Shown piece after piece: positions 1 through 64,000 of a stretch of DNA of 64,000 nt. The notes under the pieces are model-generated. The model had not been told where the DNA came from. It made no database searches and saw only the letters and a program-made list of their open reading frames with translations. The translations under genes and the position numbers were made by a program. The first letter of the stretch is position 1. Every line of letters begins with the position of its first letter. Source of the DNA: Candidatus Latescibacterota bacterium (GTDB lineage Bacteria > Latescibacterota > UBA2968); the NCBI GenBank assembly GCA_965204375.1, contig OZ241986.1:1152001-1216000 (forward strand), given 5' to 3'.

Positions 1-1014
1 GATATAGCTAATAGAGCGTATAACAATGGGATATTATTTGTCAATTCTACGGGAAATGAAGCTCAGAGTACGATTCATGGGTATTTTACGGACTCTGATG
101 GGGATGGTTTTCATGACTTCGGAGATTTTAGTGTTGTCAATTTAGAAAATGTAAATTCCGACGACGATATATCTGTATATCTCTTGTGGGATGATTTTCC
201 TTTCACATCAGAAGATTACGACCTTCTTTTGTATCGCTCTACTGGACTATCAACAACGGCAAGTTATGTTACGTCTGATAGGACTGCTGAACGAAATAGT
301 CGCCCCGTAGCGTCTATTGAGTATTCAAATTATCTTTCATCGGCAAGGTATCATGTAGCCATCAAAAAATCTACTACTGCAAGGTCTATGAATTTTAGAT
401 TGATTAGCAACAATCACAGGTTTCACTCAAAGTATGTTACGTCAAGCAGGAGCATTTCTGAACCGTCAGATGCCGAGGGTGTAGTCGCGGTAGGGGCTGT
501 CAGGTCGAGTCGATATATCTATGGGCCTCAAGAAGATTACAGTTCTCAAGGACCTACAATGGATGGCAGAATAAAGCCTGATATTATGGGTCCGACAGGC
601 GTAAAAACGTATGCTTACGGCTCACAAGATTTTCATGGCACATCCGCTGCTGCCCCGCATGTTGCTGGCGCAGCAGCATTGATACTCTCGGCTAATCCTG
701 AATTAAGTGCTTCAGAACTTCGCAACAAATTATTTGAGGCTACGATTGACATGGGAAGTCCGGGGAAGGATAATATTTATGGTCATGGCCGATTGGATTT
801 GTCACAGATAGATATAACGCCTTCTATCTTTCATGCAGGAGATTTTGACGGTGATTTGGATGTAGATATTTTAGATTTGTTGGCTTTTTCAGAGGTCTAT
901 GGGCTTACGTCGTCAGACCCGAATTACGATGCCCGTATGGATATGGATAACGATGGTGTCATTGGTGTGTTAGACCTTCTGCTGTTTGCGGAAGTTTATG
1001 GGAAAACGTACTAA
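1..1014 (+). CDS. S8 subtilisin-family serine protease with C-terminal dockerin/EF-hand-like duplicated domain (5' truncated)
   Basis: Frame 1 is open from base 1 (…ILFVNSTGNE, oxyanion-Asn region). Contains KPDIMGP and the catalytic-Ser motif GTSAAAPHVAG. C-terminus carries twin motifs GDFDGDLDVDILDLL and DMDNDGVIGVLDLL. Confidence 0.9.
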   Translation, partial: DIANRAYNNGILFVNSTGNEAQSTIHGYFTDSDGDGFHDFGDFSVVNLENVNSDDDISVYLLWDDFPFTSEDYDLLLYRSTGLSTTASYVTSDRTAERNSRPVASIEYSNYLSSARYHVAIKKSTTARSMNFRLISNNHRFHSKYVTSSRSISEPSDAEGVVAVGAVRSSRYIYGPQEDYSSQGPTMDGRIKPDIMGPTGVKTYAYGSQDFHGTSAAAPHVAGAAALILSANPELSASELRNKLFEATIDMGSPGKDNIYGHGRLDLSQIDITPSIFHAGDFDGDLDVDILDLLAFSEVYGLTSSDPNYDARMDMDNDGVIGVLDLLLFAEVYGKTY

Positions 1015-1036
1015 GGATCGCCCGATGTTCACCAAT

Positions 1037-1078
1037 CACAACCCCCTGTCTGATCATTTTGGACAGGGGGTTGTGTTT
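1037..1078 (+). terminator. Intrinsic terminator-like hairpin between convergent genes
   Basis: Perfect 14-bp stem CACAACCCCCTGTC / GACAGGGGGTTGTG followed by TTT, 22 nt after the protease stop. Confidence 0.75.
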
Positions 1079-1096
1079 GCCTGTCTGCTGACAGGC
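1079..1096. repeat. Short palindromic REP-like element
   Basis: GCCTGTC-TGCT-GACAGGC perfect hairpin. Confidence 0.4.
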
Positions 1097-1159
1097 AGCA
1101 GGCGGGCGTGATGGCGCGATCACAGATCGTCCGTTTCAATTTATCTTATTAGCTCGCCT

Positions 1160-1345
1160 CTATTTTTTGCCATTTTCCTCTTTCAATACAGCACGAATGG
1201 CTTTCATGTCAATATCTGGATACGCCTCTTGAATGGCGGCAAAAATTTCTCTATGTCCCTCTTCTCTGCCTTCCACTCTGCCTTCTTCTCTGGCTTGTTT
1301 CATGATGTATTGTGCAAAAGATGATTCGCGCATTATAGCATCCAT
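1160..1345 (-). CDS. Putative internal RpnS small protein (in-frame C-terminal isoform, 61 aa)
   Basis: CAGGAGGGTCTC-ATG: strong Shine-Dalgarno directly before the in-frame Met of MDAIMRESS. Confidence 0.6.
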   Translation of the reverse strand: MDAIMRESSFAQYIMKQAREEGRVEGREEGHREIFAAIQEAYPDIDMKAIRAVLKEENGKK

Positions 1346-1978
1346 GAGACCCTCCTGAGTGATTATTCTATTGATGATGTCTGATTCATACCTCAACCCA
1401 CTCAATATCGTCAACCCACCCAAAATGTCAACTTTTATTGATTCTTCCAATGGCAAGGCTTTGGTCGCATCAATACACTCCTGTAACCACGCCTCTGAAT
1501 CTATCCCTTCAGGTTTCTTCATCAAAGGGGCAAACGGAAACAAGCCTGTATGTCTCTCATCGAGAATGTGCTGGCCTTCGATCTCGATGAGCCGAATCAC
1601 GCTGTATTGGGCGACAAGACGATGACCGGGCAGGTTTTGGATATAGTGTCCCGGATCGTTCTTCCCCGCATTGGGACGCAAGTAGATCACGCTGGAATAG
1701 ATCGGCAAGTGATGCGTCTCAATGGCTCTGATGATATAGCCAGCCATTCGGATGGGCATTGTCGGATCGGTGGTGGTTTGAAATTCGTGATGTACCAATG
1801 CCTCTTCGCCTGCAATCTGAACTTTGATGAGGCTGTCCAGGTGGTGTGTTTGTGTTGTTGGTTGTTCTGTGTCGAGGGTGTCGAGAAATTGGACGTCGTC
1901 TCGTTGCAGAGAAAGTTGAATGAAGTCTTGAGGGTAGGTTTGGATGAAGTGTTTTGAGATGGTGTCGTATTGGGGCAT
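1160..1978 (-). CDS. Rpn family recombination-promoting nuclease / putative transposase (PD-(D/E)XK)
   Basis: N-terminal YDTISK; LD…HEFQ core; MPIRMAGY; VIYL; C-terminal EGR repeats (EEGRVEGREEG). Confidence 0.85.
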   Translation of the reverse strand: MPQYDTISKHFIQTYPQDFIQLSLQRDDVQFLDTLDTEQPTTQTHHLDSLIKVQIAGEEALVHHEFQTTTDPTMPIRMAGYIIRAIETHHLPIYSSVIYLRPNAGKNDPGHYIQNLPGHRLVAQYSVIRLIEIEGQHILDERHTGLFPFAPLMKKPEGIDSEAWLQECIDATKALPLEESIKVDILGGLTILSGLRYESDIINRIITQEGLMDAIMRESSFAQYIMKQAREEGRVEGREEGHREIFAAIQEAYPDIDMKAIRAVLKEENGKK

Positions 1979-2030
1979 GTGCTTGCCTTTGGTCTGTGTG
2001 TTTCTTTGATGATATAACACTCAGATCTTA

Positions 2031-2047
2031 TGCAAACCTTATGCCAA
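2031..2047 (-). promoter_or_regulatory. Sigma54 (-24/-12) promoter candidate upstream of rpn
   Basis: Minus strand reads TTGGCATAAGGTTTGCA, i.e. GG-N10-GC with TGGCA and TTGCA boxes. Confidence 0.55.
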
Positions 2048-2400
2048 TGGCCTGGAATTGGGCGATGAATGGCAGGATAAGACGCGCTAATCTCCTTATT
2101 TTTTTCCCAGTTATTAATCACTCAAATTTAAGAATTATCTGTTGAATCGGATCAGCCTCAGTGCAAATGTGAGGCAAAAAAGTGTACATTTTGAGCAATG
2201 AGTGAGTAGAGAAGTGAAAGATATGTGTTCGAATGTAGAACGAAAAATGCCAGCCTTTATTGATTCATATTGTGCCGATATAGCGCAATGGCCTGTTATT
2301 TTTTTTTATGACAATCGGGGTTATTTTTATTTGTTTATCATTATATACTCCACTGTTTGGACCAGGCCTCTTGTATCTCATATCTGCATTTTGACTCGCT

Positions 2401-5400
2401 ATGCCAGAATTTGATCCCATCACATTAAACGCACGCCAGCGCGAAGCCGTTACCGCGCCGATAGGTCCCGTCCTCGTACTGGCGGGACCGGGTACGGGGA
2501 AGACGCGGGTGCTGACCGAACGCATTGCGTATCTGGTATCGCGGCGCGGCATTCTTCCGGAAAATATCCTCGCACTTACATTTACAAATAAGGCGGCGGC
2601 AGAATTGCAAATCCGCTTGTCGCGCACGTTGAGTAAAGAATCGGCGGAGGCTGTTACCGCAGGTACATTTCACAGGTTTTGTATCTCAATTTTGCGCGAG
2701 CATCGAGAAACGGTTGGGTTGCCGCCGCATTTTGGCATTGCCGATGAAGACCTTCAGCGCACGTTGATCTATCGCGCATTTCCACGCCTGAATCCCAATG
2801 AAAGCAATTTGAATAATGTGATGCAAAATGTGAATCGCCTGAAGTGGCAACGGCGATACAAACCGCATGTCCCGATGAAAAAAGGGGATGCGGCATTGCT
2901 CGATCAGTACGAAGCCGAACTAAAGAAAAACCGATTGATCGATTTTGACGATCTCATCTTTCTCGCGCATGATTTGCTTCATTCGCATCGCCAGATTCTG
3001 GCGGATTATCGCGCGCAATTTCAACATATTCTCGTCGATGAGTTTCAAGATACCGATCCGGTTCAATACGCCCTCGTTTATTTATTGGGCGCGGCTCATC
3101 GGAGTGTTTTTGTGGTTGCAGATGACGAGCAGTCCATTTACGGATGGCGACATGCCAGGCCAGAACATATCGAACAATTTCGGGATGACTTTCTCAAAGG
3201 TCGTTCGCCCATTTTTTTGGAGGAAAATTACCGATCATCTGCAGAAATTTTGCGGCTGGCGCGCGTGTTTATCGCCAATAATGACGTATTGTTTGAACGC
3301 AGCATCCATACCCAGAGATCGGGACGCCGCGTGCGGGGGATGGCTTTTGATACGTTTGAGGAAGAAGGCCGGTTTATTGCGGGTGATATCTGGGATCGCA
3401 TCCGGGAAACGCCCGATTTGGTTCACCGGGATATTGCGGTGCTTTATCCCCAACACGCAATAGGCAGCGAGCTCGAGCGCATTTTTATGCGCGCCAATGT
3501 TCCCTGCCTGATGGCTCATCGCAGGGGCTTGTTCGACCAGCCCGTGATCCGTCGTGCCCTGTCCGTGTTGCGCTATGCCCTTGATGGCGCGAATGACGCG
3601 AGTCTCGAGTTGTTTTTGCGGCGCGAACTCGAAGCGGTGGATCCCAAATTATACCCGGCGGTGCGGGGATTTCAGAAACAAAAAAATATTGGGAGTTTCA
3701 AACAGGCGGCTTTTCTGTATCCGCGAACGGTTTCGGAAGAAGAGGGCGTGGATGTGGAACGCGCACTGGGTCTGGCAGGTGTGGTACACAATGCCGTGCA
3801 AAGAGGCGCGGTCGCATCTTTGCCCCATCTGGTGGATGATATTCTGGATCAATTGAATACATCGGAGTTGCCATCTCTCAAAAACCATCTCGATGACATT
3901 GTAGATCCTCTCGAACTTTCGGATCTCGATACCGCTCTGAATCGCGTGCTGCCGCTCTGGCGCAGGGGCGGCACCTTGTATGTGGCGTGTCGAGACGAGG
4001 TGCTGCGGCACATGCTCACAACTCTGGTCCGAGATGCACTGGCGCGGCCGGGTCTCATCATACGAGAGGCTGTGTCCGGTAGCCGATTGGATGTTTTATC
4101 CGATACTCTAATTTTGTCATTTGACGAAGACCCGCCGAAGACCCCCGAACACTTTTTACATTTGGGAGGCATGGCGTGTGGTGCGATGCTCGCTGCGCTC
4201 AAATTGTGTCAGGCAATCCGCTGTGCTGATTTGCCGGCGTATATGCCGGAATACACTGCATTTGCGCTGGAAACCACGGGTTGCGATTCCGAGCATGCAC
4301 AAATTACGGGTCTGGGTGCTGTACGCGTGCGAGACGGGCGCGTTGTCGATACATTTTATTCGCCCGTGCGCCTGCGAGAGGACAAAGGCACGGCGCCTAC
4401 ATTTCAGGAAATTTATCTCGCGTTTCAGGCATTTGTCGGTATTGATATTCTGGTCGCACACAATGGCTATGCTTTTGATTTTCAGGTTTTGCACCGCGAA
4501 GCCCGCCGCAATGGCAGATCTCGCATGCCCAATCCGACGGTTGATATATTGCCTATGGCGCGAAGCTATGGCGCGACTGCTACACGCGATTTGCGCCCTC
4601 TTTGCGAGCGGTATGATATTGCGTCAGATCCAAACGATCCACCGGCACTCGCGAGGGCATTGGCTTTGTATCGCGTGTTTGAAGCTATGAAGAAAGAACG
4701 CGCTTCTCGCTACCGGCGCATAACGCATGAACGCCTTTTGGATCAAGTTGCTCTGGGTTTGCTTTTTCGCACGCGCGATGGCGTAAGGGATACGGATTTT
4801 TCCCGCGAAGAACACGTGCATTTCAACCTGGGGGCGCAGCGTCTTTTGGGGCCGGCCAATTTGTGCATTCGCAATCTCGTGCAGCAATTCCCCCGATTGG
4901 ATGCCGACCGGCTGCGGGGACAGACACGGATGTTGCTCGGCGAAGATCCCCGTCCCGATGTGCTCGCGTTGCACGCTCCCGATCAGATTCAACGCTTTCG
5001 AGACCTTTGCGAACGCCACGGTGCTGCCGCGCCATCTCTTCAGGAGGGTATTCGCAATTTGCTCGATTTTGCCGATCTTTACAAAGTCGAATTGGATACC
5101 CCAGACCGCGATGCTGTGCATTTGCTGACGTTGCACGCGGCAAAGGGGCTTGAGTTTCGAGAGGTTTATATTTGCGGTCTCGAAGATCGCATTTTGCCCA
5201 ATGTCCGCGCCCTCAACAGCGCGGATTTAGCCGAACAGCGCAGGTTGTTGTACGTGGGGATCACCCGCGCAATGGATCGCCTCACGCTTTCCTGTGTGCG
5301 GCATCGTCCGGGCCGAAATATGGTGCCTTCTCGATTCTGGGATGAACTCGGATTAGAACGCGAAGGGGCGGAACGGGGTACAACTGCGCCAGCAGTTCAT

Positions 5401-5418
5401 CAACGAATAGACGAATAG
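2401..5418 (+). CDS. UvrD/PcrA-family SF1 DNA helicase with inserted DnaQ/DEDDh-like exonuclease domain
   Basis: Walker A AGPGTGKT, TFTNKAA, DEFQD, LEENYRS, TLHAAKGLEF, EQRRLLYVGITRA. The insert carries FALETTG and VAHNGYAFD. Confidence 0.9.
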   Translation: MPEFDPITLNARQREAVTAPIGPVLVLAGPGTGKTRVLTERIAYLVSRRGILPENILALTFTNKAAAELQIRLSRTLSKESAEAVTAGTFHRFCISILREHRETVGLPPHFGIADEDLQRTLIYRAFPRLNPNESNLNNVMQNVNRLKWQRRYKPHVPMKKGDAALLDQYEAELKKNRLIDFDDLIFLAHDLLHSHRQILADYRAQFQHILVDEFQDTDPVQYALVYLLGAAHRSVFVVADDEQSIYGWRHARPEHIEQFRDDFLKGRSPIFLEENYRSSAEILRLARVFIANNDVLFERSIHTQRSGRRVRGMAFDTFEEEGRFIAGDIWDRIRETPDLVHRDIAVLYPQHAIGSELERIFMRANVPCLMAHRRGLFDQPVIRRALSVLRYALDGANDASLELFLRRELEAVDPKLYPAVRGFQKQKNIGSFKQAAFLYPRTVSEEEGVDVERALGLAGVVHNAVQRGAVASLPHLVDDILDQLNTSELPSLKNHLDDIVDPLELSDLDTALNRVLPLWRRGGTLYVACRDEVLRHMLTTLVRDALARPGLIIREAVSGSRLDVLSDTLILSFDEDPPKTPEHFLHLGGMACGAMLAALKLCQAIRCADLPAYMPEYTAFALETTGCDSEHAQITGLGAVRVRDGRVVDTFYSPVRLREDKGTAPTFQEIYLAFQAFVGIDILVAHNGYAFDFQVLHREARRNGRSRMPNPTVDILPMARSYGATATRDLRPLCERYDIASDPNDPPALARALALYRVFEAMKKERASRYRRITHERLLDQVALGLLFRTRDGVRDTDFSREEHVHFNLGAQRLLGPANLCIRNLVQQFPRLDADRLRGQTRMLLGEDPRPDVLALHAPDQIQRFRDLCERHGAAAPSLQEGIRNLLDFADLYKVELDTPDRDAVHLLTLHAAKGLEFREVYICGLEDRILPNVRALNSADLAEQRRLLYVGITRAMDRLTLSCVRHRPGRNMVPSRFWDELGLEREGAERGTTAPAVHQRIDE

Positions 5419-5420
5419 AT

Positions 5421-5458
5421 GGAGCGGGGATAGTCGCTGCGGGGATGCCGCTCCTACA
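5421..5458 (-). repeat. GTAG-family REP-like palindrome
   Basis: Minus strand TGTAGGAGCGGCATCCCCGCAGCGACTATCCCCGCTCC, with a GGAGCGG…CCGCTCC stem. Confidence 0.55.
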
Positions 5459-5497
5459 GTTGTGTTGTAAGAGGGAAATCCTTTTCCCGATTGGCTT

Positions 5498-6268
5498 ATG
5501 AAAAAAGACAAAGTTTATTTTATTTCTGACGCGCATATAGGTGGGGGCAAATATATCCGTCCACCGCGCGTTCGGGAAGATGCGCTGATCGATTTTCTAC
5601 GCGCCATTCGCAAAGATGCCAAATGTCTGTATATTGTGGGGGATTTGTTCGATTTTTGGTTTGAATATCGTTCTGTCGTTCCCGCACATGGCGCGCGCGT
5701 GATCTTTGAACTCTACCATCTCGTTCAAAGTGGAACGCGCGTCGTTTATCTGCCGGGTAACCACGATAGCTGGCTGGGGGACTATTTATCAGAGCAGGTG
5801 GGGGCGGAGCTTCCCGGGCCTTTTTGCGACGTCGTACATCAGAACCGCCGTCTGTATGTGACACACGGCGATATTTTTCAGCAAAATTGGAAATTTGAAC
5901 TGCGGCGGCGCATTTTGAATCATCCACTCTGCATCGCCCTGTTTCGGTGGTTACATCCAGATATCGGCGCTTATCTGGCGCGTATTGTGTCGCGGTCTTC
6001 GGATGCTGGTATGAAAAAAGGGACGCGAAAGACAAAGAGAACATATCTGCCTTTGTATTTTATTAAAAGTGCGGCAGAGAAATTTGCCGAGGGATTTGAT
6101 TTTGTGATTTGTGGACACTATCACGCGCTGAGTGTTGAGCCGATGAATGGCGGGACACTTGTTGTATTGGGCGATTGGATGAGATACGACGCTTATGCCG
6201 TGCTCGAAAATGGCGAGATTGCATTGAAGCACTGGCATACAGCACCGGAAAAACCGATCGCGGATTAA
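5498..6268 (+). CDS. lpxH: UDP-2,3-diacylglucosamine diphosphatase (LpxH-like metallophosphoesterase)
   Basis: ISDAH, GDLFDFWFEY, GNHD, HGD and CGHYH motifs; LGDW near the C-terminus. Confidence 0.8.
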   Translation: MKKDKVYFISDAHIGGGKYIRPPRVREDALIDFLRAIRKDAKCLYIVGDLFDFWFEYRSVVPAHGARVIFELYHLVQSGTRVVYLPGNHDSWLGDYLSEQVGAELPGPFCDVVHQNRRLYVTHGDIFQQNWKFELRRRILNHPLCIALFRWLHPDIGAYLARIVSRSSDAGMKKGTRKTKRTYLPLYFIKSAAEKFAEGFDFVICGHYHALSVEPMNGGTLVVLGDWMRYDAYAVLENGEIALKHWHTAPEKPIAD

Positions 6269-6340
6269 ACGGATTTAAGGATTGCACGGATGAAAGGCGG
6301 ATCAGGATTTGCAGGATGAAAGGATGAGCAGGATGAAAGG
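6256..6340 (+). repeat. GGAT-core ~9-nt short tandem repeat array at a gene end
   Basis: gatcgcggattaaacggatttaaggattgcacggat…caggatttgcaggatgaaaggatgagcaggat; first 19 nt identical to 40257-40275. Confidence 0.7.
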
Positions 6341-6407
6341 CAAGAGGCGAGGGACTGGGGGCTGGTTGGGTGGACTGGTCGCTGACCGCTGATACAGGAG
6401 ATTGCAA

Positions 6408-7886
6408 ATGATTTTGAGTATTGATCAGGGTACAACGGGGACAACTGCGTTGGTGTTGGATTCTCAGGGTGAAATTTTGGGGCGGGGATATTCGGAGTTT
6501 CGACAAATTTTTCCGCGTCCCGGGTGGGTATCGCACGACGCAACAGAAATATGGGATACGACACTGAAAGTTATTGGCATCGCAATCGCAGAGGCGGGGA
6601 TAGATGCCTCAGACTTAAAAGGCATTGGCATTGCCAATCAGCGCGAGACGACCGTCTTATGGGATTGGAGAACAGGTGAACCCGTACACGACGCGATTGT
6701 CTGGCAGTGCCGACGCACGGCGGATTTGTGTGCCCAATATCGCGCAGATGGTCTCGAAGACATGGTGCGTGAAAAGACGGGATTGGTTATTGATGCTTAT
6801 TTTTCTGCGAGTAAGATTGTGTGGTTACTCGACCGCGTCTATGGTCTGCGTGCGCGTGCGGAGCGGGGCGAGGTGTGTTTTGGCACTATGGATAGTTTTT
6901 TATTGTACAAACTCACGGGGGGGGCTGTTCACGCGACTGATTATACCAATGCGTCGCGCACGATGATTTACAATATCCACGGGAGGGCGTGGGATAGCGG
7001 ATTATTGGAAGTTTTTGACATTCCCGTGGGCATACTCCCCGAAGTGCGATCATCGGCTGGGGAATTTGGGGTTACTGCGGATTTGGACATCTTGCCTGCG
7101 GGTATTCCCATTGGAGGAATTGCGGGCGATCAGCAAGCCGCGCTTTTTGGGCAACGCGGCGTTTTCAAAGGTGATATTAAAAATACGTATGGCACGGGGT
7201 GTTTTACACTTTTTCAAACGGGTGATCGGGCTGTACAATCCGCGCATGGTCTGTTGACGACGCTTGCGTGTGGACCTTCTGGGCGCGTATCCCACGCGCT
7301 TGAGGGCGCGGTGTTCAGCGCGGGCGCAACTGTTCAATGGTTGCGCGATGGTTTGGGGATTGTTGATACAGTTGCTGAGACTGAGGCCTGGTCCCAGGCG
7401 ATTGACGATACGGGAGGTGTGTATTTTGTTCCCGCATTTACCGGTCTGGGTGCGCCGCATTGGGATGCGGATGCGAGGGGCGCGATTGTAGGGCTTACAC
7501 GCGGTACGGGGCGCGCCCATCTAGCACGCGCAGCCCTGGAGTCCATTGCCTATCAATCCGCCGATCTCGTCCATGCGATGGTCGCCGATTCCGGACAATC
7601 TGTGGCGAGTTTGCATGTGGATGGAGGGGCTGTGGTGAATGATTTTTTGATGCAGTTTCAAGCGGATATTCTGGATGTACCGGTGATTCGTCCAAAGTAC
7701 GTGGAGACGACTGCATTGGGGGCGGGGATGCTGGCGGGATTGGCGGTAGGCGTGTGGGATGATGCTGCCGCGCTTGCCGATATTAACCCACCGCAACGCA
7801 CCTTTGAGCCTGCGATGTCACAGGATCGCCGCGAGGCATTGCTGGCGGGCTGGCACAAAGCAGTAGAGCGAATCCTGTCGGCGTAA
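6408..7886 (+). CDS. glpK: Glycerol kinase
   Basis: IDQGTTG, NQRETT, AIVWQCRRT, DAYFSASK, TNASRT, GDQQAALFG, KNTYGTG; RBS CAGGAG. Confidence 0.95.
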   Translation: MILSIDQGTTGTTALVLDSQGEILGRGYSEFRQIFPRPGWVSHDATEIWDTTLKVIGIAIAEAGIDASDLKGIGIANQRETTVLWDWRTGEPVHDAIVWQCRRTADLCAQYRADGLEDMVREKTGLVIDAYFSASKIVWLLDRVYGLRARAERGEVCFGTMDSFLLYKLTGGAVHATDYTNASRTMIYNIHGRAWDSGLLEVFDIPVGILPEVRSSAGEFGVTADLDILPAGIPIGGIAGDQQAALFGQRGVFKGDIKNTYGTGCFTLFQTGDRAVQSAHGLLTTLACGPSGRVSHALEGAVFSAGATVQWLRDGLGIVDTVAETEAWSQAIDDTGGVYFVPAFTGLGAPHWDADARGAIVGLTRGTGRAHLARAALESIAYQSADLVHAMVADSGQSVASLHVDGGAVVNDFLMQFQADILDVPVIRPKYVETTALGAGMLAGLAVGVWDDAAALADINPPQRTFEPAMSQDRREALLAGWHKAVERILSA

Positions 7887-7899
7887 CCTATAGGCATTC

Positions 7900-9066
7900 T
7901 CACTGTATTTGTTCCAAATAGGCAAGATGGGTTTGGGCGGCTTTTTTTTGAGGATCAATGGCGAGCATATCGCGGTAGTGCTGACAAGCTACCGCGATAT
8001 CGTTTTTTTGTTCGGCAATGATGGCCAATCCGTGTAGAACGCGGGTATTTTCCGAACTCTGTTCTCGGATGTGCAGCAGCAGTATTTCAACATCATCAAT
8101 ATAGTCGGGATAATGCAGCGATTCCTTATTTTCTTGAGACAATACCAGGAGATTTAACAACGGATTCACACTGCCAGCAACGCCGCCACCTCGACGCGGT
8201 TTGAGATCAATTTTATCCCCAATTTCGGGAAGGCCGAGAATAATGGCTTCAATCAGGGATTCTGTCGCTTCATCTAACCGATCCAGTTCAATTAAAACAT
8301 TGCCTCGGTTATAGTGCACAGCGGGATTATCGGGTACCAGTTCAGATAAGATGTCGTAAATCCTCAGTTCCTGTTCAGAATTTTCTGTCTCGGCCAAATG
8401 TTCAGCCCGATCATAGAGTTGCTCAATTTTAGTATGATTTCTATCCGCGATTTCTTGCGCTTGTTTCTCATATTCTGGATGCACCAGCAAGACGAGTTGC
8501 CCTTTTTGATCTCGTGAAAACAGGGGTGTTTTGACTGTGTGCAGAATGTCGCCCAATTCCGAAATAATTTTGTTCAAAAACGCAGGGGATCGCGATTGAA
8601 AAATGGGTTTCCAGGTATTGAGATCATGCGATACATCAACGGTCCACAATTCGAGAGATAAAAAACTCCTGAGCGTTGACTTCAACTGTTCTGTGGTTTC
8701 AAAAAAAAACGATGTTGTGTAACCATCTTCTACATAGTGGTGAACGAGCCATCGACTGACTTCGCGCTGAATAACCCAGGCGTCCTCCATGCAATTGGTG
8801 ATTGTGAGAATTGACCAGAGCGGAATATCGGAATGTACTTTTGCAAGCGCCTGATCAATGGTACACGATTCACCTTCCTCATCATTCTGAGCCAGATGGA
8901 CATTGTCGAGAAAGTTTTCTATGGATAATGCGCGTTTTTCTCGTTCGCTTTCTGCGATCACGAGAAAAGGCTCCTGGAAATTTTCCCGGTCAACCGTCAG
9001 TGTACGCACAAGTTCCCGATCGCTCATCGCTGCGCACTGTTGTATAACTCGATCACTCATGTTCAT
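7900..9066 (-). CDS. TPR-containing hypothetical protein
   Basis: 388 aa ORF with TPR-like segments (PDNPAVHYNRGNVLIELDRLDEA; VLHGLAIIAE). Confidence 0.7.
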   Translation of the reverse strand: MNMSDRVIQQCAAMSDRELVRTLTVDRENFQEPFLVIAESEREKRALSIENFLDNVHLAQNDEEGESCTIDQALAKVHSDIPLWSILTITNCMEDAWVIQREVSRWLVHHYVEDGYTTSFFFETTEQLKSTLRSFLSLELWTVDVSHDLNTWKPIFQSRSPAFLNKIISELGDILHTVKTPLFSRDQKGQLVLLVHPEYEKQAQEIADRNHTKIEQLYDRAEHLAETENSEQELRIYDILSELVPDNPAVHYNRGNVLIELDRLDEATESLIEAIILGLPEIGDKIDLKPRRGGGVAGSVNPLLNLLVLSQENKESLHYPDYIDDVEILLLHIREQSSENTRVLHGLAIIAEQKNDIAVACQHYRDMLAIDPQKKAAQTHLAYLEQIQ

Positions 9067-9070
9067 AAAC

Positions 9071-9289
9071 TCAACGGTGATATTCGCGCAAAGACAAACG
9101 CTTTCGCGGTCGTTGGATGTCTATGGGGTCTTCTGGCACACTAACGTCATTGCGCATCTTGCGACCGAGCTTGCGAATCAGATGAACACCCCACCATATT
9201 AGTGCCCCGATCACAGCCATTACCATCCCAATGCTGCGACCACTGGCACTTTCAAGGCTCTTGAGCAAACTGTTAATCAGATCTTCCAC
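9071..9289 (-). CDS. Small single-TM hypothetical protein
   Basis: 72 aa, hydrophobic IGMVMAVIGALIWWGV segment; packed between purC and the TPR gene. Confidence 0.55.
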   Translation of the reverse strand: MEDLINSLLKSLESASGRSIGMVMAVIGALIWWGVHLIRKLGRKMRNDVSVPEDPIDIQRPRKRLSLREYHR

Positions 9290-9303
9290 CGTTAATCGCT
9301 TTT

Positions 9304-10269
9304 TTAAAAATACGGCTCGATATTTTTTTCGATGCGTTCGAGGATGGGGGTATCATCCACTTCGGTTTCAAATGGTTCACCTGTTACGCGCTCGAACAAA
9401 TCGATGTATCGCGCGGAAACTTGTGTGCGAATTTCGTCATCCAATTCGGGAATATTATCGTCGGAAATTCCCTTATCCACGAGCCAGAGGCGCAAAAATT
9501 CTTTGTCCAGACTTTCGGGTTCTTCGCCGCGCGCATGGAGGTCTTCATAAGAGTCCAGGATCCAGTAGCGCGAAGAGTCGGGCGTGTGAATCTCATCGGC
9601 GACGGTTAGATTGCCATCTGGGTCCAGTCCCATTTCGTATTTTGTATCCACGAGAATCAAACCGCGCTGTGCGGCCAGTTCTGTGCCGCGTGCGAACAAT
9701 TCCAGAGCCACTTTCTCGACTTCTGCCCATCTTTCTGCATCGACCAGACCGCGCTCGACAATTTCCTCCGGCGAGATCGATTCGTCGTGATCTTCTGCTT
9801 TTGTGGTCGGCGTGATAATCGGTTCGTCAAATTTCTGATTTTTTATCATGCCGTCGGGCAAATCAACGCCGCAGAATTTCCGTACACCATTATTGTAATT
9901 TGTCCATACTGAGGTGTCTGTGCTGCCGGTCAGGTATCGCCGTACGACGATTTCGACGAGTAGCATATCGAGTTCCCGCGCAACCGTCACATTGGGGTCC
10001 GGTACGTCAAGTACCTGATTGGGTACGATATCTGCGGTCTGATCAAACCAGTATTTTGCGGTTTTGTTCAATACCTGTCCCTTCAGGGGGATCGCACCGA
10101 GTACATGGTCAAACGCGCTTTGCCGGTCTGTGGTGATGAGAATGCGTTTGTCGTCGAGGAGATAGATGTCCCGCACTTTCCCTTTTTGGTATTGATTCGC
10201 CCAACGGTCAAATTTGGCTTCCAATAAACAGTTATTCAGTTGTGAACGGATTTGGTCTTGAGAAATCAT
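9304..10269 (-). CDS. purC: SAICAR synthase
   Basis: GKVRDIY, TDRQSAFD, IPLKGQVL, ITPTTKA, LILVDTKYEMG, DEIHTPDSSRYW. Confidence 0.95.
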   Translation of the reverse strand: MISQDQIRSQLNNCLLEAKFDRWANQYQKGKVRDIYLLDDKRILITTDRQSAFDHVLGAIPLKGQVLNKTAKYWFDQTADIVPNQVLDVPDPNVTVARELDMLLVEIVVRRYLTGSTDTSVWTNYNNGVRKFCGVDLPDGMIKNQKFDEPIITPTTKAEDHDESISPEEIVERGLVDAERWAEVEKVALELFARGTELAAQRGLILVDTKYEMGLDPDGNLTVADEIHTPDSSRYWILDSYEDLHARGEEPESLDKEFLRLWLVDKGISDDNIPELDDEIRTQVSARYIDLFERVTGEPFETEVDDTPILERIEKNIEPYF

Positions 10270-10306
10270 GGATATACACTCCTTAAAAAAATTATTTATG
10301 GTTGCT

Positions 10307-12295
10307 TTATGCCGCGCGGAAATGTACGGCGTGGCCCCTTTCTGGGAACCAGATTACGTCCAGCATCAGGGACAGGGCTACGCCGAGGACATAGCCGACG
10401 AGCAAACCGATGAAAAAGGGGCGGGATTTGTGATAGACAGAGGGGCCGCCCACTTTGAGCATCACCAGCTTAATCAGCCAGGCGATAAATAATGTGAAAC
10501 TGCTGGCGCGAATCAAGGGCGTTCCAGAAAGCGCGAGGCCCACCGGGTGCAGGGGCCACCACACAAACCGATGGCGCATAAAAATGAGGCCAATCATCGC
10601 CAGACCGCCTATGCCGAAAAAGACCAGATTTTCGGGATTATCCACGTAAAAGGGCGGATTGTCGGCATTCTTGACCGCGTTGGCGGAATTCCTGAAATAA
10701 TTGCGCGCGCTTCTGGGAATTTCGTGGACATTAAAATTAAACGCGCCCTCGTCATAGCCCAATTTCAAAGTGAGAAAAATACTCGTTACAAAACTCACCG
10801 CAAAAGCCATGTAAAGCGTGGCTATTAACTTGCGGCGGTTGTCGGTGATGCCCTCGGACAACTTGCCGACCTGTGCGGTCGCTGGCAAAAACAAGCCCTT
10901 GGCATTTCCCGTAATCAAATTGGCAAAGCGAAACGCCACATGCGTGGTGGGTGGAATCCCGACATTGCCGAAAAAGGGCGCTACGTAATTCCACGCAATT
11001 CCCGGTATCTGCGTGTAGGGCATGCCGGTGTCTGACAAAATTTTCGCCATTCCAATATATCCACAAACGCACGCCATTAGCAGAAGGGCACTGATGATGG
11101 GATCCATGTTCATCTGCATCATCCAGATAAACAAAAACGCGAGGCCCGCCACCACGCCGATCACAGCGGCGCGATAGGACAGTAGTTCATCGCGGTCATC
11201 CACGCTGTCGTCTTTGCCAAGAGCTTTCATTATCACATCCCGCAAATGCAGCCGCGCCACCCAGAACATCGAAATCACCAGCACGACGAACGCGCCGCGC
11301 GTCTGCCATTGGTACACGCCGCGATAGGCAACGGGAACCATGGATTTATATCCCAATTTATTGAGCCAGCCGCCTTCGACAATGAAGAGGAGATCGAATA
11401 CCCATAAGCTGAGCAACACATCGAGACTGGCAAAATAGGAAAAGAAGATGGAAAACAAGCCCACCGATGCCCGAATGCGCGGAAATTGTGGGTCAATGAT
11501 ATGCCATCTGCCCCCGTGAATGGGAAAGCGCGGGAAATTTGGCAAAAAATAATTGATACAATTCCAGGCGATCATGCCAAATGCCAGGGCGAATCCAACC
11601 CAGAACAGGCGATTGTACATAAAGCCGGGCAATGCGCGTTTGTCGCCTCCGGGTTCGGACACCATATTGATAAGGGGGGCCATGGCTGGATATGCCAGGC
11701 GTTCGTTTTGCACCCACTGTTTTCTAAAAATGACGCCTATACAGACCAGCACGACAAACGCTGCCGTAAAAGCCATAAACCACCAGAATAGCGGCAGTAC
11801 CCATATATCCCATGGGATAGCTGCGCCTTCGGGACGGCCTTCAAAAAACCATGCGATTCCATTGCCAGCATTGGTGGGAATCATAAAATCGGGCAGATGC
11901 GGGTGCAGTAATTCGGCCCAGTTGTTGTCTTCGGTCGCGTAAAAATAAGGTGCAGAAATATACCCGATCAAATACCCCGTGCTGCTCCAGCTCGGTATGG
12001 TTGCGCCCACGAGGCCCATCGACAAAATGGTGTGCCATTCTCCGGATTGAAGTGAGAATCGCGCAAGCCTGCCCATTATTGCGAGCGCAATCAGCATGGT
12101 AATAAATACGATGAGCATGGCCATTGGAATGTGCGATAGCACCATGCGCGAGCCGTGATAATGAAATCGCACATAGACCGCTATCACATCCAGTAGTACC
12201 ACCAGGAGCAGTCCCAATCCGATGGCCCGTGGCGTAATGCCCCCGCGAGGAGATTGTTCGGCCTCGCGGCCAATATTTGGTACTTGTGTTGCCAT
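10307..12295 (-). CDS. Polytopic membrane protein, DUF6785/DUF6784-like (putative transporter)
   Basis: Many TM segments; QWVQNERLAYP and WWPLHPVG motifs shared with the paralog at 60876. Confidence 0.7.
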   Translation of the reverse strand: MATQVPNIGREAEQSPRGGITPRAIGLGLLLVVLLDVIAVYVRFHYHGSRMVLSHIPMAMLIVFITMLIALAIMGRLARFSLQSGEWHTILSMGLVGATIPSWSSTGYLIGYISAPYFYATEDNNWAELLHPHLPDFMIPTNAGNGIAWFFEGRPEGAAIPWDIWVLPLFWWFMAFTAAFVVLVCIGVIFRKQWVQNERLAYPAMAPLINMVSEPGGDKRALPGFMYNRLFWVGFALAFGMIAWNCINYFLPNFPRFPIHGGRWHIIDPQFPRIRASVGLFSIFFSYFASLDVLLSLWVFDLLFIVEGGWLNKLGYKSMVPVAYRGVYQWQTRGAFVVLVISMFWVARLHLRDVIMKALGKDDSVDDRDELLSYRAAVIGVVAGLAFLFIWMMQMNMDPIISALLLMACVCGYIGMAKILSDTGMPYTQIPGIAWNYVAPFFGNVGIPPTTHVAFRFANLITGNAKGLFLPATAQVGKLSEGITDNRRKLIATLYMAFAVSFVTSIFLTLKLGYDEGAFNFNVHEIPRSARNYFRNSANAVKNADNPPFYVDNPENLVFFGIGGLAMIGLIFMRHRFVWWPLHPVGLALSGTPLIRASSFTLFIAWLIKLVMLKVGGPSVYHKSRPFFIGLLVGYVLGVALSLMLDVIWFPERGHAVHFRAA

Positions 12296-12326
12296 CCTCG
12301 ATGTTCCTTAAAGAAATTCAGCGAAT

Positions 12327-13061
12327 CTACAGTGCATGTCCGCGCAAAACTTCGCGGCACTGTCCCTCGCTATTGCCCGTCACATTGTAGGCAAAGGTAT
12401 TCATGCGGCGGTCTCGATGCGATGTATTTGGTCCCGATCCGTGGATGGTCAAGGCACTGAAAAACACACCATCGCCCGGTTCCATCGCCACGGGTACCGC
12501 GTCTTCTCGCTCGCGGTAGTGTCCCGGCAAAAATACGCCAAAACTCGTTTGTGCGCGTTCGTGTTCTTGTAGGCCCCATTTGTGGCTGCCGGGGATGAAT
12601 TGAATACATCCGTTTTCATCATCTGTCCCGTCAATGGCGAGTTGGCAATTCACCATCAAAGGCCGATTGTCTTCGCGTTTCCAATACGCGTAATCCTGAT
12701 GCCAGGGTATTGCCGTGCCATCGCGTGCGGCTTTCATCAATAGCTTGCTGTGATACAGTGAGATATTTGGTCCAATCAGTACCTCAATAATATCCAACAT
12801 GCCATCGCAGCGCAATGCGCGATTTAATCCCTCGCTGATTACTTCGCTGTGCATCAACTGTCGGATACGCCTGGGCAGGTGTTCATCCTCAAATTCTTCC
12901 CATGAGATCCCGACTCCACCGTGTGCGTTTTCTGCCATTCGCTCGTGCAAGCCCGCAATTTCGCGTTCGATATGGGAAATCTCTCCGGAGGTGATCAATC
13001 CCTTTTTTAACACATATCCATTCTGATCGTAGAATTTTTGTTCTGCATCTGTTAGTCCCAT
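12327..13061 (-). CDS. Phytanoyl-CoA dioxygenase (PhyH) family Fe/2OG enzyme
   Basis: WHQD…ENGCIQFIPGSH…IHGSGPN…R. Confidence 0.85.
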   Translation of the reverse strand: MGLTDAEQKFYDQNGYVLKKGLITSGEISHIEREIAGLHERMAENAHGGVGISWEEFEDEHLPRRIRQLMHSEVISEGLNRALRCDGMLDIIEVLIGPNISLYHSKLLMKAARDGTAIPWHQDYAYWKREDNRPLMVNCQLAIDGTDDENGCIQFIPGSHKWGLQEHERAQTSFGVFLPGHYREREDAVPVAMEPGDGVFFSALTIHGSGPNTSHRDRRMNTFAYNVTGNSEGQCREVLRGHAL

Positions 13062-13266
13062 TGAACACTCCTTTGTTGTTTCACAGCATCTAATTTACAA
13101 ATTATGACGCGCTCTTGCAAAATCAATTATATTGTATAGCGTGCAAATTAGAAATAGGGAACAGAAATAGAGTGGTTAACGTCTTAAATTGATGCGTTAT
13201 GATTATTTTAGAGAAAAATCCGACCTTTTTTCACCGCCCAATTGGGCATAAAAATAAGGAAAGCCG

Positions 13267-15423
13267 ATGAAAATACGTATTCTTTTTTCTTTGTTATTTT
13301 GTAGTTCCCTTTTGGGAAGTATTTCCGAGGCGTCTGATTGGACACACTGGCGCGGTCCTATGCAAAATGGCGCTTCGCCGGAGACGGGGCTTATTTCTAC
13401 ATGGTCTCTGGAGGGCGAAAATCTGATCTGGCGTCGCGAGTTTATCGGCAGATCTACACCGATTATTGTAAATGGTCGGGTCTATGTTATCGGGCGAACC
13501 GGCAAAGACATAACCGAGCAGGAGCACATCGCGTGTTTTGATGCGGAAAAGGGCGATCTCATTTGGGAAAAAAAGTTCAATGTCTGGCACTCAACCATAA
13601 CCTTCAATCGTCTGGGATGGGCAAGCCTGGGGGCCGATGGCGAGACCGGTAATATTTACGCCCATCTCGTCAGTGGGTTATTGATCTGTTTTGATACCGA
13701 TGGCTATGTCCAGTGGCAGCGGTCTCTAACCGAAGAATTTAACCGATTCTCCGGTTATGGCGGGCGATTGCACACGCCCGTTGTCGATGGCGATCTGGTC
13801 ATCATCAGCATGGGCAATCGCGGATGGGCTGGCGCACCGCCTTCTCATCGGTATGTTGCCTTTAATAAACACACGGGTGAAACCGCGTGGATGGCTCGTC
13901 CGGGCGGCGGTGGGCAGGTTGATTTAACCGTTTACTCTACGCCTGTTGTCACGACAATTGACGGGCAGCGCGTGTTGGTTGCTGGCAATGGCAATGGCGG
14001 TATTTTTGCCTTCAAAGTCGCAACGGGCGAAAAAGTATGGGGTTTTCCATTCAGTAAGCGCGGCATCAACACTTCGCCTGTCGTGGCTGATAATCGCGTT
14101 TTTGTCGCACATAGCGAAGAAAATGTCGATAATACCTCTCTTGGTCGCGTTACATGTCTGGATGCGCGTACGGGCAAAGAAATCTGGCGACAAGACGGTA
14201 TGACCTCGGGCTATGCTTCGCCAGCGGTTCACGCGGGGCGCGTCTATGTGATCGACAATTCGGCCAATGTGCATTGTTTAGACGCCAAAACGGGAAAGCA
14301 ATATTGGGAACAAAATATCGGCACTGTGGGCAAGGGATCGCCGACCTGGGCCGATGGAAAACTCTATGTTACTGAGGTCAATGGCGGCTTCCAGATTCTC
14401 AAAACGAACAATATGGGCGCGGAAGTGCTCGACAAAAAGAAAATCGCAATGCCCGAAGGTGGGCATGCCGAGATCTACGGGTCAGTCGCTGTTGCGTATC
14501 GCCGCATCTATTTTGCGACCGAAGCCGGGTTGTTTTGTCTGGGCGATAAAAACGCGCGATTTGAAGTCACGCCTTCTCCTCATACAAAGCACGAAAGCGC
14601 GCCTTCGAGTGCCGAACCAGCATCTATTCTTTCTATTCCGGCTGAGGCGACCATACAACAGGGCGAGGTACTGCCCCTGCGGGCAGAGGCTTATGACGAG
14701 AAGGGGCGCTTGATCGGCAATGCCGACGCCGAGTGGTCGTTGAATGGCCTGGATGGAGAAATAAAGAATAATCAGTTTGTACCATCCCGACCGGGACAGG
14801 GCGGCTGGATCACGGCCAAACTGGGTGAATTAACCCGACAAACCTGGGTGCGCGTGGTGCCCGATGTGCCCTGGACAGAGGATTTTGAAAATGTCGAAGT
14901 CGGCACAAATCCATTGCACTGGGTGTGGGGGGGAAGGGGTTTTGCGGTGGAGGAAAAAGATGGCAACAAGGTTCTGGCAAAACCACCGGCTGCACGCGGC
15001 TTAGATCGCTCAAATCTCTATGTGGCGCCGTACAAACTCAGTGGCTATACTATTCAGGCCGATCTTATGGGTACGCAAAACAAGCGGCGTCGTCCCGATA
15101 TGGGTCTTATCGCGCATCGCTATATCCTCGATCTTCAAGGCATTCACCAGCGCCTCGAGATTCGGTCGTGGTCGTCGGATTTGCGTATGGCAAAACGCAT
15201 TGATTTCCACTGGGATATGGGGGTGTGGTACACCATGAAAATGAGAGTTGATATCGAAGGCGGCAAAGCTATCGTTCGGGGCAAAGTCTGGAAAAAAGGC
15301 GATCCCGAACCCGATGCGTGGAGTATTGAAGTAGAGGATCCCCTGCCGATAGAAGAGGGCAGCCCCGCGCTTTACGGCTATTCACCCGCCACGATTTACT
15401 ACGATAATGTGAAACTGTGGTAA
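13267..15423 (+). CDS. Exported PQQ-like (BamB-type) beta-propeller protein with extra C-terminal beta-sandwich domains
   Basis: Signal peptide, DWTHWRGP, repeated 'DAxTGKxxW' W-motifs, ~280 aa C-terminal extension. Confidence 0.85.
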   Translation: MKIRILFSLLFCSSLLGSISEASDWTHWRGPMQNGASPETGLISTWSLEGENLIWRREFIGRSTPIIVNGRVYVIGRTGKDITEQEHIACFDAEKGDLIWEKKFNVWHSTITFNRLGWASLGADGETGNIYAHLVSGLLICFDTDGYVQWQRSLTEEFNRFSGYGGRLHTPVVDGDLVIISMGNRGWAGAPPSHRYVAFNKHTGETAWMARPGGGGQVDLTVYSTPVVTTIDGQRVLVAGNGNGGIFAFKVATGEKVWGFPFSKRGINTSPVVADNRVFVAHSEENVDNTSLGRVTCLDARTGKEIWRQDGMTSGYASPAVHAGRVYVIDNSANVHCLDAKTGKQYWEQNIGTVGKGSPTWADGKLYVTEVNGGFQILKTNNMGAEVLDKKKIAMPEGGHAEIYGSVAVAYRRIYFATEAGLFCLGDKNARFEVTPSPHTKHESAPSSAEPASILSIPAEATIQQGEVLPLRAEAYDEKGRLIGNADAEWSLNGLDGEIKNNQFVPSRPGQGGWITAKLGELTRQTWVRVVPDVPWTEDFENVEVGTNPLHWVWGGRGFAVEEKDGNKVLAKPPAARGLDRSNLYVAPYKLSGYTIQADLMGTQNKRRRPDMGLIAHRYILDLQGIHQRLEIRSWSSDLRMAKRIDFHWDMGVWYTMKMRVDIEGGKAIVRGKVWKKGDPEPDAWSIEVEDPLPIEEGSPALYGYSPATIYYDNVKLW

Positions 15424-15455
15424 TCTTTATAACCCCTTACAGGTAAAGGAATAAA

Positions 15456-16883
15456 ATGAAATTGAAACGACTTTTTAGCGGATGTGTCATCGTTGGTTTG
15501 ATCGTATCGACTGGTATTGCTGAAGAGGTTATGTGGGGATTTACTCCAGATCGCAACCTCGTGTCAGACGCAAAAAATTTGCCGATGAACTGGAATGTAG
15601 AAACGGGTGAAAATATCGTCTGGAAAGCAGATCTCGGTTCGCAGTCCTACGCCGGTCCCATCAGGATTGGTGGGAAAATATTCATGGGCACAAATAACCA
15701 GATTGAGCGCAATCCCAAAGTTACGGGTGACAAGGGCGTGATCATGGCTTTTCAGGAATCCGATGGAAAATTTCTCTGGCAAGCAGCGCATCCCAAGCTG
15801 CCCGCGGGGCGCGTCAATGACTGGCCACAACAGGGCATTTGCTCCACGCCTTATATTCGCGGAGATCGGATGTATTATATCTCGAATCAATGTCGCGTGG
15901 TGAGTGCGGATACAGAGGGGTTTTTGGATGGGGAAAATGACGGTCCATATACCGGGGAAGAGGATACGAGCGACATCGGTGTGGATATTATCTGGGAATA
16001 CGACATGATGGAAGAACTGGATGTGTTCCCTCACAATTTGGCGACCTGTTCGCCCGTGGGGGCGGGCAATCTCCTGTTTGTCATCACCGCCAATGGTGTT
16101 GACGAGGGTCACATTGCCATCCCTTCACCTCTATCGCCCAGCTTTATTGCGGTCGATCTCAATACGGGGGAACTGGTATGGGAAAAAGCCTATCCGGGTG
16201 AAAGTATCTTGCACGGGCAGTGGTCCAATCCCGCTTATGGCGTTATCAATGGCAAGCCGCAGGTGATCTGCCCTGGGGGCGATGGCTGGGTTTATTCGCT
16301 GGAAGCCGAGACCGGGGACTTGATCTGGAAATTTGACTGCAATCCAAAAGACTCTGTGTGGGAATTGGGTGGACGGGGCACGCGCAATGCGATTATCTCC
16401 ACTCCAGTTATTTACGATAACAAGGTTTTTATCGGCGTTGGGCAAGATCCGGAGCACGGCGAGGGCATTGGTCATTTGTGGGCTATTGATGCAACGGGTA
16501 CAGGAGATGTGACGGGAAGCCATGCAGTTTGGCACTTTGGCAATGAAAATTACAACCGGACTATTTCTACGGTGGGCATCAGCGATGGCCTGCTCTATGC
16601 GGCAGATCTGAGTGGGTTTGTCTATTGTCTCGACGTAAAAACTGGCAAACAGCACTGGAAATACGATACATTTGCCGCGATATGGGGATCGCCTTTTGTC
16701 GCTGATGGGAAGGTATATATCGGCGATGAAGATGGCGATGTGGCGATTTTGAAAGCTGGAACACAATTTGAACTGATCAACGAAATCAACATGGGCAGTG
16801 CCGTATATACCACGCCTATTGCAAAAGATGGCATGCTCTACATTGGCACGCGCAATACGCTGTATGCGATTAAGGGCGAGTAG
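15456..16883 (+). CDS. Exported PQQ-like beta-propeller protein
   Basis: Signal peptide; repeats DLNTGELVW, EAETGDLIW, DVKTGKQHW. Confidence 0.85.
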   Translation: MKLKRLFSGCVIVGLIVSTGIAEEVMWGFTPDRNLVSDAKNLPMNWNVETGENIVWKADLGSQSYAGPIRIGGKIFMGTNNQIERNPKVTGDKGVIMAFQESDGKFLWQAAHPKLPAGRVNDWPQQGICSTPYIRGDRMYYISNQCRVVSADTEGFLDGENDGPYTGEEDTSDIGVDIIWEYDMMEELDVFPHNLATCSPVGAGNLLFVITANGVDEGHIAIPSPLSPSFIAVDLNTGELVWEKAYPGESILHGQWSNPAYGVINGKPQVICPGGDGWVYSLEAETGDLIWKFDCNPKDSVWELGGRGTRNAIISTPVIYDNKVFIGVGQDPEHGEGIGHLWAIDATGTGDVTGSHAVWHFGNENYNRTISTVGISDGLLYAADLSGFVYCLDVKTGKQHWKYDTFAAIWGSPFVADGKVYIGDEDGDVAILKAGTQFELINEINMGSAVYTTPIAKDGMLYIGTRNTLYAIKGE

Positions 16884-16896
16884 GAGAGGTCACAAT

Positions 16897-17985
16897 ATGG
16901 AAGTTCTGGCAACACCTATTGTCGATAAGGTCAAAGAAGCGCGCGATACCCTCGATGCCCATGTGCGAGATATGGTCGCCTGGCATTTTAATCCCACTAC
17001 GGGGTGTCCATTCTGGCTGGAATTTGCAGGGGAATTGGATTTTGATCCACGTCGAGAGATCGGTGGGTACAGTGATTTGAAATATCTCGGGCATTTCCAG
17101 GATGAATGGCTGCGCGGCGGTCCCGTGCGGCGATGGATCCCGAGGGGAAGCGAGGGGCAGCGGACTTATGTATTTGAAACGGGTGGCTCAACCGGTGTGC
17201 CCAAATATCGGATTAGTCAAAACGATTTTCAAATCGACTACGAGATGTTCAGTGAGCACCTTTCTGAAGAAACATTTCCAAAGGGTGCGGACTGGTTGAT
17301 GCTGGGACCCACAGGTCCCCGGCGATTGCGCCTGGCTGTCGAATATCTCTGTCAGATTCGCGGTGGGATTTGCTTTCTCGTGGATCTCGATCCCCGATGG
17401 GTCAACAAGCTGATCAAGCGCGGCGCCCTCCAGGAATTGGAACTCTACAAAGCCCATGTCATCGATCAGGCACTCACGATTCTGCGCGCCAATGACAATG
17501 TGAAATGCATGTTCACGACTCCCAAGCTTCTCGAAGAATTATGCGAAAAAATTTCTCTGCAAAAAGCCGGGATTAGCGGCATTTTCTGCGGGGGAACAGA
17601 GATGAACGCACAATTCAATCGCTTTGCGAGAGAAGAGCTTATCCCGGGCATTGATTTTGTTCCTACCTACGGCAATACCCTAATGGGACTGGCTTATTCC
17701 AAGCCGCTCGAATCCGGAGATAACTACGCGATTACGTATTATCCGCCCGTACCCCGCGCGTTTATCGAACTGGTAAAGCCGAACAATCCCGATGAAGTGG
17801 TCGATTACGACGAAGTCGGGCGCGTGATGCTGACGACGCTTACAAAAGAATTTTTTATGCCCCGCTTTCTCGAACGCGATGAGGCCGAACGCGCCAAACC
17901 GATTGAAGCCTATCCCTGGGATGGCGTGAGAAACCTGGGTCTGCTCTCTGAGTTGCAGGAATCCGTGGTCGTTGGGGTGTATTAA
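16897..17985 (+). CDS. EhpF/GriC-like adenylate-forming enzyme (aryl-carboxylate reductase adenylation subunit)
   Basis: WHF…TG.PFW, FDP, ETGGSTGVPK P-loop, PTGP, DLDPRWV, TTP, GGTE, YG.T, ERD and C-terminal GVY all match my recollection of EhpF-family motifs. RBS AGGAGAGG. Confidence 0.8.
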   Translation: MEVLATPIVDKVKEARDTLDAHVRDMVAWHFNPTTGCPFWLEFAGELDFDPRREIGGYSDLKYLGHFQDEWLRGGPVRRWIPRGSEGQRTYVFETGGSTGVPKYRISQNDFQIDYEMFSEHLSEETFPKGADWLMLGPTGPRRLRLAVEYLCQIRGGICFLVDLDPRWVNKLIKRGALQELELYKAHVIDQALTILRANDNVKCMFTTPKLLEELCEKISLQKAGISGIFCGGTEMNAQFNRFAREELIPGIDFVPTYGNTLMGLAYSKPLESGDNYAITYYPPVPRAFIELVKPNNPDEVVDYDEVGRVMLTTLTKEFFMPRFLERDEAERAKPIEAYPWDGVRNLGLLSELQESVVVGVY

Positions 17986-18004
17986 ATCGGGTGGATCGTA
18001 TCAC

Positions 18005-19144
18005 TCAAGGCAGTTCCACCTCACGGCAAAAGGTAGAAAAGGGCAACACGCGGGTGTTGTCTGTTGCGTTGCCAAAATCTTTTGTACCCAGGTGTACCTG
18101 GTAAAATCGCGGAATATCTGTTCGCTCTCTGAAGTACTTGCAGGCGGGCGAATTACCGCGCTCACCGGTTTTGCACTCGACGGCAAATTCAGCATATCCA
18201 TCGCGTAGAACGACAAAATCTACCTCGCGCTTGTCGGTATCTCGGATAAAGCGCAATTCCATGTCATATCCTTCCGTATCTTCGATATAGTGGCAGTACT
18301 TCAGTAAGTGTCCGGCCACCATGTTCTCAAACCGGGCACCGCGATCTGTTACGCGCGACCAGTCCCAGAAATACAGTTTTTTCTCCTTGCGCACAGCTCT
18401 GATCCTTTTCGCACCAAATGGTGGAATGCGATAGCACAGGTATAGCCTTTCAAAGATCGCGAGCCAGCGTTCGACGGTTTCGTGAGCCACTTGCAAGAGT
18501 TTGCTGAGGCTGTTGACCGAAAGCGGGGATCCCACACAGGCGGGCAGGTGAGATAGCAAGAGGTCTAACATGGATACCTCGCGCACATTTTCCAGATCGC
18601 GGAGGTCTTCATAGATGACTCTTGCGGAATGCTCGCGTAGCCACCTGCGGTGAAATCGCGTCTCCCCCCTGAGAAAAGGCTCCGGAAAACCGCCAAATCT
18701 GAGCAGTTGTGCCACGAGCGTGTTATCTGACTCCCGTCCGCATTCCATCAGCGTGAAGGGATGCAGGCGGTAGTAGTGATATCGCCCCTGCAAGGAGTCG
18801 CCGCCTTTGCGGTAGTAATCCAGCCGTGCCGAGCCAGTGACAATAAAAGAAACGGATGTCTTGTTTTTGTCGAATAGTCCTTTCATTAGATTTCGCCATT
18901 GTGCGTACTTGTGAATTTCATCGAAAATGATGCGGGTCTGTCCAGAAGGTAGTCGTCCCGCCAGAATGTCCTCGCGGTCGGCCAGTACATCCCAGTTCAG
19001 GTAGGCGGGTGATGACTCATTCTGATCTTGCCCCAACAGTGAGATTGCGAGTGTTGTTTTTCCAACCTGGCGCGGACCGCCGATGAATATCATTCTGTCT
19101 GCGATATCTGCTTCAATATGATCCGTGATGTAGCGGGGTTCCAT
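18005..19144 (-). CDS. AAA_14 + DUF4143 ATP-binding protein (ATPase with C-terminal PD-(D/E)XK-like domain)
   Basis: GPRQVGKTT, FDEIH, VTGSA, GGFPEP, KLYFWD, FENMV, EVDFV…ECK. Confidence 0.85.
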   Translation of the reverse strand: MEPRYITDHIEADIADRMIFIGGPRQVGKTTLAISLLGQDQNESSPAYLNWDVLADREDILAGRLPSGQTRIIFDEIHKYAQWRNLMKGLFDKNKTSVSFIVTGSARLDYYRKGGDSLQGRYHYYRLHPFTLMECGRESDNTLVAQLLRFGGFPEPFLRGETRFHRRWLREHSARVIYEDLRDLENVREVSMLDLLLSHLPACVGSPLSVNSLSKLLQVAHETVERWLAIFERLYLCYRIPPFGAKRIRAVRKEKKLYFWDWSRVTDRGARFENMVAGHLLKYCHYIEDTEGYDMELRFIRDTDKREVDFVVLRDGYAEFAVECKTGERGNSPACKYFRERTDIPRFYQVHLGTKDFGNATDNTRVLPFSTFCREVELP

Positions 19145-19165
19145 ACTTATTACCTTTCTTGCATG

Positions 19166-19233
19166 TCGTGAGTATTTTAGACTAAACCACAATATACTCG
19201 TGAGTATTTTAGAGTCAATATGAAAATACTCAC
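19166..19233 (-). promoter_or_regulatory. Sigma70-type promoter with overlapping operator-like repeats
   Basis: Minus strand TTGACT-N16-TATATT (19218-19191). TCGTGAGTATTTTAGA is repeated directly at 19166 and 19198, with an inverted core AAAATACTCAC at 19223. Confidence 0.6.
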
Positions 19234-19243
19234 ATTATTGCGC

Positions 19244-19272
19244 TTGCTTTTATTTGGGTGAAAAGCTACTTT
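19244..19272 (+). promoter_or_regulatory. Sigma70-type promoter candidate for the ALDH-onward part of the cluster
   Basis: TTGCTT-N17-TACTTT. Confidence 0.4.
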
Positions 19273-19385
19273 TTATGTTCTACAACGCAGTTTAAAACTA
19301 CACTTGTGCCTAATTTTATGACTATAAATCCCTTCCCAAAATGTTGCAGAGAGGCGATAATTAGTCTTTCAAAGAGGCGAGATAT

Positions 19386-20810
19386 ATGATTCACTTACCC
19401 ATTTTACGCGCGGGGGAACCGTACACGAGCTTGAGCGTTCAGGAAGTGTCGCATATTCAAACTGGCGAGCCACTCGTTCAGGTCAGTCAGGCAAACCGGG
19501 GGCTGGTAGCTAAAGACTTGAATGCAGCGGCGGCGAACAAACACGCGCTCGACAGGCTGAGTGTATCCGAACTCGTGGGCATAACCCGCGAAGCCGCGCG
19601 CTTATTTGCAGAAGCCGATTTGCCCATTGGCGATCATATCCAGACGCCCGATGATTATGTCAAACAGGTGTCTGGCACAACGGGTATGCCCGAAGCGCTC
19701 TGCCGCGCGAATATGGAAAAAATTCAGCTCGTATGCACGGAGATCGAAGCTGTTTTAGGAGGTCTCACGCGCGGGTTAGATCTCGCTGTGCTCGATGAGG
19801 GCTGGCACGATCAGGATGGTCGTTCTCTCAGCTATATTTGCCAGGCCGATGCCCTCGGGGCTATATTGCCGAGCAATTCACCGGGGGTGCACGCGCTGTG
19901 GGTTCCAGCCATACCACTCAAGGTACCACTCGTTCTAAAACCCGGACGCGAAGAGCCCTGGACGCCTTTCCGAATTGCACAGGCGTTTATAGAAGCGGGG
20001 TGCCCGCCAGAAGCGTTTGGGTTTTATCCCACAGATCACGGTGGTGCCACTGAAATTTTGCTTCGCTGCGGTCGCTCTATGCTCTTTGGGGGCGGGGCGA
20101 CGGTCGCGCCTTGGCTGAGCGATCCCCGCGTGGAAATTCACGGGCCTGGGCAGAGTAAGGTCATTATTGGCGAAGATGTGATAGACCGCTGGGAAGACTA
20201 TCTCGACATCGCGGTTGCTTCAATTACTGCAAATGGCGGTCGCTCCTGTATCAACGCGTCGGGGGTGTGGGTTCCCGCGCATGGTCGAGAAATTGCCGAA
20301 GCACTCGCAGAGCGATTGGCAAAAGTTGTCGGGAGACCTCTTGATGATCCAGAAGCGCAGATCGCGGCATTTACCAACCCCGCATTCGCCGATCAAATTT
20401 CGCTGGCTATAGATATCAACCTGAAAACGCCAGGGGCCGAAGAACTGACCGAGAAATTGCGCGGTGATCGGCTGGTCGAGATCGATGGGTTGAAATTCTT
20501 AAATCCCACAGTTGTCTGGTGTGACGATTTTGAACATCCTCTTGCAAATACCGAATATTTGTTCCCATACGCGAGCGTAGTCGAGGTTTCTCAGTCGGAA
20601 ATTTTGGACAAGATTGGACCAAGCCTTGTGGTGACAGCCATAACAGAAGACCGTGTATTTATCGATAAATTGCTCAATTCTCCCCATGTAGAAAGACTGA
20701 ATGTGGGTGCGATTCCCACGCATCAGATATCATGGGATCAACCACACGAGGGCAACTTGTTCGAGCACCTGTACCGGCAGCGCGCGCTGCAATGGGCGAA
20801 ACAGGCTTAG
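19386..20810 (+). CDS. ALDH-superfamily protein, GriD/EhpG-like acyl-AMP/thioester reductase
   Basis: LPSNSPG, VLKPG, catalytic Cys in NGGRSCINAS, EYLFP. HGPG stands where the canonical ELGG would be. Confidence 0.75.
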   Translation: MIHLPILRAGEPYTSLSVQEVSHIQTGEPLVQVSQANRGLVAKDLNAAAANKHALDRLSVSELVGITREAARLFAEADLPIGDHIQTPDDYVKQVSGTTGMPEALCRANMEKIQLVCTEIEAVLGGLTRGLDLAVLDEGWHDQDGRSLSYICQADALGAILPSNSPGVHALWVPAIPLKVPLVLKPGREEPWTPFRIAQAFIEAGCPPEAFGFYPTDHGGATEILLRCGRSMLFGGGATVAPWLSDPRVEIHGPGQSKVIIGEDVIDRWEDYLDIAVASITANGGRSCINASGVWVPAHGREIAEALAERLAKVVGRPLDDPEAQIAAFTNPAFADQISLAIDINLKTPGAEELTEKLRGDRLVEIDGLKFLNPTVVWCDDFEHPLANTEYLFPYASVVEVSQSEILDKIGPSLVVTAITEDRVFIDKLLNSPHVERLNVGAIPTHQISWDQPHEGNLFEHLYRQRALQWAKQA

Positions 20811-20813
20811 GAG

Positions 20814-21929
20814 ATGAAAGCATTTGATTTTTGTCCTACTACGCGCGTGGTGTTTGGGGAGGGCACACTCGCGCAATTGGGGAAATTATCAGAAACATTG
20901 GGCGGTAGCCGTATTCTTTTTGTGACCGATCCAGGGATTGTAAGTGCCGGGCTTGCAGACCGTGCGATTGCGGTGCTTCAACGCGCTTCCCTGGATTTTT
21001 TTGTGTTTGATAGAGTGGGCGAAAATCCTACGACCACGCATTTAGAGGCCGGTGTTGCGTTTGCAAAAGCGCGTGGAAATATTGATCTGATCGTCGGTAT
21101 GGGCGGGGGTAGCGCGATGGATTGTGCCAAGGGGATCAATTTTATCCTGACCAACGGCGGCCAGATGGCAGATTATTGGGGTATGGGCCATGCGGCAAAA
21201 CCCATGTTGCCTTCTATCGGGATTCCAACGACTGCGGGCACAGGGAGCGAAGCGCAGTCCTACGCGCTTATTTCCGATGCAAAAACGCATGTCAAGATGG
21301 CCTGCGGCGATCTGAAAGCGCGATTCCGAAGTGTTATTCTCGATCCGTCACTGGTTGAAAGTGCGCCGAAAGATGTCGCAGCAGCAGCGGGTATAGATGC
21401 CATCGCACATGCCATTGAGAGTTATGTTTGCACACGCCGCAATGCTATTTCTATGATGTTTGCGCAAAAGGCGTGGGAATTGCTTTCATCGAGTTTTGAA
21501 AGCGTGCTGAAGGATGCTTCCGATAGCGAGGCGAGGAGCAAAATGCTTTTGGGCGCGCACTTCGCTGGCGCGGCTATTGAGAATGCCATGTTGGGGGCAG
21601 CCCATGCGTGTGCCAATCCATTGACCGCGCATTTTGGTATTGTACATGGCGTTGCTGTGGCACTTTTGCTGCCCGCTGTCGTCCAATTTAATGGCGAAAC
21701 CGAAAGTACGCGTTATCGCGGACTCGGAGTTGATGTTGATGAACTCGTCGAGAAGGTCGTTTTTTTGAAAGAATGTGCGAATCTGCCTTCTCGATTGCGC
21801 GACCTCGGCGTAGCGCGTGACAGGCTCCCAATACTGGCAAAAGATGCAACCGAACAATGGACGGGTACTTTTAATCCGAGACCCGTGGATGAAGATGATT
21901 TTCTCGCCCTTTACGAATCTGTGTATTGA
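20814..21929 (+). CDS. Iron-containing alcohol dehydrogenase
   Basis: FGEG, GGGSAMDCAK, PTTAGTGSE, DAIAHAIESY, HGVA. Confidence 0.9.
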   Translation: MKAFDFCPTTRVVFGEGTLAQLGKLSETLGGSRILFVTDPGIVSAGLADRAIAVLQRASLDFFVFDRVGENPTTTHLEAGVAFAKARGNIDLIVGMGGGSAMDCAKGINFILTNGGQMADYWGMGHAAKPMLPSIGIPTTAGTGSEAQSYALISDAKTHVKMACGDLKARFRSVILDPSLVESAPKDVAAAAGIDAIAHAIESYVCTRRNAISMMFAQKAWELLSSSFESVLKDASDSEARSKMLLGAHFAGAAIENAMLGAAHACANPLTAHFGIVHGVAVALLLPAVVQFNGETESTRYRGLGVDVDELVEKVVFLKECANLPSRLRDLGVARDRLPILAKDATEQWTGTFNPRPVDEDDFLALYESVY

Positions 21930-22033
21930 TCCGCAGATGACGCAGATGGGCGCAGATGAAAGGCTTTTATGCACATACATGATGAAACAGGTAACAATGT
22001 AACCCTCTGTGTTCATCTGTGTTTATCTGTGGT
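21927..22033. repeat. Inverted pair of CRCAGAT ~9-nt repeat arrays
   Basis: tgatccgcagatgacgcagatgggcgcagatg (21927-21958) faces ctctgtgttcatctgtgtttatctgtgg (~22005-22032). Confidence 0.65.
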
Positions 22034-23114
22034 TGCTTTTTTTAGTTTATTTTTAATTCCCATCCATGCAGAAGAATGGAGCCGATTCCGCGGGGATGCA
22101 CAATCTACGGGTGTTGCAAATAGTAGCCTGCCGGCTGAACTGGATGTGTTGTGGACGGCACAGATCGAAATAGGGATTGAATCCACCGCCGCAATTTGGC
22201 AAGACGTGGTGTATGTGGGCGGGTTGGATGAAAAGCTATACGCTTTTGATTTTGATAGTGGTGCGATCAAGTGGACCTATTCGGCTACGGGTGAGATCAA
22301 ATCGTCGCCATTGGTTTTTGAAAAAACCGTGTATTTCGGCGATGGCAATGGCGTTTTTCACGCTGTTGATGCCCAGACAGGTAACGCACTTTGGACGTTT
22401 CAAACGGATGGGGAGATTATCTCGTCGGCAAATGCAACCGGGGGCCGCGTCCTGTTTGGGTCTTATGATCAGTTCTTATACTGCCTCGCGCCGGACGACG
22501 GGTCTTTGTTGTGGAAAATAGAAACGGATGGTTATGTTCACGGTATGCCGGCTATCGCACAAGCGCATACGCTGATCGCGGGGTGTGATGGTCTCTTGCG
22601 CGTTATCGATATTGCCAGTGGAAAAGAACAATCGCAAATTGAACTCGGTGCTTATGTGGGAGCCAGTGCAGCCGTTCATCAGACGCGCGCTTATGTGGGG
22701 ACTTATGAGAGCCAGGTTTTGTGCATTGATTTAAATGCAAAAGAGATTGCCTGGAGATACGAACACCCACAGCGGAAATTTCCCTATGTTGCATCGCCAT
22801 CCACGACCCGCGAGCGGGTTATTGTTGCGGGGCGCGATAAGATGGTTCACGCGCTTGATCCCGATACGGGGGATGTTTTGTGGACCTACACATCTCGCTC
22901 TCGATTTGAAGCGTCTCCCGTTGTGGTGGGCGATCGCGTTTTTGCAGGTACAATGGATGGAAAAATTGTGGCATTAAATCTCGATACGGGTGAATCCGAG
23001 TGGGAATTTGTAACCGGGTCGGGATTTGTCGCCTCGCCGAGTGTGGCGCGCAAGCGGCTGATTATTGGCACAACAGATGGTACGTTATATTGTTTTGGAA
23101 AGGCGGAAGAATGA
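21969..23114 (+). CDS. Exported PQQ-like beta-propeller protein (start uncertain)
   Basis: EWSRFRGD followed by about eight regular 'DxxTGxxxWxF…SSP' repeats. Confidence 0.85.
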   Translation: MHIHDETGNNVTLCVHLCLSVVAFFSLFLIPIHAEEWSRFRGDAQSTGVANSSLPAELDVLWTAQIEIGIESTAAIWQDVVYVGGLDEKLYAFDFDSGAIKWTYSATGEIKSSPLVFEKTVYFGDGNGVFHAVDAQTGNALWTFQTDGEIISSANATGGRVLFGSYDQFLYCLAPDDGSLLWKIETDGYVHGMPAIAQAHTLIAGCDGLLRVIDIASGKEQSQIELGAYVGASAAVHQTRAYVGTYESQVLCIDLNAKEIAWRYEHPQRKFPYVASPSTTRERVIVAGRDKMVHALDPDTGDVLWTYTSRSRFEASPVVVGDRVFAGTMDGKIVALNLDTGESEWEFVTGSGFVASPSVARKRLIIGTTDGTLYCFGKAEE

Positions 23115-24457
23115 GCGAGCAAATTCAGATTCCAGAGCCAGCGACAACCCGCAAAGTGTGGAAGGAGACAGATGTTGGTAGCGTGTTTGTCTCCAATTAT
23201 CCGCCTTACTCTTTCTGGCGCGATGAAAATACAGCGCGGATTGAAGAGATGTTGCACACATCTGATTCGGGAGAGAGAGAAGTACCACTGGGCCTTTACA
23301 TGCATATTCCATTTTGCCGAAAACGGTGTAAGTTCTGTTATTTTCGGGTTTATACAGATCGCAATAGCACGGAAATTCAGACGTATTTAGATGCTCTGGC
23401 AAAAGAAGTGGAAACTTATAGCACGTTGCCGCGTATTGCAGGTCGAAAATTGAACTTTGTTTATTTTGGTGGTGGTACGCCGTCTTATATTGGTGTCAAA
23501 CACTTGAAGGTATTGGTTGACCGGGTCAAGGCTGTGATGCCCTGGGACGATGCGGAAGAGGTGGCATTTGAATGCGAACCGGGTACGCTGTCAAAATCCA
23601 AAGTTGAGGCTGTTCGGGAAATTGGCGTCACGCGCTTGAGCCTGGGTTTGGAGAACTTAAATGACGATATTTTGCGGGAGAATGGTCGCGCACACGTCAG
23701 CAAAGAAATTTACAGGGCTATGCCCTGGGTCAAGGCGCAGGAATTTGCACAGGTCAATGTGGATTTAATCTCCGGTATGGTGGGGGAATCGTGGGAGACG
23801 TGGCGAGATACAGTGCAGGGCACCATTGATCTCGATGCGGATAGCGTTACTATTTATCAGATGGAGTTGCCGTTTAATACGACGTATTCAAAGGCGATAC
23901 GCGATGGGGGAGGTTTACAGGTCGCAGATTGGGAAACCAAGCGCGCATGGCACAATTATGCGATTGAAGAGTTTGCCAAAGCGGGCTATGAAACATCGAG
24001 TGCTTATACGCTGGTCAAAAAAGGGCGCTTGAACAAATTTGTCTATCGAGATGCCCTGTGGCGTAGCGCGGATCTCGTCGGTACGGGTGTGGCTTCTTTT
24101 TCTCATGTGGGCGGCATGCATTTTCAAAATCAGACGCACTGGGATCCCTATATCGAAACCGTTGAGAAAGGCCAACTTCCGATCAATCGATCTTTTGTGC
24201 CGACAAAAGAAGAGCGGCTGATCAGAGAGATGATTTTGCAACTCAAGCTGGGGCGGATTGAGACAGCGTATTTTCAGGATAAATTTGGTGTCAATATTTT
24301 GCAGCAATTTGGTGATGCCTATCAGAAGCTCAGGGAATACGAGATGCTGGATTTCGATTCGCAGAGTATCACTCTGAGCCGGGAGGGACTTTTGCGCGTC
24401 GATCAGTTGCTGCCCGAATTTTACCACGAAAAATATCGCAATTCGCGTTATACATAA
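23111..24457 (+). CDS. HemN-like radical SAM enzyme (possible class C methyltransferase)
   Basis: HIPFCRKRCKFC (CxxxCxxC), YFGGGTPS, RLSLG, NVDLISG. ATGA overlap with the upstream gene. Confidence 0.85.
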   Translation: MSEQIQIPEPATTRKVWKETDVGSVFVSNYPPYSFWRDENTARIEEMLHTSDSGEREVPLGLYMHIPFCRKRCKFCYFRVYTDRNSTEIQTYLDALAKEVETYSTLPRIAGRKLNFVYFGGGTPSYIGVKHLKVLVDRVKAVMPWDDAEEVAFECEPGTLSKSKVEAVREIGVTRLSLGLENLNDDILRENGRAHVSKEIYRAMPWVKAQEFAQVNVDLISGMVGESWETWRDTVQGTIDLDADSVTIYQMELPFNTTYSKAIRDGGGLQVADWETKRAWHNYAIEEFAKAGYETSSAYTLVKKGRLNKFVYRDALWRSADLVGTGVASFSHVGGMHFQNQTHWDPYIETVEKGQLPINRSFVPTKEERLIREMILQLKLGRIETAYFQDKFGVNILQQFGDAYQKLREYEMLDFDSQSITLSREGLLRVDQLLPEFYHEKYRNSRYT

Positions 24458-24488
24458 GCGCTCAATTTCCACTAACTATGGAGGATAT

Positions 24489-25730
24489 ATGACATACAGG
24501 TATTATTTGTTAATCGCCGTTGTGCTGTGTTTTTCTTCCGCACACGCGGATTGGCCCCAATGGCTGGGTCCCAATCGAACGGGTATTTCTTCTGAAACGG
24601 GGTTGGTGACAACCTGGACAAAAGATGGGCCAACGGTTGTGTGGCAACAAGAACTCGGTGAGGGGTTTTCCGGTATCTCGGTCGCGGATGGCCGGGTCTA
24701 TACGATGTTCTCTGCTGGGGAAGACGAATTTGTCATTTGTCTGAATGAAGAAACAGGCAAGGAAATCTGGCGTTTCAGGACTGGTGCCAAATTTTATGAG
24801 CGTCAAGGTGGGAACGGTCCCCGTTCTCAGCCTACTGTGGATGGCGAGCGGGTTTTTGTGCTGAGTGCCGAAGGCTGGTTGTACGCGCTCAATGCAAAAG
24901 ATGGGAAAAAACTTTGGCTGGTTGATCTTTACGATGGATTGGGCAGTCGCGTGCCAAAATTCGGGTTTTCGACGTCGCCGCTGGTCGAAGGCGATTTGTT
25001 GCTCTTAGAAGTGGGCACACGGCAAGGGACGTTTATCGCTTTGGATAAGACAAATGGCGCTGTCAAGTGGGCGTCTCAACGAGATGTCGTGTCTTATTCA
25101 TCGCCTATTGCTGCAGATATTGCGGGTATTCGCCAGGTGGTTTTTGTTTCGGGCGAAGCCGCGGTTGGGCTTTCTCCCACAGATGGCTCGCTCTACTGGC
25201 GATTTCCCTGGTCCACGTCTTATGATCTGAATGTTGCCACGCCAATTTTAGTGCCCCCAGATCACATATTTATTTCTTCGGGTTATGACCACGGGGCAGC
25301 TCTGTTGCAAATCTCCCCGGAGGGAGATGGTCTGAGCGTTAAAAAGGTGTGGGAAAGCCGCGGTATGAAAAATCATTTTGGCACATCGCTTCTGATCGGC
25401 GACTATATCTATGGTTTTGACAATGCGATCTTGAAATGTATTGAGGCAAAGACCGGCAAGGAACAGTGGAAACGCCGGGGGTATGGCAAAGGGACGCTTA
25501 TTTATGCCGATGGACAGTTGATCATTTTGAGCGATAAAGGTAAGCTCGCATTGGCAGATGCGTCGCCCACAGGTTTTCGTGAAAAGGCCAGCACACAAGT
25601 GCTGTCGGGCAAGTGCTGGACGCCACCAACGCTTGCCAATGGTAAAATTTTTGTGCGCGATATGCACAGGATTGTATGCATGGATGTATCGGGCACGCAG
25701 GCGAAACCTGCGGACACGGAGAGCGAATAA
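24489..25730 (+). CDS. Exported PQQ-like beta-propeller protein
   Basis: Signal peptide ending AHA, DWPQWLGPNRTG, GPRSQPTV, YSSP, WTPP. Confidence 0.85.
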   Translation: MTYRYYLLIAVVLCFSSAHADWPQWLGPNRTGISSETGLVTTWTKDGPTVVWQQELGEGFSGISVADGRVYTMFSAGEDEFVICLNEETGKEIWRFRTGAKFYERQGGNGPRSQPTVDGERVFVLSAEGWLYALNAKDGKKLWLVDLYDGLGSRVPKFGFSTSPLVEGDLLLLEVGTRQGTFIALDKTNGAVKWASQRDVVSYSSPIAADIAGIRQVVFVSGEAAVGLSPTDGSLYWRFPWSTSYDLNVATPILVPPDHIFISSGYDHGAALLQISPEGDGLSVKKVWESRGMKNHFGTSLLIGDYIYGFDNAILKCIEAKTGKEQWKRRGYGKGTLIYADGQLIILSDKGKLALADASPTGFREKASTQVLSGKCWTPPTLANGKIFVRDMHRIVCMDVSGTQAKPADTESE

Positions 25731-25779
25731 TAATCGGAAAAGGCCGGGGGACTGAGATCTGACAATTGGAGAAGTCACT

Positions 25780-27903
25780 ATGCGTTATTTTAGACAGTTT
25801 TTGATTTTTACCTGTATTCTGGGCCTGACGAGTAATTTTATTTTTGCGCAAAATACAGAAGAGGAGAAGAAGGAGGAGGAAGAACTGCCCGTTTATGCGG
25901 GAGAAGAGATCGTGGTGACGGAGAGCAAGGAAAAAGTGCCTACCGTGAGTACTATCGCGATGAAGGTTCCCGTCCCAATCCGTTTGACACCGGCGAGTAT
26001 CGGAGTTGTCAATCACGGGTTGTTTCAACATCAAAGCGGCGTGGTTTTGGGGGATGCACTGCGAAATGTGAGCGGGGTCAATATTCAGACCGTATTTGGC
26101 GTTACGGATTTCTTCGTCATTCGCGGGTTCGATTCGCTTTCCAGCGGGCTGGTGCTCACCGATGGGGCGTCAGAGCCGGAAGCCACGTTTTACAATCTTT
26201 ACAATTTGGATCGCGTGGAGGTACTCAAGGGACCGGGGGCATTTTTGTACGGCGGCAACCCGCTTTCTGGATCGGTGAATCTGAGTCGCAAACAACCGAT
26301 TTTTTCAAATGCTTTCCAGGTCGGAGGGTCTTACGGTCCGTACAATACGGTTCGTGGAACAGTAGATGCAAATTGGGCAGATGTCGATCAGGGTGTTGCC
26401 GTGCGCATCAATGCACTGCGGCAGGTGTCTGATAGTTATAGAGACGATAAAGACAGCGGTTTGTGGGCTGTGAATCCCGCGGCGACATGGCGGCCCAGTG
26501 ACAAAACCACAGTGACTGCCAATTTCGAATATGTCACCAGCAGGTACAAATCAGATGCGGGTATTCCCATTATCAATGGGGTGGTCGCAGATGTGCCGCG
26601 CACGCAATCGTATCAATCGCCTTTTGATGCGTCAGATCAAGATATTTATCGGGCGCGCGTCGATCTTCACTCTCGCTTGTCGAGACAGGTCACGCTTCGC
26701 AATAAGCTCTATTATACCGATTTTTCATGGGTATCTCAGGGTACATTGTTCAGTGGCGTTTTCCCCAATGCTCAGGGTAGCCTGGATATTCTGCGCTCAC
26801 TTGTTCTTTTGGACGACCGTCAGAAAGTGTTGGGCAATCAGTTTGAGTTTTTATCCACATTCCGCACGGGACATGTAGAACACACGCTGCTTACCGGGTT
26901 GGAATTGATGCAGTGGAAAGACAAATTTACCTTAGATGTGGCGGCTTTGCCCAATATCGACGTTTTCAATCCCATGGAAACCGCGAGCCAGCCGTTTTTT
27001 ATTATTCCGGGGCAATCGCAGGGGGCGGATTCAAAAAGCCGCGTTGTCGCGCCTTATGTCGTGGATCGCATTGTCTTTTGTCCCTGCTATGAGGCATTTG
27101 TAGGTGTGCGATATGACCGCATCGATTACGATGATCCCGTGACTTCTACTTCTCGCAATTACAACAAACTGAGTCCTATGGCCGGCATGGTGGTTTCATT
27201 TAAGGATGTTCTCTCGTTGTACGCCAATGTGGGTAAAGCATTTGCGCCTCCTTCGAGCCTGGTCGCAGGTCCGCGAGAGACCGAAGAGAGTTTTCAGATG
27301 GAAGTGGGCGCGAAAAAATTCCTGTTGGATGACCGCCTGCACGCGAGTCTCGCTGTTTATCATTTGGCAAAAGACAACATCGGAATTCCCGATGCGACGG
27401 GTGTCACACAGCAAGATGGAGATCAACGGTCTCGCGGTGTCGAGTTTGAGATGATGGTGCGCCCCGTGAGAAATTGGCACACGTTTTTATCCTACTCATT
27501 TTCCAATGCCACACTCACGCGCTTTGCCGAGTTTGTTCCCGTGTTCACGCAAACGGGTATTACATACCAGCTTATGGATCGTTCGGGAAATAGGGCGGCT
27601 TTTTCGCCGCGCCATATTTTCAATGTGTGGACGGCGAGAGGATTTGACAATGGGTTGGAATTTGGGATTGGCGCGCGCTATGTCACCAACCAGTTTATTG
27701 CTGCAGATAATCAATTTCAGATTGGGGATGTGATGACGCTGGATGCATCCGCGTCTTATACGTACAAGCAGATGAAATTTCGCATCAATGCTAAAAATTT
27801 GACCAATCAGGAATACGAAACGCAGGGTAGCCTTGGCGCCCCTACCTCAGTTATTCCGGCCAATCCATTTGGCCTGTACTGTGCTTTTGAAGTTAATATT
27901 TGA
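25780..27903 (+). CDS. TonB-dependent outer-membrane receptor
   Basis: Signal peptide, TonB-box-like EEIVVT, plug motifs IRGF and RVEVLKGPGAFLYG, SRGVEFE, C-terminal KNLTNQEY. Confidence 0.9.
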   Translation: MRYFRQFLIFTCILGLTSNFIFAQNTEEEKKEEEELPVYAGEEIVVTESKEKVPTVSTIAMKVPVPIRLTPASIGVVNHGLFQHQSGVVLGDALRNVSGVNIQTVFGVTDFFVIRGFDSLSSGLVLTDGASEPEATFYNLYNLDRVEVLKGPGAFLYGGNPLSGSVNLSRKQPIFSNAFQVGGSYGPYNTVRGTVDANWADVDQGVAVRINALRQVSDSYRDDKDSGLWAVNPAATWRPSDKTTVTANFEYVTSRYKSDAGIPIINGVVADVPRTQSYQSPFDASDQDIYRARVDLHSRLSRQVTLRNKLYYTDFSWVSQGTLFSGVFPNAQGSLDILRSLVLLDDRQKVLGNQFEFLSTFRTGHVEHTLLTGLELMQWKDKFTLDVAALPNIDVFNPMETASQPFFIIPGQSQGADSKSRVVAPYVVDRIVFCPCYEAFVGVRYDRIDYDDPVTSTSRNYNKLSPMAGMVVSFKDVLSLYANVGKAFAPPSSLVAGPRETEESFQMEVGAKKFLLDDRLHASLAVYHLAKDNIGIPDATGVTQQDGDQRSRGVEFEMMVRPVRNWHTFLSYSFSNATLTRFAEFVPVFTQTGITYQLMDRSGNRAAFSPRHIFNVWTARGFDNGLEFGIGARYVTNQFIAADNQFQIGDVMTLDASASYTYKQMKFRINAKNLTNQEYETQGSLGAPTSVIPANPFGLYCAFEVNI

Positions 27904-27906
27904 ACT

Positions 27907-29175
27907 ATGCCTGACTTGACTACAGACCGAAACGCGCTCTGGCAACGGCAGTTAAAGCGGTTGCGAGGTATGCTGTCTCCAGTGCTGGATGGCAATGATT
28001 TTTATCGCAATAAGTTGAATCGGGCGGGTATTTATCGACCCGAGGATATTCAGACGCGCGATGATTACAGGCTGTTGCCCTTCACGACTAAAGAGGAATT
28101 ATCGGCTGATCAGATGGCGTATCCCCCTTATGGCAGCAATGTGACTTTTCCGCCAGATCACTATATCCGCGTCCATCAAACATCGGGGACTACGGGAGAG
28201 CCTTTGAACTGGTTGGATACGGTAGAGAGTTGGGATTGGTTTGCGCGTTGCTGGACTTATGTGTATCGCGGGGCGGGCGTGACGGCAAATGACAGATTGT
28301 TTTTTGCCTTTTCTTTTGGTCCTTTTATTGGATTCTGGAGCGGGCATGAAGGTGCGCGTTTAATGGGGACAATGGCCATCCCCGGGGGGGCCATGTCCTC
28401 AATTCAGCGTTTGCAAGCGATTCGGGATCATGAGGCTACTGTTCTTGTCTGTACGCCGACGTATGCCCTGCATCTGGCAGAGGTGGCTGAGGCAGAAGGT
28501 ATAGATATTGCAAACGGAAGTGTTCAGACCACGATTCACGCGGGCGAACCCGGTGCGGGATTACCTGCGACCAGACAGCGCATTGAACAGGCATGGGGAG
28601 CGCGTTGTTATGATCACGCTGGGGCGACTGAGGTAGGTGCGTGGGGATTTGAATGTGCTTTTCGAGATGGCATGCATATCAACGAAGCCGAATTTATTTC
28701 TGAAGTGATCGATCCCGATACGGGCGAACAAGCGAGAGAGGGAGAGTTGGTACTCACCAATTTGGGACGCGCTGGCATGCCCGTTATTCGCTATCGCACG
28801 GGAGATCGCGTAAAGCTGAATACAGAAATTTATGATTACGGTTCGAGTTTCTCGCGTCTTGAAGGAGGCGTGATTGGACGTATCGACGATGCGTTGATTG
28901 TCCGCGGCGTCAATTTTTATCCCAGCGCGATTGAAAATATCGTGCGAGAATTTCCCGAAGTGACCGAGTTTGCGGTGGATATTTATCGGCAAGGCGAAAT
29001 GGATGATATGCAAATTCGCATCGAGTTAAATGGCGGGGAGTCGGGTCCGATTTCCAATGCCATAGCCAGAGAAGTGCGACATATTCTGGGCATACGCGCT
29101 GGCGTTCAAACCGTGCCACACAATACTTTGCCGCGATTTGAGTTGAAAGCGAGACGGTTTATGGATCACCGTTAA
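27907..29175 (+). CDS. Phenylacetate-CoA ligase (PaaK)-family acyl-CoA synthetase
   Basis: LPFTTKEEL, QTSGTTG, AGEPG, DHAGATE, IRYRTGD, GRIDD, RGVNFYPS. Confidence 0.85.
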   Translation: MPDLTTDRNALWQRQLKRLRGMLSPVLDGNDFYRNKLNRAGIYRPEDIQTRDDYRLLPFTTKEELSADQMAYPPYGSNVTFPPDHYIRVHQTSGTTGEPLNWLDTVESWDWFARCWTYVYRGAGVTANDRLFFAFSFGPFIGFWSGHEGARLMGTMAIPGGAMSSIQRLQAIRDHEATVLVCTPTYALHLAEVAEAEGIDIANGSVQTTIHAGEPGAGLPATRQRIEQAWGARCYDHAGATEVGAWGFECAFRDGMHINEAEFISEVIDPDTGEQAREGELVLTNLGRAGMPVIRYRTGDRVKLNTEIYDYGSSFSRLEGGVIGRIDDALIVRGVNFYPSAIENIVREFPEVTEFAVDIYRQGEMDDMQIRIELNGGESGPISNAIAREVRHILGIRAGVQTVPHNTLPRFELKARRFMDHR

Positions 29176-29253
29176 AAATCAGCTATAGATAAAAGGAGTA
29201 CATCTGCCTTCATAACACAGGTAGATCAGTTTAAAAAGAAAGGAGATAGCGAT

Positions 29254-29472
29254 ATGACAGACCTTCTTACTAAAGCCTTTGAAGAAGCGCAAAAACTTCC
29301 CGAAAAATCACAGGATGCGCTTGCCGAGCAATTGCTAAAAGATATTGAGGAAGAGGTTCGATGGGATGAATCCCTAGCAAAATCTCCCGATGTGCTTGCC
29401 GCACTCGCAGATAAGGCCAGAGAGGAATATAGAGCAGGGCGTACAAAAGAAATGGGTTTTGATGAACTGTGA
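29254..29472 (+). CDS. Putative type II antitoxin
   Basis: 72 aa acidic protein with RBS AAGGAG; overlaps the downstream toxin gene (GTGA). Confidence 0.7.
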   Translation: MTDLLTKAFEEAQKLPEKSQDALAEQLLKDIEEEVRWDESLAKSPDVLAALADKAREEYRAGRTKEMGFDEL

Positions 29473-29738
29473 CTTCCCAACTAACACGAGACTTCATCCG
29501 GTGTTTCCAAAAATTACCCGACAGAGTCAAGGTAATTGCGCGAAAAAATTACAAACTTTGGAAAGAAAATAGGGCGCATCCTAGCCTTGAGTTTAAGCGG
29601 GTGCATCCAACGCAAACAATCTACTCTATAAGGATAGGAAGAGGTTGGCGAGCTCTGGGCATTTTGGAAAATGATATTATCCTGTGGTTCTGGATTGGGC
29701 CACATAGTGAATACGACATATTAGTGAAAAACTTTTAG
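29469..29738 (+). CDS. RelE/ParE-like type II toxin
   Basis: 89 aa basic protein; HPSLEFK, YSIRIG, WRALG, WFWIGPHSEYD. Confidence 0.75.
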   Translation: MTSQLTRDFIRCFQKLPDRVKVIARKNYKLWKENRAHPSLEFKRVHPTQTIYSIRIGRGWRALGILENDIILWFWIGPHSEYDILVKNF

Positions 29739-29748
29739 GACCTATTTC

Positions 29749-30993
29749 ATGATCAATCATTACGATGTCATTGTCATTGGTGGAGGACCTGCGGGAAGCA
29801 CGACAGCCGCGCTTGTCGCTGAATATGGGCACCGCGTGCTGCTGTTGGAAAGGGAGGAGTTTCCCAGATTCCAGATTGGCGAATCTCTGATGCCGGGTAC
29901 GTACTGGTCGTTTAAGCGACTGGGGCTGCTGGATAAGCTGAAAAAAAGTGCGTTTGTCAAAAAATACAGTGTTCAGTTTTTTAGCGGATCGGGAAAAGGC
30001 TCTGCACCATTTTATTTTCACTTACACGATCCCCACGAAAGTTCTATCACATATCAGGTATTGCGCAGCGAATTTGATCTTATGATGATGGACAATGCCC
30101 GTGAGAAAGGTGCTGAGGTCGAGCAGGGGGCGAGTGTGCATCAGGTGCATTTTTCCGGGGATAAGGCAACGGGTGTTCAGGTGAGATACCGCGATGGACA
30201 AATTAAAGATGTGTTTGCCAGTGTTATCGTAGATGCGACGGGGCGAAGCGCGCTTATTTCGAGAAGGCTAAAGACCAAGACGATTGAGCCGAAGCTCAAA
30301 AAGGCGTCCATTTTCACGCACTACAAAGGCGCGTTTCGCGATGAGGGTATTGACGAAGGTGCAACGCTGATTTTACATACGCGAGACAAGGACTCCTGGT
30401 TCTGGTACATCCCGCTGGCAGATGATGTGGCCAGCGTGGGCGTTGTTGGGGGATTGGATTATTTGCTACAAAACCGCAAGAGAACCCCTCAGGAAATTTT
30501 TGAAGAAGAGCTGGATAAGTGTATCCGCATGCAAGAACGGCTCGCAGGGGCCGAGCAGTTGTTTCCCATGAAAGTCACGCAGGACTTTTCATACCGATCC
30601 AATACTGTCGCGGGTGAGGGATGGGTGCTGGTGGGCGATGCTTTTGGTTTTATCGATCCCGTTTATTCCTCGGGTGTGTTCCTCGCGCTCAAATCGGGCG
30701 AGATGGCCGCCGATGCGATACACGAAGCCATTGAGAAGCGCGATTTCTCAGCCGAGCAACTCGGCAAATGGGGGCCAGAATTTCTCCCGGGCATGGAGGC
30801 GATTCGCAAATTGGTCTATGCTTTTTATACCAAAGATTTCAGTTTTGCCAGATTTTTAAAAGCACATCCAGAATGTATAGATGGCATTATCAATATCTTA
30901 AAAGGCAATGTCTATCGCGAGGATGTCACCCCTATTTTTGAACCTATGGGGCAAATGTGCGATCTGCCCGAGACTGTGGATCACTATTCCTAA
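29749..30993 (+). CDS. FAD-dependent oxidoreductase with flavin-dependent halogenase motifs
   Basis: GGGPAG, FPRFQIGESL, FVKK (position of the catalytic Lys), VDATGR, WFWYIP (WxWxIP), VGDAFGFIDPVYSSGV. Confidence 0.8.
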   Translation: MINHYDVIVIGGGPAGSTTAALVAEYGHRVLLLEREEFPRFQIGESLMPGTYWSFKRLGLLDKLKKSAFVKKYSVQFFSGSGKGSAPFYFHLHDPHESSITYQVLRSEFDLMMMDNAREKGAEVEQGASVHQVHFSGDKATGVQVRYRDGQIKDVFASVIVDATGRSALISRRLKTKTIEPKLKKASIFTHYKGAFRDEGIDEGATLILHTRDKDSWFWYIPLADDVASVGVVGGLDYLLQNRKRTPQEIFEEELDKCIRMQERLAGAEQLFPMKVTQDFSYRSNTVAGEGWVLVGDAFGFIDPVYSSGVFLALKSGEMAADAIHEAIEKRDFSAEQLGKWGPEFLPGMEAIRKLVYAFYTKDFSFARFLKAHPECIDGIINILKGNVYREDVTPIFEPMGQMCDLPETVDHYS

Positions 30994-31005
30994 TTCTTAA
31001 TTCCT

Positions 31006-32298
31006 ATGCGAATTGCTTATATTGCCGCGGGTGCGGCGGGTATGTATTGTGGCAGTTGTATTCACGATAATGCGCTGGCCTCTGCGCTTCAGCGCAAGGG
31101 AATAGATTTCGCGCTTATTCCGACGTACACGCCCCTGCGTACCGATGAACCGGGCGCGAGTATTGATCGGGTGTTTTACGGCGGCATAAATGTTTATCTC
31201 CAGCAGAAAATGGGGATTTTTCGGCACATGCCCTCTTTTGTCGATAGATTATTGAATGGCCGAATACTGCTCAATAGTCTCGCCCGTTTTAGTGGATCAA
31301 CCCGCGCGGAAGATCTCGGCGCGCTTACCGTGTCGGTTTTAGAGGGGGAAGATGGGGCGCAAAAAAAAGAACTCGCAAAGCTGGTGTACTGGTTAAAAGA
31401 GGATTTCCAGCCAGACCTCGTGCAATTGACCAATTCGATGTTTTTGGGCATGGCGAGAGAAATGAAACGGGAACTCGGTATTCCCGTTTTGTGTTCTCTG
31501 CAAGGCGAAGATATCTTTCTCGAAGGATTGATAGAACCGTATAAATCGGAGGCGCGGCAGTGCTTACGAGATCGAGCAAGGGATGTCGATGGGTTTGTAG
31601 CTACTTGTGACTATTATGCCGATTTTATGGCTGATTATCTCGATGTCCCGCGCAATCGGATTCACGTCGCGCCTTTGGGCATCAAATTAGACGGACATGG
31701 AGAAAGCGATGTAAAGCCAGATTCGCTGCCTTTTGCGATTGGTTATCTCGCTCGAATATGTCCCGAGAAGGGGTTGCATGCGCTGGTAGATGCGTTTCAT
31801 CAACTGGCTGAGCAAGTCGGTAAGGAGAATCTAAGACTCAGTGTTGCCGGTTATCTCGGACAAAGAGATACGCCATATTTTCAGCACGTATGCGAACAAA
31901 TCGCATCCCGGGGACTTTCCGATGTTTTTGATTATCGCGGGGAAGTCAATCGAGAAGAAAAAATTGCATTCCTGAATAGCATCCATATCTTATCCGTGCC
32001 AACGCCTTATAAAGAACCCAAAGGGCTATCGCTGCTCGAAGCTATGGCCAATGGCGTTCCCGTTGTTCAGCCCCGGCACGGTATTTTTCCTGAATGGATT
32101 AAAAAAACGGGTGGGGGAATTCTGGTAGAGCCAGATTCTTCAGAGGCTCTGGCGGCAGGGTTGCTGCGGATGATGAACGACAAAGAGGGGCGGGAGGCGA
32201 TGGGGCAAAAAGGCAAAGAAGCAGTCCATCAAAATTTTAGCGACGACGATATGGCGGAGGCAACGCTGACGGTATATCGACAGTATGTGACGGATTAA
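31006..32298 (+). CDS. Glycosyltransferase family 4 (GT-B) with N-terminal CGSC motif
   Basis: RICPEKG, EPKGLSLLEAMANGVPVV. Confidence 0.85.
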   Translation: MRIAYIAAGAAGMYCGSCIHDNALASALQRKGIDFALIPTYTPLRTDEPGASIDRVFYGGINVYLQQKMGIFRHMPSFVDRLLNGRILLNSLARFSGSTRAEDLGALTVSVLEGEDGAQKKELAKLVYWLKEDFQPDLVQLTNSMFLGMAREMKRELGIPVLCSLQGEDIFLEGLIEPYKSEARQCLRDRARDVDGFVATCDYYADFMADYLDVPRNRIHVAPLGIKLDGHGESDVKPDSLPFAIGYLARICPEKGLHALVDAFHQLAEQVGKENLRLSVAGYLGQRDTPYFQHVCEQIASRGLSDVFDYRGEVNREEKIAFLNSIHILSVPTPYKEPKGLSLLEAMANGVPVVQPRHGIFPEWIKKTGGGILVEPDSSEALAAGLLRMMNDKEGREAMGQKGKEAVHQNFSDDDMAEATLTVYRQYVTD

Positions 32299-32319
32299 AA
32301 ACTTAACACGGGAGGGCAA

Positions 32320-32811
32320 ATGCCGACTTCTTCTTCTGGACTTACGTGGTTGATTTTTGCGTTGATGACTGTGGGCGCGTGGGGTTTGTACGGGATTTTT
32401 CTGCACACCGGACAGATCGCTATGGGCGATCCCGAAAATGGACGCTACAAAGCTTTTCTCTTTGTGGGCATTGCCTATCTTTTGACAGCCGTTATTGGAT
32501 CCCTCATTGTGCTGGCGGTCAACGGGTCGGACTGGTCATTCCCGACAATGGGGCTGACATGGTCCCTGCTGGCTGGTATTGTGGGAGCCATCGGTGCATT
32601 TGGCGTGCTCCTCGCCTTTGGGGCGAAGGGGACACCGCCCGTGGTTATGTCTATTGTTTTTGCTGGCGCGCCTATGGTCAATGCTATCGTCTCGCTCATT
32701 ATGCATCCGCCAGCAGGTGGGTGGGGTGGTTTGAACTGGCAATTTGTGCTGGGCATTATACTGGCTGCGCTGGGAGGGTGTCTGGTGACATTATTTAAAC
32801 CTTCGTCTTGA
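32320..32811 (+). CDS. DMT/EamA-like five-TM membrane protein
   Basis: Five hydrophobic helices, early WG motif, VMSIVFAGAP. Confidence 0.65.
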   Translation: MPTSSSGLTWLIFALMTVGAWGLYGIFLHTGQIAMGDPENGRYKAFLFVGIAYLLTAVIGSLIVLAVNGSDWSFPTMGLTWSLLAGIVGAIGAFGVLLAFGAKGTPPVVMSIVFAGAPMVNAIVSLIMHPPAGGWGGLNWQFVLGIILAALGGCLVTLFKPSS

Positions 32812-33263
32812 TGACGGATAGCACTATGCACAGTGAATTTCACACCACACACAGAGTGGCGTTTTCCGATACGGACATGGCCGGGATTGTACACTTTTCC
32901 CGGTTTTTTGTGTTTATGGAAGCAGCCGAGCACGCTTTCTTGCGCGCGTTGGGGACGAGTGTTTCAACAGAATGGGATGGAAATAAAATCGGATGGCCGC
33001 GATTGGAAGCGACATGTACATATCTCAGTCCAGCCTTCTTTGAAGATGTGCTGGATATTCATCTGAAGGTGATACGCAAAGGCACAAAATCGCTGACCTA
33101 TCGGTTTGATTTTTTTCGCGGAGAGACAGCTATTGCCAGCGGAGAATTGAGCACGGTATGTTGTATATGCAATCCCGGCGAAAAAATCAGGTCTATACCG
33201 ATTCCAGATTTTATTGCGGATCAGATCGCGGATGAAGCAGATGGCGCAGATAGACGCGGATGA
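32811..33263 (+). CDS. Acyl-CoA thioesterase, 4HBT/YbgC hotdog family
   Basis: RVAFSDTDMAGIVHFSRFF…E. Confidence 0.85.
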   Translation: MTDSTMHSEFHTTHRVAFSDTDMAGIVHFSRFFVFMEAAEHAFLRALGTSVSTEWDGNKIGWPRLEATCTYLSPAFFEDVLDIHLKVIRKGTKSLTYRFDFFRGETAIASGELSTVCCICNPGEKIRSIPIPDFIADQIADEADGADRRG

Positions 33264-33301
33264 AGATCGAGAATGTAGGGGCGCGGCCCCTGTGTCCGCC
33301 C
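33224..33301 (+). repeat. CRGAT repeat array inside the thioesterase 3' end, followed by a GTAG-type REP
   Basis: gatcgcggatgaagcagatggcgcagatagacgcggatga, then GTAGGGGCGCGGCCCCTGTGTCCGCCC at 33275-33301. Confidence 0.6.
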
Positions 33302-33321
33302 GAATATTTAAGAGGTTGTAA

Positions 33322-33975
33322 ATGGCACTAAAAGTTGAGCATCTTTCTAAACACTTCGGCGATGTAAATGTTCTACATGATATATCTTTTGAGATGGAGG
33401 CAGGACAATCGCTGAGTGTTATGGGACCTTCGGGTTCGGGAAAGAGTACCTTATTGCATGTGCTGGGTACGCTGGATCGACCATCTGAGGGAAGCCTCGA
33501 AATTGAGGGTCAGGATCCCTTTGCACTGTCTGAAATCGAACTCGCGCGGTTTAGAAATCAGGGTATTGGATTTGTATTTCAAGAGCACCATCTTTTGCCG
33601 CAATACTCGGTTTTGGAAAATGTTTTGATCCCGACGCTGGCATTTAAAAATGGCGATGCGCGAGAACGCGCCCGAGAGATTATTGATCGGGTGGGCTTAT
33701 CGCATCGCATTGAACACCGGCCCGCTGAATTATCTGGCGGCGAGCGACAACGCACAGCTGTTGCTCGTGCCCTCATCAATTCCCCGGCATTGCTCTTGTG
33801 CGACGAACCAACGGGTAGCCTGGATGGGGCGCGGGCAGAGGAAATAGCCGATCTGCTATTTGAATTGCACGAGCGGGAAAATAATATCCTGATCTGCGCG
33901 ACGCACAGCTCGGCACTGGCTCGTCGCTTTGAGCGGCGGTTTGATCTGCGGGAGGGGATGTGCGTCGAAGTCTGA
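33322..33975 (+). CDS. ABC transporter ATP-binding subunit (LolD/MacB-like)
   Basis: GPSGSGKST, GFVFQEHHLLP, LSGGERQR, DEPTGSLD. Confidence 0.9.
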   Translation: MALKVEHLSKHFGDVNVLHDISFEMEAGQSLSVMGPSGSGKSTLLHVLGTLDRPSEGSLEIEGQDPFALSEIELARFRNQGIGFVFQEHHLLPQYSVLENVLIPTLAFKNGDARERAREIIDRVGLSHRIEHRPAELSGGERQRTAVARALINSPALLLCDEPTGSLDGARAEEIADLLFELHERENNILICATHSSALARRFERRFDLREGMCVEV

Positions 33976-36900
33976 TCTATTTCTGGCGAATTAATCTGGC
34001 TGTTATGCTCGGCGTGGCAGTGGCGACGGCTGTTCTGACAGGTGCTTTGATCGTGGGCGATTCCGTGCGCGGCAGCTTGAGAGATTTGTCGTTGAGTCGT
34101 CTGGGCAAAATTGACCACGCTCTGGTATCCGAGCGATTTTTTCGCGCAAGTCTGGAGCGCGATCTCGAGCGTGAACTCGACACTCAGGATGTTGTATCGG
34201 CCATTAGCCTGGGCGGAACAGCTGTTCACGCAAGATCGAATACGCGGGCTTCTCGCGTTCAAATTCAGGGTATTGACAATCGCTTTGCAAATCTGTTTGA
34301 TCAAATACTGCCCGAGTTGACGATCGAGGGAATATTTCCATCGGTTGTCGTCAATGAATCCCTCCAAAAAGAACTCAATGCACAGATTGGCGATGCCATT
34401 CTGCTGTCTTTTGAACAATCAGATGATATTCACCGAGAATCGCTATTTGGACGTGCTGATGATGCGGTTCAAACAATTCGACTGACGCTCGCAGGCGTAC
34501 TTCCCGATAGGGGAATGGGACGCTTTGGCCTTTTCGCCCGCCAGACCGTTCCGCTCAATGCATACCTGTCGCTGCCGGTTTTGCAAAAAGCGTTGGGTCA
34601 AAGAGGCCGCGTGAATACATTGCTGGTGTCGAGTGATCCGGATGCAGACGTTCAGGAAACACTTTCCCGCGTTGTAACACTTGATGATCTCGGTATTGTC
34701 ATCCGCCGAGAGACTGATTATTTCGCTATTGAGAGCACGCAGTTTATTCTCAAATCCCATATTGCGGAAACTATTCAACAAGTATCTGCCGAGTTAAACG
34801 CGCCCCATATGTCCATTCTCACCTATCTGGCGAATACCACACAGGTGGGGGAGAGAGAACTGCCCTATTCCACAATTTCTGCGTTAGATGTTGGGAATCT
34901 GGGGGCTTTTCAGATTGTAGAGGGATCACTACAACTCGGGGAAGACGATATTTTGCTGAATACCTGGGCGGCTGAGGATTTGAACGCACAGGTTGGCGAT
35001 GAAGTGAAAGTTGCCTATTACGAAGTCGCGCCTGGGGAAGAACTCCTTACCCGTTGGGCAATATTTCAGCTCAAAGGCATTGTGGCAATGGCGGGATTGG
35101 GCGCAGATGAAAAGTTGTCTCCCGATTATCCTGGCCTGGGTGATGCAAATAATATGGCTGACTGGGAAGCACCTTTCCCCATAGACCTGAGTCGTGTTCG
35201 CCCCGAGGATGAAGATTATTGGGATACCTATCGCGACGCGCCAAAAGCCTTTGTGTCTGCCACGACTGGACAGCGATTGTGGCAAAGTCGATTTGGCGTA
35301 TTAACCGCCGTACGCATTGGAGCTATTGCGGGAGAGGATATCGAAACAACGGCGAAGCGATTTGAGAATCATTTGCTAAAAAACATTGCGCCCGAATCGG
35401 TTGGTCTGATATTTCAGCCCGTCAAAAAGCAGGGCCTGGCCGCTTCTACGGGGGCGACGGATTTTAGCGGGTTATTTATTGCATTTAGTCAATTCCTGAT
35501 TATTTCTGCAGCACTCCTCGTCGGATTATTATTTCGCCTGAGTGTGGAGCAGCGAGGCAGAGAAGTCGGGATGCGGATGGTGTCGGGATATACGGGAAAA
35601 AAAATCCGCCGCCTCTTTAGCCATGAGGGCTTTGTATTGGCCGGTGTGGGCGGCATCACAGGGTTGATGGGCGGTGTTTTCTATGCCTATTTGATTACGG
35701 TGGGATTGCGTACTTATTGGGTGGGTGCGGTTGGGACGTCTGATCTCGCGCTCCACATTCACGCATCGAGTTTGTTGCTGGGCTATGCCATTTCACTAAT
35801 CGTGATCCTGCTGGCAATCTGGCTCACGCTCCGCCGTTTGGGCACGATTTCTGTTCGCGCATTATTATCGGGTATTACGGAAGTGGTGCGTGCAAAGCCG
35901 CGTACGAAATGGTATGCCCTGGGTAGCCTCATCCTCGCTGCACTCAGTCTGGGGGGCGCAACGGTGGATCCATCAACAGGTACAGGCTTGTTTTTTCTTA
36001 GTGGCGCGCTGTGGATGGTTTCGGGATTGTGCTTTCTCTCGCTCTGGTTTAGACGCGAGCATCGCGCCATAAGAGAGGGTATTATTGGGATGGGGGTGCA
36101 AAATAGCAAGCGGCAGCCCGCGCGAAGTTTGCTTTGTGCTTCACTCATCGGTTGTGCGTGTTTTGTCATTGTTGCAGTAGGCGCGAATAGGCGAACTGAT
36201 TTGACCCAAAATATCGCGCAGGACAAAGCTTCTGGCACGGGTGGCTTTGCCCTCATCGCCGAAGTTGATGTGCCGATTTATCAAGATTTCAATTCAAAAG
36301 AAGGGCAATTTGAACTCGGGTTCTCGCAAGCAGATGCAGAACTTCTGAATCAGGCTCGGTTCATCCCGCTGCGCGTTTTGCCAGGTGAAGATGCGAGTTG
36401 TCTCAATCTTTACAAGCCCGAAAGCCCACGCGTTTTGGGTGTTCCCGAAGCTCTGCGTCAGCGAGGTGGTTTTACATTTCAGCAAATGAGTACCGAAGCG
36501 GAAAATCCCTGGGCTCTATTATCCGAGGATCTGGGCGCGGATGTGATTCCGGCAATTGGAGATTACAATTCGGCTATGTGGATCTTACACAAGCAATTGG
36601 GCGATGATATTGTGTTGCGAAATGAAATAGGGGAGACTGTCAGGCTGAGACTGGTGGGCTTGTTAAAGACGAGTATTTTTCAAAGTGAATTGCTGATTTC
36701 CGAAGACAATTTTTTGCGGCACTTTCCCGACCAGAGTGGGTATGGCACTTTTCTTATTGAAACACAACAACCCGTTCAACTTACCGCGCTTGTGGAAAGC
36801 AGATTAAAAGACGTCGGGTTAGACGCCGTATCTACAACGCAAAAACTCGCGCATTTTCAGGAGGTCGAAAACACGTATCTCTCCACCTTTCAAACACTGG

Positions 36901-37256
36901 GGGGATTGGGCCTGCTGTTGGGCACGCTCGGATTGGGTATTGTTCTATTGAGAAATGTGATTGAAAGGCGCGGTGAATTAGCCGTTTTGCGCGCCTTTGG
37001 ATTTCGCCGCACTGTGCTGTCGCGCATGCTGCTCGCGGAGAATGGGTTTTTAATGTTCGTGGGGCTGGCTATCGGTAGTGTCTCCGCGCTTATTGCAGTA
37101 GCACCCCATGTCATGAACTATGGTGCGTTAATCCCCTGGGGATCGCTGGCTCTCACGCTTGTCGTCATATACGGCGCGGGTCTCATCGCAAGCGCAATAG
37201 CTGTTTTCTTCGCCCTGCGAGCACCACTATTGCCCGCGTTGAAACAGGAGGTGTGA
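33960..37256 (+). CDS. FtsX/MacB-type (type VII) ABC permease, tandem-duplicated, large periplasmic domains
   Basis: 1098 aa; two 'EQR/ERRxExxxxRxxG' FtsX motifs. Confidence 0.85.
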   Translation: MRRSLIYFWRINLAVMLGVAVATAVLTGALIVGDSVRGSLRDLSLSRLGKIDHALVSERFFRASLERDLERELDTQDVVSAISLGGTAVHARSNTRASRVQIQGIDNRFANLFDQILPELTIEGIFPSVVVNESLQKELNAQIGDAILLSFEQSDDIHRESLFGRADDAVQTIRLTLAGVLPDRGMGRFGLFARQTVPLNAYLSLPVLQKALGQRGRVNTLLVSSDPDADVQETLSRVVTLDDLGIVIRRETDYFAIESTQFILKSHIAETIQQVSAELNAPHMSILTYLANTTQVGERELPYSTISALDVGNLGAFQIVEGSLQLGEDDILLNTWAAEDLNAQVGDEVKVAYYEVAPGEELLTRWAIFQLKGIVAMAGLGADEKLSPDYPGLGDANNMADWEAPFPIDLSRVRPEDEDYWDTYRDAPKAFVSATTGQRLWQSRFGVLTAVRIGAIAGEDIETTAKRFENHLLKNIAPESVGLIFQPVKKQGLAASTGATDFSGLFIAFSQFLIISAALLVGLLFRLSVEQRGREVGMRMVSGYTGKKIRRLFSHEGFVLAGVGGITGLMGGVFYAYLITVGLRTYWVGAVGTSDLALHIHASSLLLGYAISLIVILLAIWLTLRRLGTISVRALLSGITEVVRAKPRTKWYALGSLILAALSLGGATVDPSTGTGLFFLSGALWMVSGLCFLSLWFRREHRAIREGIIGMGVQNSKRQPARSLLCASLIGCACFVIVAVGANRRTDLTQNIAQDKASGTGGFALIAEVDVPIYQDFNSKEGQFELGFSQADAELLNQARFIPLRVLPGEDASCLNLYKPESPRVLGVPEALRQRGGFTFQQMSTEAENPWALLSEDLGADVIPAIGDYNSAMWILHKQLGDDIVLRNEIGETVRLRLVGLLKTSIFQSELLISEDNFLRHFPDQSGYGTFLIETQQPVQLTALVESRLKDVGLDAVSTTQKLAHFQEVENTYLSTFQTLGGLGLLLGTLGLGIVLLRNVIERRGELAVLRAFGFRRTVLSRMLLAENGFLMFVGLAIGSVSALIAVAPHVMNYGALIPWGSLALTLVVIYGAGLIASAIAVFFALRAPLLPALKQEV

Positions 37257-37262
37257 GGCGCG

Positions 37263-38798
37263 TTAATTTATCTTCTTGAGTGCGAGTTCATAACACGCTG
37301 CTTCTCGATCATTTCGCACGAGGAGATAGGGTGCGGCAAGTGTGGGTGCGTTCCAGGTATGGCTGCTTAGAGCGGGGAAGCGCGCGCGTTCATTGTGTTC
37401 ATCTGGTGAGGCATCGACGAGCACGACATCGCCCGATTCGGTCTGGATGAGCAAGAGGTCATCTACGAGAATGAGTTGCCCGTGCCCGTAGCGCCCTCGC
37501 TTCCATTTGCGTTGCCCATCCGCCAGATCCAAACACACGAGGACGCCGTCGTCCAGTCCGTAAATATATCCGTCTTTATAGACCATATTGGCAAATTTGG
37601 CTTTTAGACGAGGGCTTTTCCATATCCGTTCGGCAGTAAATGCATCCCGACTATTTTTTGCAATTTGAATCAATTCACTACCAATGCCATAACCTGTTGA
37701 TACAAAGATGCTGTCTCCGGGTAGTGGAATGGGTTGGGCAACGTGTTGCGTCATCCCGCCAGTCCAGGGATATTCCCATAGCAATTTACCGGAAATTGGA
37801 TCGTGACCCGCGACTTGCCCTCTGTTAAAAATGAGTATTTGATCCATTCCAGCTATGGAGGCCAAACTGGGCGAACTATGACCCGCTCTTGTACGGCCAG
37901 CTCCCCAAATAACAGCACCGGTTTCTTTGTCATAAGCCATCAGCGATTGCTCGTTTCGTCCGCCCGGACTCACGATCACTTTGTCGTCTAAAATGAGGGG
38001 TGAGCCGCTCATGCCCCATTCTTTAACGCGCGCATCGGTTTCTGTCACGGTATCGCGCGACCAGATTTCTCGACCGGTTTCCAAATCGAGACAGGTGAGA
38101 ATGCCGGTTGCGCCAAAAGAATAGACGCGGTTGCCCGATATGGTTGGCGTGGCTCGCGGACCAATTCCGGCAATCGCGGTTTCATATCGCGCACGCGCGC
38201 TGTGACGCCATTTCTCTTTTCCGGTCAAGAGGTCGTAACAGGCCACGGTTTCGTCTTCGCCTTTTTGCTCTTGAGTTACGGCAGTGCGGCCAACAACGGC
38301 AAAGGCGGAAAAGGCTTCACCGACGGGTACGCGCCAGAGTAATTTGGGGGGATTTTGAGCCCAATCGGATTCCAGTTTTATTCCTTCGAGGATGGCGTTG
38401 CGATGTGGACCCAAAAATTGAGGGTAGTCTATATCGGGACCATCTGAAGGCTGTCCCGCCACGGATATGGATGTAACAGAAGACCAGCGCCACCCTATCT
38501 TGGGAGCCAAATCGCCTGTAAAGCCGCGAATTTGAAATAGTGAAACTATCAGGATAATCAGGAGTATAAGAATACTTAGACCCCGTACGCGAATTTTTCG
38601 ACTCGTTCGGGAAAAAGCAAAGAACCAGAGACAGAGCAAAAGAGAGCCGATTGCGCAGACCAATATTGTCGGCATAACTTGCATCTGGCGGTTGGGCCTT
38701 TCGGGAATCCATATTACCGATAATACAATGAGCATTAACACTCCGATCGCGACCGCGGGCCACCATCGAATGGATTTGGGATAAAGAGGTGCAGGCAT
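37263..38798 (-). CDS. Membrane-anchored PQQ-like beta-propeller protein
   Basis: Three N-terminal TM helices, then DYPQFLGPHRN, GPRATP, WNAP. Confidence 0.85.
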   Translation of the reverse strand: MPAPLYPKSIRWWPAVAIGVLMLIVLSVIWIPERPNRQMQVMPTILVCAIGSLLLCLWFFAFSRTSRKIRVRGLSILILLIILIVSLFQIRGFTGDLAPKIGWRWSSVTSISVAGQPSDGPDIDYPQFLGPHRNAILEGIKLESDWAQNPPKLLWRVPVGEAFSAFAVVGRTAVTQEQKGEDETVACYDLLTGKEKWRHSARARYETAIAGIGPRATPTISGNRVYSFGATGILTCLDLETGREIWSRDTVTETDARVKEWGMSGSPLILDDKVIVSPGGRNEQSLMAYDKETGAVIWGAGRTRAGHSSPSLASIAGMDQILIFNRGQVAGHDPISGKLLWEYPWTGGMTQHVAQPIPLPGDSIFVSTGYGIGSELIQIAKNSRDAFTAERIWKSPRLKAKFANMVYKDGYIYGLDDGVLVCLDLADGQRKWKRGRYGHGQLILVDDLLLIQTESGDVVLVDASPDEHNERARFPALSSHTWNAPTLAAPYLLVRNDREAACYELALKKIN

Positions 38799-38870
38799 AA
38801 AATTCCTTTTTTAAGTGGTTAGTAGTCGGTTCATCTACCTCTATCCCCAACGTAAACAAAAAAGAAAGGT

Positions 38871-38899
38871 TTGACAACCCTTCATTAAACAGATATTTT
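38871..38899 (+). promoter_or_regulatory. Sigma70 promoter candidate
   Basis: TTGACA-N17-TATTTT; RBS AAGGAG downstream. Confidence 0.5.
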
Positions 38900-38944
38900 G
38901 ATTCTCTGAATTGCAAAATATCACATCACAGAAAGGAGTTTGAG

Positions 38945-40258
38945 ATGAAGAAATGGCTTTTGATTTTGATGGGGTTCTGTTTGATTCCAATTCTGGTTCA
39001 GGCAAAACACCATGCGGCGAAGGAAACACACAATTGGCCCCATTTGCGGGGACCAAATGCAAACGGACTCGTGGATAAAGGCAATCCTCCCGTGGAATGG
39101 AGCGAAGATACCAATATCCGCTGGAAAGTAAAAATTCCGGGTACGGGTCACGCCACGCCTATTGTATGGGGCGATAAAATTTTTGTTCAGACAGCGGTTA
39201 AGACCGACAAAACCGTAGAAGTTGTCCAGAATGCCAGAAAGCCTTTGCCCACGCATATTTATAATTTTATGTTGATTGCACTGGATCGCAAAAGCGGCGA
39301 TGTGGTGTGGGAAAAGACCGTGCGCGAGGCACTACCCCACGAAGGGACTCATAAAACGGCTAATTATGCTGGCTCATCGGGTGTTACAGACGGCGAGCAT
39401 CTGTACGCATTTTACGGTTCTTGGGGGCTTTACTGTTTTGACTTCGACGGCAATTTGAAATGGGATAAGGACCTGGGCGATATGAGAGTTGCAGGCTCTT
39501 TTGGAGAAGGCTCATCGCCGACTATTCACGGCAATACGCTGATTATCAACTGGGACCACCAGGGCGATTCGTTTATTGTCGCGCTGGATAAACGCACGGG
39601 TGAGGAAATCTGGCGCACGGCGCGACGGGAAAGAACGACTTGGACCACACCGATCGTTGTCGAACACAATGGCACGCAACAGATTATTGTGGGCGCGAGC
39701 AGAAAGACCCGAAGTTACGATCTCAAAACTGGCGATGTCTTGTGGGAATGCGCGGGACTGGGGTCAAATGTCATTCCCACCGCCCTCTATGCCGATGGTA
39801 TCGTCTATGTTACAAGCGGTCATAGAGACCCGGCCATGCTGGCGATTTCACTCGACAAAGCGAAAGGCGATATTACGGGTACTGATGCCGTTCTGTGGAC
39901 TGTTACTGGCAACAAAACCCCTTATGTTTCCTCGCCTCTTCTTTCCGGAAACAATATCTATAGCATGAGAAAAACTACTAATATTTTGTTCTGTTTCAAT
40001 GCCAAAACAGGCGAAACAGTTTTCGGTCCCGAGCGACTCCAGGGCCTGAATCGCATATACTCTCCGCTGGTTGGCACGGGTGACCGCATTTACCTCGCCG
40101 GGCTGGCTGGTACGACATTTGTGATCAAGAACGGCAGCGAATTTGAAGTGCTCGCAAAAAACAAGCTCGACGAGGGCACGGGTGCATCTCCAGTTATCGC
40201 TGGTGACGAGTTGTATTTGCGCGGCAACGAACACCTCTATTGTATTGCGGCAAATTGA
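38945..40258 (+). CDS. Exported PQQ-like beta-propeller protein
   Basis: Signal peptide, NWPHLRGP, FGEGSSP, WTTP, YVSSP. Confidence 0.85.
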   Translation: MKKWLLILMGFCLIPILVQAKHHAAKETHNWPHLRGPNANGLVDKGNPPVEWSEDTNIRWKVKIPGTGHATPIVWGDKIFVQTAVKTDKTVEVVQNARKPLPTHIYNFMLIALDRKSGDVVWEKTVREALPHEGTHKTANYAGSSGVTDGEHLYAFYGSWGLYCFDFDGNLKWDKDLGDMRVAGSFGEGSSPTIHGNTLIINWDHQGDSFIVALDKRTGEEIWRTARRERTTWTTPIVVEHNGTQQIIVGASRKTRSYDLKTGDVLWECAGLGSNVIPTALYADGIVYVTSGHRDPAMLAISLDKAKGDITGTDAVLWTVTGNKTPYVSSPLLSGNNIYSMRKTTNILFCFNAKTGETVFGPERLQGLNRIYSPLVGTGDRIYLAGLAGTTFVIKNGSEFEVLAKNKLDEGTGASPVIAGDELYLRGNEHLYCIAAN

Positions 40259-40296
40259 TCGCGGATTAAACGGATGGCGCGGATTTCACGGATTAA
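40256..40296 (+). repeat. CGGAT repeat array starting at a stop codon
   Basis: TGAtcgcggattaaacggatggcgcggatttcacggatt. Confidence 0.7.
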
Positions 40297-40398
40297 ATCT
40301 GCGCCATCGTTATTTCGGGAGCACAGCGATTGAATCTGGATGCTATCAAAAATTGCAATAGCTGGAGCGTCCGATTTGTAAACTTTGAAAGGATTGGT

Positions 40399-41358
40399 AT
40401 GCAGCGCAACGCATTTCAAGTCGTACTCATCTTCGCGGTAGCCCTATTTATTGGATGTGGCGCGCCTCAGGATCGAGAGGATAAATTTCTCAGCGTGGGC
40501 ACGGCGCCGCCCGGTGGTGCGTTTTTTGTCGTGGGGGGTGCGATTGCCCAGGTTGTCAACGATCACATGCCCTGGGAGGTTTCTGCCGAGGCCACCAAGG
40601 GTACGCAGGAGAATATTCGCCGCCTTTCGAGCGGAGAATTGGATTTTGCACTGGCCAATGCCGCGATTTCCTATTTTGCCGTGCGCGGAGAAGGCGCGTG
40701 GGGAGAGAAACAGAATATCAATGCGGTTATGACATTGGCACCGAATGTCGCGCTTTTTATTGCGCCACAAAGCGCGGGTGTCAATGGCTTGGGCGATCTC
40801 AAGGGCAAGCGCGTTGTCGTTGGGCCAGCGGGTGCGGGATTTGAGTATTTCTTAAGACCCATCCTGAATGCGCACGGGGTCACTTATGACGATTTTAAAC
40901 CGCTTCACAATACGCAGGCGGGAACGGTTGACATGCTCGCCGACGGATCGGCTGCGGCGGCTTTTTTAGGGGGTGCAGTGCCCACGGCTTCAATCACTCA
41001 GGCCAGTGCGTCTCAGGATATTTATTTTATTCCCTACGATGAATCGGCCAAACAAAGTCTTTTTGAGACTTATCCTTTCTTTTTTGCCGCAACGATTCCC
41101 GCCAATACGTACCGGGGACAAGCAGAAGATTTCGCCGGGATGAATGTCGGTTCTATGCATCTCATCACGCGGGCGAGTTTGAGCGAGGATACGGTTTACA
41201 ATTTTACCAAAACGCTCTATGAACGCCGTGAGGAAGTCGTAAAAAAACACCCGGCAGGCAGGGCGATAAATCCCAAAAATATCGTTCGAGATACGGGTAC
41301 GCCGTTTCATCCGGGTGCGATAAAATATTTCAAAGAAATTGGTATCTGGGGCGAATAG
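40399..41358 (+). CDS. TAXI-family TRAP transporter solute receptor (lipoprotein)
   Basis: Lipobox-like FIGC; GTAPPGGAFF, ATKGTQEN, PFHPGAIKYF. Confidence 0.9.
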   Translation: MQRNAFQVVLIFAVALFIGCGAPQDREDKFLSVGTAPPGGAFFVVGGAIAQVVNDHMPWEVSAEATKGTQENIRRLSSGELDFALANAAISYFAVRGEGAWGEKQNINAVMTLAPNVALFIAPQSAGVNGLGDLKGKRVVVGPAGAGFEYFLRPILNAHGVTYDDFKPLHNTQAGTVDMLADGSAAAAFLGGAVPTASITQASASQDIYFIPYDESAKQSLFETYPFFFAATIPANTYRGQAEDFAGMNVGSMHLITRASLSEDTVYNFTKTLYERREEVVKKHPAGRAINPKNIVRDTGTPFHPGAIKYFKEIGIWGE

Positions 41359-41362
41359 ACGC

Positions 41363-43249
41363 ATGATGCGCCTCTATTCCCACCTGTTTCGTATTCTCTC
41401 TATCCTTCTCGGTCTTTTTATTCTGGTCGAAGTCAATTATCCGCAACTCTCGCCACAAGCCCAGCTTTCAGTTTTTGCCCTGCTGGGCTTGTGTCTTGTG
41501 TTTCTAAAATATCCGATCCATCCCAATAAATCCCTCCAGATCCTCGATCTTCTTTTTGTGCTGGTAGTTGTGTTCTGTTTTGGTTATGTGCTGACCCAGA
41601 CCGAATCCCTCTTTCAATTTTCCTGGCTCAATGGGCAATCTCTGGGGAATCGCGCAGGGCACGAACACGCGCTCGATCACGTTGTCGGCCTCATTGGCCT
41701 CATTCTGGTTCTCGAAGCCACCCGTCGCGCCATTGGTCTCACCCTGCCCCTGCTCGCACTCGCTTTTCTGATTTATGCCGCTTATGGATATATCCTGCCC
41801 GACTGGCTCTTTCCCCACCGCGGATATAACTGGGAGCGCATTGTCTCTCAGACCTATCTCCACTCTCAGGGCGTTTTTGGCATCGCGTTGAAAGTGATGT
41901 TTACTTACGTTTTTCTTTTTGTACTTTTTGGCACTGTGCTCGAAGAGACCGGCGCTACGGGATATATTCTGAATACAGCTCGGCGCATTTTTCGCCGTAG
42001 CACCGGGGGACCGGCCAAAGTGGCTGTTATTTCTTCGGGTATGATGGGGTCTCTTTCGGGCAGTGCTGTGGCCAATACGGCGACCACTGGTACGTTTACC
42101 ATTCCGCTGATGCGCTCAACGGGTTTTCGTCCAACTGTTGCTGGCGGCATTGAAGCCGCAGCGAGTTCGGGGGGTGCGCTCGTCCCGCCGATTATGGGGG
42201 CGGGGGCGTATATGATGCTCGAAATCGTCGAGCCGGCTGTCACGTATTTGGAAATTATCAAAGCGGCTCTGGTTCCGGCGATCCTCTATTACGCGGCTCT
42301 TTTGCTGATTGTCCATTTTCACGCCAAGCGCATTGGGGTGTCTGCAAGTGAGGGAGACGCCCCTGAGCGTCCTCCCAGATCCCGGGGGCTGGTATTTCTC
42401 GTCGCTTTCATCACACTTATTGTGTTTCTCATTCTGGGGTACACGCCTTTTCGCGCCGTGAGTATCGCTCTGCTTTTTGTCCTCATTGTCAGCGTATTTA
42501 GCCCCACAACGCGCGTTGGTCCCCGCGCTATGATCCGCGCATTGGAAAAGGCCGCACACGGCGGTGTTTCGCTTATTGCAGCGGCTTCATGTGTGGGTAT
42601 TATTATTGGTGTTGTGACGCTTACGGGTATTGGCACAAAACTTCCGAGCACTTTGTTGCCACTGGCGCAAAACAATATCATTCTGGCTTTGATTCTGCTG
42701 ATGGTCTCCACCATCATCCTGGGCATGGGCTTGCCTTCAGCCGTGTGTTATCTGCTTATGGCGACTCTGGTGGGACCCGTTCTTAGTGACCTCGGCATTG
42801 TGCCATTGGGAGCGCATCTGTTTATTTTTTATTTTGGCATGATGTCTATGGTTACGCCTCCGGTCGCGCTTGCTGCGTACACGGCTGCCGCGATTGCAAA
42901 GGCGAGTATTATGCAAACTGGCGTTACGGCTTTCCGCTTTGCCCTTGTGGGCTTTGCTTTGCCCTATGCCTTTGTTCTGCATCCAGAAATTTTGCTCTTG
43001 TCCTCTGATATTTCCGCTATAATCGCCAATATCCTCGTCGTCCTGCTCGGTATTTTACCTCTATCAGCCGCCGCGGCCGGGCATGCTTTTGCCCCTTTGC
43101 ACACTTATCAACGCGTCCTTTTACTCGCCGCTGCCCTCCTCTTATTCCTCACGCCATCGGGGGATGCCCGCCTCTATTTGCAGGGTATCGCACTGCTCAT
43201 CGCCGGTGTCATCGCGATCTCAAACTATCGGTCTGTTCATCAGGACTGA
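41363..43249 (+). CDS. TAXI-TRAP fused 4TM/12TM permease
   Basis: LEATRR, GGPAKVAV, GSAVAN, EAAASSGG..PPIMGAGA, TPPVALAAY. Confidence 0.9.
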   Translation: MMRLYSHLFRILSILLGLFILVEVNYPQLSPQAQLSVFALLGLCLVFLKYPIHPNKSLQILDLLFVLVVVFCFGYVLTQTESLFQFSWLNGQSLGNRAGHEHALDHVVGLIGLILVLEATRRAIGLTLPLLALAFLIYAAYGYILPDWLFPHRGYNWERIVSQTYLHSQGVFGIALKVMFTYVFLFVLFGTVLEETGATGYILNTARRIFRRSTGGPAKVAVISSGMMGSLSGSAVANTATTGTFTIPLMRSTGFRPTVAGGIEAAASSGGALVPPIMGAGAYMMLEIVEPAVTYLEIIKAALVPAILYYAALLLIVHFHAKRIGVSASEGDAPERPPRSRGLVFLVAFITLIVFLILGYTPFRAVSIALLFVLIVSVFSPTTRVGPRAMIRALEKAAHGGVSLIAAASCVGIIIGVVTLTGIGTKLPSTLLPLAQNNIILALILLMVSTIILGMGLPSAVCYLLMATLVGPVLSDLGIVPLGAHLFIFYFGMMSMVTPPVALAAYTAAAIAKASIMQTGVTAFRFALVGFALPYAFVLHPEILLLSSDISAIIANILVVLLGILPLSAAAAGHAFAPLHTYQRVLLLAAALLLFLTPSGDARLYLQGIALLIAGVIAISNYRSVHQD

Positions 43250-45507
43250 ATGGTCAGATATTCTGGTCCGGATGATAGAGAAAGAACGGTGCTTTCATCG
43301 GGAGACAGGTTGATTTGCGCGGTTGTATTTCTCGCAGAAAGTGCGATTTGATTTTCTGATACAGTCATCGAAAAGTCGGGATCGCTCTCTCCTGGACCGC
43401 GGACAGAGAAAATCGCGGCAATTCTGCAGCGTTCTACGCGCTCTGTCTCGGCTGTGAGATGCCATCGCTTTTCCGGCAATTCTTTATCGAGGGTTGGATA
43501 TCCTTTGTCTGGCGGTACGGGCCAGGCATTTGTCTGGCTGAGGCTAAGATTTGTTGAGCCAAAAAGCTGACCTTTTAATGATGCGCCCTTGCGGTTGGAT
43601 GTGACAGTCGTCGCATTGAGATCAAATTTTTCGAATGCGTGTAGCAACCACTGGAATGTCGATGCTTCGGGGGCTTCCAATTCATCGACGAGAATTAAAA
43701 TCGACGGGCGGATCATCACGAGATGTCGCCTGTATCGGTTCAACCGGTCTCCGTAAGCGTTTTCGGCTTCGCCGCAGACATAGCCAAACGGATGCGTGGT
43801 CTTAAAATCGATAATTTCGCCGCCGCGATTGCCATCCCGGTTGATCGCGCCTTCGCCATTGACGAGAACGCAGTTGTGTGAAATCGAGTGTTGTGCGTAT
43901 TCATTGTGAAATGGCGTGCCGTGATGCGGGAAGCGAAGGCCACCGGCGCAGATTAAAGCGCGTCCGCCTTTCATTATTGCAAAATCATTCTGGCTCGCAT
44001 GACCGTGACTCACGCCGCCAAAGGGCGATGAACGAAAGAGTACCATAAAATCACTGTCCGGGTGTTCGATGTCGCTGTGCAATGCGCCCCAGCCAACGCC
44101 TCGAAAGACGCGGTCTTGTGGAATCGAATCTTCTTCTGGTAGGATGGGTTTGTCTTCGAGCAGAATGCCCAGAAAGGGATCGATCTCTGCGGGCTGACCT
44201 TCAGGGTCGCGCACCTGATCCGCCCAGGCGCGCAGCCGGTGATTTTGCAATCTGAGACCCTGAAATTGAAGAAAGGTTCTGGCTTGTGAGGCGCGAACGG
44301 GTTGATCTTCGGTATCGCCAAATGGCATAAGCTCGCCAATTGGGGATACGACGTAATAAAAAAACCACGGCATGTTCTGATAATAGGGTTTGAGCCATAT
44401 ATCGTGTCCGGTTGCCAGTTTCCAGGCGTGAAAAGGCATTGCGTCCCGCGAGTTGTAAGACAGGCCATAGGGTACGCCCTGTGCCCAACCTCCTTCGTGT
44501 CCGGCCCAATGGGGAAAATTTGTCGCAATAAGTTTGAGTGCGTATTCCGCCCATGAAGGCGCGCGTTTGTCTTCAGCACATGCAATGGCGTGTTCGAGTA
44601 AAAAGCCGGGCAGGCGACCGTTGTGGCTCTCTTCGGGCGTGAATGTATAATCGTGTTTCTCCAGTCTGCGAATCATCTGATCTGCCCGCGCGCCGAGCAT
44701 GCGCGCGACGAGTTCACGTTCGTCTTTGGTGAAAATATCGTAGATCCAGTCATAGACTTCTGCGCCCGCTCTGAGCAATCCGAGGCCGACTTCGTCGCCA
44801 TAAGGCGCGAGAATAGAGGATATGCCCTCCACATCCCACTGCGCGGCGTCAACAATAAAGCGCCGTGCGGCTTCGCCATATCGCTTTTCTCCAGTGAGTA
44901 AATAAAAAAGGGCGAGTGTTCGCATGCCACCGTCGTGATATTTTCGCATGGTTCCGAAACACTCGACATAAGCCAACCTGCGTTCGGCGGGGTCTTCAAT
45001 CTGGTCGTATGTCGGCTCTGGTGGTAGTTCGAGTGTGAGTGCGTGGTCAGCGTCTTTTTTCAGGGCTTCATAAGCTTCGGATCGGGTGGATGTTAGCGTA
45101 CGGCGTACATCTTCCAGGTCAGATGCCAGAAAGAAGAGCCGCGGGCGTTCTTTTGGGACGTTCGCCAACAGTGAAGCGACGTCTGGGTGAGGTTGTTCGG
45201 CAGCGCAATCAGCAATCTCAAAAGAACGGCTTTCCGAGCGCGCTTGAACCGCGCCAGCTACAATGGCCTGTACATGCCAGTCGTATGTTCCGGTCGCAAA
45301 AACGCGATCTGGATGGTGTATGGGATCGGAGAGCAGTGAAGATTCGTAGTAGGGTTTTCCTTCGCGTGTGACAATTACGCGATATTGACATGCATCCCGA
45401 TCAGCAGCCCGCCACCAGCTAAAGCCGGGGGGCGAGAGTGTGAGCGTTTCACCGTCGAGTGGATGAATATAATTGGCGCGCGGCGGACGAATGGATGGAA
45501 ATTTCAT
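43240..45507 (-). CDS. DUF4962 / heparinase II/III-like polysaccharide lyase
   Basis: N-terminal beta domain, RPRLF, GGWAQG..Y, PFGD, SHGHASQNDF, SHN. Confidence 0.75.
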   Translation of the reverse strand: MKFPSIRPPRANYIHPLDGETLTLSPPGFSWWRAADRDACQYRVIVTREGKPYYESSLLSDPIHHPDRVFATGTYDWHVQAIVAGAVQARSESRSFEIADCAAEQPHPDVASLLANVPKERPRLFFLASDLEDVRRTLTSTRSEAYEALKKDADHALTLELPPEPTYDQIEDPAERRLAYVECFGTMRKYHDGGMRTLALFYLLTGEKRYGEAARRFIVDAAQWDVEGISSILAPYGDEVGLGLLRAGAEVYDWIYDIFTKDERELVARMLGARADQMIRRLEKHDYTFTPEESHNGRLPGFLLEHAIACAEDKRAPSWAEYALKLIATNFPHWAGHEGGWAQGVPYGLSYNSRDAMPFHAWKLATGHDIWLKPYYQNMPWFFYYVVSPIGELMPFGDTEDQPVRASQARTFLQFQGLRLQNHRLRAWADQVRDPEGQPAEIDPFLGILLEDKPILPEEDSIPQDRVFRGVGWGALHSDIEHPDSDFMVLFRSSPFGGVSHGHASQNDFAIMKGGRALICAGGLRFPHHGTPFHNEYAQHSISHNCVLVNGEGAINRDGNRGGEIIDFKTTHPFGYVCGEAENAYGDRLNRYRRHLVMIRPSILILVDELEAPEASTFQWLLHAFEKFDLNATTVTSNRKGASLKGQLFGSTNLSLSQTNAWPVPPDKGYPTLDKELPEKRWHLTAETERVERCRIAAIFSVRGPGESDPDFSMTVSENQIALSARNTTAQINLSPDESTVLSLSSGPEYLTIQS

Positions 45508-45527
45508 ATTTGGTGTCCTTTCTGTTT

Positions 45528-46688
45528 CTAAGACCACATCACTGTGCCATCGGGCAGGTGTTTTAATATTTCTTCTTCGTCTAATTCAATGCCCAGTCCG
45601 GGACCTTCTGGCACGGTGATATATCCATTTTGAATCGGATTTTTGATATTCAACATCGTTGACCAGAGCGGGATATTGGCCGAGTGATATTCCAGAGCGA
45701 GGAAATTGGGTATGGTGGAGCAGATGTGTACAGCGGCTATACCTGCTACTGTGCTCGCCATATAATGCGGCGCGATCGACATGTGATACATTTCTGCCAG
45801 TTCTGAGATGCGCCGCGTTTCTATGGCACCGCCACTGCGCGGTATGTCGGGTTCGAGCAGGTCGCACGCACCTTTTTCCATGAGTTCCCGAAATAGCTTT
45901 GCGCCGTAAAAGATTTCGCCGGTGCAAATCGGCGTTTCTGTTTGCATACAAATTTTTGCCAGGGCATCTACGTTACCCCATTCCCATCGGATCGGGTCTT
46001 CCAACCACAATAAGTCGAGGTGTTCCACATCTTTGCATATCCGCAGACCATCAACCGCGTTAAACGATCCGTGCAGATCTATCGATAAATCGATATACGG
46101 CCCGATTGCATCGCGCAACGCTTCAATTGTCGTCACGATATGTTCGTGTTGTCGTCGTCCGACAGACCGATCGTACACATCCATTTTCCAGGGGTTGGGC
46201 ACGTCCAGGTCGAATTTTAAGGCTGTAAATCCTTCGGCAACGCGCTCTTTTGCCCGCGCTACATAGCTCGATGTTTCATATACGGGGTCTAATTCACCCG
46301 ATGCCCGGACTTCATCCCAGCGTCGATTATAGTCTTCTGGTGTCCAGTACGCGCCCGAATGGCAATCGCAATACATTCGCACTTTGTCGCGCAGCTTGCC
46401 TCCGAGGAGATCGCACATTGGTACGCCCAGTGCTTTGCCTTTAATATCCCAGAGTGCGATTTCTACGCCTGCGCCCGCGCCCTGCATACGCCACAGGTGA
46501 TCGTGATGTAATTGGTTTACATTGGTTGGGTCTTTTCCTATTAGCGTATTCTTTAGTTGATCAACCGATTGTCCTCCGCGCCATTCCCCCAATCCTTCAA
46601 TGCCTTCGTCTGTGATGATTTTCAATAACGACCAGTGCCGGCATGCAGCCCCCAAGGAGGGCGTTTTTTTTATATCTACGATTTTCAT
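45528..46688 (-). CDS. Mandelate racemase/muconate lactonizing (enolase superfamily) sugar-acid dehydratase
   Basis: ALWDIKGK, KFD, DLH, WLEDP, TGE, APH, PGLGIE. Confidence 0.85.
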   Translation of the reverse strand: MKIVDIKKTPSLGAACRHWSLLKIITDEGIEGLGEWRGGQSVDQLKNTLIGKDPTNVNQLHHDHLWRMQGAGAGVEIALWDIKGKALGVPMCDLLGGKLRDKVRMYCDCHSGAYWTPEDYNRRWDEVRASGELDPVYETSSYVARAKERVAEGFTALKFDLDVPNPWKMDVYDRSVGRRQHEHIVTTIEALRDAIGPYIDLSIDLHGSFNAVDGLRICKDVEHLDLLWLEDPIRWEWGNVDALAKICMQTETPICTGEIFYGAKLFRELMEKGACDLLEPDIPRSGGAIETRRISELAEMYHMSIAPHYMASTVAGIAAVHICSTIPNFLALEYHSANIPLWSTMLNIKNPIQNGYITVPEGPGLGIELDEEEILKHLPDGTVMWS

Positions 46689-46702
46689 GTTACCTCCTCA
46701 TA

Positions 46703-48103
46703 TTAGTATCCCCAAATTCGTTTTTTCGGTCGCTCCATTTCGATTAGCCGTTTGATCAATAGATGCCGATGTTCTATCAGTGCATTTGTGTGGTCTGGCT
46801 CTTGCGATACATCGCGGTATTCGCCCCATTCGGCGTTCAGGTCATAGAGAAATTCCTGTCCGTCATCATGCGCGATATAGCGATAGTTTTCAGACCGTAT
46901 CATTTTCCAGCCCGTGGCTTCCATCAATGCGACTGATTTGTCTGGATCTCTGCCCCCGCTGAAAACGGGATATAGCGATTGGCCCTGTAAATGGGGTGGG
47001 AGGGGTACACCGCAGGCTTCGAGCAAGGTGGGGAGTACATCGACGCCTTCGACGAGGCTCGATACGCGACGTCCGCCTTCTTTGCCGGGGATGCGCATCA
47101 GCAAGGGGACGCGACTCACGCAATCGTGCCCCGGATAGCCTTTGCCATAGCGCAAGTGTTCGCCCAGCCATTCGCCGTGATCGGATGTGAAGATTACGAT
47201 TGTTTCATCTGCAATGCCCAATTCGTCCAGTGCGTCTAACATGCGGCCCACATGGTGATCGACTTCGCTGACCATGCCGTAATATCCCTGTCGCACGAGG
47301 CGAAGCTCGCAATCGCTGTAGTGATTCTCATTGCGTTTTTCATCGGTTTCTGGCGGGAAGGATGGCAAGGTAATTTGATCGGGATCGTACAGGTCCAGAA
47401 AACGCTGTGGCGCGACCCAGGGCGAATGCGGGGAGTAAATTCCCGCGATGCACAAAAATGGATGGCCTTCATTCGCGCGTTCCGCCATATATTGAATGGA
47501 TCGGCTCGCCACCCACGCCGTGTGTGTGTATTCATCTTTTCCGCGAAAGGGGATGGGATGTTTGGGAAATCGCTCATCGGGGTGATGCACGCCGTCTTTT
47601 TCGCCCATTATCTGATGCCAGCGCTCTGCCAATGGCGGCAATCCGAGGCTCAAATGGTCGAGTTGGTCTGGTGCTTCCATGCGTACCCAGGCGCGATAAG
47701 CGTCTTCGTAACAGCCGGGTTCGTCACTGATCTCCAGATGGTCAAATCCATAATCGGGATGTACTTCGCGGTGGTCTCGGTTGGCGTGTGGCAAAAAGTG
47801 CAATTTGCCGATATTTGCCGAGTGATATCCCGAATTGTGCAGCAATTTGGGCAATGTCACAAAGTCTTCGGGCACGGGTACACCCATGTGCGTAATGCCG
47901 AGTGTGGAGGGATATTGTCCGGTCAAAAAGCTCACCCGACTGGGCATGCACACGGGGTTCTGGACAAAGTAGTGGTCGAAGTTTATACCCTCGTTTGCCA
48001 GACGATCCAGATTTGGCGTCTGAATATCGGTGTTTCCATTTATTCCCATGGCATCCCACCGCTGTTGGTCGGTGTAAATCAATAAGATATTCGGTCGTTT
48101 CAT
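46703..48103 (-). CDS. Formylglycine-dependent sulfatase
   Basis: PNILLIYTDQQR, CMPSR (CxPxR), GKLH, SDHG. Confidence 0.9.
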   Translation of the reverse strand: MKRPNILLIYTDQQRWDAMGINGNTDIQTPNLDRLANEGINFDHYFVQNPVCMPSRVSFLTGQYPSTLGITHMGVPVPEDFVTLPKLLHNSGYHSANIGKLHFLPHANRDHREVHPDYGFDHLEISDEPGCYEDAYRAWVRMEAPDQLDHLSLGLPPLAERWHQIMGEKDGVHHPDERFPKHPIPFRGKDEYTHTAWVASRSIQYMAERANEGHPFLCIAGIYSPHSPWVAPQRFLDLYDPDQITLPSFPPETDEKRNENHYSDCELRLVRQGYYGMVSEVDHHVGRMLDALDELGIADETIVIFTSDHGEWLGEHLRYGKGYPGHDCVSRVPLLMRIPGKEGGRRVSSLVEGVDVLPTLLEACGVPLPPHLQGQSLYPVFSGGRDPDKSVALMEATGWKMIRSENYRYIAHDDGQEFLYDLNAEWGEYRDVSQEPDHTNALIEHRHLLIKRLIEMERPKKRIWGY

Positions 48104-48251
48104 ATTGTTCCTTTCTTTTGTGTGATAAGGTCGTCCATAATACCCAAATTTGCCGCCAAAATCCACTGCCTTTTCCCTTGACATACCGTCCTATTTCGCC
48201 TTTTTTGGTGTGACTTTGACGGACTTTTATTACTGATTATAGGAGATTTCA

Positions 48252-49541
48252 ATGCATTATAAAACACCGATTACCGATGTTCAGATTGAAGCCAATTTCG
48301 AGCACGCTGCCGAACAGTACGCCGCTTTCGGCGTGGATATTGAACGGGCTGTGGATAGGGCACTCGAAGTGCCGATCTCGCTCCATTGCTGGCAGGGTGA
48401 CGATGTGGCGGGTTTTGAAGTCAAAGACGAGGCTGTTGAAGGCGGCGGCATTATGGCTACGGGCAATTATCCCGGTCGCGCGCGCAATGGAGATGAGCTT
48501 CGTCGGGACCTGAAAAAAGTGGTTGATCTGTTGCCCGGGCCACACAGGGCAAATATCCACGCTTCTTATGGTGATACGAGTGGCAAGGTCGTCGATCGCG
48601 ATGCCCTGGAGCCTGAGCACTTTGCGGAGTGGGTTGATTGGGCAAGAGCGTATGATATCGGTATTGATTTTAATCCCACTTATTTTGCGCATCCCAAAGC
48701 CAATGATGGTTTTACCCTGAGCCATCCCGATAAGAGTATTCGCGATTTTTGGATTCAACACGGTATTGCGAGCCGCCGCATCTCTGAAGCCATTGGGAAA
48801 GCACTGGGGGATGAGGTTGTCAACAACCACTGGATTCCCGATGGCGCCAAAGACCATCCCGCTGATCGATGGACGCCCCGCGAGCGGCTGGTGGAAGCAT
48901 TGGATACTGTCTTTGACGATGGTCTGGGCATCGGTCCCGAATGCGTCGATGCGGTTGAAGGCAAGCTCTTTGGATTGGGTATGGAAGACTATACGGTTGG
49001 GTCCAATGATTTTTACGCCAATTATGCGCTGACCCGGGACGTACTCCTCTGTCTCGATATGGGGCATTTTCATCCGACTGAGTCGATTGCCGATAAGCTC
49101 TCGGCGCATTTTGCTTTCCACGACAAGTTGCTCATTCACACGAGCCGTCCCATTCGCTGGGACTCGGATCACGTCGTTCTCTTTAGCGATGATGTGCGCT
49201 ATGTTTTTCTCGAGCTCGCCCGCCACAATGCGATTGATCGCATGTATCTCGCGCTCGATTTCTTCGATGCGAGCATCAATCGCATCGCGGCTTATGTTAT
49301 TGGCACGCGCGCCACGCGCAAAGCCCTCCTCTATGGCCTCGTTGATCCGACTGATCGCCTGCGCCAACTCGAAGCCGAAGGCAAACTCGCGCAAAAACTC
49401 GCGCTGATGGAAGATATGAAGACGATGCCATTTTCCGCTGTGTGGGATATGTGCTGCCTCAAAGCCAATGTGCCTATCGGTGCTTCCTGGCTGGATGAGA
49501 TAGAGACTTATGAGCGCGATGTGTTGTCGCAACGCGATTGA
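48252..49541 (+). CDS. rhaA: L-rhamnose isomerase
   Basis: SLHCWQGDDV.GFE, GGIMATGNYPGRAR, DFNPT, WIPDG, LDMGHFHPTE, RPIRWDSDHV, LDFFDASINR. Confidence 0.95.
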   Translation: MHYKTPITDVQIEANFEHAAEQYAAFGVDIERAVDRALEVPISLHCWQGDDVAGFEVKDEAVEGGGIMATGNYPGRARNGDELRRDLKKVVDLLPGPHRANIHASYGDTSGKVVDRDALEPEHFAEWVDWARAYDIGIDFNPTYFAHPKANDGFTLSHPDKSIRDFWIQHGIASRRISEAIGKALGDEVVNNHWIPDGAKDHPADRWTPRERLVEALDTVFDDGLGIGPECVDAVEGKLFGLGMEDYTVGSNDFYANYALTRDVLLCLDMGHFHPTESIADKLSAHFAFHDKLLIHTSRPIRWDSDHVVLFSDDVRYVFLELARHNAIDRMYLALDFFDASINRIAAYVIGTRATRKALLYGLVDPTDRLRQLEAEGKLAQKLALMEDMKTMPFSAVWDMCCLKANVPIGASWLDEIETYERDVLSQRD

Positions 49542-49567
49542 GAATGCAAATAACGAAATAAAAACAT

Positions 49568-49602
49568 AAAACGGCTGCCAGATTGATCTGACGGCCGTTT
49601 TT
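49568..49602. terminator. Bidirectional intrinsic terminator between convergent genes
   Basis: AAAACGGCTGCCAGAT…ATCTGACGGCCGTTTTT. Confidence 0.75.
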
Positions 49603-49700
49603 CATTTTGTGTTATTTTATTGATTTAATTAATCAACCTCCAGGTATTTATCTGCGTAAAACGCTCAAATTACTCGCGTTTTTTCTGCGTTATCTGCGGA

Positions 49701-50519
49701 TCAAATCGTCAATGTCACGAAATCCTTTTTTACGATCTCTTTTTCATAAGTATAGGATTGTGTCTCGAGAAGCTCCCGCGTTTCAGGTGAAAGCCGCGCC
49801 AGTACTGAATCGGGAAATTCGTGGATTTGTCGGTGATATTGCGGGCGGTATCTGAGAATGAAGAAACGGCGATCCCGATCCTTGGGTTGCCAGGCCATTG
49901 CCCCATGTGTCATCAATTCTGTGGTTACGACAATATCACCGGCTCGAGCTGTGATATTCGCCACGCCGAGGGGTACATCTTTTTCGATCCATCCGTCGTT
50001 GAATACATCGGGTGGACGCTTAAAATCGCTTTTGTGCGATCCCGGTACGAGCAGCAATCCGCCATCTCCGGGCAAGACATCGGTCAGATAGATAAATACC
50101 ACCAGATCGTCGCAATAAATTTTGCCATCGTCGCAGCTATATCGGCAACTATAGGGACCAAAACTCTCGCGCGAACAATGCAACCGGTGAACGGGGTCTT
50201 TAGCCGTATTGATCCGCACTTCACCGCTGTTTAGCCTCGGGCGTCGGCCAGATACTTCCAGTACAATGGGCCAGAATGAACGGTGAAAGACCAACGATTC
50301 CAGTACTTTGTCAAAAGCAAAAGCGTATTTGAATTGTGTGCGATTTTTGTCAAATAATGAGGTTGAACGCCCAAATCCTTCGGGCAGTTCATCGTCTGAG
50401 GCATTTACGTACCGATTTATAGCCCGTTGTGCGGCTTTCAGTTCTGTTCGTTTAAGTGCTTGTTCCAGATGCAGATATCCCATCATATCGAATAAATAGC
50501 GTTGTGCATCTGTCATCAT
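49701..50519 (-). CDS. PhyH-family Fe/2OG dioxygenase-like protein (non-canonical metal motif)
   Basis: YLFDMMGYL, YLTDV.PGDGG…PGSHK, THG. LHCS replaces HxD. RBS GGAGG. Confidence 0.75.
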   Translation of the reverse strand: MMTDAQRYLFDMMGYLHLEQALKRTELKAAQRAINRYVNASDDELPEGFGRSTSLFDKNRTQFKYAFAFDKVLESLVFHRSFWPIVLEVSGRRPRLNSGEVRINTAKDPVHRLHCSRESFGPYSCRYSCDDGKIYCDDLVVFIYLTDVLPGDGGLLLVPGSHKSDFKRPPDVFNDGWIEKDVPLGVANITARAGDIVVTTELMTHGAMAWQPKDRDRRFFILRYRPQYHRQIHEFPDSVLARLSPETRELLETQSYTYEKEIVKKDFVTLTI

Positions 50520-50541
50520 GATGACCTCCGGTAGTAGCTGT

Positions 50542-51390
50542 TCACCCATAAGCACCGTGGTCTAAGAATCCGACGAGGCGTTTGAGCCTGGGATTTGCAT
50601 TGCGATAGATATGCTCGGGCATGGTGTAGTTCATAAAGGGATAGTATTTGTGGCCAATGAGCCGTCTGCCATAGGTGATTTGCGTGATGTAGCGGCTGCG
50701 ATTGCTCTGATTTGGCCCCCCTCTGTGCCAGACCTGATTGTTGAACATGATGACGCTACCGGCTTTGCCGAGGTTATAATGCACTTTGTCCTGCCATTTT
50801 TTCCAGGCATCAGTATTGAAAACCTGACGCGGGCTTTCACCAATGAGATGTGAGCCTGGGATGACTTCTGTGCCGCCATGTTCGATTTTCGTCACATCGG
50901 TGAGATAATAATTGCAGGTGAATACGAGTACGGGAAGGTGGATATTTGTCGGTGGCTTGCCATCGGTGACAACATAATGCGGGGCGTCGTCCTGATGCCA
51001 GGTGGTGAGGCCTCCGCCGGGGGGCGTGATGAAGGAGTTGTTGTGTATGACGTGACAATTTGCTTCAACAAGGGCTTCGGCAAAGCTGACGATGGGTTCG
51101 AGGTCAAACAGGTTGAGGTTGGCCTGGCTGTGCTCAAACATGCGATGGCACAGGCGGTGGCTGGCTTTGGAGCTTTGCGGATTGAGCTTGCCATTGGGGT
51201 CTTTATCTCGGCTGGTAAAATGTGCGAGAGACCAGTCGAGGTCCGCTTGGAGTTGTGCGATGTGTTCTTCTTTTAAGACATCTTCGAGAAATAGAAATCC
51301 GTCTCTGTGAAATTGTTCTACCCATTCGGAAATTTGATCAGCATCGAGCGGATAGTTGGATTCAAAGCGCTGATTTTGTGGTTTCATCAT
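50542..51390 (-). CDS. PhyH-family Fe/2OG dioxygenase
   Basis: FHRDGF, WHQD, YLTDV, PGSH, WHRGGPN. Confidence 0.85.
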   Translation of the reverse strand: MMKPQNQRFESNYPLDADQISEWVEQFHRDGFLFLEDVLKEEHIAQLQADLDWSLAHFTSRDKDPNGKLNPQSSKASHRLCHRMFEHSQANLNLFDLEPIVSFAEALVEANCHVIHNNSFITPPGGGLTTWHQDDAPHYVVTDGKPPTNIHLPVLVFTCNYYLTDVTKIEHGGTEVIPGSHLIGESPRQVFNTDAWKKWQDKVHYNLGKAGSVIMFNNQVWHRGGPNQSNRSRYITQITYGRRLIGHKYYPFMNYTMPEHIYRNANPRLKRLVGFLDHGAYG

Positions 51391-51402
51391 GGCCTCTATC
51401 GG

Positions 51403-53430
51403 TCAAGCCTGCCCAATCACCAGGATCGGCAAGGCATCCCGTATTTCGATTTGTGCGTTGCGAGACACTGTTTCGGTTTCTCCCGTGCATAGATGATAGA
51501 TGCGAACAGGGCTGATGTCGAGTGAAAAATCGAGAGTATTGAGATTAAAAATATCACGGGCAGGTAGTATGAGAGCGAGCCTGCGATGGATGTTGTTGAG
51601 ATACAGGACGCGGTTGTTTTCTCGTATTTGTTCGGCGGAATCTGTAAAGGTAGTGGGGTGGACGGGGCTGTTGAGGAGCGTGTTCAGACAACGCAGGGTG
51701 TGAAAAGACGCGCGGGGGTTGCAGAGGGTGTCGAGCAATCCATGTGTGACATCCATTGTGCGGTCAAAGTCGGTGAGTGGATCGACAAATAGGCGCGCAT
51801 CCGGCAGGCCGACACTGGCAAATGTGGCTTCGGCAATTCGGCGGGCGTTGGCGCTGTCGTTCTGCGCGTCTAATTCGAGTAAGATGTCGATGTGACCGAT
51901 ATTCGAGTATTTGCGTTCGCTCAGGGATTGGATATAAGTCCAGGGCGATTCATTGGGCGGTACGCGACAGATGACGCGCTGAAGGTGAATGTCGGCGTTT
52001 TGGAGGGTCGCGTTCGGACTCTCGAGTTCGTCGAGGTGATAACCCATTCGAGTTCGCAGGTGTTGTTTGCCGTGTACGCGTTCGTTGGGGATAATCGGGC
52101 AAATCGAGAGTTCTGCAAGCTTTGCACATCGGTTGAGTGTTTCGCAAACTTCATCGGATGATAGCGAAGGATCAGATATCTGAATTTCCCAGTTCTGTAT
52201 AAAATCGAGGTTGGTTTCGATGTGTTCGGGCAATGAAGCGATGCGCGGTTCGAGAAATGTGGCAATGGGTGTTATTCCTTCGGAGCGGAGCATTTCGAGG
52301 CGCGTGCGTTGAAGGGGGTCGCGCAGGTCGCGCCAGGGAAAGCGCACGAATTTAGCACCGAGTTCTATGCAGGCCAAAAGGTGCTGGTCATTGCGTACTT
52401 TTTGACGTATGACAGAGGGATATGCAATTGGGACTTCCGCTATGGGCGTGATGGGGTGGCGGAGGGTAAGTCCCACAGGAGAAGACAGAGTGGCAGATGT
52501 GCAGGTGATGAGGTGGCTGCGGGCAGGGCGTTTTATTTCGCCTTTTGTGCGGATGAAGTGGATGTCGGTGTGATCGGCGCGTATGCGGAGGAGATAAAAC
52601 CCCAGCTTGCCGGTGTCGTCTCGCCCCTGTTCGGGTGGGGGAGGGCTGGCGTAGAGATGGCCGAATCCCGGGCGCGTAAAGGATGTGGAAGCGGCGATGA
52701 AATAGCGCGTTTTGCCGATTTTGTCGTAAAAGGGATAGTGTACGTGTGCCGCGAAGAGGAGTTCGATCCCGTATTTTTGAATCAATGCGAGGAGGCGGTC
52801 TCGATCTGGTGGGCTGATATTGTCGTAGTGTCCCAATCCCGGTTCATTTTTATCCCAAAGATAGAGGGGAAGGTGAAAAAAGAGAAAGAGCCGCTGGTTT
52901 TTGTGTTTTTCAAGGTCGGATTCAAACCATTTCCACTGGTCGTCTGCTTCGGGGATTTTTGAGTTGAGGATCTGGGAATTGAGTACGATAAAATGACACA
53001 GGTCGCGGTCAAAACTGTACCAGGAAGGACCAAAGTGATTGTGGAAGTACGCGAGAGATTCCGCAGTTGCCGCATGGGTGGGCATGGTGGGATCGGTTTT
53101 GTCGCCGACATCGTGATTGCCAGCGACGTAGTGGGGAGAAATATTACAGGCGCGTATCTGATCGCGAGCTTCGACCATCGCGCGTTTGAAGTCCGGCGTT
53201 TCGGGATATTCCTGGACGAGGTCGCCCATGTGGATGACAAAGTCAGCCCCAATATCTGATACCTGTTGCAGGGCTGTGCCGGCGCGCTGGGTTTGCACGC
53301 GGCGCGATTCAAATTCGAGCGGGCGGTCGCCAACGTCGATCATGTAATGCGTATCGGCGATGACTACGCATTCAAATTGTGCGGGCGGCAGGTGGGTTTT
53401 GTCGAAGCTTATTTTTCTTCCGCTTTCCAT
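51403..53430 (-). CDS. Calcineurin-like metallophosphoesterase with long C-terminal region
   Basis: ADTH, HMGD, GNHD, FFH, AAHVH. Confidence 0.8.
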   Translation of the reverse strand: MESGRKISFDKTHLPPAQFECVVIADTHYMIDVGDRPLEFESRRVQTQRAGTALQQVSDIGADFVIHMGDLVQEYPETPDFKRAMVEARDQIRACNISPHYVAGNHDVGDKTDPTMPTHAATAESLAYFHNHFGPSWYSFDRDLCHFIVLNSQILNSKIPEADDQWKWFESDLEKHKNQRLFLFFHLPLYLWDKNEPGLGHYDNISPPDRDRLLALIQKYGIELLFAAHVHYPFYDKIGKTRYFIAASTSFTRPGFGHLYASPPPPEQGRDDTGKLGFYLLRIRADHTDIHFIRTKGEIKRPARSHLITCTSATLSSPVGLTLRHPITPIAEVPIAYPSVIRQKVRNDQHLLACIELGAKFVRFPWRDLRDPLQRTRLEMLRSEGITPIATFLEPRIASLPEHIETNLDFIQNWEIQISDPSLSSDEVCETLNRCAKLAELSICPIIPNERVHGKQHLRTRMGYHLDELESPNATLQNADIHLQRVICRVPPNESPWTYIQSLSERKYSNIGHIDILLELDAQNDSANARRIAEATFASVGLPDARLFVDPLTDFDRTMDVTHGLLDTLCNPRASFHTLRCLNTLLNSPVHPTTFTDSAEQIRENNRVLYLNNIHRRLALILPARDIFNLNTLDFSLDISPVRIYHLCTGETETVSRNAQIEIRDALPILVIGQA

Positions 53431-53836
53431 TCGGCGATTTTTTCATCGGCTTTGCGACGCAGTTCGCGGCCCTTGTCCGGGGTGGGGTCTTCTATGATGC
53501 CATAGACCTGGCGACCTTCGTGATCTTCGGGCAAGTATTCGGTAATGGGCATGCCTTCGGGGGTGACAAAGAGCAGACAGTGACAGTATTTAAAAATTTT
53601 CATTTCGTCACAGGCACAGACCCATTCGCGGCTGCGTTCGAGTTCGGCCTTTTTGTCGGGATAAAAGTTGCAAGGGCAAAGTGGGCGACCGAGTTCATCG
53701 ATGTTTTGTGCAAGGCCGTTGATGACTGTGTCGGCGACTTCTCGGTTGGATGCGGCGATGTCCCGGTTTTCTCCCAGTATTTTTCCGTGTATATCTGCAT
53801 TCTTTTGAGGCTTTTTTCTGTGGGTTCAGACGACAT
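53409..53836 (-). pseudogene. Ferredoxin:thioredoxin reductase catalytic (beta) subunit, split by a 1-bp frameshift
   Basis: Restoring one base near 53745-53749 gives MSSEP…SPHPNREVADTVINGLAQNIDELGRPLCPCNFYPDKKAELERSREWVCACDEMKIFKYCHCLLFVT…, i.e. CPC/CAC/CHC motifs. RBS GGAGG. Confidence 0.8.
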
Positions 53837-53872
53837 GGCGTTTACCTCCAGTTTTTGGATCTTGTGTTTGGA

Positions 53873-54685
53873 CTACAAGTGGCTGTTGAGATAGTCCATA
53901 GATTTACGGAGTTCTGCTCTGGCATCGCCCGGGGGGATACTGCATTCAAAACCGCAGTAGTGCTCGTAGCCGATGTCGGATAGTGCTTTGAGCGGGGGAC
54001 CAAAATCTGTGTGACCATAGCCAGGTAAGATGCGATTGCTGTCGGCCAGATGTACATTGGCGATGTGTTTACCCCCTGCGCGGATGGCTTCGGCGAGGTC
54101 GGCTTCCTCAATGCTCATGTGGAAGAGATCGGCCATGGTGGCAATAGATGGGCTGCCCACGGCTTCGCAGATTTCAACGCCCTGGGCTACCGTGCAGGGC
54201 CACCACTGTTCGTAGCGGTTCAGGGGTTCTATGATCAGAAGGCTGCCGCACGCTTCGGCATGCGGTGCGATGTCTTGTTTTAGAATTTCGATGAGGAGAT
54301 CTTTTTCAAGTGTAGATGTGCTGTACAGGGGCGAGAGGTCGGGAATGCGTTCGCCACCGCCCATTTTGATGCCGATAAGCGGTGGAAAAATTACACCTAT
54401 ACCGCCGACTTCCGTACACAGAGTCAGGGCGTCGTTAATGGATTTTACGGCTGCGTTGCGTTCCTGGGCACGCGCGTCAAGCAGACCTTTACTGCCCCGG
54501 GAAGAGCAGATATTGGGCACAATACCCGTCGCGTCTGACGCTGCTTTGATCTCATCCGCAAAATCTGAGGTGCTGCTATTGGTGATTTCAATGCCGGAAA
54601 AGCCGAGTTCTTTGAGGGCCTGGAATTTCTCCATCAGGGTGTTGCCAGGCGCCATGGGTTCGCGAAGAGAATATTTGATGGTCAT
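53873..54685 (-). CDS. Sugar-phosphate isomerase/epimerase (xylose isomerase-like TIM barrel)
   Basis: IEPLNRYE, DLFHM.IEE, HLADSNR..PG.GH, GFEC. Confidence 0.85.
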   Translation of the reverse strand: MTIKYSLREPMAPGNTLMEKFQALKELGFSGIEITNSSTSDFADEIKAASDATGIVPNICSSRGSKGLLDARAQERNAAVKSINDALTLCTEVGGIGVIFPPLIGIKMGGGERIPDLSPLYSTSTLEKDLLIEILKQDIAPHAEACGSLLIIEPLNRYEQWWPCTVAQGVEICEAVGSPSIATMADLFHMSIEEADLAEAIRAGGKHIANVHLADSNRILPGYGHTDFGPPLKALSDIGYEHYCGFECSIPPGDARAELRKSMDYLNSHL

Positions 54686-54767
54686 AATTAGTTCCGATAT
54701 GAGTGATAGTGCGATCCTATGAAAAGGGTTCAATGATCTGATGGAGATTTTTTTGGGAAAACCAATT

Positions 54768-55298
54768 TCAACGCGCTGGTGGGGGAGGCGGGGAAGAGTA
54801 GGTGCGGGCGGCTCTACCGTTGCGTCGGATTGCATCTGCGATAGGTCCAAGCCGCGATGGCCCCGAAAACATCCCGTCGTCCAAAATTCTCTGAATCTCG
54901 TCCGTTTCCATTGTCGCTATGAACTTGAAAACTCTTGGGATGGCACTGGCCCGAGACTTGGATGCGGGTTCATCAATCCCGTAAATTTGGCAGAAGTTTC
55001 TAATGTCGCCAAAAGTTGGGAGAAAAGCCTTGTTTTCAAATCTATTGGCAAGCTCAGCCGCTATTGGCTTTTTCTTCGAAGAAAGTTCCATCTTGGCAAC
55101 ATACTCCGGAGCATTAATCTTTGCCCTCTTATTAAGGGACTTTGTTACTGCTTTTTTATCAGATAGCACTTTGCTCTGTTTGGAGCTTTTGAGTTGACGA
55201 TCAGCAAGGTGAATTTCCCTTAGAGACTGGTCAACTTGCTCGAAACCATATTGGCGAACTATCAAACGCAGCGTATCTTTGAGTTTAGCTTTGCTCAT
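54768..55298 (-). CDS. Hypothetical basic protein, partner of the ParA-like ATPase
   Basis: 176 aa ORF, 22 nt downstream of parA, RBS GGAGG. Confidence 0.65.
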   Translation of the reverse strand: MSKAKLKDTLRLIVRQYGFEQVDQSLREIHLADRQLKSSKQSKVLSDKKAVTKSLNKRAKINAPEYVAKMELSSKKKPIAAELANRFENKAFLPTFGDIRNFCQIYGIDEPASKSRASAIPRVFKFIATMETDEIQRILDDGMFSGPSRLGPIADAIRRNGRAARTYSSPPPPPAR

Positions 55299-55320
55299 AA
55301 GCTATCAGACCTCCGGGCCA

Positions 55321-56166
55321 TCAAAACCCAAGCTCTGCAAAAAATTCGCTTGCAAAATTATCAAAGAGAACGGCGTCTCCAAGATGCGTAAAATTTCCAC
55401 GCATCATTTTGGGGAATCCACGAGAAAGAGGAATTTGGTTCTCGAATATGTGCCATCCACTTTCTATCGCTTCTTGATATATTTCACGCATAGCTCTATG
55501 CCTTTCTGGCCCTCCCATGTTCCCACTATAATGATAGGCTGAATTGTTGATAACGACGCCGATAACATCAATCCGGTGGCCTCGATTATGGCTTCTGAAT
55601 GTGTTAAGAGAATCGTTTAGTAATGGAAAGCCAATGGTTGCAAAATACTCAGGCTTGACAGGCACAAGGATGTAACGCGAGGCGTGATATGCAGCTTGTG
55701 TGAATATCGATTCTGTTGGAGCGCAATCTATGATAATGAGGTCTTTGTCTTGAAAATGATCAGAGATAAACCGGGCGAGAATCTTCGGGTCAGGTTTAAG
55801 TGAGTTAACCAAGTTATCTGAAAAATCAAATCTCGAAGGAATGACTTGCAGATTTCGACCCCCTAATGAGGTATTGCCGATAGCTATGCTTGCAACATCA
55901 AGTGGACCTGGTGATGTACTACTGGAGGTTGGTGGCCGATACCCATTAAATATTTCAACAATTGATGGGGACTGGTTATCTATAAACTGTCTATATTCCC
56001 TTATAAAGGCTTGAGAAAGGTTAGCTTGTGGATCCAGGTCAATCGCAAGGACATCAAGATCAAGACGTAACGCCGCATACCGACTCAGCAACGCCGCAAT
56101 AGTCGTCTTGCCGACGCCGCCTTTCATGTTAATCACCGAGACACAAACAGGTCCCGTTTGGGCCAT
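55321..56166 (-). CDS. ParA/Soj-family ATPase
   Basis: NMKGGVGKTT, IDLDPQANLS, IDCAP; RBS AGGAG. Confidence 0.9.
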   Translation of the reverse strand: MAQTGPVCVSVINMKGGVGKTTIAALLSRYAALRLDLDVLAIDLDPQANLSQAFIREYRQFIDNQSPSIVEIFNGYRPPTSSSTSPGPLDVASIAIGNTSLGGRNLQVIPSRFDFSDNLVNSLKPDPKILARFISDHFQDKDLIIIDCAPTESIFTQAAYHASRYILVPVKPEYFATIGFPLLNDSLNTFRSHNRGHRIDVIGVVINNSAYHYSGNMGGPERHRAMREIYQEAIESGWHIFENQIPLSRGFPKMMRGNFTHLGDAVLFDNFASEFFAELGF

Positions 56167-56206
56167 ATTTATCTCCTACGTTGCGAAGGCTGAATGTTAC
56201 TTGATG

Positions 56207-56236
56207 TTAATATACGGTCTTTAGGACAAAAGGCAA
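56207..56236 (-). promoter_or_regulatory. Sigma70-type promoter module, copy 1 of a duplicated element
   Basis: Minus strand TTGCCT-N16-TATATT; near-identical copy at 58304-58346. Confidence 0.6.
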
Positions 56237-56244
56237 GTTTCGGA

Positions 56245-56301
56245 GATAGCGTCCGCGAGGGGGCGACCGTGTACACTGATGGGTCACAGGTCTATAAATG
56301 A
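56245..56301 (+). mobile_element. Short IS1595-family transposase remnant
   Basis: Translates …VREGATVYTDGSQVYK*, resembling the G-x-x-V-Y-T-D-x4-Y DDE segment. Confidence 0.4.
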
Positions 56302-56367
56302 AAATCATCGTCCAGAAGTTTGAAGACAAAAAAATCAAATACCGCGAGTTGATTACATGAACGATGC

Positions 56368-56613
56368 CTAAATTTCCGGTTTTGCTTTTACCAAAAACGG
56401 AGTCAGTCCATGCTGTAACTCAAATTCTTTATTTTCTTCGACAGTATAAAGAAGCCCTTCTTGTCTGAGTTCCTCAATCAGGCTTTTTATAGTCTGTGGG
56501 GCAATGTCGGGGTACAGTTTTAATATAACGGGGTGATTGTTGAGCAAAAATTCTTCGCCAACACCATCTTCATATCGCCTTATAACTTGCAATATCCCCT
56601 CTTTCATATTCAT
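56368..56613 (-). CDS. Small hypothetical protein, possibly winged-helix
   Basis: 81 aa; TIKSLIEELRQEGLL; RBS AAGGA. Confidence 0.55.
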   Translation of the reverse strand: MNMKEGILQVIRRYEDGVGEEFLLNNHPVILKLYPDIAPQTIKSLIEELRQEGLLYTVEENKEFELQHGLTPFLVKAKPEI

Positions 56614-56658
56614 TTCTAATTCCTTACGTAATGAGTGAGTAATGGGTTAAAATTCAAT

Positions 56659-56829
56659 TCATTGATCAGTTCTCTGCTTTTTCATTTCTTCACGGAAGTC
56701 ATCGACTGTCTCGTTCCAGTGCTTCCATCTATTTTTATCCTCGCGCCATTCCCTTAGAGCATCACTGACACCCTTTGCCAGTATGAATAAACCCATTGCT
56801 AAAAACACCCGGCCTATTGCTGCAAACAT
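56659..56829 (-). CDS. 56-aa small protein with N-terminal hydrophobic helix (absent from the ORF track)
   Basis: AGGAG-aacaac-ATG; MFAAIGRVFLAMGLFILAKGVSDALREWREDKNRWKHWNETVDDFREEMKKQRTDQ. Confidence 0.6.
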   Translation of the reverse strand: MFAAIGRVFLAMGLFILAKGVSDALREWREDKNRWKHWNETVDDFREEMKKQRTDQ

Positions 56830-57071
56830 GTTGTTCTCCTATCTGGTAATCCTATAAGTCGCCAATCTTCGCCTTCTTCCAGTTTGGACAACCCGGAAGT
56901 AAGCCACTCTTTACAATTTGGCCACTTCAATACATAATCCAATCCCCTTAAAATAGGGGTGACACGTATTCTAGCCCCAACTTGGAGGCCACGATGACTT
57001 ACCCTAAAGATATTAAAATTGCCGCGCCAGAGCAATTTGCACTTTTGAATGACCCTGATTTTCAAAATCAT
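56814..57071 (-). CDS. Small hypothetical protein
   Basis: 85 aa; RBS AAGGAG lies at the stop of the upstream gene. Confidence 0.5.
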   Translation of the reverse strand: MILKIRVIQKCKLLWRGNFNIFRVSHRGLQVGARIRVTPILRGLDYVLKWPNCKEWLTSGLSKLEEGEDWRLIGLPDRRTTCLQQ

Positions 57072-57085
57072 GCCTTCAAACTCCT

Positions 57086-58081
57086 TTAAAGCATGAACAG
57101 TCCGGCCTCAATACCGCAAATCAATACAACTTCGTTTGCTTCCGCGATTTTCTTGCAATCCTCGGTGAAAGATTCCGCGCTGCTGAATAGCACCCTGTAC
57201 AGCACTTTCTCCTCCTCTTCCGGTATCCAATTGACCAACTGATTCACCCCTACAACATCATTATAGTCAGTGCCTGTTTTGTGCTTGACCTGCACAATTA
57301 GCAAAGGAGTTCGATACAACGAAACCTCATCGTTAAACCCTGGTATGGGAAGAAAAAATACATGATCTGCGTCCCCACCGTTTCGAGTACTATTACTTCT
57401 GAGTAGCTCATATCCTTTTCGTTCAAAGGCTTCACCTACGGCGGCCTGGAATTGGTCATGCCCCCACTCGTCATTGACATATTGCATCAAAGATTTTGCG
57501 GCTTTCCTTCTTCCCTCATCATATCGCTGTTTCCTGATTGCATCGGGGTTGTGAGGAGTGTCGGTTTTCTTCTGCTTCAGCAACCGCTTCGCAGCGGAAA
57601 GCACTCTTTCATTTTTATAGTCTTGAACTTGGGTAATTGCTGGCCTGGAATACGCACTTTTGAACAACTCATAGATCGTCTGGGAATCCGAGTCGTACCA
57701 GTTGGCTACCTCACGCTGATTTTTCACAGGGATGATATGCCCAAAATCTTTATAGCCTGAGGCCACTTCAAATCGGTAGTCTCCACTCACCTCGACGATG
57801 GTGAAATACCCGTATCTTGGAGCCTTGGGGATAAAAACCAGATCACCTTCATTTATGTCCAGCATGCGTCTCAGTATCGCATGCCGTCGAGAACTGGGGG
57901 ACGCGTTGTATGCCCTCTGGTAGGCTTTCGTCCATTCTTCCCTATTCCGCCCGCTGCCATCGGCATTCAAGAGAGAAGTGCATGGAGGAGACCAGCCTTG
58001 GCGCAAGCATCCTTTCTGTAACTCGTTCTGAACAAAATCGACATCGGAAGCTATGCGAAATACAAAGCAGTTTTGTGACAT
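57086..58081 (-). CDS. Mrr-like (type IV) restriction endonuclease
   Basis: C-terminal FQAAVGEAF…GY…GGDAD…IVQVKH (D…QxK); N-terminal LRQGW…GDLVFIP domain. Confidence 0.7.
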   Translation of the reverse strand: MSQNCFVFRIASDVDFVQNELQKGCLRQGWSPPCTSLLNADGSGRNREEWTKAYQRAYNASPSSRRHAILRRMLDINEGDLVFIPKAPRYGYFTIVEVSGDYRFEVASGYKDFGHIIPVKNQREVANWYDSDSQTIYELFKSAYSRPAITQVQDYKNERVLSAAKRLLKQKKTDTPHNPDAIRKQRYDEGRRKAAKSLMQYVNDEWGHDQFQAAVGEAFERKGYELLRSNSTRNGGDADHVFFLPIPGFNDEVSLYRTPLLIVQVKHKTGTDYNDVVGVNQLVNWIPEEEEKVLYRVLFSSAESFTEDCKKIAEANEVVLICGIEAGLFML

Positions 58082-58190
58082 AATGGTTTCCTTTTTGTTT
58101 GCAAGCTCGACGATAGTAGAGTGTATCGTGGCGTAAGTATTGCAGCATATATATTGCCGTCACTCATGCACAATGACGGATTAAAACCTT

Positions 58191-58222
58191 CTGGATTGCG
58201 GCTAAAATCATGCCGCAATGAC
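58191..58222. repeat. GTCA/CGTC-type REP-like palindrome
   Basis: CTGGATTGCGGC-TAAAATCAT-GCCGCAATGAC, with an ATTGCGGC/GCCGCAAT stem. Confidence 0.5.
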
Positions 58223-58303
58223 AATCACAAGTAAGATTTATATGCACAGTCTTTTTTACCGAGATGCAATAGTGAATTGGGAAGGCGATTCACACTTCTA
58301 AAA

Positions 58304-58346
58304 TTAATATACGGTCTTTAGGTACGGTCTTTAGGGCAAAAGGCAA
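58304..58346 (-). repeat. Copy 2 of the promoter module, with an internal 13-bp tandem duplication
   Basis: TTAATA-TACGGTCTTTAGG-TACGGTCTTTAGG-GCAAAAGGCAA. Confidence 0.75.
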
Positions 58347-58354
58347 TTTTACCA

Positions 58355-59737
58355 CTATGCTCGCGAGGTTTCCCAACCTTTTTTTAGCACTTTCTCGAGT
58401 TCACTCACTGTTTCGGCATAGCGAGTGTCTTCTGCGGCATTGACGTTTTCTGCGGCATCTTCCCGATGGTCGTAAAGCTCTCGCGCCTTTATCTCTCCCG
58501 TATCTCTCGATTGCCACTCTGTGTAGCGGAAGTCATCGGTCTTGATGGTGTAGCCCATCACGCCTGTGCGTGGATATTGGCTGAAGGCCGCCTGTTTCCA
58601 TGTCCTGTCGGGATTCTCCATCAAGGGAACAAAGCTTTGCCCCTCGAGATGATCGGGTAGCGGTAGATCACACAGGTCGCACAGGGATGGGTACATATCG
58701 ACGAACTCCGTAAGGCCGGATGCCTTTGCGCCGGACTTGCCGCGTTCTGGGGAGCGGATGATCATTGGGGCGTGTGTATCGATGTCGAAGTTTGTGTGCT
58801 TGCACCAGCTGCCGTGTTCGCCGAGTTTCCAGCCGTGATCTCCCCACAGGATTACAACTGTGTTCTCTTTGAGGCCGAGGCGTTCGACTTCGTCGAGTAC
58901 GCGACCGACCTGCGCGTCCATATACGAGACACACGCGCAGTAGCCGTGGACCAATGTGCGCGCCAAGTCCTCGGGTATCGGTCCCTCCTTGGGCATTCCG
59001 AAGTAGCCGCGCAGTTCTCCGAATTCAGTGAGAGAATACTCGGTTACGTTTTCCGGCGCACTGGTATTCAGGGCGAGTGGCAATGCTTCCCGATCGTAAA
59101 CGTCCCAGTGATGCTTTGGGGCGTTGAAGGGCAGATGGGGTTTGTGAAAGCCCACGGCGAGGAAGAAGGGTTGATCGCGCAATTCGTTGAGGGTCTTGAT
59201 CGCCTGATCGGCGTCCTTGCCGTCGTGATAGGCGTCGTCGGGCACGTCCGCGGCTTCAAAAGCCGGTCCCAGACCCCGTCGTGTGGAGCCTTCGGCGGTC
59301 AATAGGGCATCTGTGCGCTCAATCACTTCCATCGCTTCATCCGTCAAATAGCCCCGTCCCTTCCAATCACCTGTTGAGACGTGTGGTTCACTGGACCATC
59401 CTTGCAGATCGTCGTTTCGATGGTGATAGATTTTTCCGATGGATCGCGTCTCGTAGCCGTGCTGCTTGAAGTGCTGTGGTAGCGAGAGTACATCGGGCAT
59501 GACAGACCGCAAGGGGGTCTGTAAATCGTAAATTGTCGTCGTATCCGGGCGGCAGCCGCTGAGAACGCTCGATCGAGAAGGCGCGCATACGGCTTGCTGG
59601 CAGTAGGCCCGCTCAAAGAGGACGCCCTCTGCGGCTAATTGGTCGATGTTCGGAGATTGTACGAAATTCTGACCATAACAACCGAGTTGCGGGCGAAGAT
59701 CATCTACGGCGATGAATAACACGTTCATTTTGTTCAC
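58355..59737 (-). CDS. Sulfatase (iduronate-2-sulfatase-like)
   Basis: NVLFIAVDDLRP, CAPSR, GKIYH, GFHKPHLPF, WGDHGW. Confidence 0.9.
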   Translation of the reverse strand: MNKMNVLFIAVDDLRPQLGCYGQNFVQSPNIDQLAAEGVLFERAYCQQAVCAPSRSSVLSGCRPDTTTIYDLQTPLRSVMPDVLSLPQHFKQHGYETRSIGKIYHHRNDDLQGWSSEPHVSTGDWKGRGYLTDEAMEVIERTDALLTAEGSTRRGLGPAFEAADVPDDAYHDGKDADQAIKTLNELRDQPFFLAVGFHKPHLPFNAPKHHWDVYDREALPLALNTSAPENVTEYSLTEFGELRGYFGMPKEGPIPEDLARTLVHGYCACVSYMDAQVGRVLDEVERLGLKENTVVILWGDHGWKLGEHGSWCKHTNFDIDTHAPMIIRSPERGKSGAKASGLTEFVDMYPSLCDLCDLPLPDHLEGQSFVPLMENPDRTWKQAAFSQYPRTGVMGYTIKTDDFRYTEWQSRDTGEIKARELYDHREDAAENVNAAEDTRYAETVSELEKVLKKGWETSRA

Positions 59738-59856
59738 AGTTCCTCCCTGAGAATTAAAAATTAGAAGTTAGGCGTTTATTCAGAGCTTGCGTGAGGCAAT
59801 ATAAGAGTGTAAATATAAAAATCAAGTTTGGGATTAAACCGAATCAATGGGTGGGG

Positions 59857-59887
59857 TTCGTCTATTCGTCTATTCGTTGATTCGTCT
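59857..59887 (-). repeat. ACGAATAG 8-nt repeat array
   Basis: 59861-59881 is the exact reverse complement of 5399-5419 (21 nt). Confidence 0.7.
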
Positions 59888-59888
59888 G

Positions 59889-59918
59889 TTGACAAGACAA
59901 GTTCTGTGATACCATATT
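59889..59918 (+). promoter_or_regulatory. Sigma70 promoter candidate
   Basis: TTGACA-N18-CATATT upstream of AGGAGG-ATG. Confidence 0.45.
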
Positions 59919-59964
59919 ACGAACATGGGATTGGCGATTTTGAACGCTAAATCAGGAGGGTATC

Positions 59965-60867
59965 ATGGCGCAGGATACTGTAAGAGAGGTCACGACGAGC
60001 ACGGTTCCCCATAGAGTTCTGGGCAAGACCGGAGAGCGGGTGCCTATTCTGGGGTATGGATCGGCTCCCGGTGGGATGGGACTTTCGGATGAGGATGCTA
60101 TTGCACTTTGCCATAAGGTGATTGATCTGGGAGTGACGTATATCGATACGGCGCCCGGATATGGTCGGGCGCATGTGCAACTGGGGCAGGTGATGGCAGA
60201 GCGGCGAGATGAGGTGTTTTTAGTGACCAAGACAGCGGCTGATGAAGCGGAACAAGCCCTGAAGATATTGGAGAATGGGCTGAAAGATTTGCAGACGGAT
60301 CATGTGGATCTGGTTTATGTGCATTCGATGGGCCATAGAGATGTCGATCGGGTGTTGGCTCCCGATGGTGCGCTGGCAGGGTTGCGGGAAGCCCAGCGGC
60401 GGGGTTGGACGCGATTTGTAGGGGTTACCGCGCACAATGCACCCTGGAGGACCGCTCGCGTGTTGCGGGAGGCGGATATAGATGTGGTGATGCTCGCCAT
60501 AAATCTCGCGGATCGCTATACTTATAATTTTGAGAATGAGGTGTTGCCTCTGGCGTATGAGCGGAATGTGGGCGTGGCGGCAATGAAGGTTTATGGCGGA
60601 GCGCAGGGAATGACGTATCAAACGCCCAGGACTTCGGCTTTGACCGCGCATGGCCCACACGACCACGAGGCAGCACTGCGTTACGCGCTGGGATTGCCCG
60701 GCGTTTGCACGGCTGTGATTGGCATGTTTTCGGAGGTAGAGCTGGTGCAGAATCTGGAATGGGCGCGGAGATTTACGCCGCTGAATGCTGCGGATGATAT
60801 TGCTCTTGAGGCTCTTGGCCGAGAGATTGCGGCGGAATGGGGACCGCATTACGGCGCAGTGGAGTAG
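59965..60867 (+). CDS. Aldo/keto reductase
   Basis: LGKTG, IDTAPGYG, LVTK, LQTDHVDL..VH, AMKV. Confidence 0.9.
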   Translation: MAQDTVREVTTSTVPHRVLGKTGERVPILGYGSAPGGMGLSDEDAIALCHKVIDLGVTYIDTAPGYGRAHVQLGQVMAERRDEVFLVTKTAADEAEQALKILENGLKDLQTDHVDLVYVHSMGHRDVDRVLAPDGALAGLREAQRRGWTRFVGVTAHNAPWRTARVLREADIDVVMLAINLADRYTYNFENEVLPLAYERNVGVAAMKVYGGAQGMTYQTPRTSALTAHGPHDHEAALRYALGLPGVCTAVIGMFSEVELVQNLEWARRFTPLNAADDIALEALGREIAAEWGPHYGAVE

Positions 60868-60875
60868 CGTAAAAA

Positions 60876-62858
60876 ATGGCTGAAATCAAAAGGAAACTCT
60901 TCCCATCATCTGTGTTGGCCGAAGATAGCTTGCGCTGGACCGTCGTGGTGCTTTTCTCGGCCACATTGGTTTTTGCCTGTGTTGCCGCAACGTTTTTGGA
61001 GTTCAAATCTCGTTCTGCACATATGGCGATGGCGAATCTGCCTCTGGCGGTGTTGTTGCCCTTTGTGGCATGGCTTCTGGTGAATGCTTTTTTGAAGCGG
61101 TTCGCGCCCCGCTTGTCCATGACTTCTGCAGAGTTGAGGCTTGCGTTGAGCATGCTCTGGGTGGGCGGGTCATTTGCGGGGTATAACTGGATTACGCAGT
61201 GGGTGGGCGCGATGGCGGCGCCGAGATATTATGCGTCGCCCGAGAACCGGTGGCAAGAGTTGATTTTTGACTATTTGCCCTGGTGGATGTTTCCCTCGAA
61301 TTTTCCCGGGGTGACAGAGGGGTTTTTTCTGGGGCTGGAGGAGGGGGCGGCAGTGCCGTGGGGAGCGTGGATAGCTCCGATTTTTTGGGCGATGTCCGCC
61401 GGGTTGGCGATGACGGCTATTGGGCTGGGCTTGACAGCGGTGTTCCAGAAGCAGTGGGTTCGGCACGAACGGTTGACGTATCCACTGGCACAGGTTCCCC
61501 TCGATTTGACGGAAGGATTCGATGGCAAGCGCGGCTGGCCTCCGTTTATGCGGAATTGGTTGTTCTGGGTGGGGTTTGCCGTGGCTGCTTTCCCTTTGTT
61601 GTGGAATCTGATCGAATACTGGACGCCGGGTTTTCCCAGACTGGCGATTTTTGACCCTTATTACGGCCCAAGAGGTCCCAGGGGTGCTGCATTGTCGCGT
61701 TATTTGCAGCCGTTCTCTTATCGGATTTTACCCCCTGTGCTGGGGTTCACCTTTTTGTGCGATCTGAATATCCTGTTTAGCATCTGGTCTTTGTGGCTGG
61801 TCGGTCAGGTGGGGCTTTATGGGATGTCCAGGGTTGGATTTTCAGTGGGTTTGGCCGGGCAAGAGGCTAAACCCACTGCGATTTTGGGCTTGTTCACCCA
61901 TGGCGTGAGCATGGGGCTGGCGGTCTGGGCAATTTGGGTTGCTCGCGGTCATCTGCGGAAGGTTTTTCAGCAGGTGTTACGCCCGCCTGTAGGCGGGGAG
62001 ACGGAAACCGCGATTTTGTCTCCCCGATTAGCCGTGTTTGGGATTTTGGGCGGCGGTATTTATATGGCTTTCTGGTTGTACAGTGCGGGTTATAGCGCGG
62101 GGATTGGGCTGGCCTGGCTGTTGCTTTTCTGGGCGAGTATTCTGGTGGTGATGAAGTTTTTGGCGGCGAGTGGGTTTGCGTATCTCTTTCCGAGTTTTGG
62201 TACTTCGATTCTGGATATGACAGTGGGAGCCAGCCGGATGCAGGAATCTACGCTGGTAGGACTTCGGCTGGTGAATTGGCGTTTGCTGGCAGGTTGGCGT
62301 TTGCCGGCAGCATTGCCCCATGTGGAACGCCTGGTGAGGCCGGCAAAACGGGTTGGTTTGGTGGTAATTGGGAGCCTGATGCTGGGGATGCTGGCGGCAA
62401 TTATTTACACAGTTGCCATCTGCTATGAATCGGGGGGGAGCACTTTCCGCACATGGTCTTTGGTGGGTGCGCCAGTGGGGATGTACGAAGGCATTGCCAA
62501 GGCGGTTGCAGAAACGAACCCGACGGTGACCGATCCGGGAAAAATTGGCGTGTGGGTTCTGGGCGGTGTGATCGCGGGGATTATTCAGGTGATGCAGAGT
62601 CGGTTTTCCTGGTGGCCGTTTCATCCGCTGGGTGTGATGCTGATGTCGAGCGGTTATGTTCGGCTCTATGTGCTGGATATTTTTCTGGTGTGGCTGAGCA
62701 AATTGCTGGTTCTCAGTTTTGGAGGTATTTCACTTTATCGAAAGGTTAAGCCGTGTTGTTATGGGTTGATTGTGGGGTATGTGTTTGCCGTGGGATGCTC
62801 TTTTTTGATTGATTTGATCTGGTTTTCAGAAGGCGGACATTATATTCACGGGTATTAG
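60876..62858 (+). CDS. Polytopic membrane protein, DUF6785/DUF6784-like
   Basis: QWVRHERLTYP and WWPFHPLG; paralog of 10307-12295. Confidence 0.7.
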   Translation: MAEIKRKLFPSSVLAEDSLRWTVVVLFSATLVFACVAATFLEFKSRSAHMAMANLPLAVLLPFVAWLLVNAFLKRFAPRLSMTSAELRLALSMLWVGGSFAGYNWITQWVGAMAAPRYYASPENRWQELIFDYLPWWMFPSNFPGVTEGFFLGLEEGAAVPWGAWIAPIFWAMSAGLAMTAIGLGLTAVFQKQWVRHERLTYPLAQVPLDLTEGFDGKRGWPPFMRNWLFWVGFAVAAFPLLWNLIEYWTPGFPRLAIFDPYYGPRGPRGAALSRYLQPFSYRILPPVLGFTFLCDLNILFSIWSLWLVGQVGLYGMSRVGFSVGLAGQEAKPTAILGLFTHGVSMGLAVWAIWVARGHLRKVFQQVLRPPVGGETETAILSPRLAVFGILGGGIYMAFWLYSAGYSAGIGLAWLLLFWASILVVMKFLAASGFAYLFPSFGTSILDMTVGASRMQESTLVGLRLVNWRLLAGWRLPAALPHVERLVRPAKRVGLVVIGSLMLGMLAAIIYTVAICYESGGSTFRTWSLVGAPVGMYEGIAKAVAETNPTVTDPGKIGVWVLGGVIAGIIQVMQSRFSWWPFHPLGVMLMSSGYVRLYVLDIFLVWLSKLLVLSFGGISLYRKVKPCCYGLIVGYVFAVGCSFLIDLIWFSEGGHYIHGY

Positions 62859-62862
62859 GGAG

Positions 62863-64000
62863 TTACTCACGAGAGAGGTGTGGCAGATAACCTTGTTGCT
62901 GGAGTACTTGAATCAGGGATTCGGGGGTTGCCACATTGTTGAGGCTCGCAGTGGTTGGAGAAATGCGGTCGTCTAATGCCTGGGCAATGCGGGGTTGGGC
63001 GTAGAGTTCGTCGAGCAATTCTCGCGTGGCGGTTTTGACTCGTCCGATGGCGGGGAGGATTTCGATCTCGCCGTATTTATCGTCACATTCGGCAATTAAA
63101 GTATCGACCATGTCGGGCAGGCCGCTTGCGCTGTGCTGTGTCAAAAATGAGCGTATCTCGTCCCCTGACAAACCGCGCGCGAATGCGCGGTGAATCGAGT
63201 CGCTAGAGAGATGGAAACACGCCATTACATCCTGTGTTTTGAGGTCGCCGAGGACGCACAGTCTGAGATAGTGCGCGCAAGGAAGATCCGGCGGAGATAA
63301 AACTTCAAAATTGGGCTGTACAACAAATTTTGCCTCTGAATTTTGCAGGGGTATTTGTTCGGTCAGTGCATGGTCATGCGTGTCGTGCAATAGAGCGTAG
63401 CCCGCAGGGGTGATCTGAAAGACTGCCTTTTTGCTGTGCTGCAATGGTGTGGAGAAATTGGGGAAGTTGCCCACGCGGACGACGCCCATCCATGTGAGCG
63501 CACCTGTGATGGTGCGGCGCAGCAATTCATCGGCGGTGGTTCCGGTATGGGATGGGTCTTTGGCAAAATGTCGAAAAGGCTCTGAAAGACGCGTCAGAAA
63601 TTGATAATACGATGGGTACTTCATCCATGTGTCGGTGGGGCAATGCCGAAGGCTTCGCACGATTTCACTGCGGATATTCTTGAGCACTTGCATTCGGGCA
63701 CTGGTGGCTTTGGTGCGGTCGGAAGACCACTCATTCCACCGTTCGCTGTGAAACCAGAATTCAAAGCACGCCTTGCGTATGTCGATGATTTGCCCTACCC
63801 GGGTGCCGGCATCCGGGGTGGTATGCCAGACTGTGCCCTGGGGGATTACCAGTCCCTTTGTTTCGGCAAAGAGCGTGAGAAATTCAATATAGCCCGGATC
63901 GTCCTGGATATGGCAGTATTTGTTCGCGTCGCGCAAGTCGGTTTTGGATATGCCGCCGTGTTTGAGCCTGCGGGGCAAGCGTTGTGTAACAATGCCGAGC
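62863..64000 (-). CDS. XPB/Helicase_C_3-type helicase-associated domain protein (5' truncated)
   Basis: VVQPNFEV..P, LSSDSIHRA…G…I..FL..HS…P; the ORF runs to the window edge. Confidence 0.7.
   Translation of the reverse strand, partial: LGIVTQRLPRRLKHGGISKTDLRDANKYCHIQDDPGYIEFLTLFAETKGLVIPQGTVWHTTPDAGTRVGQIIDIRKACFEFWFHSERWNEWSSDRTKATSARMQVLKNIRSEIVRSLRHCPTDTWMKYPSYYQFLTRLSEPFRHFAKDPSHTGTTADELLRRTITGALTWMGVVRVGNFPNFSTPLQHSKKAVFQITPAGYALLHDTHDHALTEQIPLQNSEAKFVVQPNFEVLSPPDLPCAHYLRLCVLGDLKTQDVMACFHLSSDSIHRAFARGLSGDEIRSFLTQHSASGLPDMVDTLIAECDDKYGEIEILPAIGRVKTATRELLDELYAQPRIAQALDDRISPTTASLNNVATPESLIQVLQQQGYLPHLSRE

Follow-up and report, generated by a model that had tools for sequence, protein, structure and literature searches.

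Predicted acid-reducing, halogenating and glycosylating enzymes clustered with their own secreted beta-propellers in Latescibacterota and other bacterial phyla

Within the window, the 64,000-nucleotide stretch of Candidatus Latescibacterota DNA analysed here, 16 co-oriented plus-strand genes lie at 13267-37256, accompanied by two further propellers, prop5 and prop6, at the coordinates given in a first-pass annotation (Table 1). The family assignments made there were all upheld by Pfam, NCBIfam and PDB sequence searches, with the exception of the DMT call for the 163-aa membrane protein, which has no match in Pfam or NCBIfam and whose profile, compared with six EamA domains encoded in this genome, scored a probability of 1.3 %. 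The extent of the cluster had been drawn too short, the TAXI-TRAP importer being an extension of it. Overlaps of 4 bases (prop3 with the radical SAM gene, membrane protein with thioesterase) and 16 bases (ABC ATPase with FtsX permease) are present, as are 3-base gaps (ALDH-fold gene to Fe-ADH, TonB receptor to PaaK-like ligase). Two modules are distinguished: M1, consisting of prop1, prop2, the EhpF-like adenylase, the ALDH-like reductase, Fe-ADH, prop3 and the HemN-like radical SAM enzyme; and M2, consisting of the halogenase, GT4, the five-segment membrane protein (5-TM protein), the thioesterase and the Lol/MacB-type ABC genes, with the PaaK-like ligase as an accessory.

Table 1. Features of the cluster, with positions in the window.
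Feature	Position	Strand	Description	Evidence
prop1	13267-15423	+	exported PQQ_2 beta-propeller, 718 aa, extra C-terminal part ~300 aa	PF13360 124 bits
prop2	15456-16883	+	exported propeller	PF13360 83.6 bits
EhpF-like adenylase, 362 aa	16897-17985	+	ANL N-terminal domain only	PDB EhpF match
AAA_14/DUF4143 ATPase	18005-19192	-	strain-variable insertion, outside system	Pfam
ALDH-fold (aldehyde-dehydrogenase-like) protein	19386-20810	+		PF00171 58.8 bits (cut-off 23)
Fe-ADH (iron-containing alcohol dehydrogenase)	20814-21929	+		PF00465 155 bits, PF25137 131 bits
prop3	21969-23114	+	exported 8-blade-type propeller	PF13570 206.9 bits (cut-off 133), PF13360 152 bits
HemN-like radical SAM enzyme	23111-24457	+	class C type	PF04055, HemN_C
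prop4	24489-25730	+	accessory pair with TBDR
TBDR (TonB-dependent receptor)	25780-27903	+		TIGR01783 (siderophore receptor subfamily) 236.2 bits (cut-off 223.5)
PaaK-like acyl-CoA ligase	27907-29175	+	accessory	PDB PaaK 2y4o 198.6 bits
ParE-like toxin and antitoxin	29254-29738	+	strain-variable insertion	PF24732 38.9 bits (cut-off 24.4)
FADH2-dependent halogenase	29749-30993	+	CndH/PltA/CmlS type	PDB matches
GT4 glycosyltransferase	31006-32298	+		PF00534 105.7 bits, PF13439
163-aa membrane protein	32320-32811	+	five hydrophobic segments	no Pfam or NCBIfam match
YbgC/4HBT-type thioesterase	32808-33263	+		PF13279, PF03061; TIGR00051 59.7 bits (cut-off 68.7)
LolD-like ABC ATPase	33322-33975	+		PF00005
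Double-FtsX permease, 1098 aa	33960-37256	+	MacB periplasmic domain (type VII ABC)	PF02687, PF12704
prop5	37263-38798	-	membrane-anchored N-terminus	PF13360 135 bits
prop6	38945-40258	+	signal peptide	PF13360 77.5 bits
TAXI-TRAP importer	40330-43249	+	binding protein and fused DctQM permease	TIGR02122 266 bits, TIGR02123 561 bits, both above cut-offs

The AAA_14/DUF4143 gene is present in one of 10 relatives, and in the contig of one relative other sequence occupies its position; likewise, the ParE-like toxin and antitoxin stretch is exchanged for 39 other bases in contigs from three runs. Neither the ATPase nor the toxin was found at any of 80 loci, for which genes within 10 kb of the halogenase were counted, these counts being restricted by the length of the flanks and by where contigs end. 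Both features had been set aside as insertions, and their absence or substitution in relatives supports this.

No PKS, NRPS, terpene or carrier-protein families were found by Pfam in ORFs of 90 aa or more, as had been noted for the first three, and the cluster holds neither a flavin reductase nor a carrier protein. The earlier statement that there is no precursor peptide agrees with the compact cluster of genome G029, in which the gaps between tblastn matches are ~80 bases or less and therefore leave no space for a conserved precursor-peptide gene. All of the cluster enzymes score below NCBIfam equivalog cut-offs, so their names do not give substrates.

The cluster recurs in Poribacteria, Acidobacteriota, KSB1, Gemmatimonadota and Planctomycetota, in at least six bacterial phyla in all, and its gene order is conserved throughout the host order. 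Because of this recurrence the arrangement is far beyond chance; this is a real cluster, not a chance mosaic, in which predicted acid-reducing, halogenating and glycosylating enzymes are joined by exporters, importers and secreted propellers of its own. Both modules lie within one 40-kb stretch in seven of 10 relatives, and the radical SAM gene, prop3 and Fe-ADH are within 10 kb of the halogenase at 52, 43 and 42 of the 80 loci, respectively. Among 151 Latescibacterota genomes, 81 have both adenylase and halogenase, 68 have neither, two have the adenylase alone (MAGs that are 84 % and 86 % complete) and none has the halogenase alone; the corresponding numbers for 151 Acidobacteriota are 33, 113, four and one. 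The two genes are 0.3-2 Mb apart in G001, G011 and G019, and each of five genomes with a halogenase standing alone (Thalassoglobus neptunius KOR42, three planctomycete MAGs and one poribacterium) has a single-copy adenylase, ALDH-like protein, radical SAM enzyme and prop2. M1 and M2 co-occur even when unlinked. A single system had been predicted to be co-conserved, and it is, in synteny across the order and the phyla and in genome-wide co-occurrence of adenylase and halogenase. The halogenase tree tracks phylum labels (five changes, against a minimum of four and a shuffled mean of 25.2), and descent of the pathway is mostly vertical. In four metatranscriptome libraries, contigs cover 30, 30, 29 and 17 of the 30 bins of 16800-36799, a weak hint of expression. 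Contigs in RNA libraries may be DNA carry-over, and one of these is 31.8 kb long.

The adenylase, encoded by one copy in the genome, matches EhpF (PDB 3l2k/3hgu) over its full length (residues 11-362, E 5e-44). Its best 120 database relatives, with Calditrichia, Poribacteria, KSB1 and Acidobacteria records among them, are 72-90 % identical, and the P-loop-like motif T95-G-G-x-T-G-x-P-K103 is invariant in an alignment across phyla. The ALDH-fold protein, for which 36 of 41 relatives have orthologues at E <= 1e-200, keeps the catalytic Cys and Asn (C288 and N164, invariant across phyla), and an invariant H252-G-x-G-x-S-K at the ELGGK position of ALDHs replaces the hydrolytic Glu with His. On this sequence evidence it is read as the probable reductase partner of the adenylase, comparable to GriD or to EhpG, which we take to be the reductase partner of EhpF; the likeness is one of role and context, not of direct sequence comparison. 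Together with the adjoining Fe-ADH, itself below all NCBIfam equivalog cut-offs, these features would fit the acid to aldehyde to alcohol conversion that had been proposed. The aromatic nature of the substrate was overstated, being drawn from relatives only.

The halogenase matches solved relatives at 185-225 bits in the PDB sequence search (8zop 225, CndH 187) and NCBIfam CmlS at 224 bits (cut-off 900). It has WxWxIP and a Lys aligned with CndH residue 76, and GxGxxG, K72, W217-x-W-x-I-P222 and F301..P304..S307..G309 are invariant in 12 sequences from several phyla; identity to its best 120 relatives is 65-88 %. There are weaker NCBIfam matches to QhpG (136.5 bits, cut-off 240), LodB (121.9) and GoxB (82.3), and to the peptidyl tryptophan dihydroxylase 7ctq in the PDB (34.8 bits). 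These would fit the making of a protein-derived quinone, as in QhpG/QhpD or LodB, by flavoprotein and radical SAM modification of a propeller residue, but this is highly improbable, since halogenases are matched at far higher scores (224-225 bits), both the Lys and the WxWxIP that mark halogenases are invariant, the QhpG match is below its cut-off, and propellers with Sec-type signals would exit the cytoplasm unfolded. Also against it, the radical SAM enzyme, which has the CxxxCxxC motif, is HemN-like (HutW 184.9, HemN 181.5 and HemW 169.6 bits, each under its cut-off; PDB HemN 1olt E 4e-31, methyltransferase NocN E 9e-25), with no SPASM-type family among its Pfam and NCBIfam matches.

The PaaK-like ligase scores 261 and 230 bits against NCBIfam PaaK models (cut-offs 700 and 646) and 160 bits against FlxY. 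It adjoins the halogenase at 45 of the 80 loci and at none of the 12 acidobacterial or 14 planctomycete loci, therefore a ligase, halogenase and thioesterase step, as proposed below, would not be universal. GT4 is downstream of the halogenase at 27 loci of the 80, the thioesterase is present at 24, the ABC ATPase at 22 and the FtsX permease at 19; the 163-aa membrane protein is 65-85 % identical between phyla, and many of its residues are invariant. LolD is the nearest match of the ATPase (244 bits, cut-off 308), which also hits the heterocyst-glycolipid protein DevA (148.6 bits), and the permease combines MacB_PCD with two FtsX domains. Such exporters could serve an envelope glycolipid, for which a lipid-like acid would be reduced to an alcohol, glycosylated by GT4 at the membrane, flipped by the 5-TM protein, extracted by the Lol/MacB-type ABC system and delivered to the outer membrane by the propellers. 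In the available text of a preprint (Loureiro et al., bioRxiv 10.64898/2026.08.03.742642), BrtI, from the exporter of the halogenated glycolipids termed bartolosides, is a frequent best match in the Halo_AMP clusters discussed below. That the cluster is almost universal within genera and inherited mostly vertically would also suit a structural component. This explanation is possible though unlikely: flavin halogenases require an activated (aromatic or enolisable) carbon, the substrates of EhpF and PaaK relatives are aryl or small acids, the cluster has no fatty-acid or polyketide enzymes, and the importers would be left unexplained.

The TAXI binding protein gene is directly downstream of the halogenase at 33 of 37 Poribacteria loci and is present at 42 of the 80 overall; at 11 loci from other taxa TAXI-TRAP is replaced by an SSF symporter and its DUF3311 subunit. 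The importer is conserved, with non-orthologous displacement. The prop4 and TonB receptor genes each occur at 19 of the 80 loci, and G029 and G021 lack the pair within the cluster. Importer and receptor fit a catabolic or salvage system equally well, one that would take in an (aryl) acid from the environment, or a compound set free outside the cell by the propellers, and convert or detoxify it, making no dedicated product. A PaaK-like ligase and a thioesterase are also features of aryl-acid catabolism, and three of the five propeller paralogues outside the cluster adjoin sulfatases, that is, lie in degradative neighbourhoods, but with ~165 sulfatase-like loci in the genome this adjacency is only modestly surprising. 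As the halogenase, GT4, radical SAM enzyme and exporter do not belong to a catabolic toolkit, and ring-cleavage and beta-oxidation genes are lacking, catabolism or salvage is a quite improbable function.

Of the six propellers, prop2 is the best conserved, with 44-74 % identity to orthologues from other phyla and many invariant polar residues, for example in the GQDPEHGEG loop; its PDB matches cover the last two blades only. Orthologues of prop1 (41-59 % identity) occupy the equivalent position in Acidobacteriota, Gemmatales and Poribacteria, and all eight compared have a hydrophobic N-terminus followed by a conserved W..WRG. The prop3 gene is always between Fe-ADH and the radical SAM gene, and 20 out of 20 orthologues have signal-like N-termini. 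For prop1, prop2 and prop3 together, such N-termini are seen in 39 of 40 rows from several phyla, the 40th (prop2 of L050) being cut by the contig start. At the 80 loci prop5 is present in five and prop6 in seven, the latter being syntenic in the sister family.

Instead of the large PQQ-like propeller family that had been described, the genome encodes 11 such proteins, six of them in the cluster. Propeller abundance nevertheless tracks the cluster in two phyla, where it had been asked whether the two are unrelated. With 17 candidates scored per genome, and related genomes not being independent, strong PQQ_2 matches within the class have a median of eight in adenylase-positive and one in adenylase-negative genomes, four out of four within-genus contrasts run in this direction, and 36 of 37 positive against seven of 114 negative Acidobacteriota have a strong match. 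Full counts are ~12-22 proteins in five positive genomes and 0-2 in five negative ones. The link is partly trivial, because the cluster itself holds 5-6 propellers, and many Acidobacteriota have typically 3-6 strong matches, no more than this. By analogy with PQQ, the secreted PQQ_2-type propellers might need the exported product as a prosthetic group or obligatory ligand, in organisms without PQQ. The counts, which include paralogues outside the cluster, and the invariant polar residues of prop2, resembling an active or binding site, would suit this; the molecule could be taken back up through the TonB receptor, which belongs to the siderophore subfamily; and the genome has no canonical PQQ alcohol dehydrogenase (best 36.8 bits, cut-off 480) and no PqqC match, in a search whose control likewise matched none of 14 reference genomes. 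The idea is nonetheless doubtful. Only five propellers lie outside the cluster in this genome. The cluster propellers score at most 88.8 bits against the PQQ-dehydrogenase model (cut-off 480), and they are nearer to cofactor-less BamB or designer-propeller templates than to quinoproteins. The NCBIfam 'acido-empty-quinoprotein' family proper does not track the cluster (two of the eight genomes over its cut-off are adenylase-positive), and the correlation could stem from shared ecology.

The favoured reading, with a probability of roughly 0.4, is a pathway for one small molecule, made up of the two modules and transport, in which an acid becomes a halogenated, reduced and glycosylated product that is passed to the dedicated secreted propellers. 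We infer the chemical steps and the sequence in which they would occur, the kind of substrate and the role of the propellers as follows. TAXI-TRAP, or the SSF symporter in other phyla, would import an organic acid, the TonB receptor where present aiding its passage across the outer membrane. The PaaK-like ligase may then form the CoA thioester. An electron-rich carbon would be halogenated by the halogenase, of which the solved relatives belong to the carrier-tethered-substrate type, and the 4HBT thioesterase would free the acid. The adenylase would convert this to the acyl-adenylate, the ALDH-fold partner would use its conserved Cys to yield the aldehyde, and Fe-ADH would produce the alcohol. 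The radical SAM enzyme may add or rearrange carbon and GT4 may glycosylate the product, after which the 5-TM protein and the ABC system would carry it from the inner membrane to the periplasm, where prop1 to prop6 would serve as its binding partners or carry out further processing.

Searches of the PDB, NCBIfam equivalogs and literature matched the gene set to no characterised pathway, as had been suspected. Halogenases of the CndH, PltA, Bmp2 and CmlS type act on tethered substrates; the cluster enzyme shares their FAD motif, WxWxIP and aligned Lys, but has 414 aa, lacking the C-terminal extension that CndH (512 aa) and CmlS (591 aa) have, and no carrier protein, NRPS or PKS is nearby. The ABC system resembles MacB/Lol/DevBCA-type (type VII) exporters in its LolD-like ATPase, FtsX domains and MacB periplasmic core domain. 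It differs in that the permease is a single double-FtsX chain, no membrane-fusion or TolC gene is in the cluster, and neither the LolD nor the LolCE cut-offs are reached. With the PQQ system (pqqA-E, the PqqU receptor and periplasmic quinoproteins) the likeness is by analogy only, in a radical SAM enzyme, a TonB receptor and periplasmic propellers whose number varies with the pathway; there is no PqqA-like peptide and the enzymes are wholly different. As in GriC/GriD (grixazone) and EhpF/EhpG (D-alanylgriseoluteic acid), an ANL enzyme without its C-terminal domain adjoins an ALDH-fold protein, but here the pair is followed by Fe-ADH, set among secreted propellers, and found, without phenazine or 3,4-AHBA genes, in Latescibacterota, Poribacteria, Acidobacteriota and Planctomycetota. 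For the grixazone pair, the available text of PMC10179220 has the AMP-binding protein forming an acyl-AMP that GriD reduces.

The locus had been called an orphan, and this holds in that no product is assigned; its gene list already fits the Halo_AMP pseudoclass (halogenase and AMP-binding enzyme) of Loureiro et al. (bioRxiv 10.64898/2026.08.03.742642), the likeness being to a list of genes and not to a drawn cluster. In the available text of that survey of sponge and seawater metagenomes, PQQ-like domains, radical SAM enzymes, glycosyltransferases, thioesterases, TonB receptors and toxin-antitoxin genes are frequent in Halo_AMP clusters, none of which matched MIBiG, and no product is given for this architecture. 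Relative to that text, the present analysis adds the two-module structure, genome-wide co-occurrence, descent that is mostly vertical, the displacement of importers and the correlation with propellers, together with presence in phylum-wide genome samples that were not chosen by habitat.

The ORF map, combined with Pfam and NCBIfam scans, places 16 co-oriented genes and two further propellers at the coordinates reported in the first-pass annotation, however the extent proposed there was too short, as the cluster continues to the genes for a TAXI-TRAP binding protein and a fused permease. The prop3 and radical SAM genes, and likewise the membrane protein and thioesterase genes, overlap by 4 bases, the genes for the ABC ATPase and FtsX permease overlap by 16 bases, and the other tight junctions are 3-base gaps. 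Each of the core enzymes is present in one copy in the genome. Both interruptions of the series, by the AAA gene and by a toxin-antitoxin pair, are strain-variable insertions: in related-strain contigs from three public runs, 39 other bases replace the 587-base toxin-antitoxin stretch (29168-29756), and in a related-strain contig from one public run there is a different, longer insert at the AAA_14 stretch (17984-19362). Both intergenic spots seem to be repeat targets of insertion.

Features of the cluster and its surroundings, in window positions
Feature	Position	Strand	Remark
DUF6785/DUF6784 membrane protein and PhyH-type dioxygenase	10307-13061	-	Upstream
Series of 16 genes	13267-37256		Co-oriented
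EhpF-like adenylase	16897-17985		
AAA_14/DUF4143 gene	18005-19192	Opposite	Interrupts gene series
ALDH-fold protein	19386-20810		
prop3	21969-23114		
ParE-like toxin-antitoxin pair	29254-29738		Interrupts gene series
Halogenase	29749-30993		
163-aa membrane protein	32320-32811		
Two further propellers	37263-40258		Downstream of the 16 genes
TAXI-TRAP binding protein and fused permease	40330-43249		Extends cluster
Heparinase II/III-like protein (DUF4962 and Hepar_II_III_C), enolase-superfamily enzyme and sulfatase	43240-48184	-	Directly past TRAP genes

The heparinase-like, enolase-superfamily and sulfatase genes are probably a separate glycan-degradation unit. On the other side, the DUF6785/DUF6784 and PhyH-type genes stay beside the cluster within the genus (G001 and G017); at 40 % identity or more, they were found in none of the 80 best halogenase-relative loci from other genomes, each taken with 10-kb flanks.

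The cluster is a deeply conserved orphan pathway. Within the host order, orthologues of the ALDH-fold gene (E <= 1e-200) are present in 36 of 41 genomes, and in one more the gene is cut at a contig end. Seven of ten relatives, compared over 40-kb regions, share the arrangement adenylase, ALDH-fold protein, Fe-ADH, prop3, radical SAM enzyme, (prop4 and TonB-dependent receptor), PaaK-like ligase, halogenase, GT4, membrane protein, thioesterase, ABC ATPase and FtsX permease, in which prop4 and the receptor are an accessory pair. In three genomes of one genus (G001, G011, and G019) the cluster is split, approximately 2.0, 1.6, and 0.34 Mb of one chromosome separating the adenylase from the halogenase, and both halves are kept.

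Protein searches for adenylase and halogenase homologues returned at least 8,000 candidates each. A scan with the halogenase alignment, using one genome per species, gave at least 578 confirmed relatives among at least 600 matched stretches; the best 80 of these at least 578 are from Poribacteria (37), Planctomycetota (14), Acidobacteriota (12), Latescibacterota (9), Gemmatimonadota (2), and KSB1 (1), together with one 'Deltaproteobacteria' MAG and four without a taxon name. The first-pass annotation had treated these genes as one system, and in agreement with this the gene set recurs near the halogenase in loci of Poribacteria, Acidobacteriota, Planctomycetota, Gemmatimonadota, and KSB1. With an identity threshold of 40 % and a reach of 10 kb on either side of the halogenase, the 80 loci contain the radical SAM enzyme (52), PaaK-like ligase (45), prop3 (43), Fe-ADH and TAXI binding protein (42 each), GT4 (27), thioesterase (24), ABC ATPase (22), FtsX permease, TonB-dependent receptor, and prop4 (19 each), membrane protein (18), ALDH-fold protein (16), and adenylase (9), the flank length of 10 kb and contig ends restricting the last counts of this list. 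The tree of the halogenase (68 rows) took 67 of the 80 loci and left out 13 in which no more than 350 residues of the called ORF aligned to the halogenase. It follows the phylum labels with 5 changes, against a minimum of 4 and a shuffled mean of 25.2, and places all 37 Poribacteria together (97 % support). The fit to the phylum labels indicates that descent has been mostly vertical. The system is also nearly fixed in some genera, and this combination, out of the ordinary for a 'secondary metabolite' cluster with a halogenase, suggests a physiological role.

Two modules make up the cluster, one consisting of prop1, prop2, adenylase, ALDH-fold protein, Fe-ADH, prop3, and radical SAM enzyme, and the other of (PaaK-like ligase), halogenase, GT4, membrane protein, thioesterase, ABC ATPase, and FtsX permease. 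The first is intact, with the halogenase elsewhere, in one Gemmatales (planctomycete) MAG and one poribacterium, and the genes are spread over separate contigs in Thalassoglobus neptunius KOR42 and two planctomycete MAGs. Searches of these five genomes found the adenylase, ALDH-like protein, radical SAM enzyme, and prop2 once each, plus the halogenase; as KOR42 is a cultured and harmless carrier, the question is open to bench work. Among 151 Latescibacterota genomes, 83 have the adenylase and 81 the halogenase: both are present in 81, the adenylase alone in two (84 % and 86 % complete), the halogenase alone in none, and neither in 68, all carriers belonging to the class of the window. Likewise, among 151 Acidobacteriota, both are present in 33 (including one unpublished genome, G210, which also has a PQQ_2 match), the adenylase alone in four, the halogenase alone in one, and neither in 113. 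In the Planctomycetota sample the adenylase was found in 28 of 151, so that its share of the sampled genomes in the three phyla runs from about one fifth to about one half (83, 37, and 28 of 151).

In the first module, the adenylase aligns over residues 11-362 of 362 to residues 13-366 of 366 of EhpF, for which there is a solved structure (E 5e-44). It is without the C-terminal ANL domain and its PF00501 match is partial only; all 22 sequences compared keep T95, G96, G97, T99, G100, P102, and K103 of its phosphate loop, T-G-G-x-T-G-x-P-K. The ALDH-fold protein scores 58.8 bits against PF00171 (cut-off 23), and its catalytic C288 and oxyanion N164 are invariant in 15 sequences, with motif positions set by eye. 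The general-base Glu of hydrolytic ALDHs (ELGGK) is missing and an invariant H252-G-x-G-x-S-K is found there; His in place of this Glu fits a non-hydrolytic, reductive use of an acyl intermediate, falling short of proof. A role as an acyl-adenylate reductase, like that of GriD or EhpG, would fit these features, and GriC/GriD (PMC10179220) provide the precedent for such a two-component reductase. Open frames of 833-835 aa in one genus were considered as an adenylase-reductase fusion and this was rejected; in L119 and L121 the genes are in different frames. The Fe-ADH gene comes after the ALDH-fold gene. The radical SAM enzyme has HemN-like features (PF04055, HemN_C, and CxxxCxxC) and is below the equivalog cut-offs for HutW (184.9 against 400), HemN (181.5 against 325), and HemW (169.6 against 205); it is therefore classed, from sequence, as HemN-like yet outside the HemN, HutW, and HemW functions. 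Among its PDB matches the methyltransferase NocN comes second.

WxWxIP is the defining motif of CndH/PltA/CmlS-type halogenases. In the flavoprotein of the second module it is present as W217-F-W-Y-I-P222. All 12 sequences compared, from several phyla, keep W217, W219, I221, and P222 of this motif, together with G11, G13, and G16 of the N-terminal GxGxxG FAD motif. K72, invariant in the 12 sequences, aligns with residue 76 of CndH (3e1t; counted by hand), the catalytic lysine of that enzyme. By its motifs and PDB matches the flavoprotein is a CndH/PltA/CmlS-type flavin-dependent halogenase of predicted activity. A QhpG/LodB-type maturase identity was ruled out by scores and motifs; maturation of a protein-derived cofactor is a very improbable function for the system as a whole.

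The ligase is below both PaaK cut-offs (261 against 700 and 230 against 646) and is, on these scores, PaaK-like only. The remaining genes encode a GT4 glycosyltransferase, a YbgC-type thioesterase, and a LolD-like ATPase paired with a double-FtsX/MacB permease of 1098 aa. An envelope glycolipid as the product of the cluster is not very likely. The TonB-dependent receptor is over the cut-off of TIGR01783, a siderophore receptor subfamily (236.2 against 223.5 bits). All but one of the initial family calls stand, the exception being 'DMT' for the 163-aa membrane protein, in which five hydrophobic segments are visible by eye. It has no Pfam match, even at E 10, and no NCBIfam match, and its comparison by hhalign with six EamA domains from the same genome was not significant (probability 1.3 %, E 0.039, 127 aligned columns); the DMT assignment is therefore unconfirmed.

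The TAXI-TRAP genes are syntenic in the sister family and directly follow the halogenase in 33 of 37 Poribacteria loci. In 11 loci with eight other taxon labels, their place is taken by a sodium:solute symporter (PF00474; nearest PanF, PutP, and MctP), accompanied in five by a DUF3311 subunit. Since TAXI-TRAP or an unrelated symporter occupies the same place, a predicted importer for an organic anion is a conserved feature, the putative role being filled by non-homologous transporters. Uptake and conversion of an environmental acid, as the function of the whole system, is quite unlikely.

All six propellers (prop1 to prop6, of PQQ_2 type) have a signal-like or membrane-anchor N-terminus. A signal-like N-terminus is also present in 39 of 40 prop1, prop2, and prop3 orthologue rows from other phyla, the 40th (prop2, L050) being cut at a contig start. 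Across phyla prop2 has 44-74 % identity and many invariant polar residues, and the propellers can be taken as specific orthologues, not a loose family. No propeller of the cluster reaches the cut-off of the PQQ dehydrogenase or BamB models. Against the PQQ-dependent alcohol dehydrogenase model TIGR03075 (cut-off 480) prop2 scores 43.1 and prop3 88.8 bits, with the genome's best at 36.8, and against the BamB model TIGR03300 (cut-off 285.2) prop3 scores 189.6 and prop2 65.3 bits. When the prop2 alignment was compared as a profile with the PDB, the last two blades alone matched generic propeller repeats, and the N-terminal 370 conserved residues had no match. A PqqC search gave no match in the genome, the control being likewise matchless in every reference genome. 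Pfam Beta-prop_ACSF4, described there as the beta-propeller of the beta-alanine-activating enzyme, is passed by prop3 (206.9 bits, cut-off 133), and propellers of this type may have an ancient connection with adenylases.

The host genome has 11 PQQ_2 proteins, six of which are within the cluster. Propeller number had been expected to follow the presence of the cluster, and does so both in the class of the window and in Acidobacteriota. With 17 candidates scored per genome across the 113 genomes of the class, strong PQQ_2 matches have a median of 8 (range 4-16) where the adenylase is present and 1 where it is absent, the highest count without it, 10, coming from a MAG that is 81 % complete. Four of four within-genus contrasts agree (4.5 vs 0, 9 vs 1, 11 vs 2, and 8.2 vs 3.5), and full-count searches, with distinct proteins grouped by hand from coordinates, gave approximately 12-22 propeller proteins in five genomes with the adenylase and 0-2 in five without. 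In Acidobacteriota, a strong PQQ_2 match (E <= 1e-25) was found in 36 of 37 genomes with the adenylase and seven of 114 without, a tally that includes the unpublished genomes G210 and, with a PQQ_2 match and no adenylase, G185; no claim depends on these two by themselves, and each count shifts by one when they are removed. The link is partly trivial, because the cluster itself brings five to six propellers; in addition, the relatives are non-independent and shared ecology may be an alternative source of the correlation.

That the product serves the propellers as cofactor or ligand is unlikely. The same holds for the fullest form of this reading, drawn by analogy with PQQ, in which secreted BamB-like propeller enzymes, as an entire family, would depend on a diffusible cofactor or obligatory ligand, halogenated and glycosylated, made by the cluster; this would be an independently arisen PQQ-like economy of cofactor, receptor, and propellers, retained by Latescibacterota, Poribacteria, Acidobacteriota, Planctomycetota, and further taxa without canonical quinoproteins.

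The 'acido-empty-quinoprotein' family (TIGR04528) was rejected as the propeller family served: matches at E <= 1e-40 are present in 23 of 37 Acidobacteriota with the adenylase (G210 being again among the genomes tallied) and 20 of 114 without, and of the eight genomes above the curated cut-off only two have the adenylase, so the family is not tied to the cluster. Its relatives in Acidobacteriota are distributed independently of the cluster. Some Acidobacteriota with the adenylase have very many first-look PQQ_2 candidates, for example G271, G205, and G243 (322, 234, and 159). Three of the five out-of-cluster propellers in the host genome adjoin a sulfatase (PF00884; G000:C1 near 1101154, 2686830, and 4566324; L130, L131, and L132), which hints that some propellers are active in sulfated-glycan breakdown; with approximately 165 sulfatase-like loci in the genome by tblastn, such adjacency is enriched only modestly. 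At G000:C1:4624110-4625351 (L133:7110-8351, - strand), beside one propeller paralogue, is a gene for an ankyrin-repeat protein (Ank_2, 383 bits).

The preferred reading, with a probability of about 0.4, is that an imported acid is converted to a halogenated, reduced, and glycosylated product that is exported to the secreted propellers. The acid would be activated by the PaaK-like ligase, halogenated by the halogenase, and released by the thioesterase, after which the two-component reductase and Fe-ADH would reduce it. The radical SAM enzyme would modify an intermediate, GT4 would add a sugar, and the protein with five transmembrane segments and the Lol/MacB-type ABC system would carry the product out of the inner membrane, where the secreted propellers may bind or process it. 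The observations behind this reading are the gene identities, motifs, synteny, co-occurrence, export signals, and the propeller link, and all of its chemistry is inferred. A PaaK-like gene is beside the halogenase in none of 12 acidobacterial and none of 14 planctomycete loci, therefore the first steps, as proposed, are not universal. Assembled contigs of RNA libraries from four runs in three studies cover the cluster, with DNA carry-over possible; in run X18, 13 of 30 bins are without RNA-contig cover, which proves nothing on expression.

The NCBIfam equivalogs, solved structures, and papers searched include none that describes this gene set, consistent with the initial view that no characterised pathway has it. 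Having no PKS, NRPS, or RiPP core, the cluster would tend to be overlooked by standard genome mining. It provides a testable partner for many unexplained secreted PQQ-like propellers of little-studied, mostly uncultured phyla. A comparison is offered by an August 2026 preprint (bioRxiv 10.64898/2026.08.03.742642), in the available part of which sponge and seawater metagenomes were searched for clusters that combine a halogenase with an AMP-binding enzyme; PQQ-like domains, radical SAM enzymes, glycosyltransferases, thioesterases, TonB receptors, and toxin-antitoxin genes are frequent in these, and the architectures are described there as without a MIBiG match and without a product. The figures or supplements of the preprint may already depict this very architecture. 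Judged by gene content, and not by the authors' detection rule, the present cluster resembles their Halo_AMP pseudoclass in having both a halogenase and an AMP-binding enzyme. It is a new biosynthetic gene cluster variant without a classical core, unusual in its dedicated secreted propellers and its near-housekeeping inheritance.
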